Shown here: piece by piece, positions 1 to 31,652 of the stretch | Position numbering within the stretch: position 1 is the first letter of the stretch | Layout of the letters: the number at the start of each line of letters is the position of its first letter | Source of the DNA: Nitrospirota bacterium | GTDB taxonomy: Bacteria > Nitrospirota > Thermodesulfovibrionia > Thermodesulfovibrionales > Dissulfurispiraceae | Assembly: GCA_013349595.1 (NCBI GenBank) | Contig: DUZI01000001.1 | Span: 1-31,652 of the forward strand | Length of the DNA stretch: 31,652 nucleotides | Direction: 5' to 3' | Program-made: the position numbers and the translations under genes | The notes under the pieces: model-generated | Seen by the model: the letters and a program-made list of their open reading frames with translations, nothing else | The model's database searches: none | Told to the model about the DNA's origin: nothing

Positions 1-186
1 AGGGCTGTTTCAGGCTTTTTATAATCGACAGATTTTATTTAATTTTGCTTTATTCATTATAATGCAATGCCTTATGACAAAACCCTAGAAACTTTTTTTT
101 ATATGGTGTCGTATAAAAATTCCACACCAGCCCTTCCTATCTTACTTGCTGAATTTATTAAGCTTTTTAGTTCTATCGCCGATTTT
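1..186 (+). repeat. Family A ~200-bp structured intergenic repeat (MITE/REPIN-like), copy 1, cut by the window edge
   Basis: Near-identical to copies at 842-1040, 7014-7213 and 19361-19563; begins AGGGCTGTTTCAGG, has internal CAGCCCTTCCTATC (128-141) and ends GTTCTATCGCCGATTTT. Confidence 0.9.
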
Positions 187-318
187 GCCTTAGAGATACT
201 TTTTAAATAAAATTATTGTATTATAATAACTACGATAAAATAAATGTTTTTTTAATCCATATGTTGGGCGAAAATTCGACTTATTATTTAAAATTACATT
301 TATAAAAAATCTCATATA

Positions 319-855
319 ATGGAAGACCTATCTTTACACATACTTGATATAGTAGAAAACTCCCTCAATGCAGGTGCCTCAAATGTGTCAATAAAAATAG
401 TTGAAGACGATGAAAACTTTATCGTTACTATAGTTGACAATGGCAAGGGCATGGACGAGGAGACCCTAAAAAATATCTTTGACCCTTTTTTTACAACAAA
501 AAATGCAAGAAATTTTGGATTTGGTATACCCTTATTTGCTCAAACTGCAGAACAATGCGGCGGAAGACTTGATATAAAATCTAAGGTTGGCTTTGGCACT
601 GAGGTATCTGTTTATTTAAAGAAAAATCATATAGACATGCTTCCAATTGGTGATTTGGGATTGACTATCATAACCCTCATAATATCTAACCCAGAGGTAA
701 ACTATCAACTTATATACAAAAATGGCAATTACATCTATGAATTAGACACCGCAGAATTAAAGTCAGGTATAGACTCTATTACAGAGGCACAAACCCTTCA
801 TTTTATAAGAAATCATATAAATGATGGGATTAAATCAACACAAAATCAGCGATAG
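319..855 (+). CDS. Stand-alone histidine-kinase-like ATPase (HATPase_c); resembles the family found in [FeFe]-hydrogenase operons
   Basis: N-box LDIVENS, G1 DNGKGM, F-box DPFFTT, G2 GFGIP; no HisKA or sensor domain; N-terminus MEDLSLHILDI is typical of the family. Confidence 0.8.
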   Translation: MEDLSLHILDIVENSLNAGASNVSIKIVEDDENFIVTIVDNGKGMDEETLKNIFDPFFTTKNARNFGFGIPLFAQTAEQCGGRLDIKSKVGFGTEVSVYLKKNHIDMLPIGDLGLTIITLIISNPEVNYQLIYKNGNYIYELDTAELKSGIDSITEAQTLHFIRNHINDGIKSTQNQR

Positions 856-1040
856 AACTAAAAGCTTAATAAATTCAGCAAGTAAGATAGGAAGGACTGG
901 TGAAGGATTTTTATACAACACCTTATAAAAAAAAGTTCCAGGGCTTTGTCATAAGGCATTGCATTATAATGAATAATGCAAAATTAAATAAAATCTGTCG
1001 ATTATAAAAAGCCTGAAACAGCCCTTCCTATCGCTATTTT
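842..1040 (-). repeat. Family A repeat, copy 2 (inverted relative to copy 1)
   Basis: Reverse complement of copy 1; ends AAAATCAGCGATAG ... CTATCGCTATTTT. Confidence 0.92.
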
Positions 1041-1074
1041 AAGCTATTATTTTAAGGTATCATGAGAAGATTAA

Positions 1075-1248
1075 ATGACAAAGATTGATTGTTTTAAATG
1101 TATATATTTTTTTATAACCTACGATGCAAACTTTCCTTATGGTTGCAAACTAATGGGTTTTAAGTCGAAAAAACTGCCATGCAAAGAGGTCTTTACTACA
1201 TCTGGTGAGGAATGCAAGGGTTTTCAAGAAAAGACAGTGAACCCTTAA
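1075..1248 (+). CDS. Small Cys-rich conserved protein (57 aa), absent from the ORF track
   Basis: Manual translation MTKIDCFKCIYFFITYDANFPYGCKLMGFKSKKLPCKEVFTTSGEECKGFQEKTVNP; the CxxC...FPYGC...GFKS...SG.EC pattern matches a small family I recall being annotated as uracil-DNA glycosylase. Confidence 0.75.
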   Translation: MTKIDCFKCIYFFITYDANFPYGCKLMGFKSKKLPCKEVFTTSGEECKGFQEKTVNP

Positions 1249-1283
1249 AGAGTTATTAATGAAAAAATTAAGGTATAAATATA

Positions 1284-2225
1284 ATGATTACTGATTTTGC
1301 TTATTTGTTACTTGGTTTTATTTTGGCTTGTATTGGTGGGGAATTCTTTGTTCGTGGCTCTGTGGGGATTGCCCATTGGGCAAGGATTTCGCCAGGTATA
1401 ATTGGAGCCACTGTGGCTGCCTTTGGCACATCAAGTCCAGAGCTTTCTGTAGCTATAAATTCAGGCCTTACTAACCAATCAGATATAGCACTCGGTGATG
1501 CACTTGGTAGTAATTTATTAAATGTTGCCCTGATACTTGGCATTACGCTCTGTATATCTGGAATCCAATCAAATCGTGAAAGTATAAAGAGAGATTTCCC
1601 TTCTGCATTGTTAATCCCAATAATTACTGCTTTTTTTGCCTATGATGGAGTCTTATCAAGGATAGAGGCAGTGTTAATACTCCTTTACTTCGTAATATGG
1701 TTAACCTTGACTGTTATTGAGGCAAAAAAACAAAGAGATTTGACAGATAAAATCATTGGTGAACACAACATTATCAAGGTATTGATGATTACCCTTTCAG
1801 GATTGGCCATCTTGTTTGTATCTGGTAAATTCATAGTAACTGGTGCAGGTGCAATAGCCATTTCCTTAGGTATTGACAAATTCATAGTTGGGGCTATAAT
1901 TGTTGCAATCGGTACATCAACACCTGAACTTGCCACCACTGTAATTGCCAAATTAAAGGGACATGATGAGGTAGGACTTGGAACAATCCTTGGCAGTAAC
2001 ATTTTCAATGGTGGCTTTATTGTATCTGTCTCAGCGCTTATCTCTCCTATAGTATTTAATTGGAATGAGGTATTAATAACCCTGATTTTTGGGGTTGTTA
2101 CAATCCTTATTACTTATCCATATAAAGATGGATTTATAAGCAGGAAAAAGGGATTTTTATTACTCGCCATTTATGTGGTCTATATCTTTTTATTGTGGCA
2201 AAATAAGGGAACTTTAAAAATCTGA
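1284..2225 (+). CDS. Calcium/sodium antiporter (CaCA, YrbG-like)
   Basis: Two alpha-repeats, GTSSPEL...GSN and GTSTPEL...GSN; about 10 hydrophobic segments. Confidence 0.93.
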   Translation: MITDFAYLLLGFILACIGGEFFVRGSVGIAHWARISPGIIGATVAAFGTSSPELSVAINSGLTNQSDIALGDALGSNLLNVALILGITLCISGIQSNRESIKRDFPSALLIPIITAFFAYDGVLSRIEAVLILLYFVIWLTLTVIEAKKQRDLTDKIIGEHNIIKVLMITLSGLAILFVSGKFIVTGAGAIAISLGIDKFIVGAIIVAIGTSTPELATTVIAKLKGHDEVGLGTILGSNIFNGGFIVSVSALISPIVFNWNEVLITLIFGVVTILITYPYKDGFISRKKGFLLLAIYVVYIFLLWQNKGTLKI

Positions 2226-2236
2226 AACACCTTAAG

Positions 2237-2749
2237 TCATACCGATTCATTAATAATCAGACTTTTGTCATCAATAAAGGCCTTTGCCTCTAAGATAACT
2301 ATATTCCCCTTTGAAATACCTCTCACATATCCCTCTGGATAGGAACTTAGAGTTGGGATGTTTGTATCAATAGAATCTTCCTTTATTTTTTGGACTAATC
2401 CTATTTTATCAACTATAATAGAAGTTACAAACTCATCGCAAGAGATTATTATTAATTTACTTTTTTCATCATTATCTCTACAAGATATGCCAAAGATTAC
2501 TCTTAAATCAATAATAGGCAATATAAGCCCCCTATAATTAACTACACCAAAAAGAAAAGCTGGAGAAGATGGAACCTTAATGACATCATAAGTGACAAAA
2601 ACCTCCTTTATAAATTTTGTCTCAAAGGCATATCTTTCACCACAAAGGACAAAATCAAGCACCTCTATCTCCTTTCTACTGTCATCCTTTATTGTCCTTT
2701 CCCTGCTAATTAATTGTGCCCTCTTTCTTAATATGTCCTCTTTTTTCAT
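2237..2749 (-). CDS. cheW: CheW adaptor, with an N-terminal extension typical of ACF/Wsp-like systems
   Basis: ERYAFE, VPSSPAFLFGVVNYRGLILPIIDL; N-terminal ILRKRAQL helix. Confidence 0.9.
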   Translation of the reverse strand: MKKEDILRKRAQLISRERTIKDDSRKEIEVLDFVLCGERYAFETKFIKEVFVTYDVIKVPSSPAFLFGVVNYRGLILPIIDLRVIFGISCRDNDEKSKLIIISCDEFVTSIIVDKIGLVQKIKEDSIDTNIPTLSSYPEGYVRGISKGNIVILEAKAFIDDKSLIINESV

Positions 2750-4203
2750 TTAATCTTTATCTCCTTTATATGTGAATGAGATAATTCAAGTATCCTTCCT
2801 ACATTCATCTCTAAGTCTTCAATAACCTGTTCTTTGTCTGTCATGGCAAGAGAGTCAATAACATTTTGAAACTCCTTTAAAGCCTCTTCTTTTTTATGAG
2901 ACCTCAATAATAAATTAGCAAGTCTAAATCTTACAGAGACTAAATCATTTTTGATATATAAAACATTTCTCCAGGTCTCTAAAGCGCCCAGCAAATTACC
3001 ACTTTCTTCTAAGATAACAGCCTTTAAAAAGTAGGCTTTTAAATCAAGTTTGTTAATATTAATTGCCTTATTTAAAATTGCAAGGGCTTCATCTAAAAGC
3101 CCTGAGTTTGCCTTATCCTGTGCCTTTTTTAAGAGATTACTTAATAAACCATCCTTTTCTCCATTAGAAGACTCAACGGGAATGTTTTTTGTGTGGGTAC
3201 CCTTTGATTTTTTTGATACTCTCTCATATCTCTTTACTTCTTTAGTAATATCAACAGACTGATTAAGTTTATAAGATTTTAAATCAAACTGATCCAATAA
3301 ATTATCAATTTTATCTGAAGTAGTTGAATTAACTGATTTTGTATCTACTTTTAATAACTTGGGCTGTTTTTTAAAGACCACATAGCCATCAAAACTTATT
3401 GGATTTAGATATGAATTGCTATATGCCTGCATATCTACTGGTGATGTTATAAGCCATCCATTGACAAATAGTAGATTAGTGAGAAAATCCAACACCTTTG
3501 TCCTAAGTGCTTCGTTAAAATACATTATGACATTTCTACAAAAAATCACATCATAGAGGCATAATTTTTTTGACTGCCTATCACTTTCTGATGCAAGGTT
3601 AAATTGATAAAACTCAACAAACCTCTTTAATTTTGGAGAAATTTCATAGAGACCTTTCTTTATTTCTACAAAATGTTCCTTCTTTAACCACTCTGGTGCC
3701 CCCCTAAAAGACCATTCTTTATAAATGCCTGATTTGGCTTTATCAAGGGAAGCCGAATTAATATCGAAAGCCATGATTTTTATATCCCAACCTTTAAGGA
3801 TAGAGCTTAACTTGTCAATAATTATTGCAATAGAATATGGTTCCTCACCTGTAGAACAACCAGCACTTAGAATATTTATTTCTTTATGGGATAAATTTTT
3901 TTTGTCTCTGACTATCTCTGGAATTATATTATCTTGAAGTATCTGAAAGGATTTCATATCCCTCATGAAAAAGGTCTCTCCTACTGTTAGATATTGAGCT
4001 AATGTTGTCAAATCGTTTCTGTCAAGAGATCTTTCAGAGAGTAGAAGAAGAAGTCTGTCATAGTCCTTTATACCCTTTTCTTTCATGAAGGCCTTTAGTC
4101 TCTGCTCAAATTCTTTTATACGATTTTCTTGATAATAAAGACCTAATTGTTCATTAACTAAAGAGCTAAGCTTTAAAAGGACTTCTGTATTCACAATCGT
4201 CAA
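2746..4203 (-). CDS. cheR: CheR methyltransferase with C-terminal TPR region (WspC/FrzF-like)
   Basis: TVGETFFMRD, SAGCSTGEEPYS, DVIFCRNVIMYF; C-terminal TPR-like helices (AYFLKAVILEESG). Confidence 0.9.
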   Translation of the reverse strand: MTIVNTEVLLKLSSLVNEQLGLYYQENRIKEFEQRLKAFMKEKGIKDYDRLLLLLSERSLDRNDLTTLAQYLTVGETFFMRDMKSFQILQDNIIPEIVRDKKNLSHKEINILSAGCSTGEEPYSIAIIIDKLSSILKGWDIKIMAFDINSASLDKAKSGIYKEWSFRGAPEWLKKEHFVEIKKGLYEISPKLKRFVEFYQFNLASESDRQSKKLCLYDVIFCRNVIMYFNEALRTKVLDFLTNLLFVNGWLITSPVDMQAYSNSYLNPISFDGYVVFKKQPKLLKVDTKSVNSTTSDKIDNLLDQFDLKSYKLNQSVDITKEVKRYERVSKKSKGTHTKNIPVESSNGEKDGLLSNLLKKAQDKANSGLLDEALAILNKAININKLDLKAYFLKAVILEESGNLLGALETWRNVLYIKNDLVSVRFRLANLLLRSHKKEEALKEFQNVIDSLAMTDKEQVIEDLEMNVGRILELSHSHIKEIKIK

Positions 4204-4216
4204 TTTAGGACTTCAA

Positions 4217-6901
4217 CTACTGTCTTGACATCTCTCTTAGTATGTCTTCTAATCGCTTAAGTTCTTCACCATACTTTGCCCAATTACCCTGTCTCTGCAT
4301 CTCAATAGCCCTTTCAAAGCTCTTTAATGCCTCCCTTGAGAGATTAGTCCCTGCAGGGATCTTATCAGGTGCCTTTTTGTCATCAACCTTCACTGATTTT
4401 TTTGAACCAAAAAGTCTTTGAAGGGCACTTTCAAGGTTTTCTTCCATAACCACTTCATTTTCATATGAAACAATGACCCTTCTTAGTTCAGGCAAACCAA
4501 CTTTATCAGATGCAGAAAGATAAAGGGGTTGCACGTAAAGTAGTGATTTTTCAATAGGAATTACAAGGAGACTACCCCTTATAACTTGAGAACCCCTTTG
4601 CCCCCAGAGGGTGAGTTGTTGAGAAATGTAAGAGTCCTGATTTATCCTTGCATCAACCTGTTTGGGTCCATAGATAAGTCTGTCTCTTGGGAAGGTATAT
4701 ACTATAATCTTTCCATAATTTTCACCATCACACCTTGCAGCAAGCCATGCGGCTAAGTTATCCCTCTTTGCAGGGACATAAGGAAGCAACAAAATATATT
4801 CTTCTTTTTTGCCACCCGGCAATTTCATAATCGTGTAGTAAGGCTCCATAGGCTTATCTGCAAAGGTTGGTATCTCCCAGAGGTTTTCCTTGTTATAAAA
4901 AACCTTTGGGTCAGTCATGTGATAGGCTGAGAGCATCTGTGCCTGCACCTGTAACATCATCTGTGGGTATCTGATATGGCTTCTAAGATCATCAGGCATG
5001 TCTTTTAGTGATTTAAAGAGTTGAGGGAATATCTTTGAATAAACCCTTATAAGAGAATCACTATTGTCACTTATGTAAAATTTGACAGAGCCATTATAGG
5101 CATCAACAGTTGTCTTTACAGAGTTTCTGATATAGTTTATGTTTCTATTTATCAGCTTTGAATAGGGGAATCTGTCTGTAACTGTATAGGCATCAATAAT
5201 CCAGACAAGGTGTCCTTCCTTTGTAACAACGAGATAGGGGTCCTTATCAAAGATTAAAAAGGGTGCTAATTTTTTCACCCTTTGCGATATATTTCTGTTA
5301 TAGAGAATCCTACTCTCACTGGTAATATCTGTTGAAAGTAATATCTTCTCTGTGGCAAATCTTATAGAAAATAATACCCTTCTTAATATTGAATCAATGG
5401 GCACTCCACCTATCCCCTTGTAAGAGGTATAGACATTGTCAGTAGAAGTAGGATAACTAAACTCTGGCACCTTTGTTTTGACAATCACATAATCGTTTGA
5501 CATCTCACCATAATAAATCTCTGGCCTCGTCACCTTTATATCTGCTGTGCTTACAGGGGGTATGTCTTTGATGATAAATTCAGGTAATCCTTCTTTGCTG
5601 ATCCTGCTAACCGGTCCCATAGTAATGCCATTTCCATGAGTAAAAATAAGCCTTTCGTTAATCCATGACTTGCTTGGCAAGTCGTTATAAGACAACTCGC
5701 GTGGTGAAAGCATAACCTGAATATATTCACCATTGATGGTATATCTATCATTGTCAACATCGGCAAATCTGTAATAAGTCCTTATCTGCTGAAGCTGGCT
5801 ATAGGTTCTTAAAAGTGGCGAATGATCCCAGAGGCGAATGTTCTTAATAGTTGCCTCGTTTTTCTCAATGTCTCTTGCTGTAAGATTATAGTCCACATCA
5901 AAGGGAATAACCTCTATTCTGTCAAGGTCAAAACCCTTTCGGGTAAAGTTTATGCTGTGTTGAATATATGGCATCTCAAGGGCAAGTTCATTTGGAGAGA
6001 CCTTTAACTTTTGAAGCAACATGGGATAGGCTATCAATCCAGCAATATATATTACTGCGGTAACAAGAATTGGCATCATTGCAATCTTAAAAGCCCCTCT
6101 CAAAGCTGCCACAATAAATATGACCGCTGATATAGGTGTCATAAAAGCAAGTGCCCGAAGGGCTATAAGCCTTGCATTAATATCAGTATATCCTGCCCCA
6201 GAGACAACCGTTGATGTTGAATAAAGGAGTTTAAAGGAATTAATGTAAAAACCAAGACCTAATACGCAGATAAACATACCTGCAAGTATTAGGACATGGG
6301 TCTTGACTCTCTTATTTATCAAAAAGAATGTCCCTGTAAAAACTATACCACCCCTTAGAAGATAATTAATTGCAATGATTGCAAGGGTTGATAAAAATGT
6401 AAAACTAAGAAAACCCCTCAAGGAATCCATAAAGGATAATTCAAATAAATAAAAGCCAAGGTCTTTTTGAAATATTGGATCTAATGTCTTCATTTCAACA
6501 GTATTAATGAAAAGGAGCAACTCTTCCCATCTCAATGCACCCCATTGGCCTGTTAGTAATGTGATAATAATGATAACAATATAAGAAAGTGGCATAATTA
6601 ACTTCTCAAGGCCTTCAATTTTAATAGGCAACACCATCCCATCAATACTCAAAGAAGCCCTTTCAGGAAACTGTATAGTCCTTGCAATGAATAGATTAAA
6701 GAGGGCAAAAACGAGGAAAACAATACCAAAGATAAAACCAGACAAGGCTTTATATGAAAGAGTTTTTATAAATACATCCACATACCCTGTCTCTATAAAA
6801 AACAACCAGTCAGAATAAAAACCTGTGACTATTACAGCAATAATACTAAAGATGAATAATGCGACAAAAGTCATAGGTGAAAAAATTTTGTACTTCCTCA
6901 T
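4217..6901 (-). CDS. UPF0182 family membrane protein
   Basis: DWLFF..GY, DPIFQKDLGFYLF, NIRLWDH, RPEIYYGE, NYIRNSVK motifs; N-terminal TM segments. Confidence 0.92.
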   Translation of the reverse strand: MRKYKIFSPMTFVALFIFSIIAVIVTGFYSDWLFFIETGYVDVFIKTLSYKALSGFIFGIVFLVFALFNLFIARTIQFPERASLSIDGMVLPIKIEGLEKLIMPLSYIVIIIITLLTGQWGALRWEELLLFINTVEMKTLDPIFQKDLGFYLFELSFMDSLRGFLSFTFLSTLAIIAINYLLRGGIVFTGTFFLINKRVKTHVLILAGMFICVLGLGFYINSFKLLYSTSTVVSGAGYTDINARLIALRALAFMTPISAVIFIVAALRGAFKIAMMPILVTAVIYIAGLIAYPMLLQKLKVSPNELALEMPYIQHSINFTRKGFDLDRIEVIPFDVDYNLTARDIEKNEATIKNIRLWDHSPLLRTYSQLQQIRTYYRFADVDNDRYTINGEYIQVMLSPRELSYNDLPSKSWINERLIFTHGNGITMGPVSRISKEGLPEFIIKDIPPVSTADIKVTRPEIYYGEMSNDYVIVKTKVPEFSYPTSTDNVYTSYKGIGGVPIDSILRRVLFSIRFATEKILLSTDITSESRILYNRNISQRVKKLAPFLIFDKDPYLVVTKEGHLVWIIDAYTVTDRFPYSKLINRNINYIRNSVKTTVDAYNGSVKFYISDNSDSLIRVYSKIFPQLFKSLKDMPDDLRSHIRYPQMMLQVQAQMLSAYHMTDPKVFYNKENLWEIPTFADKPMEPYYTIMKLPGGKKEEYILLLPYVPAKRDNLAAWLAARCDGENYGKIIVYTFPRDRLIYGPKQVDARINQDSYISQQLTLWGQRGSQVIRGSLLVIPIEKSLLYVQPLYLSASDKVGLPELRRVIVSYENEVVMEENLESALQRLFGSKKSVKVDDKKAPDKIPAGTNLSREALKSFERAIEMQRQGNWAKYGEELKRLEDILREMSRQ

Positions 6902-7013
6902 TTATAACCTCCCGTTATAGCGAATAATATGGCAATAAACTACCACAGTGAACACAACCATTATATTTATTTAAGAACAAAAAACTGTCTTCATTGTTCT
7001 AAAAATTTACCCC

Positions 7014-7213
7014 AAAATAGGCGATAGAACTAAAAAGCTTAATAAAATCAGCAAGTAAGATAGGAAGGGCTGTGAAGGATTTTTATACGATACCTTATAA
7101 AAAAGTTCCTCGGGCTTTGTCATAAGGCATTTCATTATAATGAATAAAAAGCAAAATTAAATAAAGTTTGTCGATTATAAAAAGCCTGAAACAACCCTTC
7201 CTATCGCCATTTT
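7014..7213 (-). repeat. Family A repeat, copy 3
   Basis: Same sequence and orientation as copy 2; ends GCGATAGAACTAAAAAGCTT ... CCCTTCCTATCGCCATTTT. Confidence 0.92.
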
Positions 7214-7252
7214 AAAGTTATTACTTTCCCTCTGATACCCCTTTTATTATAT

Positions 7253-8320
<1,068 letters not shown>

Positions 8321-9223
8321 TTATAACTTCCTATATACTGAGTTTGAGACCCTTGTATATGGCAAATTCATACCACTCATCGTCTCTGAATGACCAATGA
8401 ACAAAAAACCACCTTCTTTTAGACAATTATAAAATCTCATAAAAAGTCTCTCTTGAGTTTCTTTGTCAAAATATATAACGACATTCCTACAAAATATAAT
8501 ATCAAGGGGTTCACGAAAACAAAAGTCTGTATCCATAAAATTTAAAACCCTAAATCTTATCTTTGACCTTAATTCAGGCACAAATCTGACAAGTCCTCTC
8601 GACCTATCCTTGCTCTTTAGTAGATATTTTTTTCTCAAATCTATGGGTATTCCACCAATCTTATCATCCTCATATATACCTCTTTTGCCTATTTCAAGAA
8701 CCCTTTGAGATATATCTGAGGCAATAATAAGGAAATCAAAGCCCTTTCCCTGACACCTTTCTTTGAACTCATTTAAAACCATAGCAATCGTATAAGGCTC
8801 TTCGCCAGTAGAACACCCCGCACTCCATATGACAAAAGGCTCTTTAATACCGCTATGGTAATTTATTACCAAATCTGGCAACGCTGATCTTATTAAAAAG
8901 TCAAATTGTTCAGCCTCCCTAAAGAATTCAGTCTTGTGTGTCGTAACAAGATCAATCATGTGTATGAGTTCATCTTTCATCCCTTCAGGACTGAAAACAT
9001 AATCACAATAATCTGAAAACGAATTTAAATGAAGCGCCCTTACTCGCTTTTGTAACCTTGACTCCAGGAGCGTCTTCTTAGCAGGAGGCATCTTGACACC
9101 AAGATTTGACTCTATAAAATCGCTTAATCTTTTAAAGTCTTTTTCTGTAAGAGTATAACCTGTATAGAAAGATTTTGGAATATTATCATCAATATCAAGT
9201 TCTAATCCCTTTTTGACAGCCAT
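8321..9223 (-). CDS. cheR: CheR methyltransferase
   Basis: TTHKTEFFRE, WSAGCSTGEEPYT, DIIFCRNVVIYF. Confidence 0.96.
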   Translation of the reverse strand: MAVKKGLELDIDDNIPKSFYTGYTLTEKDFKRLSDFIESNLGVKMPPAKKTLLESRLQKRVRALHLNSFSDYCDYVFSPEGMKDELIHMIDLVTTHKTEFFREAEQFDFLIRSALPDLVINYHSGIKEPFVIWSAGCSTGEEPYTIAMVLNEFKERCQGKGFDFLIIASDISQRVLEIGKRGIYEDDKIGGIPIDLRKKYLLKSKDRSRGLVRFVPELRSKIRFRVLNFMDTDFCFREPLDIIFCRNVVIYFDKETQERLFMRFYNCLKEGGFLFIGHSETMSGMNLPYTRVSNSVYRKL

Positions 9224-9816
9224 TATCTATTATTTATACCTTTCCAAATTAGAGGAATTGACAAGGCAAACAAGGTAATCTTAATCAAATCCCCCACCAC
9301 AAAGGGATAAAATCCCAACTGCAAAAGGGATTCCCTACCCACATAAATAGATAAAACCGATAATCCAAAAATATAAATGACCAAATTGCCAGCTAATATT
9401 GACATAACTGCCTTTAATGGATTTCTATCCCAACCCCTTTGGGCAAAATAACCCACAATATAGGCTGCAGGTACAAATCCAATTATATATCCACCTGTTG
9501 GACCTAATAAATGATGGAACCCTCCCTTAAATCCAGCAAATACAGGGAGCCCCATTACGGCTTCGATTATATAAAAAATCGCACTTAAGGCGCCTCTTTT
9601 GGCACCAAGCATAGTGCCTACAACCAACACCCCTAAGGTTTGTCCTGTAATAGGAACTGGAGTAAATGGTAAAGGTATGGCGATTTGCGCCGAAAGGGCA
9701 ATCAACATACTACCTAAAAAAGCAATGATAATGTGATTATATGATTCCCTTCCTTTGATAATAAAATCAACTAAAACTGGTCTTAAGACAACGGTGTTCA
9801 TTTTGTTCCTCCTCAT
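9223..9816 (-). CDS. bioY: BioY biotin transporter (ECF S-component); start may be the second Met
   Basis: PVPITGQT, GLPVFAG..GG, GPTGGYIIGF, PFVVGDLIK. Confidence 0.93.
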   Translation of the reverse strand: MRRNKMNTVVLRPVLVDFIIKGRESYNHIIIAFLGSMLIALSAQIAIPLPFTPVPITGQTLGVLVVGTMLGAKRGALSAIFYIIEAVMGLPVFAGFKGGFHHLLGPTGGYIIGFVPAAYIVGYFAQRGWDRNPLKAVMSILAGNLVIYIFGLSVLSIYVGRESLLQLGFYPFVVGDLIKITLFALSIPLIWKGINNR

Positions 9817-9854
9817 TTTTTATTTAAAAAGACTGTAATTGTGCAAAATCCTAT

Positions 9855-9878
9855 AGGTCTCTCTCTAAAAGGAGACCT
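9855..9878. terminator. Possible intrinsic terminator hairpin between cheW and bioY
   Basis: AGGTCTC ... GAGACCT stem; the T-tract follows on the + strand, so it is weak for minus-strand transcription. Confidence 0.3.
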
Positions 9879-9899
9879 TTTATTTAAAAATAATCGTGT

Positions 9900-10394
9900 C
9901 TATTGAGCCTCTGTGCTTTGTTTTATTACTGCCATATCCTCTTCTGCAAAAACCTTATCAATATCAAGTATAATGATAAATTGGTTATCTCCCTTTTTGC
10001 CCATTGCCTTTATAAATTCTGTATTTAGCCTTGTTCCTATTCTCGGTGCAGGCTCAAGATGGTCTGGCTCTATGTCAAGAACCTCTTGCACTGAATCAGC
10101 CAAAGCCCCTATAACTGTTGTCTCTCCTTCAAATAACACCTCTACTATAATTATGCAAGTATTCACAGTTCTTTCGGTCTTTGACATTCCAAACTTAAGT
10201 TTAATATCAACCACAGGCACCACACTACCCCTTAAGTTTATAACACCCCTCATAAACTCTGGTGTCTTCGGCACCTTTGTGATATTTGTATAATCTAATA
10301 CTTCTCTTATCTTGTTTATATCTACTGCAAAAATCTCATCTTCTAACTTAAATGTTAAGTATTGCGTTGTCTCCGTTATCCCTGCTACTGCCAT
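9900..10394 (-). CDS. cheW: CheW adaptor
   Basis: QYLTFKL, ITKVPKTPEFMRGVINLRGSVVPVVD. Confidence 0.96.
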   Translation of the reverse strand: MAVAGITETTQYLTFKLEDEIFAVDINKIREVLDYTNITKVPKTPEFMRGVINLRGSVVPVVDIKLKFGMSKTERTVNTCIIIVEVLFEGETTVIGALADSVQEVLDIEPDHLEPAPRIGTRLNTEFIKAMGKKGDNQFIIILDIDKVFAEEDMAVIKQSTEAQ

Positions 10395-10464
10395 AGTAAC
10401 CTCCTTTATAAGCCAGGATTATTTTATTAAAACTATCTTCAAAATCACCTTCTTTTAAAATGCT

Positions 10465-10497
10465 AAAATGAGGGGAGTTTGAACATATCTCCCCTCA
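10465..10497 (-). terminator. Likely intrinsic terminator between MCP and cheW
   Basis: 9-bp stem TGAGGGGAG (10469-10477) / CTCCCCTCA (10489-10497), followed by TTTT on the minus strand. Confidence 0.5.
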
Positions 10498-10609
10498 AAG
10501 GTGCTTTATCTAAAAATGTATCAAGTCAAAATTTCATAAAACCTTTGAAATTACCTATAAAAATAATTTTTAATCCCAACAAAATGTCTGATAGAAAGGC
10601 GCTAAGCTT

Positions 10610-12694
10610 CTAATACTTCTCAAATTCTCTATCTTCAGCATCGCCCTTGTCTTCACCCAGATTTATAATAGTACCTTTCGTTTTTACATCTGTCTTTTTA
10701 ACAACAGGTGTCCTGTTTGGTGTATTGTGGGTTATCTGCTCTAATCTTCCTGTTAATGTCTTCTGCCTCTTCACCCTTGCTCCCCTGCCTCCACCTGTCA
10801 CACTATCATCAAGCCTGAAAAACCCTATGCTGTCCTGTAACTGCTCCGCCTGTGATGACAACTCTTCTGCAGTTGATGCAAGTTCCTCTGCTGCCCCAGC
10901 ATTCTGCTGTACTACCTGATCTAATTGCTGTATTGCCCTATTTATCTGTTCTGCACCAGCCTTCTGCTCGTTGCTTGCACTGCTTATCTCCTGTACTAAT
11001 TCAGCGGTCTTTTGAATGTCTGGGACTAACTTCTTAAGCATCTCACCTGCCCTTTCAGCAACCTGTGTGCTTGTGGCAGAGAGTTGACTTATCTCACCTG
11101 CAGCAGCTTGTGACCTCTCTGCAAGCTTTCTAACCTCTGATGCAACAACTGCAAAGCCCTTACCATGTTCACCTGCTCGAGCTGCCTCAATTGCTGCGTT
11201 AAGTGCCAATAGATTTGTCTGCCTTGCTATCTCTTCAATTATACTTATCTTTCCTGCAATCTCTTTCATGGCACTGACAGCCTCATTAACCGCCTGTCCG
11301 CTCTCTTTTGCATCCTCCGCAGCCTTTAAGGCAATCTTTTCTGTCTGTAAGGCATTATCAGCGTTTTGTTTAATGTTACTACTCATCTGCTCCATTGATG
11401 ATGATGTCTCTTCTACTGATGCAGCCTGCTCAGTTGCACCTTGAGATATAGTCTGAGCGCTACTATTTAATTCATTACTACCTGTTGCTACATTGTCCGC
11501 TGCAGTCTTTACCTCTCCAACGATTTCCCTTATCTTCTTAACCATATCCATCAAAGATCTGATTAGCTCATCATCTCCTGACCTTTCCTTTAAATCAATC
11601 ATTAGATTTCCATTTGCAACCTCTTTTGCACCATCTATTATCTTCTTAGTTGCATCAATTAAAAAGTTCAGATTATTTTTAATTGTATTAAAATCACCTG
11701 CATATTCTTTCGTAATAGTTGGCGGCATAATACCCTTACTTATCTTATCAACATAATCAGCGGCAACATTTAGAGGTCCAATCACAGCATCAAGGGTGTC
11801 ATTTACTCCTTTGACTACATTATAAAACTCTCCATGATGTTTAGATGCATCTGCCCTTGTTGCAAGTCTGCCCTCAACAGCCGCCTTAGCTAACATATTT
11901 GCATCAGCTACAAGTGCATTAATTGCACCCACCATCTGTTTCATCTCTGCCATTAATTGCCCTGTCTCATCCTTTCTGCTGTCATCAAGGGTTACATTCA
12001 TATTACCAGATGCAATCTGCTTTGCAGCATCCATACACTCGCTAATTGGTTTTTTAATGCTCCTTACAATCCAGAAGGCAAAACCTATAGCAAGTAATAT
12101 AGAAATAACTGCAATTATGATAATAAAATTTATTGTTGTACGATAAAGTTCTTCTGCCTTTTTGCCTTCTTCTTGCATGAGTTTGGTTTGATAGTCTATT
12201 AAATCAACGACTCTCTTAAAGTATTCTGTCTGCACTGACCTAAGCTTACCTAATAGCAATGTTGTAGCTTCTTTGTTTTTATGTTGTAATGCAAGAGATG
12301 CAGCCTCTCTTTGTAAAGGTATAAACTGAGCCCTTATCTCTTCAATGGCAGCAAGTCTTTTTTTATCTTCTTCAGAATGAATAGTCTTTTTTAGTTTTTC
12401 AAGTCTATCAACAATAATACTTCTTGCATCCTCAATTCTCTTCTCCTCAGCCTTCATCTCACTTTCACTATCAACCAATACCATGTTTCTCATAGCCCTT
12501 GCGATAATATTTAGATTATCAATAATATCATTTGCCCAGACGACCTTTGGAAATCTGTCATTGACAATTTTGTCAATGGTCTCTCCAATATTAGCAAGCC
12601 TTGTTACTGCAAGTAGTGAGATAATGACCAGTGATAATATCACTAAACCAAAACCAAGCCCTAACCTCGTACCAATCTTCATGTTCTTAAACAT
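10610..12694 (-). CDS. Methyl-accepting chemotaxis protein (four-helix sensor, HAMPs, probably 34H class) with C-terminal pentapeptide EFEKY
   Basis: Two TMs, HAMP repeats, [27 protein letters not shown] tip, [15 protein letters not shown], terminal F-x-x-Y tether motif. Confidence 0.95.
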
Positions 12695-12720
12695 ATTGCC
12701 TCCTTATTACTTTAGATTAA

Positions 12721-13306
12721 TTAATGAAATACCTGTAATCTATTCTTACCACTTACAAGTCTAAACGATTCCAGCAACACCTCCTTAACATTTTCGATTA
12801 ATGGTTTGTCATGACCTGAATAAATTACCTTTAAATTTAAATTATCCAAAAACTCACAAAAGACTTCATCATAAGTAACATCTTGACTTAAGCCCCTTAT
12901 GGGTGTGTCTCCACTAAATAACACACCTTCGCTCTTACATAAAGACAGATTGAATCACTTGAATGAACAGGGCAATGAATAACCTCAAAATACCTGTCAC
13001 CAACTCTTATACTTTGACCATTTTTTAGTATTTCATCAATACCTTGAGCCTCCACATAAGCAAATACAGTGGGATTATATCTCTGCTTGATAGCCATCAA
13101 TCCACCTGTGTGATCAAAAGTATCACTTGATCTATTCTCTTTTTGCCTACGCCTGTGTTTATCTGCTCTATCTCTTCAATTATTGTGTCATCAGTGCCCA
13201 CATCTATTAGTGTGTTCACATCGTCAAGGGTATTCCAATCTCCAAGTATGAGATAAGGATTAGCTGAATATATCTTCTTGCTCTTGTTTAGACATATGAT
13301 CCTCAT
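12721..13306 (-). pseudogene. MBL-fold metallo-hydrolase pseudogene (two frameshifts)
   Basis: Three consecutive ORF fragments join into LIDVGT...VIL/FDHTGGL...HCPVHSSDSICLY/EGVLFSGDTP; the THxH part of the HxHxDH motif is missing at the first break (~13115) and the second break is at ~12930. Confidence 0.85.
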
Positions 13307-13332
13307 TTTTTGCTATTTAAATCCTCTTTTTA

Positions 13333-13930
13333 TCATCGTCTCCTAAATACTTGTCCCTCACCTGAAACCTGTTCAAAGAGGTGAGAGAGTTCAGGGGGTA
13401 TCTTTTGGGTCTGCTCTGTGGCAAATATACCACCTGTTACAAAAGATTTTTGAAACATCTTTATGACCTCCACCCTTTCAAGTCGTTGTAAATGAAGAGG
13501 GACATTTTTACATATTATCAGATTAAAATTAAAGTTATTGCTTATGGGTTGAAAGCTTAAGAGGTCATGCTTTTGATAAATTGTCCTCTCTCTTATGGCA
13601 TCAATTACCTTGTAATAGCCATTTCTTTGAGAAGGTGCAAAATACTTATCAAAGATCTCCCTATCTACTCTTTCAAGGTCTTCTCTTTTGTATTCCCCAG
13701 ACTTTACTATATCACCAAAGTCTGGGCTTTCCTCCTTATCGGTTGCGTAAATTATTTTTGTAACCAAAATAACCGAGTTTTTCAGCTAATACAATTGCAA
13801 TCGTATATGTCTCCTGCCCCATTGCACAACCGGCATCCCAAATCTTTAGAGAACCCTTAAAATCTTGTAATAGATACTTTACGGCTAAATCTATGACCTG
13901 AATATCTCTAAAGAAATATGTAAATGCCAA
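13333..13930 (-). pseudogene. Short CheR-like methyltransferase (catalytic domain only), frameshifted
   Basis: FTYFFRD, IWDAGCAMGQETYTIA in one frame; IYATD...LIICKNV in another; break near 13755-13765; TTG start with GAGG upstream. Confidence 0.85.
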
Positions 13931-14298
13931 TTAGGCCTCAACAAAGGATTTGTTCTTTATTTCCAATTCCCAGTCAGATATATGTGCTATCAAAATTTAT
14001 CCCCGATAAAAATACCTTTTTATGCCTATAAGTCAAATGACAGTCCTTTTGATTAATCTGCTTAAGCGCTATCTCTTCATAAGGATTATAAACTTTTCCA
14101 TCTCTTACTAAAAACCTGTGTTATAATCTCTTACCTTACATCTTCATAGGTCATTTTGTTCACTTTTGAAAAATGTAATCTCCTAAATCTATATCAAATT
14201 CCCCATCAGTGATACCAAAAGTCTGCATATTCTTGAATCATGGTAATGTCTTTATTTAACTCTGAAAAGATGCCTGCTCTTGAAAACCTACTAACCAT
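13931..14298 (-). pseudogene. Possible heavily degraded gene remnant
   Basis: ATG 6 nt after the cheA stop; protein-like segments in changing frames (e.g. LVRDGKVYNPYEEIALKQ, ILIAHISDWELEIK); last stop abuts the next start codon. Confidence 0.3.
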
Positions 14299-14304
14299 AG
14301 ATTG

Positions 14305-16479
14305 CTATTTTTTGCCTAATTCTTCCTTCTCAAAGGAATGAACCAAGTGTGGCACATCTATGATTAACGCCACTGTGCCATCACCAAGAATAGTGGCACC
14401 TGAAATGCCTTCAATCTGCCTAAATATCTTGCTGAGCGACTTGATTACTGCCTGAACCTCCCCAAAGAGTTCATCCACAATAAGTCCTGTCTTATTTCCA
14501 CCATATTGAACTATTACGATGTTTTCAAACTTTAAATCAATCTTCCTTTCATTGAAGAAGTCTCTTAACCTTATAAACGGTAATACCTCACCCCTTAAAT
14601 TAATATATTTCTTGGTGAGGGCTTCATTTCTTGCAGAATCAGAAAGCTCAACACACTCAACTATCATATCAAGAGGTATTACATACCTTGAATCACCTAC
14701 ACCAACCATAAATCCATCAATAATTGCCAATGTAAGTGGTAATCTTATCTGGACTGTAGTCCCCTTGCCCTCTTGACTCTTCATACCAACATTGCCGCGA
14801 AGTGCCTCAATATTCTTTCTTACTACATCCATGCCCACACCCCTGCCTGAGAACTTTGTGACCTTCTCAGCAGTAGAAAAACCAGGCTCAAAGACAAGGC
14901 GAAATATCTCACTTTCAGAGAGATTTACCCCTTGGGTGATTAATCCCCTATCAATGGCCTTCTGTAAAATCTTATCCTTTGCAAGCCCCTTGCCGTCATC
15001 AACAACCTCTATTACAATACTCCCTGCGTCATGGTAAGCATTGAGCAATATGGTGCCACGCCTTGGTTTTCCTATAGATTCTCTTACTTCTGGGATTTCG
15101 ATTCCATGGTCAGCAGCATTTCTAACAAGATGCATTAAAGGGTCACCAATCTTTTCTATGACAGTCTTGTCCAGCTCTGTATCACCACCATTTATGACCA
15201 AATCAATCTCCTTGCCAAAATCTTTGCTGATATCCCTGACAATCCTGTTAAATTTATTAAAAGTTTCTGCTATAGGCACCATCCTGATGGTCATTGCATT
15301 GTCCCTGATGTCTTCAACAAGTCGAGACATTACAGATACAGACTCAAAAAGACCTGAATCTTTAATCCTATTTGAATGTTGGGCTACATTTGCATAGGCA
15401 ATGACCAATTCACCAACCGTATTGATGAGCATATCAAGCTTGTTTGCATCAATCTTAAGTGTGCTTGCCTCATGAGACTTTACCTCAATAGCCTTCTTTT
15501 GTTTCTCAACGGCAGCGGAGACTACCTCAGGATGAACCATCCTTTCCTTGACAAGGATCTCACCTAAGGGGACTAACTTATGTGCCTCTTTGTCCTCCGA
15601 CCTTGACTGTAATTTTAAAGCCTCTTCGAGTTCTGCCTCTGTGAGTGCACCTCCTTTAACAAGTAATTCACCAAGCCTTAAAGGGTCTTCAGGCAGGTTA
15701 TTTATAAATTTTACATAATCTTCAATTTTGCTATGAGGTGGTAATATATGTATATCACAATCTTCACGAACAAACTCAAAGACATCTTCGATATCCTTTT
15801 TTAAAAAATCACACTTAAAGTCAATCTCAAAACCAAGATAACAACTCTCAGGGTCAATCTCACTTATCATAGGAATCTTCTCTGTAAGGGTAGTGATATA
15901 GATAATCTCTCCCATTCTCGTCAAATAATTGATAAAAGATAGAGGATCCATCCCACTTCTTAAGACATCCTTGCCAAACCGAAGTGATATATGCCATGTA
16001 TCAGCACCAATGCATTGTAATTGCTGTGTAGGCAAATCGGCTTTGTCATCTACTTGAGTTATTTCTATTGGCTTTTCTTGTGGTTTTAAGCCAAGATACC
16101 TTTCAAGCTGAACTGTAAGAACCTTTTCAAACTCTATAGATGAAGGACCTGTCTCACTCCTTTCGGGTAGTTCAATGAGTGATGTGATATGGTCTCTACA
16201 TTTAAGCAGCAAATCAATGAGTTCATTATCAATCTTTAACTCTCCCTGCCTTACCTTTTCAAGGACACTCTCTACCTTGTGGGTGAATTTTTCAACCATG
16301 TCAAGTCCAATGATACCTGCTGAACCTTTTATAGTGTGAGCTGCCCTAAAGAGTGCATTAATCGTTGCTTCATCTTGAGGATTACCCTCAAGCACTAAAA
16401 GGGCACTTTCCATCTCCTGAAGTGAATCTGCACTTTCAGAAATAAAAACCTTACGGGTTATATCAAGATCAAGATCCAT
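14305..16479 (-). CDS. cheA: CheA histidine kinase with an MshEN-like insertion
   Basis: Hpt FRAAHTIKG, HLVRNAADHG, DDGKG, GFSTA...SGRGVGMDVV, C-terminal CheW-like P5 domain. Confidence 0.97.
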   Translation of the reverse strand: MDLDLDITRKVFISESADSLQEMESALLVLEGNPQDEATINALFRAAHTIKGSAGIIGLDMVEKFTHKVESVLEKVRQGELKIDNELIDLLLKCRDHITSLIELPERSETGPSSIEFEKVLTVQLERYLGLKPQEKPIEITQVDDKADLPTQQLQCIGADTWHISLRFGKDVLRSGMDPLSFINYLTRMGEIIYITTLTEKIPMISEIDPESCYLGFEIDFKCDFLKKDIEDVFEFVREDCDIHILPPHSKIEDYVKFINNLPEDPLRLGELLVKGGALTEAELEEALKLQSRSEDKEAHKLVPLGEILVKERMVHPEVVSAAVEKQKKAIEVKSHEASTLKIDANKLDMLINTVGELVIAYANVAQHSNRIKDSGLFESVSVMSRLVEDIRDNAMTIRMVPIAETFNKFNRIVRDISKDFGKEIDLVINGGDTELDKTVIEKIGDPLMHLVRNAADHGIEIPEVRESIGKPRRGTILLNAYHDAGSIVIEVVDDGKGLAKDKILQKAIDRGLITQGVNLSESEIFRLVFEPGFSTAEKVTKFSGRGVGMDVVRKNIEALRGNVGMKSQEGKGTTVQIRLPLTLAIIDGFMVGVGDSRYVIPLDMIVECVELSDSARNEALTKKYINLRGEVLPFIRLRDFFNERKIDLKFENIVIVQYGGNKTGLIVDELFGEVQAVIKSLSKIFRQIEGISGATILGDGTVALIIDVPHLVHSFEKEELGKK

Positions 16480-16790
16480 TAGTTTCCTCCTCCATGAGGC
16501 AATAAATATTCTGAAACCCTATATAATTCCATCAAGGTATTGACAGCGTCACTTTTATCTTTGATAACAAAGCCCTTGCCTTCGGACTCGCATTGTTTCT
16601 TAAGTGCTACAATAATCTGAAAACCTGATGAGTCAATCTCCGATACCATTGACAAATCAATCTCTAAAGTTGAAAGACTAAATATATCAGGATTTTTAAG
16701 AGAATTAGTAATCTCTTGGGCATTAAATATATTCATCTCTCCATCTATAGTTACTATCACCTTGTCAGATTTTTTTTCAATTTGAACCAT
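16479..16790 (-). CDS. STAS domain protein
   Basis: IDGEMNIF...IDLSMVSEIDSSGFQ; TAATG overlap with cheA. Confidence 0.9.
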   Translation of the reverse strand: MVQIEKKSDKVIVTIDGEMNIFNAQEITNSLKNPDIFSLSTLEIDLSMVSEIDSSGFQIIVALKKQCESEGKGFVIKDKSDAVNTLMELYRVSEYLLPHGGGN

Positions 16791-16793
16791 CAG

Positions 16794-17270
16794 TTAACCT
16801 TCCTTTTGTATTTGATTATCTAAAAAAAGCAAAAATTCTTTTAATTCAATTATAAAATCATTTGTAACCTGCCTGTGTTTTTTAATTAAGAAATCAATCT
16901 TGTCTTTCTTCAACTCAAAGCCATAGATATTTCTAAAGAGATGCCTAAAAGAGAGATAATCATAAAGTTGTCCTGCTAAACTGTTAGATATTAAGGCAGG
17001 TCGAATCCCATCAATATTAATAGTCATTTTATAAAGAAGCGCCTTATGCCATCTATCAGACTCATCAAGAGAACCATTCATTTCAAAGGCGACCTTTTTA
17101 AAAATCCTTTCACAGCAATTATAAAAATCATGTAAGATTGAACCTTTACTCCTTAAATACACAGGGGTATTTTTTGACTTTATGGCACCTAATTCATCGG
17201 AGAGCCTTTCAAGGTTTTCCAACTCTTTTACAATCTCAGCCTTTAATGTCAATAATATTATTCTATCCAA
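16794..17270 (-). CDS. HEPN (HepT-like) ribonuclease toxin candidate
   Basis: LHDFYNCCERIF, WHKALL, FRHLFRNIYG; directly downstream of an MNT gene. Confidence 0.8.
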   Translation of the reverse strand: MDRIILLTLKAEIVKELENLERLSDELGAIKSKNTPVYLRSKGSILHDFYNCCERIFKKVAFEMNGSLDESDRWHKALLYKMTINIDGIRPALISNSLAGQLYDYLSFRHLFRNIYGFELKKDKIDFLIKKHRQVTNDFIIELKEFLLFLDNQIQKEG

Positions 17271-17583
17271 TCCTTACACCCCTTGTGATTACATAGTCCT
17301 TAAAATCATTAGTAAGGTCTTCAAAGGGTTTTAAATCTATCTGAAAATCACTCTCCCTGATTAACAAGGCATAGGCTTTAAAGAAATCCTCTGCACTCAA
17401 GCCTTTTATGACCAAGTCAATATCTGAATGTCTGTGAAAACCCTCTTTTAATATTGAGCCACATAGATATAATTCATCAAAGACAAAGCTATCTTTTAAG
17501 AGGGATACAAGCCTGTCAATACCTTTTATAGCCCTTTGTCTATGGGCTTGACGCCTTTCTCTTATAACAGAGAGCAGAGACAT
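17263..17583 (-). CDS. Minimal nucleotidyltransferase (MNT/MntA-like antitoxin)
   Basis: GS...SDIDLVI and a third Asp in IDL; 106 aa; overlaps the HEPN start. Confidence 0.85.
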   Translation of the reverse strand: MSLLSVIRERRQAHRQRAIKGIDRLVSLLKDSFVFDELYLCGSILKEGFHRHSDIDLVIKGLSAEDFFKAYALLIRESDFQIDLKPFEDLTNDFKDYVITRGVRIG

Positions 17584-17587
17584 TGTT

Positions 17588-17956
17588 TTAAGGTAATATT
17601 AGCTTTTCAATTGCTGAAAGCATCTGCTCAGGCTTGAAAGGCTTTACTACCCATGCCTTTGCACCTGCTGCCCTACCTTCCTGTTTCTTTGCCTCTTGAG
17701 ATTCTGTGGTGAGCATTATTACTGGTGTGAACTTATAGTTAGGTTTGTTTTTAAGCTCTTTTAAGAAGGTTATACCATCCATATTTGGCATGTTAACATC
17801 ACAAATTATAAGATTTACCTTTTGACCTGTGAGCTTATATAGTGCATCTTTTCCATCAGTTGCCTCAATAACATCATAACCTGCTTTTTTTAATGTTACA
17901 GATACTACTTGTCTTAATGTTGCAGAATCATCAATTATCATAATTGTCTTTGCCAT
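17588..17956 (-). CDS. cheY: CheY single-domain response regulator
   Basis: IIDDS, ICDVNMP, MLTTES, VVKPF. Confidence 0.93.
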   Translation of the reverse strand: MAKTIMIIDDSATLRQVVSVTLKKAGYDVIEATDGKDALYKLTGQKVNLIICDVNMPNMDGITFLKELKNKPNYKFTPVIMLTTESQEAKKQEGRAAGAKAWVVKPFKPEQMLSAIEKLILP

Positions 17957-17969
17957 CTTATCCCCTTAT

Positions 17970-19271
17970 TTAAAAAAACTCAATATTATCAGAAGACTTC
18001 TTTGCCTTGCCACCTTTTTCAACTATTCTATCGTTTATAACTGAGTCATGTATGTCCCTTTGTTTCTGCATTACATAGTGTTTTATTATCTCATTTACAT
18101 CAAAATCAGGTATTTTGCATTTGTCAGGACAATAATCAGTTACAGTTATGCACTCCTTCAGTTGTTTCAAATAATTATTAATCCCCTCAAGGCATTTGAT
18201 CACCTGCTCTATCTGTTGTCTTGTTATGTCCTGGAATTGGACATTTGCAAGCATATTTAAGATCTTTGAAGAGACCTCTTCAGCACTTTCACCAACCTGT
18301 TGGAATATCTGTTCATTTAAGTGATTTAACAGCCTGTAACTATCTGCAAGGGCTGTCAACTGCATCTCAAGTCTTCTTAAAATGCCCTCCTCTTCTTTAT
18401 GCATCTGTTCGTCTAATTTCTCGGCAAACTGCTTTTCTATGCTCTTTGCCATCTTGATAATTGCGTGACCAACTTGTGATGCTGCATTTTCAGACTGCAT
18501 AGAGAGCTTTCTCACCTCATCTGCCACTACTGCAAAGCCCCTCCCCTGTTCACCTGCTCTTGCTGCCTCAATTGCTGCATTAAGGGCAAGTAGGTTTGTC
18601 TGATCAGAGATGTCTTTGAGTAATTGCACAAGTTTTGTCATAGAATCTGCATCTTGCTTGAGTAAATTTACGATATTTTTATCTTTTTCGAGTTCCTCAA
18701 TCCTTTTGTTTATATAACCCCTTAATTCATTAATAGCTGTTTCATTATGGTCCATCGTAAGGTGTGTCTCTTTAGCAAATTCTTCACTATGAACCTTTAA
18801 ATCATTAAGCCTCCTAATCAACTCATTCATACTTGTGTCAACTGATTGGGCATTGTTGATAACACCTACCGCAGCATCGTCTGTCTCTGCAACAACATTA
18901 AGAAGGTGAGCCTTTGTTAATTCATTTGTTTCATTCAGAGACTTGCAAAAGGATATACATTTATCTCGTCTTGTTTTTATTGTAGCGGAGTTGTTAAATA
19001 AATGCTTAATAAAACCCTTTTGATTAGTAGATATTCTTCTAAAATACCATCTCCAAAAAAAAACTGAATATGAAAAAACTGTTATTGCTGTGAGAGATAC
19101 TATTAGAATATGCTTGATAGATGTATTAGGTTTATCAAAGATAAAACTGATGAAACTATCAATAAATTCATCAGTAATTATCGCAAACAACGCTGTTACT
19201 GCAATTACTGCAAAAAAAAGTATCAAATAAAGTTTCTTATATTTATCTAAATCAGCTAAAACTGTTTGCAT
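17970..19271 (-). CDS. MCP-like protein with a short signalling domain and a CheZ-like C-terminal motif
   Basis: Two N-terminal TMs, [33 protein letters not shown] tip, QFQDITRQQ motif, terminal DNIEFF. Confidence 0.85.
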
Positions 19272-19360
19272 TTTTACCTTTTATGAGAAATTTTATTTTG
19301 AAAATGGCTTACCATCTTAACAATTAGCATTAACAATAGTCAATTTTTCCCTCCAACCTT

Positions 19361-19563
19361 AAAATAGTGCTTAGGAAGGGCTGTTTCAGGATTTTTATAA
19401 TCGACAGATTTTATTTATAATTTTGATTTATACATTAAAATCAATGCCTTATGACAAAGCCCTACAAACTTTTTTTTATAAGGTGTCGTATAAAAATTCC
19501 ACACCAGCCCTTCCTATCTTAGTTGCTACTTTTACTAAGCTTTTAAGTTCTATCGCTATTTTT
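19361..19563 (+). repeat. Family A repeat, copy 4
   Basis: Same orientation as copy 1; AAAATAGTGCTTAGGAAGGGCTGTTTCAGG ... GTTCTATCGCTATTTTT. Confidence 0.92.
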
Positions 19564-19573
19564 GGGTTTTCTG

Positions 19574-19602
19574 TTGCTATATGAAGATATCATTGTTAAA
19601 AT
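19574..19602 (+). promoter_or_regulatory. Putative sigma70 promoter for the glycan cluster
   Basis: TTGCTA-N17-TAAAAT, 75 nt upstream of the ATG at 19678; AT-rich context lowers specificity. Confidence 0.4.
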
Positions 19603-19677
19603 ATCAACCACCTTAAACATGAAAGTCCTTATTCTTTCAATTAAGCAGAATTATGTCAATAAATCTATTAGAAAACC

Positions 19678-20694
19678 ATGAAATCTTTGAGGTCAACTTT
19701 TATCAAACAATGTAAACTCTGTAACACAGAAGGTGTAATTTTATATAAAGCCCTTACAGACATCTTAGGCACTATCGAAGGCTCTTGGGATGTAAATAAA
19801 TGCCCTAATTGTGGACTTCAATGGCTAATCCCAATGCCCATTAGTGATGACATCTACCTTGCCTATTCAGAGTATCCCACTCATGAATATGAAAGAATTA
19901 AAAATAAGTCTCTAAAAGAAAGGATTAAATTAGGATACCTTGCAAATAAATATGGTTATACAAAAGAAAAGGTCAATTTAATTGATAAAATCTTGGGCTT
20001 AATCCTTCTACCCTTTCCTTTTAAAAGGGTCTCCCTTGACTTTTGGTTTAATGTGCTAAAAGGAATAAAGGGTAAAGGTAGATTGCTTGATATAGGTTGC
20101 GGCAATGGGGAGTTAGTTGAGATGATGAATAATTGGGGCTGGCAGGCAGAGGGAATTGAAGTTGATTACAAGGCAGTTGATGTTGCCAGGTCAAGAGGAC
20201 TTAAGGTTACTCAAGGTGACTTTCTTGAAATTGATTTGTCTCTTGAAGCCTTTGATGCTATAATATCAAGCCATGTCTTTGAGCATGTTTATGAACCAAT
20301 TGACTTTTTAAAAAAGTGTTATAAGGCAATCAAACCAAATGGTATCATTTGCATAGCCACACCTAATTCAGAATCACTACAAAATAGTATATTTAAAAAA
20401 AACTGGATGGCTCTTGATGCACCAAGACATCTTTATCTTTACAATCCATCATCTATGGCTCTATGTGCTAAAAAAGCTAATATTAATTACTATGAAATAA
20501 AGACTACCTCTCGTGGAAGTCGCTTTATTGCCTCAGCAAGCCTTATGATCCAAAAGACTGGTCAGTATCATTGGAATGATAAAATTGATTTTCATGGTTT
20601 CTTTTTTTCAAACACCATCGAACTTTTGGAATATATAATACTTTTATATAAAAAAAACAAAGGCGTTGAGATGCTCTTTATTGCAAGAAAATGA
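19678..20694 (+). CDS. Class I SAM-dependent methyltransferase with an N-terminal CxxC-CxxC ribbon
   Basis: CKLC...CPNCG, LLDIGCGNG, SHVFEHV, DAPRHL. Confidence 0.88.
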   Translation: MKSLRSTFIKQCKLCNTEGVILYKALTDILGTIEGSWDVNKCPNCGLQWLIPMPISDDIYLAYSEYPTHEYERIKNKSLKERIKLGYLANKYGYTKEKVNLIDKILGLILLPFPFKRVSLDFWFNVLKGIKGKGRLLDIGCGNGELVEMMNNWGWQAEGIEVDYKAVDVARSRGLKVTQGDFLEIDLSLEAFDAIISSHVFEHVYEPIDFLKKCYKAIKPNGIICIATPNSESLQNSIFKKNWMALDAPRHLYLYNPSSMALCAKKANINYYEIKTTSRGSRFIASASLMIQKTGQYHWNDKIDFHGFFFSNTIELLEYIILLYKKNKGVEMLFIARK

Positions 20695-21689
20695 TTTCAA
20701 GAGATGATATTGTCATAGTAACAGTGACCTATTCTGAACGATGGGATTATCTCAAAAAATCCATCAAATCGTGCATATTACAAGGCATAAGGAACTTTGT
20801 CATTTTTGCTAACGGGATTAAATACAATCTTAACGAAAAGATAACCCAGGAATTTTCAAATAGAGGAGATATTATTTTTAATATCTTAAGCGAAAAGACC
20901 AATAAGGGATCTGCCTTTGGCTACAACCTTGCCATTTCAGAGGCATTTAAGTCCAATAAATCCTATATAATGTTGCTTGACGATGATGGCGAATTACAAG
21001 AGGGCTGTATTAACAAACTCATAGATGCATATGATTTACTTAGCAAAGAATACGGCATAGATAATCTTATGATTAGTGCCTTAAGGAAAGAGCATATAAG
21101 TGATATTAAAGAAGGCATCATAGAAAGGATGAGAAAAAATGCCTTTAGGAGATTTCACATAGCTGAGATATTTCACAGAATAATGAGGCATTCAATAATC
21201 ACCTACCCTGAAAAGATTGCTATCCCCTATGCTGTATATAGCGGGCTTTTTTTTCACAAATCCGTAATCAATAGGTTTGGACTGCCAAATAAATCCTTTT
21301 GTCTTTATGGAGATGACTTGGAGTTTACCTATCGTATGACATCAAATGGTGGGGTAATATTTCTAATTACAAATGCACAGATAAGCGATATTCAGATGTC
21401 TTGGTGGTGTAGAAAAAGTTATGGAAATCCCTTTGATGCCCTTATACTTGGGGGTATTGACAGACTTATCTATTATGCCTTTAGAAATGAGGTATATTTT
21501 GAGAAATACTGTTGCAAAAAGACGGGAATTATCTATAATCTCCACAAATATACTTTTATGCTAATCCTGTTCTTAAATGCCTTAAGACATAGGAGATTAA
21601 AGAGATTCAAGATCCTCTTAGATGCCCTAAAAGATGGAAACAAAGGCATATTGGGTGAGAACATAAACTATCCCCTGAATAACGATTAA
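20691..21689 (+). CDS. Glycosyltransferase family 2
   Basis: VTVTYS, NKGSAFG, LLDDD, GLPNKSFCLYGDDLEF. Confidence 0.88.
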   Translation: MISRDDIVIVTVTYSERWDYLKKSIKSCILQGIRNFVIFANGIKYNLNEKITQEFSNRGDIIFNILSEKTNKGSAFGYNLAISEAFKSNKSYIMLLDDDGELQEGCINKLIDAYDLLSKEYGIDNLMISALRKEHISDIKEGIIERMRKNAFRRFHIAEIFHRIMRHSIITYPEKIAIPYAVYSGLFFHKSVINRFGLPNKSFCLYGDDLEFTYRMTSNGGVIFLITNAQISDIQMSWWCRKSYGNPFDALILGGIDRLIYYAFRNEVYFEKYCCKKTGIIYNLHKYTFMLILFLNALRHRRLKRFKILLDALKDGNKGILGENINYPLNND

Positions 21690-21701
21690 TGAGCATATCT
21701 T

Positions 21702-22679
21702 ATGGTTTATATAATCTTAATTAACTACAATGGCTGGCATCATACAATCTTATGTCTTGAAAGTCTTTTAAATTTAGACTACGAAGAATTTAAGATAATA
21801 ATTATAGATAATGGCTCAAGGGATAGCTCTGTTGACATTATCAAGATGTGGCTTGACAATAGGTTATGTGCTTATATTGACAAAGGACATCCTCTACGAA
21901 GCCTTATAGATTCATCAATGGCACGAGATTATAAAAAAATCAATCTTATCGAGAATAATCATAATCTCGGCTTTGCAGGTGCTAATAATAAAGGCATGCA
22001 GATTGCCCTATCAGATGATGCTTGCAAATATGTTTGGTTATTAAATAATGACACCATTGCATCAAGGGATAGTCTAAAGAAGATGATTAGTTGTGCTGAA
22101 AATAAAGCAAACAAAAAGATTGGTATAATTGGCAGTAAGTTAATGTATTTTGACAGTCCAGAGGTAATAAATGGGCTTGGTGGAAAGTATATTAAATGTA
22201 TTGGCAAACCCATTCAATTAGGTATCAATGAGATTGACAGAGGACAATCTTTTAAAGAGATTGATTATGTCATTGGTGCGTCTATGCTTGTTAGAAAGGA
22301 ATTTATTATTGATGTAGGCTTATTATCTGAGGATTACTTTCTCTATTATGAGGAATTGGACTGGTCTATAAGGGCAAAGCAGAAAGGTTGGCAGATAATG
22401 CAATGCAATGAAGCCATAGTCTATCACAAAGAAGGCTCAACAATTGGCTCAAACAAGAGATTAAAAACAAAGACAGTTGTTACTGATTACTACACCAATA
22501 GAAACAGGATTTTGATAACTAAAAGGTATTTTCCGCTTTACCTACCTACTGTCTTAATGGCATCTGTCATCAATTGTATCTTGAGGGCATGGCAAGATGG
22601 CTACTCAACAATAGGAATAATTTGTAAGGCAATCTTGCACGGACTAAATGGTAAAAAGGCTTTCTATGAAGGATTATAA
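21702..22679 (+). CDS. Glycosyltransferase family 2 (rhamnosyltransferase-like)
   Basis: IILINYNG, IDNGS, NLGFAGANN, LLNNDT, FLYYEELDW. Confidence 0.92.
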   Translation: MVYIILINYNGWHHTILCLESLLNLDYEEFKIIIIDNGSRDSSVDIIKMWLDNRLCAYIDKGHPLRSLIDSSMARDYKKINLIENNHNLGFAGANNKGMQIALSDDACKYVWLLNNDTIASRDSLKKMISCAENKANKKIGIIGSKLMYFDSPEVINGLGGKYIKCIGKPIQLGINEIDRGQSFKEIDYVIGASMLVRKEFIIDVGLLSEDYFLYYEELDWSIRAKQKGWQIMQCNEAIVYHKEGSTIGSNKRLKTKTVVTDYYTNRNRILITKRYFPLYLPTVLMASVINCILRAWQDGYSTIGIICKAILHGLNGKKAFYEGL

Positions 22680-23787
22680 AATAGCACTCATTCACGATTG
22701 GCTTGTCACAATAGCTGGTGCAGAATCAGTCTTAAGCACAATCTATGAACTTTATCCAGCTGATATTTTTACCCTTGTTTCAAATACAGATGCACTCAGG
22801 GGAACTATTTTTGAAAATGCCACAGTCTATGAGTCCTTTATAAAAAAAATGCCTTTTTCAATAAAACATTACAGAAAATACCTTCCCATTATGCCACTTG
22901 CCATTGAGGACTTTGACCTAAGAGACTATGATATAGTCATCTCAAGCAGCCATGCAGTAGCAAAAGGGGTATTGACCTCATCAAGACAACTCCATATATC
23001 TTACATCCACACACCTATGAGATATGCTTGGGATATGTATCACTTGTATTTAAAACAAGCTGGACTTCAAGGCTCTCTCAAGGGATTACTTGCAAAGCTT
23101 ATATTACACTACTTACGACTGTGGGACTACCAGTCTATTGACAGGGTTGACTATATCATTGCCAATTCAAACTATGTAAAAAAGAGGATTTACAAGATTT
23201 ACAAAAGAGATTCAGAGGTAATCTATCCACCCGTTGATTTATCAGGCTTTGATTATCAAAAGAAAAAAGATGATTATTTTATTACCATCTCAAGACTTGT
23301 CCCCTATAAAAGAATTGATTTGATAGTCACTGCCTTTAGTCAAATGCCTGAACTGAGGTTGATTGTCATTGGTGATGGGCCTGATATGGATAAGATAAGT
23401 TCATTGGCAAAATCCAATATTGAACTCCTTGGTTGGCAATCAAAGGACCATCTTAAGGACTATTTAGAGTCTGCGAGGGCTTTTGTCTTCTCTGCAGAAG
23501 AAGACTTTGGGATTGTGCCTGTGGAGGCACAGGCTTGTGGATGTCCTGTAATTGCCTATTCACAAGGAGGCACCTCTGAAACAGTTGTAAATGGCAAGAC
23601 TGGTATATTCTTTCACAGCCAGTCCGTTGATGCCATTATGAAAGGGGTTAGAGAATTCATTCAGATAGAGAATAGTTTTGATTCAAAAACTATCAGAGAA
23701 AATGCTGAGAGATTTAGTAAGGATAAGTTCAAGTCTGCCTTTACTAATTTTGTTGAGACAAAGGTGAAGGTGTTTTTTAATGAATAA
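22666..23787 (+). CDS. Glycosyltransferase family 4 (WbaZ-like); start adjusted from 22648
   Basis: KIALIHDWL..GAE.V, SSSHAVAKG, HTPMRYAWD, EEDFGIVPVEAQACG. Confidence 0.9.
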   Translation: MKDYKIALIHDWLVTIAGAESVLSTIYELYPADIFTLVSNTDALRGTIFENATVYESFIKKMPFSIKHYRKYLPIMPLAIEDFDLRDYDIVISSSHAVAKGVLTSSRQLHISYIHTPMRYAWDMYHLYLKQAGLQGSLKGLLAKLILHYLRLWDYQSIDRVDYIIANSNYVKKRIYKIYKRDSEVIYPPVDLSGFDYQKKKDDYFITISRLVPYKRIDLIVTAFSQMPELRLIVIGDGPDMDKISSLAKSNIELLGWQSKDHLKDYLESARAFVFSAEEDFGIVPVEAQACGCPVIAYSQGGTSETVVNGKTGIFFHSQSVDAIMKGVREFIQIENSFDSKTIRENAERFSKDKFKSAFTNFVETKVKVFFNE

Positions 23788-25198
23788 CACACTTTACTTA
23801 GTAATTCTAATCATTACAGACCTAATCGCCTTTTACATATCCTTTGCCCTTGCATATATCACAAGGCTCGGCTTAAATCTGATATTTGCTGGGCTGCCAA
23901 TCTTTGATATACCTATGTCATTTTTCATCAGACAAATTTGGATACCTTTAATACTATTGTCCCTTTTATGGTATCAAGGGCTATATATAAAGAGACAAAA
24001 CTTCTGGCTTGATGCAAAAGACATTACAAAGTCTGTATTATTCTCATTAATAATTGTCCTTGCAGTTATTACATTGTCAAAAATGACTGATGAGATATCA
24101 AGGCTTTTTGTGTTGTTAATGTTTGTTTATTGTCTTTTTATCACACCACTAACAAGGCTCTTTGTAAAAAAAATACTTCATTTAAGGGGATTTGCCACTC
24201 AGAAAGTAGTCTTAATTTGTCCTATGGAAGATGTTAATAATTTATCTCAACTAATTGAAGGAGATAAGTATTTAGGCTTTCAGATAGGAGCCATATTTAG
24301 CAATGAAAGGGCAGAGATAAGTATTGACGGGAGAATAGTAAAAATTTACAAGTCAACAAAATGGCTAAAAAGGATTGCCCAGATAATCTCAGCCCAGACT
24401 GCCTTTGTCTCATTCAGAAATGAAATGGCTTCGGAAGTCAATATTCGTCAGATACAGATGATGGTTAAAAAAATCTATGTCATCCCAGATATAGATTTGA
24501 TAACCCATCTAAAGACGGAGATTATCCCACTTTTACGAGATGATTTGCCCTTACTGTTTATTAAAAACAATCTAAAAGAGCCTGTAAATACGATTCTTAA
24601 AGGCATATTCGACTATATCTTTACAATTTTGCTTTTTCCGTTTTTTATTCCCCTTGTCCTTTTATCAGCTGTATTGATAAAGATTGATTCAAGGGGTCCT
24701 GTATTTTTTAAACAAAAAAGGGTAGGTAAAGGTGGGAAGGAGTTTGAAGTTTATAAATTTAGGACTATGTATCTTGACAACCAGTCAAGGCTTGATAAAT
24801 ACCTTAAAGCAAACCCAGAGGCAAGAGAACAAATGGAGATGTTTTGTAAACTAAAAGATGACCCAAGGATAACTCACATTGGAAGACTTTTAAGAAAGAC
24901 CTCTATTGATGAACTCCCACAATTAATCAATGTCCTCAAGGGTGAGATGAGTCTTGTAGGTCCAAGACCTGCCTTTAAAGAAGAACTATCAAACTATTAC
25001 AGAGATTTGGCTGATTTTTATAAAGAAGTCAAGCCTGGAATAACAGGACTCTGGCAAGTATCAGGACGAAATCAACTTACTATGAAAGATAGGGCAAGGC
25101 TTGAAGCCTTTTATGTGATTAACTGGTCTCTTTGGTTTGATATAGTTATACTGTTTAAAACTATAAAGGTAGTATTAAAAAAAGAGGGTGCCTATTAG
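23780..25198 (+). CDS. wbaP: Undecaprenyl-phosphate hexose-1-phosphate transferase (WbaP/WcaJ family)
   Basis: N-terminal TMs; YKFRTM, DDPRIT, RKTSIDELPQL, GEMSLVGPRP, KPGITGLWQVSGR. Confidence 0.9.
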   Translation: MNNTLYLVILIITDLIAFYISFALAYITRLGLNLIFAGLPIFDIPMSFFIRQIWIPLILLSLLWYQGLYIKRQNFWLDAKDITKSVLFSLIIVLAVITLSKMTDEISRLFVLLMFVYCLFITPLTRLFVKKILHLRGFATQKVVLICPMEDVNNLSQLIEGDKYLGFQIGAIFSNERAEISIDGRIVKIYKSTKWLKRIAQIISAQTAFVSFRNEMASEVNIRQIQMMVKKIYVIPDIDLITHLKTEIIPLLRDDLPLLFIKNNLKEPVNTILKGIFDYIFTILLFPFFIPLVLLSAVLIKIDSRGPVFFKQKRVGKGGKEFEVYKFRTMYLDNQSRLDKYLKANPEAREQMEMFCKLKDDPRITHIGRLLRKTSIDELPQLINVLKGEMSLVGPRPAFKEELSNYYRDLADFYKEVKPGITGLWQVSGRNQLTMKDRARLEAFYVINWSLWFDIVILFKTIKVVLKKEGAY

Positions 25199-25202
25199 AA
25201 GA

Positions 25203-25922
25203 TCAGAGCAGATCCTTTAACTCATTGACTATACTTTTTAGTCTTTCTTTTTTTTGGAGTTCAACTACATCAAACTTAAAGGCAAAACGTGCTTTATCAG
25301 ATGACATATTTATATCAAGTGCCTGTATCCTTATTACTACCGCATTAACCACAAAAGTTTCACCTGAACCATTGTTCAAAAAACTGATAGATACCTTATC
25401 AAGGATATTAGGGATTGGCTCTTTTGTATTTAAATTCATTAATATGCCACCAAAGCTAATATCAACAATATCACCGTTGGTCTTTTTATCACTAAAGGAA
25501 ATCTCCACCTTGCCAGATAATCCATGCCTTTCATGCTCCCTGCGGTCAAACTTTTCGTGTATCTCTGCCAACTTCCTTATAAAAGCATCTATGGTAAAAG
25601 GCAGAGTTATAAAGCCATCTGCCCCCTCTTTTAAGCTATTTATAACATCCTCTTTATCATTTCTTGAAGCGATAATTAGGGCATAGGAGTTTTTTATTTG
25701 TTTTGACTTAAAGGTCTTCAGAAGTTCTAAATGATTAAGTTCCTTATCAGTTATATTTATGACAATTAAATCATAATCTTTCTCTTGAATCTTGATTAAG
25801 GCATCTAAAAAATCATTTGAGTCATCAATATCAACCTCCCGATAAGCCTTCTCAAGTGCAAACTTCAGGTTGTTTCTTTGTTCCTTTGAACTATCAACTA
25901 GGATAAATTTTAGCCCGTTCAT
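25203..25922 (-). CDS. Degenerate receiver domain fused to PilZ
   Basis: REC-like N-terminus lacking the phospho-Asp and conserved Lys; RREHER and DISFGG PilZ motifs. Confidence 0.82.
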   Translation of the reverse strand: MNGLKFILVDSSKEQRNNLKFALEKAYREVDIDDSNDFLDALIKIQEKDYDLIVINITDKELNHLELLKTFKSKQIKNSYALIIASRNDKEDVINSLKEGADGFITLPFTIDAFIRKLAEIHEKFDRREHERHGLSGKVEISFSDKKTNGDIVDISFGGILMNLNTKEPIPNILDKVSISFLNNGSGETFVVNAVVIRIQALDINMSSDKARFAFKFDVVELQKKERLKSIVNELKDLL

Positions 25923-26434
25923 TTATACCTCTTAACAGTGAATTTGTATAATTCTATATCATTATCGTCAGGATTAATACCAGCCTTCATTTTTGTAATT
26001 CGTAACTGCTCTTGGACAGTATTTACCCCTTCAATATCAGGCAACAAAAGACCCCTTTTATATCCTTTAGATACAATCACTCCAAATTTTTTAGGATCTA
26101 ATTCAGAAATATCGTTAACCATCATTGGTTCTGACAGGACATCTACAGATATATCAATTTCTGATAACTCATCCGGATTTACCTTTGGGAATCTCGGGTC
26201 TTCCTGCGATGCAGAGATGGCATTAATAACAATCTCCTCAAAGATATTATCCCTTGTAGGCATAAAAGTCCCTATACAACCCCTCAAAAGCCCTTTCTTC
26301 TTTAATGAAACAAAGACACCAGCCTTGATTTTAAAATCATCAGATAACTCGGATGGAGACTTTAGAGGCTTGCCTGTCTTTAAATAGTATTCAATAGATT
26401 TTCTTGCCAAATCTACATAGGGATGGTTACTCAT
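25919..26434 (-). CDS. amrA: AmmeMemoRadiSam system protein A (AMMECR1 family)
   Basis: GVFVSL...LRGCIGT, DPRF, SVDVLS, GLLLP. Confidence 0.92.
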   Translation of the reverse strand: MSNHPYVDLARKSIEYYLKTGKPLKSPSELSDDFKIKAGVFVSLKKKGLLRGCIGTFMPTRDNIFEEIVINAISASQEDPRFPKVNPDELSEIDISVDVLSEPMMVNDISELDPKKFGVIVSKGYKRGLLLPDIEGVNTVQEQLRITKMKAGINPDDNDIELYKFTVKRYK

Positions 26435-26503
26435 TTTTTACTCCTTAAAAAAACTAATTAAGCATATGGATTCTCTTACACCAAAGAATACATATAATCT
26501 ATT

Positions 26504-26647
26504 CCGAGATCCAGCGATAAGGATAAGTCTCTTTCATTCAGGAGCTATGTTTTGACAGTTCTATTGCTCATTTCGCTACAGCCGCAAAGAACTGTTGCCC
26601 AAACATCGCTATTCGCTTCAGAGCCCCATCCTTATCGCTGTATTTGG
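26504..26647. repeat. Family B ~140-bp hairpin element (MITE/REPIN-like), complete copy
   Basis: Perfect 13-bp inverted ends CAGCGATAAGGAT (26512-26524) / ATCCTTATCGCTG (26628-26640); internal imperfect inverted arms; second copy at the window end. Confidence 0.85.
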
Positions 26648-26648
26648 A

Positions 26649-27632
26649 CTATTTTTGCCTCTTCAAAGAATACTCTGCAAGGGCAATAAGCCTTTGCTTT
26701 GTAATAGATGGCTCAAAAATATTTATACACTCCTTTGCCTGATTAATAAAATCTAATGCCACTGCCATTGACTCATCAATCGATTTGTATTCTGAAAAAA
26801 AAGTCCTAATCCTTTCCATTGTTGCCTTCTTATCCTTTATATTTGCATAATTTTTTACAATGTCTCTAACCTCACTTGATACCTCTGATGGTGAGTTTTT
26901 TAGTAAACTAATGAGGGGCATTGTAATCTTGCCCTCCTCTAAATCCTTGCCGAGTTTTTTCCCTAGTGTCTTTGGATTAGCAGAATAATCAAGGACATCA
27001 TCAACAAGCTGAAAGGCTATACCTGTATTTTTTCCAAAATCCATAAGCCTGTCCTCAACTTGAGGTGATTGATTTGCTATTATCGCACCAATCTTACATG
27101 CCGATGATATTAATACAGCTGTCTTTCCAGAGATAATCTTGTAATAATCTTCAATAGATATATCGGGGTCTGCAGTCTTTTCAAGTTGAAGTATCTCTGC
27201 CTCTGTCATCTTTGTAGTGGCAAAAGAAAGTGTCTCCATTATCTTTTGATTTTTCTGTAATACAGCAAGTCTCAGGGCATTTGAATATAGATAATCTCCT
27301 ACCAAAATTACGATCTGATTTCCCCACTTTGAATTAGCAGATGGCTTACCACGTCTTGTATCTGCTCTATCAATCACATCATCGTGCAGCAGCGATGCAG
27401 TATGAATGGCTTCAATAATAGCTGCAAGGTGGATTTTATTATCACTTTTTGAACCACATAAATCAGCACTTAACAACAAAAAAAGGGGTCTTAACCTCTT
27501 TCCACCACTATTGATTATATGGTAGCCAATGGTTGGCAACAAGGTTGGAGTCCCTTGAAAGATATTGAGCAATTCTTTTTCAACGGCTAATAATTCCTCA
27601 TGATAATGAGCAATAACCTCGTTAAAATTCAT
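26649..27632 (-). CDS. Long-chain trans-polyprenyl diphosphate synthase
   Basis: GGKRLRP, LLHDDVID...RRG, FQLVDDVLD, GKDLEEGK.T. Confidence 0.95.
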   Translation of the reverse strand: MNFNEVIAHYHEELLAVEKELLNIFQGTPTLLPTIGYHIINSGGKRLRPLFLLLSADLCGSKSDNKIHLAAIIEAIHTASLLHDDVIDRADTRRGKPSANSKWGNQIVILVGDYLYSNALRLAVLQKNQKIMETLSFATTKMTEAEILQLEKTADPDISIEDYYKIISGKTAVLISSACKIGAIIANQSPQVEDRLMDFGKNTGIAFQLVDDVLDYSANPKTLGKKLGKDLEEGKITMPLISLLKNSPSEVSSEVRDIVKNYANIKDKKATMERIRTFFSEYKSIDESMAVALDFINQAKECINIFEPSITKQRLIALAEYSLKRQK

Positions 27633-28658
27633 TTATATCCTTATGCCTCTCAATTCTTCAGGCTTGAAGACACCCTTTTCAGTAAAAAAAGCGGTCACAT
27701 ATCTTGCAGGAGTAACATCAAAGGCATAGTTAAATATCTTTACACCTTCAGGTGCAATCCTTTGTCCCTGTATATAGGCAACTTCTTCAGGGTCTCTCTG
27801 TTCAATCCTAATCATATCCCCCGAGGACATATTAAAATCAATGCTACTTATTGGTGCGGCTACATAAAAAGGTATGTTGTGTTCCTTACACAAAACCGCT
27901 ACTGTATAAGTTCCAATCTTGTTTGCTACATCACCATTTAAAGTAGTCCTATCTGTCCCTACAATTGCCATATCAATCATACCTTGTTTCATCAACCAAC
28001 CAGCAGAATTGTCGGTTATTAAGGTTGCATCAATATCATTTTGCATCAACTCCCAAGCAGTCAATCGTGCACCTTGTAACACTGGTCTTGTCTCATCTGC
28101 AATCACTTTTATCTTCTTTCCCTGTTGCTTTGCAATAATCATAGGTGCAGTAGCCGTCCCGTAACCACCCGTAGCCAATGAGCCTGCGTTACAGTGTGTC
28201 AGTATGGTATCTCCATCCTTTATAAACTCTGCACCATATTGGCCAATCTTGAGATTTGCCTCAATGTCTTCCCTGTGAATAAGCATAGCCTCTTCGTAAA
28301 GTAGCCTCTTTAAGGTGTTGACATCTTTATCAGCATTATCAATAAGGAGTTTATCAAGCCTCTTCATTGCCCATTCTATATTTACAGCGGTAGGTCTTGT
28401 GGATATCATTGTATCCATGACCTTTTTAATAAAACGGTAAAAACCATCAAAATATGAGGTATTTTGATCTTGTGCAGATAATGCAACCCCCATAGCTGAG
28501 GCAATACCTATAGCCGGTGCCCCCCTGATTGACAAATTCTTGATAGCCTCTGCTACAACCCTGTAATCAGTACATTCAATATATTTAATCTCTAAGGGGA
28601 GCAACCTCTGGTCAAGTATAAATACCTTACCATTTCTCCACTCTACTGCATTTACCAT
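27633..28658 (-). CDS. mtnA: S-methyl-5-thioribose-1-phosphate isomerase
   Basis: LDQRLLP, IRGAPAIG, RPTAVN, THCNAG.LAT, ETRPVLQGARLT, NKIGTY. Confidence 0.96.
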   Translation of the reverse strand: MVNAVEWRNGKVFILDQRLLPLEIKYIECTDYRVVAEAIKNLSIRGAPAIGIASAMGVALSAQDQNTSYFDGFYRFIKKVMDTMISTRPTAVNIEWAMKRLDKLLIDNADKDVNTLKRLLYEEAMLIHREDIEANLKIGQYGAEFIKDGDTILTHCNAGSLATGGYGTATAPMIIAKQQGKKIKVIADETRPVLQGARLTAWELMQNDIDATLITDNSAGWLMKQGMIDMAIVGTDRTTLNGDVANKIGTYTVAVLCKEHNIPFYVAAPISSIDFNMSSGDMIRIEQRDPEEVAYIQGQRIAPEGVKIFNYAFDVTPARYVTAFFTEKGVFKPEELRGIRI

Positions 28659-28716
28659 GTGTTATATACCTCCATTGCTCCCCCTATTTTAAGAGGAGAG
28701 TGAGAGGAAATATAAA

Positions 28717-29292
28717 TTACCAATTTTCACCGTAAAGTTCGAAATGAGCTTGCGGATGGGCACAGGCTGGACATTGCTCTAGTGCTGATTTTCCATGATG
28801 CATATAGCCACAATTTCTACAACGCCAAGTGGTCTCATTATCCCGTTTAAAGACTATCCCTTTTTCAATATTTGACCTAAAATCATTATACCTCTTTTCA
28901 TGTTGTTTCTCTGCCACTGCTATTGCCTCAAAGATTTGAGCAATTGCATCAAAGCCCTCTTCTCTTGCAACCTTTGCAAAGCTTGGATACATAGTAGTAT
29001 GCTCATAATTTTCGCCTCCTGCGGCCTCTTTTAAATTCTCCACAGTTGAGCCAATCACACCTGCAGGGAAACTGCCACAAATCTCTACTTCTCCACCTTC
29101 AAGGAGCTTAAATAGTCTTTTTGCATGTTCCTTCTCCTGATTTGCAGTCTCTTCAAAGATAAAGGCAATCTGCTCATAACCTTCTTTTTTTGCCTGTTTT
29201 GCAAAATAAGTATAACGATTTCTTGCCTGTGACTCACCTGCAAAGGCAGTCAAGATGTTTTTCTCAGTCTTTGTCCCCTTTAATGACTTCAT
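28717..29292 (-). CDS. rbr: Rubrerythrin
   Basis: [24 protein letters not shown]-terminal WRCRNCGY...CPACAH rubredoxin domain; AAGGAGG RBS. Confidence 0.97.
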
Positions 29293-29318
29293 AAATAAGA
29301 CCTCCTTGTGAAAAATTT

Positions 29319-29333
29319 TTATGATAATTATAC
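29319..29333 (-). promoter_or_regulatory. Putative PerR/Fur-family operator overlapping the rbr -10 element
   Basis: GTATAATTATCATAA has two mismatches to the Per box TTATAATNATTATAA and contains TATAAT. Confidence 0.55.
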
Positions 29334-29373
29334 CTTGTATGAATTAGATTAGTAAATTTGATGAATGCTCCTT

Positions 29374-29589
29374 AAAATAGCGATAAGAAGGGCTGTTTCA
29401 GGATTTTTATAATCAACAGATTTTATTTAATTTTGCTTTATTCATTATAATGCAATGCCTTATGACAAAGCCCAAGGAACTTTTTTTGTACGACGCCTTA
29501 TAAATATTGCATTATAAAAAATAAAGCAAAATTAAAATGAATTCGTCGATTATAAAAATTTTGAAACAGCCCTTCCTATCGCTATTTTT
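29374..29589. repeat. Family A repeat, copy 5: fold-back hybrid with two A-type arms
   Basis: Arms 29374-29456 and 29506-29588 are inverted copies (about 72/83 identical by manual alignment). Confidence 0.9.
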
Positions 29590-29592
29590 GGG

Positions 29593-31458
29593 TTATCTAT
29601 ATCTTCTCACAAAACGATTAAGGATTATCAATAGCGGAATCATGATCAAAAATACATCAACAGTCAGTTCTTTTGATAAATTCTTTGAATGAGCAGTTAT
29701 TGAACATCCATCACCACCACCATAAAAACCTGCATCCTTTGGTGTGGTCACCTCAATTACATTTGTGTAAAAGGTGAATACATCTCTCTCTTTAACAGAC
29801 AAATAACTCTGTTTAAAACCCTTGTATGCCCTTACCCTATAACGATAAGTGCTCTCACCTGCTATGTCAAAATCGCTGTAAGATGATATGTTTGGAGATA
29901 ACCTTGCAATCTCTTTATAATCAGCATCTACACCCATTTGCATCCTTTCAATCCTTATATTATCTATACCTGTGGCATTATTCTTCCAGTTAAGATGTAT
30001 CCTCAATTTTTCTGCACTTGTAGGTCCAAAAAATTCGCCATATAGGTTTGTCGGACTTAACAGGGCAGTCACTGATTTATAGGCGTTAATCCTGCCACCA
30101 GTCTTTATCTTGCCTATAAAAGCAGGGAGTGTATCTACATATGTCTCAATGATTGCCCTTGACTGATAAATAGAAAAATTATATTTCACATATTCAGGCT
30201 GTGTCATTACCAATCCTGCGAGTCCTACCACATGAGGGGTAGCCATTGATGTGCCGTCCCAGAAATATTTGTTTAAATACCCATTTAGATTAATGAGGCT
30301 TAATATATAAACCCCAGGGGCAGAAACATCTACCTTTGTGGGACCAAAATTACTGAATGAGGCAATATTATCGTTTTGATCACTTGCAGAGACAGAAATT
30401 ATATTAGCCAATCCATAATTACAAGGATAAGATGGCGATAAATCGTTATTTTCTGCATCATTTCCTGCCGCTGCAATAAACAATACCCCCTTTTCATTAG
30501 CCGAAGCAATGCTGTCATATTCAGCCTGAGAGTATGTGCTACTTCCATAACTAGCATTTACAATCTTTGCACCCATCTTTACAGCATAATTAAGTGCTGA
30601 TACAACATCGGCAACTGTCCCACCACTACCATCAGAGTTTAAAAATTTTAAAGCCATAATCTTAACATTCCAGAGTATTCCTGAAATACCCAAATTGTTA
30701 TTAGTAGTAGCACCAATAACACCTGCACAATGAGTCCCATGCCCATGATCATCCATTGGATTATTATTGTTTTTTGCAAAATTCCAACCAAAACAATCAT
30801 CAACATAGCCATTTCTATCATCATCTTTGCCATTATTACAAATCTCTCCACTGTTAATCCAAATCTTACCAAATAAGTCTTCGTGATTGTAATCAATCCC
30901 TGTGTCTATGACTGCAACTACGAGATTGTCACTACCCCTTGAATAATCCCATGCAAGGGGTGCCTTAATATCTGCACCTACTGAACCACCCATCATCTGA
31001 CCTGTATTATTGAGTGCCCATTGTTGAACAAAATATGTATCATTTGGAATGGTAGTCCTAATGTATCTTTTATAATTAGGTTCTGCATAGGAAACATTAC
31101 TATTATTCATATATTCCAATAAGGCTGCTTTAACATCAAGACCATCTGGCAGAGCCAATAAATCAACCATTCCATCACCTATTACACCAAGTGATTTCTT
31201 GACAGTCACACCTAATGACTTATTAAAGGATTGGATTTCACTACTTTTTGCATTAGTCTTATACTTTACTATTAACTCTCCCTCAACATAATCATTTGTA
31301 GAAGCCTTTTGGGCCGTTTCTTTGATTTTCGATTTAAATTCTTGTTCAATTAAGTCCGACTTTATTGATTTGCTTGTTGATTCCTGACTACCACATCCAA
31401 ACAAGATTAAAATGCTCAAGGCAAAAAACATAGTGACAAAGATTAAGCTTTTTTTCAT
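29593..31458 (-). CDS. S8 subtilisin-family serine protease; predicted lipoprotein with FN3-like domain and C-terminal TM tail
   Basis: Triad VIDTGID, HGHGTHCAG, GTSMATPHV; LFGC lipobox-like site; YRYRVRAY; GGGDGCS + hydrophobic helix + RRYR. Confidence 0.93.
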   Translation of the reverse strand: MKKSLIFVTMFFALSILILFGCGSQESTSKSIKSDLIEQEFKSKIKETAQKASTNDYVEGELIVKYKTNAKSSEIQSFNKSLGVTVKKSLGVIGDGMVDLLALPDGLDVKAALLEYMNNSNVSYAEPNYKRYIRTTIPNDTYFVQQWALNNTGQMMGGSVGADIKAPLAWDYSRGSDNLVVAVIDTGIDYNHEDLFGKIWINSGEICNNGKDDDRNGYVDDCFGWNFAKNNNNPMDDHGHGTHCAGVIGATTNNNLGISGILWNVKIMALKFLNSDGSGGTVADVVSALNYAVKMGAKIVNASYGSSTYSQAEYDSIASANEKGVLFIAAAGNDAENNDLSPSYPCNYGLANIISVSASDQNDNIASFSNFGPTKVDVSAPGVYILSLINLNGYLNKYFWDGTSMATPHVVGLAGLVMTQPEYVKYNFSIYQSRAIIETYVDTLPAFIGKIKTGGRINAYKSVTALLSPTNLYGEFFGPTSAEKLRIHLNWKNNATGIDNIRIERMQMGVDADYKEIARLSPNISSYSDFDIAGESTYRYRVRAYKGFKQSYLSVKERDVFTFYTNVIEVTTPKDAGFYGGGDGCSITAHSKNLSKELTVDVFLIMIPLLIILNRFVRRYR

Positions 31459-31616
31459 CAGACAGCCTCCCTTTAGAAGATTTTTATTTTAAAGATGTCT
31501 CAAATTCGTCAATACTTAGAGTATTTAATCATCAGTCCTTCTTTAAGATCATCAAAACCCCTTTTTCTAACAATAAAATAAGTAATCTCAACACTCCTTC
31601 AAAAATTTTAACTTAA

Positions 31617-31652
31617 CCAAGATCCAGCGATAAGGATAAGTCTCTTTCATTC
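31617..31652. repeat. Family B element, second copy cut by the window edge
   Basis: AGATCCAGCGATAAGGATAAGTCTCTTTCATTC is identical to 26507-26539. Confidence 0.88.

Follow-up and report, generated by a model that had tools for sequence, protein, structure and literature searches.

Family A, a massively amplified MITE of probable IS1380 type in a Thermodesulfovibrionales genome

The window, i.e. the whole stretch of 31,652 nucleotides that was analysed, is contig C1 of G000, a Thermodesulfovibrionales MAG of 1.93 Mb in 344 contigs that is 92% complete. G000 is a small hot-spring genome. The window contains five copies of a non-coding repeat, family A, with members in both orientations, as the original prediction had stated; the positions that it gave were right, except that 3-4 terminal bases were missed at each end. 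The repeats of the window, including those of a second family, B, are the following (TSD, target-site duplication):

1..189, plus strand: family A copy 1; left tip (~15 nt) missing at the contig start, right tip degenerate (..GATTTTGCC)
839..1044, minus strand: family A copy 2, full length; degenerate tips CAC.../...AAGC, no TSD
7011..7217, minus strand: family A copy 3, full length, CCCAAAATAGGCGATAG ... CGCCATTTTAAAG; no exact TSD
19357..19566, plus strand: family A copy 4, subfamily A2, left tip CCTTAAAATAGTGCTTAGG; no exact TSD
26504..26647, plus strand: family B, internally deleted copy of a 223-bp MITE, left tip CCGAGATCCAGCGATAAGG
29370..29592, no strand assigned: family A fold-back variant, two inverted 83-nt A arms, 87% complementary, without the B tail
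31617..31652, plus strand: family B, left end of a second copy, cut by the contig end

Copy 2 contributes the final codons and the stop codon of a HATPase ORF (319-855), an example of gene ends being reshaped by family A. Copy 3 is flanked by a UPF0182 gene and cheB, and copy 4 is found in a divergent intergenic region. The fold-back variant is one of 9 inverted pairs of A ends seen in G000 at spacings of 151-327 bp.

BLASTN of family A against the whole genome returned abundant further copies, namely 377 merged intervals covering 66 kb or 3.4% of the 1.93 Mb, which is far above chance and bears out the early impression of a real and dense family. Among these intervals 189 are full-length copies, with a median identity to the consensus of 88%. 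The intervals are found on most of the 344 contigs, a multi-copy and dispersed distribution as expected of a MITE, and occupy 127 of the 688 contig ends; contig depth summed over the repeats amounts to ~ 100-300 times that of single-copy sequence (14-15). At a few hundred copies, the family accounts for the shattering of this MAG into 344 contigs. The density, about one copy per 5-6 kb, is to our knowledge among the highest for bacterial MITEs. Only 3 of the 189 full-length copies lie within long ORFs. The preferred setting is between divergent genes and, given this preference, the regulation of such genes may be affected.

The family A consensus is 207 bp long, which is of MITE size, and contains no long ORF. 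Its termini are CCTTAAAATAGCGATAGG / CTATCGCYGATTTTGGG and form imperfect terminal inverted repeats (TIRs), 5'-CCTTAAAATAGCGATAGGAAGGG... and ...TTCTATCGCYGATTTTGGG-3', of the kind that delimits MITEs, as seen by setting CCTTAAAATAGCGATAG against the reverse complement of the right end, CCCAAAATCAGCGATAG. In an alignment of 170 full-length copies, the sample used for the ends, the TSDs and the G·T counts, conservation falls sharply beyond CC...GGG. An exact direct repeat of 5-8 bp abuts both ends in 84 of these 170 copies, compared with 1.7% in a control with shuffled pairings (p about 1e-100). These duplications are 81% A+T and of near-fixed length as in MITEs, mostly 5 bp (36) or 6 bp (37), with 10 of 7 bp and 1 of 8 bp. 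Hence the earlier observation that no TSD is visible applies to the four complete copies of the window, none of which shows an exact one, but is wrong for the family. About half of the aligned copies have no exact TSD, which could be due to decay, given the median identity of 88%; however, the frequency of exact TSDs is nearly constant over the classes of copy identity (42-56%).

A comparison of filled and empty sites inside G000 displays the duplication directly. The empty site on C34 reads ...CAGAGTATATTTAAGC... and the filled site on C188 reads ...CAGAGTATAT|CCCAAAATCAGCG...CTATTTTAAGG|TATATTTAAGC..., with an element ending in CC...GG and a TATAT duplication. Furthermore, a family B copy is nested in family A, flanked by a TTTTGC duplication, and amplification of the resulting composite has given 5 copies. 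The contigs of the source metagenome revealed nothing but joints induced by the repeat, without a clear empty allele, and in the same-genus genomes G001-G003, where orthologous empty sites were sought, synteny is not conserved. Family A copies show the traits of a dispersed non-coding MITE, with defined ends, TSDs, nesting and an empty site; together with the hundreds of copies and the absence of coding capacity, these traits support the non-autonomous mobile family that had been proposed from the window.

IS1380-family elements of 1.62-1.69 kb with the IR CCCAAATCCAGCGATAAG are present in related genomes of the same order. Autonomous relatives of 1621-1686 bp in G299, G252 and G106, as well as a 1649-bp relative on a metagenome contig, display the IR CCCAAATCCAGCG(A/G)TAAG, and in G042 inverted IRs of this sequence lie 3.36 kb apart with two transposase ORFs between them (the IRs of the IS1380 loci were defined by flank-against-flank BLAST). 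The transposases of the three relatives checked score 333-348 bits against NF033539, 'IS1380 family transposase', for a cut-off of 180, and 5-bp TSDs were seen at three relatives (TATTT, AAATA, TATTA). Compared with the IR of these relatives, the tips of family B match at 17/19 positions on the left, where the window copy 26504..26647 has CCGAGATCCAGCGATAAGG for CCCAAATCCAGCGATAAGG, and at 19/20 on the right, while those of family A match moderately, at 12/18 on the left and 14/18 on the right. The TSDs of the MITE copies also agree with an IS1380-family origin, although in family A they are 5 or 6 bp about equally and those of the examined autonomous relatives are 5 bp. Moreover, the tips of family A are common to at least two other non-coding families of G000, B (223 bp) and the C294 type. 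With these TIRs, 5-6 bp TSDs and IS1380-like tips, the initial view that the traits are too mixed for any assignment no longer holds: family A is very probably an IS1380-type MITE, massively amplified, belonging to a superfamily that includes family B. It is a familiar kind of genome parasite, striking in its copy number.

The parent itself was looked for in several ways. Among the IS1380-family elements examined none has exactly the tips of family A, and a scan of the metagenome for the transposase gave 2 loci only, both with the same IR and neither with these exact tips. An intact cognate transposase was not found in the assembled part of G000, a weak negative for a fragmented MAG of 92% completeness; tblastn matches there do not exceed 29-40% identity and fall in what is left of the C-terminal part of another IS1380-like element, whose IR is CCCAGAATTGTCATTAGAG. 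As for a longer copy carrying a transposase, which the original prediction had suggested looking for, the sole candidate between A ends in G000 (C227, 1960 bp) is hflX between two partial copies, and left and right cores more than 140 bp apart are only family A copies holding a nested B. Transposases of the PF01609 and PF00665 types in G000, G001-G003, G036, G054 and other genomes were rejected as partners since none has the tips, and the tips at a contig end of G054 led to further non-coding families of 300-540 bp and to no IS. With no cognate transposase in the assembled MAG, the copies may be immobile now, or the enzyme may lie in unassembled sequence.

Judging from the ends and the duplications, mobilisation of family A would have been carried out by an IS1380-family DDE transposase acting in trans, by cut-and-paste or copy-out chemistry. 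The TIRs would be its binding and cleavage sites; an AT-rich intergenic target would be cut in a staggered manner and then repaired, leaving a TSD of 5 bp, often 6 bp. Repeated rounds would have led to the few hundred copies and the fragmented assembly.

Inside, family A forms a long, imperfect palindrome: an inverted copy of the left tip and arm (CAGCCCTTCCTATC) occurs within the element and is followed, before the true right tip, by a 31-nt 'B tail'. Two pairing partners are available to the A end, CAGCCCTTCCTATC in the interior and CTATCGCTATTTT at the terminus, an alternative pairing that had been rightly recognised at the outset. The stem TTTTTATAATCGACA/TGTCGTATAAAAA contains a 2-nt bulge. 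Complementarity of the arms reaches, by eye, beyond the ~ 19-bp IR, and the inner core is deeply conserved. These two features, the conserved inner core and the long arm complementarity, are not explained by transposase binding alone. Scans of the element for promoters and terminators gave nothing above shuffles, and Rfam 15 over the window gave no match at the gathering threshold and, at E<=1, a single 14-bit chance match. The suggestion that G·T pairs are favoured on the A-to-B strand is contradicted by the 170 copies, in which A·C cells (490) outnumber G·T cells (370), and the supposedly compensatory TTGA/TCAA of copy 4 is an isolated case: among the 46 of 170 copies matched by a regular expression, a partial sample, 30 others with TGA have ACA opposite it, an A·A mismatch. 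Given the lack of an Rfam match and of a strand-specific G·U signal, an RNA role for family A, the structured-RNA alternative of the original prediction, is unsupported. The element also holds AATCGACAGATTA, which we take to be a candidate IHF-like site.

We next weigh three other readings. The long hairpins with subterminal conserved stems and the window copies without TSD recall a REP/REPIN or an IS200/IS605-derived PATE, that is, an ssDNA hairpin moved without TSD by a Y1 (HUH) transposase, and one Y1_Tnp protein is indeed encoded in G000 (C43:9200-9526). However, TSDs are present at about half of all copies and one is directly demonstrated by the empty/filled pair, the inverted repeats at the termini are similar to IS1380 IRs, and the Y1 gene, present in one copy, lies more than 1.6 kb from any A or B sequence. 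Membership in these groups, to which the family had first been compared, is refuted by the TSDs and the empty site, and we give this origin next to no credit. A small protein gene inside the element, e.g. for a type I toxin-like peptide, was considered for the loop type of other genera, where an ORF MAIVSALQIKGLFVYASKGFTLRCRIKIL... has the same frame open in 33 of 43 diverged copies, some loops of very different sequence encode peptides that are alike, and a TATAAT box is found upstream. Yet diversity is nearly flat by codon position (0.27/0.22/0.31), in-frame stops occur in 4 of the 43 copies, indels are mostly not multiples of three, and such an ORF is absent from the loop of G000 family A, making a coding role highly improbable.

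The third reading is a host function, which we regard as unlikely: the element, or its hairpin core, would be a functional module riding on MITE ends, which is compatible with the MITE reading. Such a module might conceivably be a cis-acting RNA or DNA element like ERIC or REP, e.g. an mRNA stabiliser, an attenuator or a protein-binding site. Of 301 genomes of the order, 28 contain the core pair TTTATAATCGACA..N60-90..TGTCGYATAAAA, as a rule with 1-8 copies each, and the reversed control gave 0 matches. At the orthologous sites hisA-[el]-hisF and hypE-[el]-pdxJ the core is 87.6% and 88.6% identical, and the flanking genes are less conserved (72-83%). Across MAGs the outer stem covaries, with double changes in 11 of 25 pairs, and both the 2-nt bulge and an asymmetric internal loop have been kept; if one transposase binds both arms, however, their covariation is expected as well, and these core and covariation counts are not independent, some loci being from the same genome or orthologous. 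The orientation relative to tandem genes is biased, but with opposite signs, in the other MAGs (22 same, 5 opposite; p=0.0015) and in G000 (11 same, 33 opposite; p=0.0013). Against the host-module reading also stand the lack of any convincing Rfam, promoter or terminator signal and the fact that G·U does not exceed A·C on either strand, neither in G000 nor across MAGs (~ 8 against 15 of 1075 stem cells), which argues for symmetry at the DNA level and against a transcribed structure. Hence it is only a tentative proposal that the core TTTTTATAATCGACA/TGTCGTATAAAAA is an exapted Thermodesulfovibrionales module comparable to ERIC, under purifying selection at orthologous sites, with borrowed IS1380-type ends. 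If so, it would act in an orientation-dependent manner on neighbour transcription or mRNA, and the ends would have allowed a burst to hundreds of copies in one lineage. In this core, an uncultured lineage of thermophiles provides a possible instance of MITE domestication that can be put to the test.

The IS1380 family is a distant relative of eukaryotic piggyBac. Family A shares with its members, e.g. IS1247, ISEcp1 and the Thermodesulfovibrionales subgroup L115, L116, L119, L137 and L138, ends that start with CC and the IR core CCCAAAT.CAGCGATA. A 5-bp AT-rich TSD is a further likeness: IS1247, of 1672 bp with an IR of 16/13, has a 5-bp DR (PMC3281130, Table 2) and ISEcp1 makes 5-bp duplications (PMC2887853). 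In contrast, family A is 207 bp long without a transposase gene, its interior is unrelated to the IS, its tips agree with the IR at only 12-14 positions out of 18, and TSDs of 6 bp make up half of the total.

Correia elements (CREE/NEMIS) of Neisseria are MITEs of 100-200 bp with inverted-repeat ends and a short TSD, present in hundreds of mostly intergenic copies in a ~ 2-Mb genome (~ 2% of the DNA), and we know of no active transposase in their host. They duplicate TA, and promoter, IHF-site and RNase III effects are documented for them. Family A resembles them in size class, ends, short TSD, copy number and intergenic setting but differs in sequence, in the TA duplication and in the suspected parent family. 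ERIC of Enterobacteriaceae is an imperfect palindrome of ~ 127 bp, conserved across a bacterial order or family, intergenic and co-transcribed, with orientation effects and from a handful to many hundreds of copies by genome. Family A is like ERIC in its imperfect palindrome, order- or family-wide range, variable copy number, intergenic co-transcribed positions and orientation effects; the sequences are unrelated, and family A has a likely parent IS family and a 5-6 bp TSD. REP/REPIN-RAYT and IS200/IS605 PATEs are likewise hairpin-rich, abundant and intergenic but Y1-dependent and without TSD or TIR, both of which family A possesses.

A literature search found no paper joining 'Thermodesulfovibrio' with 'miniature inverted-repeat'. 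For annotators, the superfamily to be masked in Thermodesulfovibrionales can be recognised by the tips CC[CT][AT]AAAAT.AGCGATAG and a TSD of 5-6 bp.

The five family A copies proposed for the window are real and, with the terminal bases included, occupy the following spans.

1-189, plus strand: family A copy 1, its left side cut by the contig start
839-1044, minus strand: family A copy 2
7011-7217, minus strand: family A copy 3
19357-19566, plus strand: family A copy 4
29370-29592: family A copy 5, a fold-back variant carrying a pair of inverted A arms, 83 nt each, with 87% complementarity

The family is likewise borne out genome-wide. In G000, the assembly whose largest contig, C1, is the whole window (1.93 Mb, 344 contigs, 35% G+C, 92% completeness), BLAST returned 377 merged intervals that amount to 66 kb or 3.4% of the genome, with 189 full-length matches. 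Given that 127 of 688 contig ends lie within a copy, family A is a main cause of the fragmentation of this assembly. On contigs of the source run the depth summed over the repeats is 1,400-4,500 per 667-nt bin versus 14-15 in unique DNA, a pile-up which fits hundreds of copies and is not itself a copy number. Only one public run, a hot-springs DNA metagenome, holds the window, and every related record with the element in common is a MAG labelled Nitrospirota, Thermodesulfovibrionales or Dissulfurispiraceae. Identity to the consensus has a median of 88%, the closest pair reaching 98%, and two large subfamilies differ at the left tip, which reads ...AGCGATAGG in 86 copies and ...AGCGCTTAGG in 69. 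Within the window, a HATPase_c ORF (319-855) terminates inside copy 2 (839-855). Its last codons and TAG stop (CAA AAT CAG CGA TAG) are the right tip of that copy; hence the insertion replaced the original 3' end of the gene.

Alignment of 170 full-length copies with their flanks displays sharp conservation edges at 5'-CCTTAAAATAGCGATAGGAAGGG... and ...TTCTATCGCYGATTTTGGG-3', and these ends are imperfect inverted repeats that both start with CC. An exact direct repeat abuts the ends of 84 of the 170 copies (5 bp, n=36; 6 bp, n=37; 7 bp, n=10; 8 bp, n=1), while shuffled pairings of left and right flanks match over at least 4 bp in only 1.7%; the duplicated words are 81% A+T. The absence of target-site duplication stated in the original prediction thus describes the window, where none of the four complete copies has an exact one, but not the family. 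A filled and an empty site were also found within G000. The remains of an IS1380-like element (inverted repeat CCCAGAATTGTCATTAGAG) occur twice outside the window, at C188:3131-4168 and C34:131-897, both degraded, each retaining only N- and C-terminal transposase fragments and each holding a different family A insertion, which provides the pair: ...CAGAGTATATTTAAGC... in C34 is empty, and C188 reads ...CAGAGTATAT|CCCAAAATCAGCGATAG...CTCTATTTTAAGG|TATATTTAAGC.... In addition, one family A copy contains an insertion of family B, a 223-bp MITE, bounded by the duplication TTTTGC, and the composite has multiplied in turn, to five locations. The B tail, the 31-nt segment between the internal inverted arm and the true right tip, is flanked by the direct repeat CTATC...CTATC (e.g. 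window 19515-19566); in other lineages this repeat and the left tip change together (CTGTC...CTGTC with GACAG). An old 31-bp insertion seems to have interrupted a full inverted arm to give the right inverted repeat.

The G000 assembly contains no element that combines family A ends with a transposase gene. Its DDE_Tnp_1, rve and DDE_Tnp_1_4 genes are all fragmentary, and two of the fragments belong to the degraded IS1380-like element of C188 and C34. In the order as a whole, PF13701 (IS1380 type) occurs in 93 of 301 genomes, and comparison of the flanks of these transposase genes uncovered a subgroup with the common inverted repeats CCCAAATCCAGCG(A/G)TAAG. Its elements measure 1621-1686 bp in G299, G252 and G106 and 1649 bp on a metagenome contig (L138); in G042, a genome of the window's own taxonomic family, two inverted repeats 3.36 kb apart enclose two transposase ORFs; one such repeat is seen on a second metagenome contig (L139). 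Three of the elements are surrounded by 5-bp duplications (TATTT, AAATA, TATTA), and the transposase reaches 333-348 bits against the NCBIfam model NF033539, 'IS1380 family transposase' (cut-off 180). Published features of the family agree with the IS1380 assignment: IS1247 has a length of 1672 bp, IR 16/13 and a direct repeat of 5 bp (PMC3281130, Table 2), and ISEcp1 makes duplications of 5 bp (PMC2887853).

An antisense ORF of 493-523 aa spans nearly the entire transposase gene in three elements of the IS1380 family that have transposases 72-89% identical to one another.

L115:1345-2916, minus strand: antisense ORF
L116:389-1900, plus strand: antisense ORF
L119:1221-2702, plus strand: antisense ORF

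This ORF had no match in Pfam and NCBIfam; it may be either a genuine overlapping gene or an artefact of codon bias.

The subgroup repeat is closely matched by the ends of family B, at 17/19 positions on the left (window 26504, CCGAGATCCAGCGATAAGG) and 19/20 on the right. Family B has about 60-70 copies in G000, two of them in the window.

26504-26647: family B, internal-deletion derivative
31617-31652: family B, cut by the contig end

Family A ends match the same repeat at 14/18 (right) and 12/18 (left) positions, with CC..AAA..AGCGATA in common. These tips surround unrelated interiors in families A and B, in a third family (C294 type) and in several 300-540-bp families of G054, a pattern characteristic of a MITE superfamily on which one kind of transposase acts. 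The mobile-element idea was thus right, given the defined ends, the duplications, the empty site and the IS1380-like tips, and family A is real, highly abundant and very probably an IS1380-type MITE; the leaning towards REP or IS200 derivatives does not hold. The cognate element would bear the inverted repeats CCYWAAAAT.AGCGATAG. Searched against G000 by tblastn, the subgroup transposase finds only the remnant, at 29-40% identity; hence the cognate enzyme is missing from the assembly, either lost or unassembled. A Y1 link was rejected: the 270-aa Y1_Tnp (IS200/RAYT-like) gene at C43:9200-9526 is single-copy and unrepeated, with neither family A nor family B flanking it.

A structured RNA had been the other reading. 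The consensus does fold as a long rod, with -59 kcal/mol for the top strand and -54 for the bottom strand, and among 43 diverged elements from other MAGs double compensatory changes occur at 11 of 25 predicted pairs (for example GC 13, CG 11, UA 8, AU 5). However, of the 1075 cells in these elements about 8 are G·U and about 15 A·C, which gives G·U no excess. Likewise, G·T makes up 370 stem cells in the 170 copies and A·C 490, so the wobble pair is not preferred on the A-to-B strand. The compensatory change seen in copy 4 (TGA/TCA) proved unique, 30 other TGA copies carrying ACA in a partial regex sample that matched 46 of the 170, and an Rfam search gave no match to the window elements. The evidence for a structural RNA does not stand, and the pairing pattern in these alignments is as would be expected of a DNA-level inverted repeat and not of a one-strand transcript. 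Both arms may recognise a single protein, or hairpin-templated repair may keep them alike. A small ORF (MAIVSALQIKGLFVYASKGFTLRCRIKIL...) in the loop of the type found in other genera (L018-L067) is open in 33 of 43 copies but unlikely to be coding: frameshifts and stops occur, and codon-position diversity is flat (0.27/0.22/0.31).

The sole feature that merits more work is the conserved core. The pair TTTATAATCGACA...N60-90...TGTCGYATAAAA is present in 28 of the 301 sampled genomes of the order, while the reversed pair, used as control, gave 0 matches in the 301; copy number is mostly 1-8, with 17 in G036 and 152 in G000. The core, a 2-nt bulge and an asymmetric internal loop (TCTCAG / CTTCACC) are constant between lineages, and the outer arms and tips vary. 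Orthologous sites were found in two MAG pairs, the element being 87.6% identical between hisA and hisF (flanking genes 72-77%) and 88.6% between hypE and pdxJ (flanking genes 79-83%).

As for placement in G000, only 3 of 189 copies lie inside an ORF, and copies are enriched in gaps between divergent genes, which hold 35 of 94 classifiable copies but make up 101 of 1395 intergenic gaps. The orientation bias between tandem genes runs opposite ways, with 11 same and 33 opposite in G000 and 22 same and 5 opposite in other MAGs (p about 0.001 for each, from crude ORF calls and counts that are not fully independent). Core conservation and placement fit selection on a host-level effect like that of ERIC or Correia elements. 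They also fit concerted evolution combined with the purging of harmful insertions by purifying selection.

The three genomes of the same genus as G000 yielded no core. By eye only, a family A copy on C1 of G054 (L068), a Dissulfurispiraceae MAG of a different genus, looks nearly identical to the G000 consensus; together with that absence, this suggests that the family, or its master copy, spread horizontally in recent times.

Follow-up and report, generated by a model that had tools for sequence, protein, structure and literature searches.

An MshEN_N-type four-helix bundle as a probable c-di-GMP receptor module in the chemotaxis kinase CheA of a Nitrospirota bacterium

The window analyzed in this study, a stretch of 31,652 nucleotides from an uncultured Thermodesulfovibrionales-like Nitrospirota bacterium, encodes a CheA for which our best explanation is that residues 268–339 constitute a genuine four-helix receptor module for c-di-GMP of the MshEN_N type. 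The module lies between the P2-position domain and P3, and the kinase is otherwise complete and catalytically intact. We assign this explanation, including the mechanism proposed below, a probability of roughly 60%. Its observed basis consists of the homology and the fold of the segment, the conservation of the ligand-contacting residues, and the c-di-GMP enzymes that the genome encodes. This CheA is a further example of an already known, widespread family, and the outcome for this window is a sound annotation, not a discovery.

The cheA gene (positions 14305–16479, minus strand) was identified from its open reading frame and translation, its Pfam domains, and the NCBIfam CheA model (453.6 bits), and encodes a protein of 724 amino acids. 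Encoded on the minus strand are the P1/Hpt domain (16198–16452, aa 10–94; Pfam PF01627, E = 5.3e-18), a conserved P2-position alpha/beta domain (15742–15996, aa 162–246; AF2 model, pLDDT 84–93), the whole MshEN_N-type four-helix bundle (15463–15675, aa 269–339; AF2 models and VIA-align), the P3 dimerisation domain H-kinase_dim (15286–15465, aa 339–398; Pfam PF02895), the P4 kinase domain HATPase_c (14731–15144, aa 446–583; Pfam PF02518), and the P5 CheW-like domain (14335–14715, aa 589–715; Pfam PF01584). In the translation, the HTIKG phosphorylation site was intact and the kinase boxes were legible, and P3 was superposed by VIA-align on 1b3q_A with a Z of 9.1, an rmsd of 1.3 Å, and 37% identity. 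With Hpt, H-kinase_dim, HATPase_c, and CheW all present and MshEN_N placed directly before H-kinase_dim, the protein has the CheA-MshEN_N architecture catalogued by Wang et al. (2016) (Nat Commun 7:12481, PMC5013675; Suppl. Table 4, Suppl. Fig. 3), whose entries for this architecture came from Actinobacteria and Proteobacteria only. A second CheA is encoded by the genome (contig C116, 608 aa), and it lacks both a P2-like domain and MshEN_N. The ParP-binding "LID" insert of Vibrio/Pseudomonas CheA was also considered as the identity of the segment and was ruled out, as the segment is devoid of the LID-defining EFExLLD repeats.

A sequence-only reading of this DNA had proposed a tandem MshEN-type c-di-GMP-binding motif just ahead of the dimerisation domain. 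Minus-strand translation of 15607–15678 and 15499–15570 gave exactly RLGELLVKGGALTEAELEEALKLQ (motif I, aa 268–291) and PLGEILVKERMVHPEVVSAAVEKQ (motif II, aa 304–327), each of 24 residues and separated by the 12-residue spacer SRSEDKEAHKLV (15571–15606, minus strand, aa 292–303), and a further 12 residues lead from the end of motif II to the start of P3, so that both the coordinates and the placement held. The plus strand of 15499–15678 is interrupted by stops throughout.

Motif I departs from the strict MshEN consensus solely by an Ala at position 11, in keeping with the single deviation noted in the sequence-only reading. In motif II, the consensus residues are replaced by Pro at position 1, by Arg at position 10 (the position of the turn Gly), by Met at position 11, and by Val at positions 17 and 21; against the relaxed motif that Wang et al. 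(2016) used for searching, motif II fails at position 10 only. Both motifs possess the Gly at position 3 (G270 and G306) and the Gln at position 24 (Q291 and Q327), and the hydrophobic positions 2, 17, and 21 are occupied by L269, L284, and L288 in motif I and by L305, V320, and V324 in motif II. Two features are each found in motif I alone: the turn Gly at position 10 (G18 and G47 in MshE) is G277 in motif I and R313 in motif II, and the Arg at position 1 is R268 in motif I and P304 in motif II. The tandem arrangement is retained, with a spacer of 12 residues versus 5 in Vibrio cholerae MshE and 5 to ~9 among the MshEN-type domains compared; in the AF2 model, its first half extends helix 2 and the remainder forms a loop. 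Pro at position 1 is compatible with binding, and the position-1 Arg is dispensable: mutation of this residue in MshE, where it stacks on a guanine, shifts the affinity less than 5-fold (PMC5013675), while PilF GSPII-C, with Pro at motif II position 1, shows an MshE-like c-di-GMP affinity, and GSPII-B, with Lys and Leu at position 1, binds at 6 nM (PMC11731258).

Profile and sequence searches supported the homology. The NCBIfam model NF053729 (c-di-GMP_motif, MshE-related) matched the whole CheA with 41.1 bits (cut-off 38, E = 1.1e-10) and the isolated segment (aa 258–335) with 49.5 bits, and it also matched 62/62 diverse homologous segments at E ≤ 0.01. Against the PDB sequences, phmmer retrieved GSPII-C, the third domain of MshEN type in Thermus thermophilus PilF (E = 1.6e-7), and MshE (5HTL; E = 0.0076), and a search with the region only brought up PilB proteins bearing Pfam PF05157. 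The HMM search suggested by the sequence-only reading was therefore positive with NF053729, but Pfam PF05157 (MshEN/T2SSE_N) itself gave no match at E ≤ 1 to either the whole CheA or the isolated segment. This miss constitutes no argument against homology because, of the two subdomains, the CheA has just the N-terminal four-helix one, and based on the absence of a PF05157 match and on the bundle being directly followed by P3, the protein was assigned to the N-subdomain only.

The predicted fold was in good agreement with this assignment. In the AF2 model, the bundle consists of helices 269–275, 281–297, 305–311, and 317–339 with a 5-residue break before P3, and the helix 3–turn–helix 4 element is still formed with R313 (pLDDT 85–94). 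Exhaustive comparison by VIA-align placed it closest to MshE in complex with c-di-GMP (5htl_B; Z 8.8, rmsd 2.7 Å over 59 residues), PilF GSPII-C (6f8l_G; Z 8.7), GSPII-B in complex with c-di-GMP (8pdk_A; Z 8.4, rmsd 1.8 Å over 56 residues), and X. citri PilB (7lkm_A; Z 8.2), followed by XpsE (Z 6.8), unrelated chains scoring 6.6 or lower. Over 56–60 aligned residues, the identity to the solved MshEN domains was 30–38% with an rmsd of 1.8–2.7 Å, and the superposition on MshE and PilF recurred with a larger AF2 model. In Foldseek, MshEN/GSPII domains took each of the top 15 places for the 78-residue model, and 11 of these structures contained bound c-di-GMP; the E values (0.13–0.5) were non-significant. 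With a three-domain model, ferredoxin-like folds filled the list, which was thus uninformative on MshEN.

Conservation among homologues was then the point on which the sequence-only reading had made its proposal refutable. The Gly at position 3 and the Gln at position 24 of both motifs were invariant in 191 homologues, namely 120 close ones and 71 from named genomes (37–56% identity), and within motif I of the former set Leu6 and Leu21 were invariant as well. The curated HMM, the fold, and this conservation of the ligand-contacting residues agree on the identity of the tandem motif. The second copy, which had been described as degenerate, has the form usual for this CheA family: motif II most often starts with Pro, the Leu to Val replacements are typical, and position 10 is not Gly in 43/120 close homologues (77 Gly, 18 Lys, and 11 Arg) and in 45/71 distant ones (26 Gly, 15 Lys, 11 Gln, 5 His, 5 Asn, and 4 Arg). 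Judging from these alignments, a residue other than Gly at this position looks tolerated, not a sign of decay. The spacer spans 5 to 24 residues across the homologues.

The family proved to be widespread, with at least 575 matching stretches among species-representative genomes and a CheA-MshEN_N in 55/151 sampled genomes of the same phylum. Its carriers include cultured, named bacteria (Stutzerimonas stutzeri, Shewanella, Dechloromonas denitrificans, Methylobacter tundripaludum, and Actinoplanes), and thus its function is directly testable. The genome under study itself yielded 13 GGDEF, 4 EAL, and 4 PilZ matches.

Experimental precedent exists for the CheA family itself, more than the sequence-only reading had been aware of: Wang et al. 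(2016) measured c-di-GMP binding in vitro by residues 261–390 of the Aeromonas veronii CheA (GenBank EKB11881), with a KD of 2.6 μM (Suppl. Table 6, PMC5013675). By eye, 30/55 residues of the motif region are identical between this gammaproteobacterial protein and the Nitrospirota one. The two share the signature of LPED before motif I, the GALT turn, and the VVDAAx.KQ end, and both have a non-canonical spacer longer than 5 residues. They differ at position 1 of motif I (Met in A. veronii, Arg here) and of motif II (Lys there, Pro here), at the motif II turn (Gly there, Arg313 here), and in spacer length (~9 there, 12 here). MshE (5HTL) and PilF GSPII-B/C (8PDK, 6F8L) likewise share with the present CheA the two tandem 24-residue motifs, the four-helix bundle, and the Gly, hydrophobic, and Gln contacts, and motif II of GSPII-C starts with PLGEILV exactly as here. 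In MshE and PilF, which are secretion or pilus ATPases, these domains are N-terminal and are accompanied by an MshEN_C alpha/beta subdomain, whereas the N-subdomain of the present CheA stands alone, embedded in a histidine kinase, and has a longer spacer and no second turn Gly.

In V. cholerae MshE, the Gly backbone amides form hydrogen bonds with the guanines and the Gln side chains with ribose and phosphate, and the G11L and G40I substitutions abolish binding (PMC5013675). By analogy, both motifs of the CheA module would clamp one extended c-di-GMP molecule: guanine contacts may come from the backbone amides at G270 and G306, the bases may be packed against two hydrophobic clusters (L269/V320/V324 and L305/L284/L288), and ribose and phosphate may be bound by Q291 and Q327. 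From these parallels we infer that this copy of CheA binds c-di-GMP and that binding acts, in one direction or the other, on the kinase. Binding would stiffen the bundle, and since no more than 5 residues separate its last helix from P3, this increased rigidity would alter either the reach of P1/P2 to the P4 active site or the seating of P3/P4 in the receptor array, whereby the kinase output could be tuned to the cellular c-di-GMP level. The proposal of the sequence-only reading that c-di-GMP acts directly on the kinase thus stands as a putative function and a reasonable hypothesis; a literature search returned no study on the effect of c-di-GMP on the kinase activity of a CheA-MshEN protein.

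Where c-di-GMP is known to influence chemotaxis, it does so via PilZ domains, whose targets are the methyltransferase, the receptors, or the motor. MapZ is said to be a PilZ adaptor acting on CheR1, Cbp1 is reportedly a PilZ-containing chemoreceptor, and PlzC reportedly provides a c-di-GMP input to chemotaxis via PilZ in V. cholerae. All of these bring c-di-GMP into the chemosensory pathway as the present CheA would, but by the PilZ route, whereas here the module resides in the kinase itself; if our explanation is true, it would represent a more direct route than the PilZ-mediated ones.

It is possible, though less likely, that the segment is a true MshEN_N homologue which has lost c-di-GMP binding, at least in this lineage, and now separates P2 from P3 as a rigid spacer or offers a docking site for proteins there. 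Such cases have precedents, in that XpsE, PilF GSPII-A, and X. citri PilB do not bind c-di-GMP; XpsE and GSPII-A are without any nucleotide ligand, and the N-domain of X. citri PilB binds a PilZ protein instead. XpsE and the PilB–PilZ complex (7lkm) both belonged to the best structural matches. In motif II, the turn Gly gives way to Arg313, and none of the tested MshEN domains that we found has Lys or Arg there; among close relatives, the closest (81% identical) keeps Gly, and two others compared have Lys. The 12-residue spacer, the lack of a PF05157 match and of an MshEN_C subdomain, and the KD of the A. veronii fragment, the weakest in its table (PMC5013675), also count against a functional receptor. 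Furthermore, 7/80 named relatives keep the STAS gene and the matched P2-to-P3 region of CheA without a detectable MshEN_N, and the family can therefore work without it. A docking or spacer role, however, does not readily account for the invariance of Gly3 and Gln24 in both motifs while the surrounding surface varies, since no role of the Gln side chains beyond ribose and phosphate binding has been described in MshE. In addition, the Aeromonas homologue binds c-di-GMP, residues other than Gly at position 10 form the majority of the distant set alongside all the invariant contact residues, and the non-binder XpsE deviates at many key positions while this CheA does so at one.

A fortuitous likeness between the motif and an amphipathic helical linker rich in Leu and Glu could draw on the near-equal frequency of the single loose 24-residue pattern in real and shuffled ORFs of the same genome (51 vs. 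46.6) and on the non-significant Foldseek values, but it was for practical purposes refuted by the NF053729 matches, the retrieval of PF05157-bearing PilB proteins, and the VIA-align superpositions. The position-specific invariance among the homologues also speaks against it, as does a loose tandem pattern found twice (in CheA and in a PilB-sized ORF) versus 0.25 times expected from shuffled ORFs in the whole-genome six-frame comparison.

The P2-position domain has the order strand-helix-strand-strand-helix-strand in the AF2 model, and in VIA-align it matched the T. maritima CheA P2 (1u0s_A) with a Z of 7.7 over 77/86 residues, generic ferredoxin-like and ACT folds scoring equally or higher; the Pfam P2 model gave no match on CheA. 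Directly upstream of cheA lies a gene for an SpoIIAA-like STAS protein (16479–16790, minus strand; Pfam PF01740), whose TAA stop overlaps the cheA ATG (TAATG), indicating translational coupling, and by HMM a STAS gene precedes cheA in 73/80 named relatives. The STAS protein was predicted to dock on the P2-position domain, with an interface at aa 173–215. A similar protein is CheS, which in Sinorhizobium meliloti and Agrobacterium fabrum is encoded within the che operon, consists of a STAS domain only, and binds CheA (reviewed in PMC12654446). Both are STAS proteins of about 100 aa encoded beside cheA, but MshEN_N has not been reported in the CheA proteins of these alphaproteobacteria. A far-reaching extension, which we consider improbable, is that in this CheA family one stretch of about 200 residues integrates three signals: the state of the chemoreceptors, c-di-GMP sensed by MshEN_N, and a STAS protein of the partner-switch type docking on the P2-position domain, with c-di-GMP binding deciding between engagement of CheY and of STAS by that domain; if so, the kinase would direct its output either to motility control or to a partner switch for a sigma factor or stress. 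The same operon contains cheY (17588–17956, minus strand; Pfam PF00072) and encodes a soluble MCP of 433 aa, and its gene order resembles that of F7-type chemosensory clusters.

The cheA gene of the window (14305-16479, minus strand) encodes a protein of 724 residues, in which Pfam located Hpt (aa 10-94), H-kinase_dim (aa 339-398), HATPase_c (aa 446-583) and CheW-like (aa 589-715) domains. Because the ORF aligned end to end with the CheA model of NCBIfam, and because its translation shows the phospho-accepting HTIKG motif and the kinase boxes, the product is, judging from its sequence, complete and probably an active kinase. Translation of 15499-15678 on the minus strand, where the plus strand is closed as a reading frame by stops, recovered the two 24-residue motifs quoted in the sequence-only reading. 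They are separated by 12 residues, occupy CheA residues 268-327 (motif I, 268-291; motif II, 304-327) and lie, as had been stated, just ahead of the dimerisation domain P3, since they end at residue 327 and H-kinase_dim starts at 339. Motif I indeed departs from the strict MshEN consensus solely by Ala at position 11. Motif II carries Pro at position 1, Arg at 10 (Arg313), Met at 11 and Val at 17 and 21, and its one mismatch to the more permissive pattern used by Wang et al. (2016; PMC5013675) is at position 10. The second CheA of the genome (608 aa, in a separate cluster) possesses neither a P2-like domain nor the N-terminal MshEN subdomain, MshEN_N.

At the sequence level, the resemblance to MshEN exceeded chance on four counts. 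The HMM check for MshEN turned out positive: the 53-position NCBIfam model NF053729 ([quoted passage not shown]; cut-off 38 bits) gave 41.1 bits (E 1.1e-10) on the whole CheA and 49.5 bits when the segment was scored by itself. By phmmer against PDB sequences, T. thermophilus PilF was matched in its third MshEN-type domain (E 1.6e-7), as was V. cholerae MshE 5HTL (E 0.0076), and a database search with the segment alone returned, apart from CheA proteins, PilB ATPases bearing Pfam PF05157. When the six-frame ORFs of that genome were scanned with a loose tandem pattern, two matched, namely the window CheA and a PilB-sized ORF on contig C105, where shuffled ORFs would give 0.25; single matches to the pattern were no more frequent than chance. 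The CheA segment is almost certainly homologous to MshEN_N.

Structure prediction was in line with this assignment. An AlphaFold2 model of the segment, built on an alignment of 62 diverse homologous segments, consisted of four helices (pLDDT 76), and a larger model of aa 135-402 (pLDDT 85.5) contained the same bundle at around 90, with helices at 269-275, 281-297, 305-311 and 317-339. In the predicted model, the first half of the spacer extends helix 2, and five residues separate the last bundle helix from the first P3 helix. The first 15 places of a Foldseek search were held by MshEN/GSPII domains only, 11 of them in c-di-GMP-bound structures (TM 0.56-0.65 and rmsd 1.2-2.7 A for the crystal structures), at E-values that are non-significant for so small a model. 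In an exhaustive VIA-align search, where unrelated chains scored Z 6.6 and below, the matches included MshE with c-di-GMP (5htl_B, Z 8.8), PilF GSPII-C (6f8l_G, 8.7), PilF GSPII-B with c-di-GMP (8pdk_A, 8.4), X. citri PilB (7lkm_A, 8.2) and XpsE (2d28_C, 6.8). The three-domain model again matched 5HTL and 8PDK, and also CheA P3 (1b3q, Z 9.1, 37% identity).

Conservation of the motif residues in orthologues, whose failure was to count against the sequence-only reading, was borne out. Gly3 and Gln24 of both motifs were invariant in 120 of 120 close homologues (52-81% identity) and in 71 of 71 distant ones from named genomes (matched P2-to-P3 region 37-56% identical to the query). With three exceptions across both sets, positions 2, 6, 17 and 21 were hydrophobic; motif I had its turn Gly in 115/120 and 71/71, and the spacer ranged from 5 to 24 residues. 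Position 1 is free to vary, being Leu (54), Arg (38) or Lys (14) in motif I of the close set and most commonly Pro in motif II of the distant set (42/71). Position 10 of motif II was Gly in 77/120 close homologues and only 26/71 distant ones, the others having Lys, Gln, His, Asn or Arg. The deviations for which motif II had been called degenerate are therefore normal in this CheA family.

The paper on the MshE structure describes the guanines as held by Gly backbone amides, and ribose and phosphate by Gln side chains; binding is lost in the G11L and G40I variants, and mutation of Arg9 changes affinity less than 5-fold. PilF GSPII-C, whose motif II begins with Pro and shares the start PLGEILV with the window CheA, has an MshE-like affinity for c-di-GMP, and GSPII-B, with Lys and Leu at position 1, binds at 6 nM (PMC11731258). 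The basic residue at the second turn was the sole deviation for which no experimental precedent could be found.

The fusion of MshEN to CheA was already known, as the sequence-only reading had noted: it was stated by Wang et al. (2016; PMC5013675), who reported a KD of 2.6 uM for c-di-GMP with residues 261-390 of Aeromonas veronii CheA (Suppl. Table 6). That protein shares with the window CheA the LPED lead-in, the GALT turn, the VVDAAx.KQ ending and, by eye, 30 of 55 motif-region residues. Our literature search found no later study of c-di-GMP action on an MshEN-bearing CheA; one in-vitro binding measurement and, in that search, no functional study stand for the family. The window CheA is an added member of this catalogued, widespread family, from a phylum absent from the 2016 list. 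Its closest named counterpart (81% identical) belongs to a Thermodesulfovibrionales MAG. Within the phylum, 55 of 151 sampled genomes carry the P2-like, MshEN_N and P3 region (51 of 110 among those of high quality), and a search of species-representative genomes yielded at least 575 matching stretches, some of them from Beta- and Gammaproteobacteria, Actinoplanes, Holophagaceae and a spirochaete MAG. The window's genome (1.93 Mb, 344 contigs, 92% complete), with 13 GGDEF, 4 EAL and 4 PilZ matches and a FliG, encodes enzymes for making and degrading c-di-GMP; three further above-cut-off MshEN-motif matches lie in PilB/GspE-sized ORFs.

The main rival reading makes the segment a structural or docking module that binds no c-di-GMP, like those of XpsE, PilF GSPII-A and X. 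citri PilB, and was considered less likely. In the window CheA, the well-folded MshEN_N bundle bears all ligand-contacting residues and sits five residues before P3, the kinase itself being intact. Binding of c-di-GMP by this copy is likely, and we put the whole statement, that the module binds c-di-GMP and so tunes the kinase, at about 0.6. The ligand would be bound by MshEN_N, as with micromolar affinity in the homologue, and may stiffen the bundle (tested hydrophobic-site variants of MshE gain 5 degrees in melting temperature with ligand); a stiffer bundle could alter how P1 and P2 get to the P4 active site, or how P3/P4 are positioned within the array. The original observation was correct, and its interpretation is supported.

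A STAS gene (16479-16790, minus strand) is translationally coupled to cheA, its TAA stop overlapping the cheA ATG (TAATG). By HMM, 73 of 80 named relatives have a STAS ORF immediately ahead of cheA and in the same orientation. Seven of the 73 (Pseudomonas brassicacearum and an Azonexus species among them) keep the cheA region matched by the P2-to-P3 query and gave no match to the CheA-type MshEN_N profile. Some lineages have apparently lost MshEN_N or carry a diverged form of it, and these seven are natural comparators. We know of no solved STAS-CheA complex. Complex prediction for CheA 135-402 with the STAS protein scored 0.83 versus 0.01 for the best of three controls, a mark reached by 58 of 80 solved complexes and 2 of 110 mismatched pairs (counts that are rough because own alignments were used); three runs shared at least 98% of contacts, with partner pLDDT of at least 87. 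The predicted interface comprises CheA aa 173-215 (15835-15963), in the P2-position domain (aa 162-246), and, on the STAS protein, residues 53-66, where the conserved DSSG loop lies, together with 86-95. The confident contacts did not include the MshEN_N bundle, which is no argument against its touching STAS. The model supports binding of the STAS protein to the P2-position domain and resembles the CheS-CheA binding reported in S. meliloti (PMC12654446), the window pair being a prediction only.

The operon runs MCP (433 aa), cheY, a HepT/MNT pair, STAS, cheA, about 1.6 kb of broken ORFs, MCP (4HB-HAMP), cheW, bioY, cheR and cheB. In four loci of two relatives (CheA 60% and 79% identical), the order is MCP, cheY, STAS, cheA, MCP and cheW, continuing in the 60% relative with cheR, an HK-like gene, cheD and cheB. 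This gene order resembles F7-type clusters. The toxin-antitoxin pair of HepT-like (16794-17270) and MNT nucleotidyltransferase (17263-17583) genes, both on the minus strand, is a lineage-specific insertion, because cheY directly precedes STAS in those four loci. The short, frame-shifting ORFs between cheA and the next MCP (12721-13930, minus strand), a distance of about 100-350 nt in the four loci, are probably decayed genes or assembly frameshifts; they comprise a Pfam-matched CheR-like piece (13333-13767), its apparent N-terminal continuation (13736-13930) and three fragments of 67-69 aa (12721-13306). The biotin-transporter gene bioY (9223-9816, minus strand) likewise lies between cheW and cheR in the 79% relative, together with an inserted restriction-modification pair. 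A second, TPR-fused CheR (485 aa) and a second CheW are encoded at 2237-4203 (minus strand), separate from the main operon and following a gene for a UPF0182 membrane protein on its downstream side. A REC-PilZ protein of 239 aa (25203-25922, minus strand), likely a second c-di-GMP receptor in the window, adjoins a methyltransferase, glycosyltransferase and sugar-transferase cluster (19678-25198, plus strand) that looks like an exopolysaccharide locus.

Follow-up and report, generated by a model that had tools for sequence, protein, structure and literature searches.

The window analysed here, a stretch of 31,652 nucleotides from a Nitrospirota bacterium, carries a cluster of chemotaxis genes on the reverse strand. 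At its head lies a gene for a 433-aa MCP-like protein, followed by genes for CheY, a STAS-domain protein and CheA, and then by a further group that runs as far as cheB (Table 1). The start of cheY is only 13 nt past the stop codon of the MCP-like gene, in line with a preliminary description of this DNA, which had placed the one directly upstream of the other. A nucleotidyltransferase/HepT-like pair of toxin–antitoxin-like character separates cheY from the STAS gene. At the same position in loci L091, L102–L105 and L114–L117 no such pair is present, and it is an insertion outside the conserved layout.

Table 1. Features of the MCP-like gene and of the surrounding chemotaxis cluster, in coordinates of the window
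Feature	Position	Strand	Basis
Gene for 433-aa MCP-like protein with CheZ-like site	17970..19271	(-)	ORF; Pfam MCPsignal and sub-threshold CheZ; thousands of homologs
Predicted membrane helix 1, residues ~14-36	19164..19232	(-)	Hydropathy scan; AF2 helix 2-44
Predicted membrane helix 2, residues ~54-73	19053..19112	(-)	Hydropathy scan; AF2 model
N-arm segment like CheZ N-helix, residues 121-161	18789..18911	(-)	hhalign against CheZ alignment
MCP signalling hairpin, residues 197-330, tip at residue 239	18282..18683	(-)	Pfam; AF2; fold matches to MCP cytoplasmic domains
C-arm segment like CheZ active-site helix, residues 321-372	18156..18311	(-)	Pfam and profile comparisons with CheZ
QFQDITRQQ, residues 345-353	18213..18239	(-)	Residue-by-residue alignment to 1KMI chain Z; family conservation
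Cys triad C374, C381, C385, loop after bundle	18117..18152	(-)	Kept in only 54 of 197 full-length members
YxMxxQxxxH motif, residues 399-408	18048..18077	(-)	Y399, M401, Q404 and H408 conserved
Acidic-aromatic terminus DNIEFF, residues 428-433	17973..17990	(-)	End of disordered tail
cheY, 122-aa single-domain response regulator, proposed substrate	17588..17956	(-)	Pfam
Nucleotidyltransferase/HepT-like pair, between cheY and STAS gene	16794..17583	(-)	Pfam
STAS-domain protein	16479..16790	(-)	Pfam; conserved neighbour
cheA (Hpt, dimerisation, ATPase and CheW-like domains)	14305..16479	(-)	Pfam; one of the genome's two cheA genes
Remaining cluster	7253..12694	(-)	Pfam
4HB-HAMP MCP	10610-12694	(-)	Pfam
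cheW	9900-10394	(-)	Pfam
bioY	9223-9816	(-)	Pfam
cheR	8321-9223	(-)	Pfam
cheB	7253-8320	(-)	Pfam

The two predicted membrane helices of the 433-aa protein are only ~17 residues apart, and hence a periplasmic sensor domain is absent; a Pfam scan likewise finds neither a sensor nor a HAMP domain. The signalling hairpin has a canonical MCP tip, its consensus invariant among relatives, and MCPsignal (PF00015) scores 103.2 bits (cut-off 34.6, E = 1.8e-29). For a few family members, PF28017 is listed among the precomputed matches. AF2 models the monomer as a long hairpin, with residues 417–433 at pLDDT below 50, indicative of a disordered tail. The arrangement given in the preliminary description, an MCP hairpin tip followed by a linker and the terminus DNIEFF, was recovered, and the motif segment that it had located at 18202–18239 corresponds to residues 345–357 (nt 18201–18239).

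A CheZ-like site in the receptor arm

CheZ and the HisKA_3 sensor phosphatases catalyse dephosphorylation by means of an Asp-x3-Gln element displayed on a helical bundle. In the 433-aa protein this element forms part of QFQDITRQQ, and alignment to 1KMI chain Z puts D348 on D143 and Q352 on Q147. A profile of the C-terminal domain matches residues 108–163 of E. coli CheZ (1KMI) without a gap, at an E value of 0.094. Pfam CheZ (PF04344) matches residues 261–371 below threshold (25.2 bits, cut-off 30.7, E = 1.7e-5), and NCBIfam Phos_CheZ gives 26 bits against a cut-off of 350 (E = 5.6e-6). Pfam CheZ was matched at E ≤ 0.01 by 35 of 43 C-domains from the family, every score falling under the curated cut-off, and the next best Pfam family matched three of the 43. 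When 61 whole Vibrio genomes were searched with the C-terminal-domain profile, ORFs of 240–275 aa were retrieved in about 50 of them, with E values of ~1e-5 to 1e-6 per genome; one of these ORFs is canonical CheZ (Pfam, 257 bits). At the level of sequence profiles, the C-terminal domain and CheZ each find the other, and in the same register.

Detection of this link needed a profile, because single-sequence searches failed. BLASTP with the C-domain returned nothing from the ORFs of 80 fetched loci; these hold mostly unrelated MCPs, the pattern used being the generic MCP tip, and the useful ones are L031, L067, L069 and L091. In five gammaproteobacterial genomes, a single-sequence search with the C-domain gave three weak matches (E ~0.1), one of them inside a canonical CheZ gene. 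The motif itself is rare. Across the 1.93-Mb genome, translated in all six frames, [FY]QD[ILVM][TS]xQ occurs in just two ORFs of at least 80 aa, namely the 433-aa protein and a canonical CheZ, and the strict CheZ-like motif is found in none of the genome's other MCPs. This rarity, together with the invariance of the motif across the family, rules out a chance origin.

Likeness to CheZ extends to both arms of the hairpin, over ~50–70 residues per arm and no more. For the N-arm (residues 121–161) against the CheZ N-helix, hhalign gave P = 0.0011, compared to 0.34–0.51 for reversed controls and 0.025 for the N-arms of generic MCPs, which are thus faintly CheZ-like as well. Within this segment T130 is invariant, and A133 and A134 are nearly so. 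The C-arm gave P = 0.0015 against CheZ, but reversed-sequence controls already reached 0.007, and hence profile–profile evidence is weak on helical sequence of this sort. Taking the offsets of the two arm alignments together with the tip at residue 239, we would expect the CheZ hairpin to turn at residue 125 of Vibrio CheZ, and in the AF2 model of that protein the turn lies at residues 121–125. The register in which N-arm and C-arm pair is consistent with that of a CheZ hairpin.

Conservation of the family and its neighbourhood

The family is large, with 3777 representative clusters at E ≤ 1e-3. Absence of DxxxQ conservation among homologs had been named beforehand as grounds for rejecting the proposed activity; QFxDxxxQ was found in all 197 full-length relatives. 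Among the 182 sequences measured, 173 have the motif Asp 108 residues from the tip. Nearly as constant is the C-terminal end, which reads LF, FF or YF in 191 of the 197, and YxMxxQxxxH is present in 182, although it is absent from two aligned McpA-type sequences (L112, L113). Some longer relatives bear an sCache_2 or PAS sensor domain.

Loci with the order MCP-like, CheY, STAS, CheA are found in Nitrospirota and in Beta- and Gammaproteobacteria. Genes of the family lie beside a CheY of 121–127 aa, STAS and cheA in Thermodesulfovibrionales, in a further NCBI/Logan assembly, and in Azonexus, Ectopseudomonas and Vibrio, and a CheY ortholog is encoded just downstream in Sterolibacterium and in a gammaproteobacterial MAG. 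Throughout the protein's own subfamily, a CheY gene adjoins in every locus examined, directly downstream in most and directly upstream in Azonexus. Neighbouring CheYs from different phyla share 61–85% identity with the window's CheY (48% for the Azonexus copy), as against ~35% for generic CheYs. They retain Asn at D+2 and Glu at T+2, as does E. coli CheY, the substrate of CheZ.

Proposed function and alternatives

On balance, we lean towards the view that the 433-aa protein is docked in the array and acts there as a CheZ-type phosphatase on the neighbouring CheY, in other words a chemoreceptor scaffold with a phosphatase site built in. Much the same had been put forward in the preliminary description, as a receptor–phosphatase chimera, and the invariant DxxxQ, the reciprocal profile matches, the CheY neighbour and the intact tip all speak for it; the CheZ scores, however, are sub-threshold, and complex prediction backs it weakly. 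The protein would dimerise to form a four-helix bundle, and its tip would dock this bundle into the CheA/CheW baseplate of the array made by its own cluster, which fits, as the MCP tip is intact. [quoted passage not shown] Q352 would position the attacking water while D348 contacts the CheY active site, leading to faster dephosphorylation and ending the signal at the place where CheY-P is made. In the same organism, the principle would be used again in a CheW–CheZ fusion. Activity might be modulated by receptor conformation or, in some relatives, by the N-terminal Cache or PAS sensor, but this is speculation.

Fold is unable to discriminate here, because Foldseek searches of the PDB and VIA-align searches give MCP cytoplasmic domains along with generic long helical hairpins and coiled coils. 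CheZ is absent from the matches listed in these searches, a result that is uninformative for a hairpin of 290 residues and does not count against the phosphatase reading. A look-up in the ESM Atlas gave unnamed fragment clusters only. The whole cytoplasmic region, residues 90–382, superimposes on full-length MCP hairpins (2CH7, Z = 13.9; 3ZX6, Z = 13.0), as would be expected of a short chemoreceptor of the ordinary 24H type, or of an array scaffold, that lacks phosphatase chemistry. We think it unlikely that the protein is nothing else, but this is the best placed of the alternatives. The C-arm motif, YxMxxQxxxH and the tail would on this account serve for packing or for contacts with partners such as STAS, CheA, CheD, CheB or CheR, and the likeness to CheZ would stem from common helical-bundle ancestry or from convergence. 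The faint CheZ likeness of generic MCP N-arms is in keeping with this, as are the Cache or PAS sensors on some relatives, which true receptors also carry. Moreover, P. aeruginosa McpA/CttP has been reported as a chemotaxis transducer, Shewanella McpA is reported to form complexes with CheA3, and in two Vibrio loci (L112, L113) the CheD encoded beside McpA shares its VELF end, hinting at a common docking partner.

A scaffold of this kind nevertheless leaves several observations unexplained: the CheZ catalytic pair and the flanking F, Q and T, invariant in all 197 members and at constant spacing from the tip; the absence of the motif from the genome's other MCPs; and the ability of the profile to retrieve CheZ from whole genomes. 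Two further observations weigh against it. The methylation consensus [EQ][EQ]xxA[ST] is absent from the 433-aa protein by regular-expression scan, a strict pattern that allows for atypical sites, and the tail departs from the pentapeptide tether pattern; the tail of P. aeruginosa McpA, for its part, is reported to bind none of four CheRs.

For the complex, we modelled two cytoplasmic domains with CheY, a check proposed in the preliminary description. The prediction gave an ipSAE of 0.45 versus 0.25 for the best control, with runs agreeing in at least 89% of contacts and partner pLDDT of at least 84. Of 80 solved complexes, 58 attained the ipSAE mark, as did 2 of 110 mismatched pairs; at values of 0.60 or below, only seven of the 80 did so, together with both of the mismatches that passed. 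The prediction thus weakly supports association with CheY, and it may reflect likeness only, since a CheY–CheZ complex is solved. Weak support of the same kind goes to binding of CheY or CheY-P without catalysis, in which the protein would be a docking site like CheA P2, or a sink, and would tune phosphotransfer as opposed to hydrolysis. Although the gene is conserved beside a highly constrained CheY, and a disordered tail with a terminal aromatic residue is typical of CheY-binding peptides, we regard this as improbable: binding would not require an invariant Asp-x3-Gln in register with the catalytic residues of CheZ, and in CheZ the same two elements combine binding with catalysis.

We give equally little credence to a CheZ-type phosphatase acting on some receiver other than the adjacent CheY, such as CheB or a REC–SpoIIE–HATPase_c_2 partner-switching protein; one scanned McpA-type locus (L113) adjoins cheB and a REC–SpoIIE–HATPase_c_2 gene and not cheY, L112 has a gene of equal size at the REC–SpoIIE position, a gene with the REC–SpoIIE–HATPase_c_2 architecture is found close to a family member in L114, and the genome holds several SpoIIE genes, but a REC–SpoIIE gene was not found in the window, and the constant CheY neighbour within the protein's own subfamily argues against it.

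CheZ and CheC/CheX-like genes elsewhere in the genome

The cluster had been described as having no cheZ, cheC or cheX. This is borne out for the scanned ORFs of the window, where no gene of the CheZ, CheC or CheX families was found, but it does not extend to the genome. Beside the second cheA, and split over the ends of two contigs (C116 and C96), lies a gene for a CheW domain joined to canonical CheZ, and in a complete relative the CheZ domain scores above threshold (124 bits). A borderline CheC/CheX-like ORF is also present, on contig C24. Given these genes, the case for the organism needing a phosphatase is weaker than had been claimed. A similar point applies to F7 systems, in that the supplement of PMC7184735, in its discussion of the F7 CheY, refers to rapid auto-dephosphorylation, which would make a phosphatase less needed. 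F7- and F9-type pathways have no cheZ of their own.

Possible extension to a receptor class

Judged by sequence, the window's family includes the VC1394-type (F9) receptors and the McpA-like receptors (PA0180, VCA1088). The preliminary description had placed similar genes in F7/F8 clusters; McpA-like genes do lie beside F7 clusters, but the closest described relatives also include the VC1394-type of cluster I/F9, so that F7/F8 clusters are not their general setting. A more tentative proposal, and one that may well not hold, is that all short transmembrane orphan receptors of F7/F9-type systems, including PA0180/CttP, VC1394, VCA1088 and SO_2117, are receptor-embedded CheZ-type phosphatases.

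If this were true of the whole class, such receptors would be CheZ-like four-helix bundles whose hairpin turn is an MCP tip, with kinase control and phosphatase combined in one array; the sensor-bearing relatives would be ligand-regulated phosphatases, and free CheZ and these receptors would have a common origin. Many Proteobacteria, including model pathogens such as P. aeruginosa and V. cholerae, have conserved McpA-like and VC1394-type receptors, and a CheZ-like active site with a CheY-capturing tail would account for such features as the heptad class that the literature calls unassignable. It would also supply the missing signal-termination step of F7- and F9-type pathways and, next to binding to CheA-short and fusion to CheW, would be a third means of bringing a phosphatase to the array.

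Comparison with known systems

The 433-aa protein shares with CheZ (1KMI; PF04344) an FQD-hydrophobic-T-x-Q sequence on the second, returning helix of a hairpin, and its gene, too, adjoins cheY. Beyond the bundle, it continues through a linker into a disordered tail with an invariant terminal Phe, where CheZ has a disordered linker and a C-terminal helix ending in Phe. In contrast to CheZ, it is membrane-anchored and has an MCP signalling tip of ~145 residues in place of the hairpin turn. The tail, x-I/V-E/T-F/L-F, has only acidic residues and the terminal Phe in common with the CheZ C-peptide, and the YxMxxQxxxH motif and, in part of the family, the Cys triad are extra. The CheW–CheZ fusion, found in the same genome and in the same taxonomic order, offers another parallel, being a CheY phosphatase module covalently joined to an array component and encoded beside cheA. 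There, however, the CheZ domain is full and above threshold, whereas the 433-aa protein has only a sub-threshold CheZ-like core inside a receptor. Pentapeptide receptors of the NWETF type, which tether CheR and CheB, likewise have a flexible C-terminal tail with an aromatic end, but NIEFF has Ile where x-[HFYW]-x2-[HFYW] requires an aromatic residue, and we reject a CheR/CheB tether role for the tail on this ground.

Among receptors, the protein fits the McpA-like/24H pattern, with an anchor but no sensor, a short MCP module and a terminus of the form x-[IVL]-[EDT]-[LF]-F. A membrane anchor without a sensor is also seen in McpA-like receptors encoded alongside F7 clusters (P. aeruginosa PA0180/CttP, V. 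cholerae VCA1088, S. oneidensis SO_2117), which belong to heptad class 24H or are not assignable. Their C-terminus, [DET][IVL][ED]LF, is strikingly conserved, with a role that the authors describing it called unclear, and it recurs in members of the window's family from Betaproteobacteria. In aligned Vibrio McpA-type sequences QFxDxxxQ and the terminal Phe are kept, as in the window's family, although the middle residue of their motif varies (QFAD, QFSD), they lack YxMxxQxxxH, and their genes neighbour cheB, cheD, cheR, aer2 and a REC–SpoIIE gene, not cheY. McpA-like receptors have been reported in F6 arrays, with which McpA co-clusters; their deletion leaves F7 arrays intact, and overproduction of McpA increases swimming, as with other MCPs. 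A phosphatase phenotype is not reported in the published work on relatives, and a literature search of sources outside subscription journals found no link of McpA-like, 24H or VC1394 receptors to CheZ.

A close parallel in layout is provided by VC1394 of V. cholerae (cluster I/F9); according to a review, this is a poorly known 24H receptor that has a transmembrane region. Vibrio loci of this type, identified at the level of the genus and possibly not including V. cholerae, encode a 390–404-aa protein that has an MCP tip and two membrane helices, carries QFQDRxxQ and ends in FF; it is followed by a CheY of 122–127 aa, STAS and the start of a further ORF at the position of cheA. The order in the window, MCP-like, CheY, STAS, CheA, is that of these Vibrio loci and agrees with the published placement of VC1394 and VC1397, although in the window the toxin–antitoxin-like insertion comes between cheY and STAS.

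Architecture and conservation of the MCP-like protein

The MCP-like protein carries two hydrophobic helices (residues ~14–36 and ~54–73) with ~17 residues between them; Pfam, a hydropathy scan and AF2 revealed neither a periplasmic sensor nor a HAMP domain. In the AF2 model (mean pLDDT 76.8), the protein forms a single long helical hairpin, with the outgoing helix running to residue 238, the tip at 239, and the returning helix extending to 377. C-terminal to this bundle lie a three-cysteine loop, two short helices and a disordered tail (417–433). Pfam places an MCP signalling domain at residues 197–330 (103 bits) and a sub-threshold CheZ match at residues 261–371 (25.2 bits versus a cut-off of 30.7, E = 1.7e-5). 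The CheZ-like 13-residue motif reported in the preliminary description is indeed present, as are the C-terminal DNIEFF and the position of the gene directly upstream of cheY.

Features of the window and of related loci
Feature	Sequence	Position	Strand	Remark
MCP-like protein gene, 433 aa	window	17970-19271	-	ORF
CheZ-like motif, residues 345-357	window	18201-18239		
Cys triad, residues 374-385	window	18117-18152	-	
cheY	window	17588-17956	-	begins 13 nt after MCP-like stop codon
Nucleotidyltransferase (Polbeta/NTP_transf_2) and HepT-like pair	window	16794-17583	-	between cheY and STAS gene
Fragments in different frames	window	12700-14300	-	between cheA and 4HB-HAMP mcp
Split in CheR-like methyltransferase	window	~13736-13785	-	within the fragments
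bioY	window	9223-9816	-	between cheW and cheR
UPF0182 gene	window	4217-6901	-	between cheB and further CheR-TPR and CheW pair
Further CheR-TPR and CheW pair	window	2237-4203		beyond UPF0182 gene
REC-SpoIIE-HATPase_c_2 gene	L113, Vibrio	2775-4442	-	
REC-SpoIIE-HATPase_c_2 gene	L114, Thermodesulfovibrionales MAG	4293-6008	-	
cheD	L113, Vibrio	7063-7710	-	two genes from McpA-like receptor
cheD	L112, Vibrio	7254-7997	-	two genes from McpA-like receptor
601-aa protein gene	L120, genome G068	1767-3572	-	
CheW-CheZ, part	L001, contig C116	820-1830	+	at contig end
CheW-CheZ, part	L002, contig C96	1498-1806	-	at contig end
CheW-CheZ, intact, 395 aa	L119, same family	3110-4297	-	after cheA, complete genome

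Homologs form 3777 representative clusters at E ≤ 1e-3 (877 at 1e-10) and occur in Nitrospirota, 'Deltaproteobacteria', Beta- and Gammaproteobacteria; the nearest, 60–77% identical, come from Thermodesulfovibrionales (Nitrospirota) assemblies. Loss of DxxxQ among homologs, which the preliminary description had named as grounds for abandoning its reading, did not occur, since QFxDxxxQ is kept in all 197 full-length members. FQD is found in 191 of these, a second motif, Y[VT][MT]xxQxxxH, in 182, and an LF, FF or YF terminus in 191, while the distance from the tip Gly to the Asp is 108 residues in 173 of 182 members measured. The loop directly after the CheZ-like helix holds a Cys-x6-Cys-x3-Cys triad, kept in Nitrospirota and delta members (54/197) and missing from beta and gamma members; the triad could make the module responsive to a metal or to redox state.

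Precomputed Pfam tables flag PF04344 on some members. A few longer ones (P0188, P0193, P0203, P0231) add N-terminal sCache_2, PAS, or PilZ plus PAS domains before the MCP/CheZ-like module, which is therefore predicted to be under sensor control in some organisms. The 601-aa protein of G068, a genome of the same order, is without an obvious membrane anchor; here IQFHDITRQQ (Pfam CheZ, 27.8 bits) precedes a degenerate MCP tip and the terminus is DNIELF. Similar ORFs of 600–750 aa with two CheZ-like stretches are seen in several genomes of the order.

Similarity to CheZ

Five independent lines of evidence say that the similarity to CheZ is specific, though remote. A profile of the C-terminal domain (A2, 43 family members), searched against the PDB, gave a gap-free match to residues 108–163 of E. 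coli CheZ (E = 0.094). Counted along this alignment, D348 falls on D143 and Q352 on Q147, and the flanking F, Q, T and hydrophobic positions agree too. Pfam CheZ was matched individually by 35 of the 43 C-terminal domains (E ≤ 0.01; best 1.1e-6), compared to 3 for the next best family, and NCBIfam Phos_CheZ matches the MCP-like protein with E = 5.6e-6. When 61 whole Vibrio genomes were searched in six frames with the A2 profile, an ORF of 240–275 aa was found in ~50 (E ~1e-5 to 1e-6 per genome), and this ORF was canonical CheZ where checked. Among ORFs of 80 aa or more in the six-frame translation of the window's own genome, only the MCP-like protein and canonical CheZ carry [FY]QD[ILVM][TS]xQ; the ~10 other MCPs all lack it.

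The outgoing helix also resembles CheZ. Residues 121–161, in which T130 is invariant and A133 and A134 nearly so, align with the CheZ N-helix (hhalign P = 0.0011, versus 0.34–0.51 for reversed-sequence controls and 0.025 for generic MCP N-arms); for the C-arm, P is 0.0015, barely better than the reversed control (0.007). Using a Vibrio CheZ, the two arm-alignment offsets and the tip at 239 predict a CheZ hairpin turn at residue 125, and AF2 places the turn of that same CheZ at 121–125. In this register the two CheZ-like segments would be paired as in CheZ, with ~145 residues, the MCP tip module, between them. On the weaker side, all CheZ matches fall below curated thresholds, and fold searches with the AF2 model returned MCP hairpins and generic coiled coils, CheZ not among them.

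Gene neighbourhood and the adjacent CheY

Downstream of cheY, the same strand encodes the nucleotidyltransferase/HepT-like pair, which none of the examined related loci has at this point, then a STAS protein and CheA, followed by frameshifted cheR-like debris, a 4HB-HAMP MCP, CheW, BioY, CheR and CheB. Besides the split CheR-like methyltransferase, the stretch between cheA and the 4HB-HAMP mcp holds pieces that, judged by eye, resemble a metallo-beta-lactamase-type hydrolase; these fragments are either pseudogenes or assembly errors.

In a Thermodesulfovibrionales MAG, one NCBI/Logan assembly, Azonexus, Ectopseudomonas composti and four Vibrio genomes, the MCP-like gene is flanked by single-domain CheY and STAS genes, then cheA wherever the fetched DNA extends that far. 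CheY lies upstream of the MCP-like gene in Azonexus, and just downstream of it in Sterolibacterium and a gammaproteobacterial MAG. The CheYs beside family members share 61–85% identity with the window CheY across phyla (48% for the Azonexus copy), compared to ~35% for unrelated CheYs in the same loci. They keep an Asn two residues past the phospho-acceptor Asp and a Glu two past the conserved Thr, the same pair as in E. coli CheY. Conservation of the CheY beside family members is unusually high, at 72–77% identity between this Nitrospirota genome and Beta- and Gammaproteobacteria (alignment A5). REC-SpoIIE-HATPase_c_2 genes also occur near family members and, together with the STAS genes, suggest partner switching as the output of these pathways.

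The window ORFs that were scanned gave no CheZ, CheC or CheX family gene, in line with the preliminary description. Its 'no cheZ' holds for the cluster but not for the cell: elsewhere in the genome (1.93 Mb, 344 contigs, 92% complete), the second of two cheA genes adjoins a gene for a canonical CheZ with a CheW domain joined to its N-terminus. The genome also carries FliM and a borderline CheC/CheX-like ORF. The CheW-CheZ gene is split across two contig ends, with an overlap of ~41 codons. In several genomes of the order, the A2 profile also matched ORFs of ~390–415 aa that probably encode this fusion too.

A candidate receptor-embedded phosphatase

We lean towards viewing the MCP-like protein as a candidate receptor-embedded CheZ-type phosphatase for the adjacent CheY, a reading that the computational analyses support. 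The protein combines a membrane anchor and an intact tip with a CheZ-like pair whose position is fixed; the facing helix is CheZ-like too, a linker leads to a terminal Phe, and the neighbouring CheY is under constraint. A dimer would form a four-helix bundle that docks by its tip into the CheA/CheW lattice; the tail would capture CheY-P in the manner of the CheZ C-peptide, and catalysis at the acyl phosphate would fall to Q352 and D348, as it does to their counterparts in CheZ. With canonical CheZ fused to CheW in the same organism, array tethering of a phosphatase would therefore appear twice in this genome.

That the protein is instead a plain receptor or scaffold, its motifs serving other contacts, is possible but doubtful. 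That the phosphatase acts on a different receiver (CheB or a REC-SpoIIE protein, for example) is improbable here, although plausible for the McpA-type branch. There is an equally slim chance that the protein is a CheY docking site without catalysis.

As for the suggested multimer prediction, two cytoplasmic domains with the adjacent CheY gave an ipSAE of 0.45, exceeding the best control (0.25), with run agreement of at least 89% and partner pLDDT of at least 84. One caveat is that support from this score is weak: 58 of the 80 solved complexes reached the ipSAE mark, as did 2 of the 110 mismatches, and at ≤ 0.60 it was reached by only seven of the solved complexes and both passing mismatches. 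Because the CheY-CheZ complex has been solved, the score may also be driven by likeness to it.

Relation to described receptors

A search of the literature outside subscription journals found no paper tying VC1394-type or McpA-like receptors to CheZ, and the interpretation given here, a receptor-embedded phosphatase of the CheZ type, appears new. The family itself, as anticipated, is not: the gene belongs to a known, functionally unexplained group of receptors. The Vibrio layout matches the published description of VC1394 (cluster I/F9, CheA = VC1397), a 24H receptor that has a transmembrane region and about which, according to a review, 'little is known'. A second, more distant Vibrio member keeps QFxDxxxQ and the terminal Phe in the alignment and ends in VELF. 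The nearby CheD ends in DDDVELF, and this common tail hints at a common docking partner. [quoted passage not shown] With cheB, cheD, cheR, aer2 and a REC-SpoIIE-HATPase_c_2 gene as its neighbours, the second Vibrio member is placed like the McpA-like receptor VCA1088.
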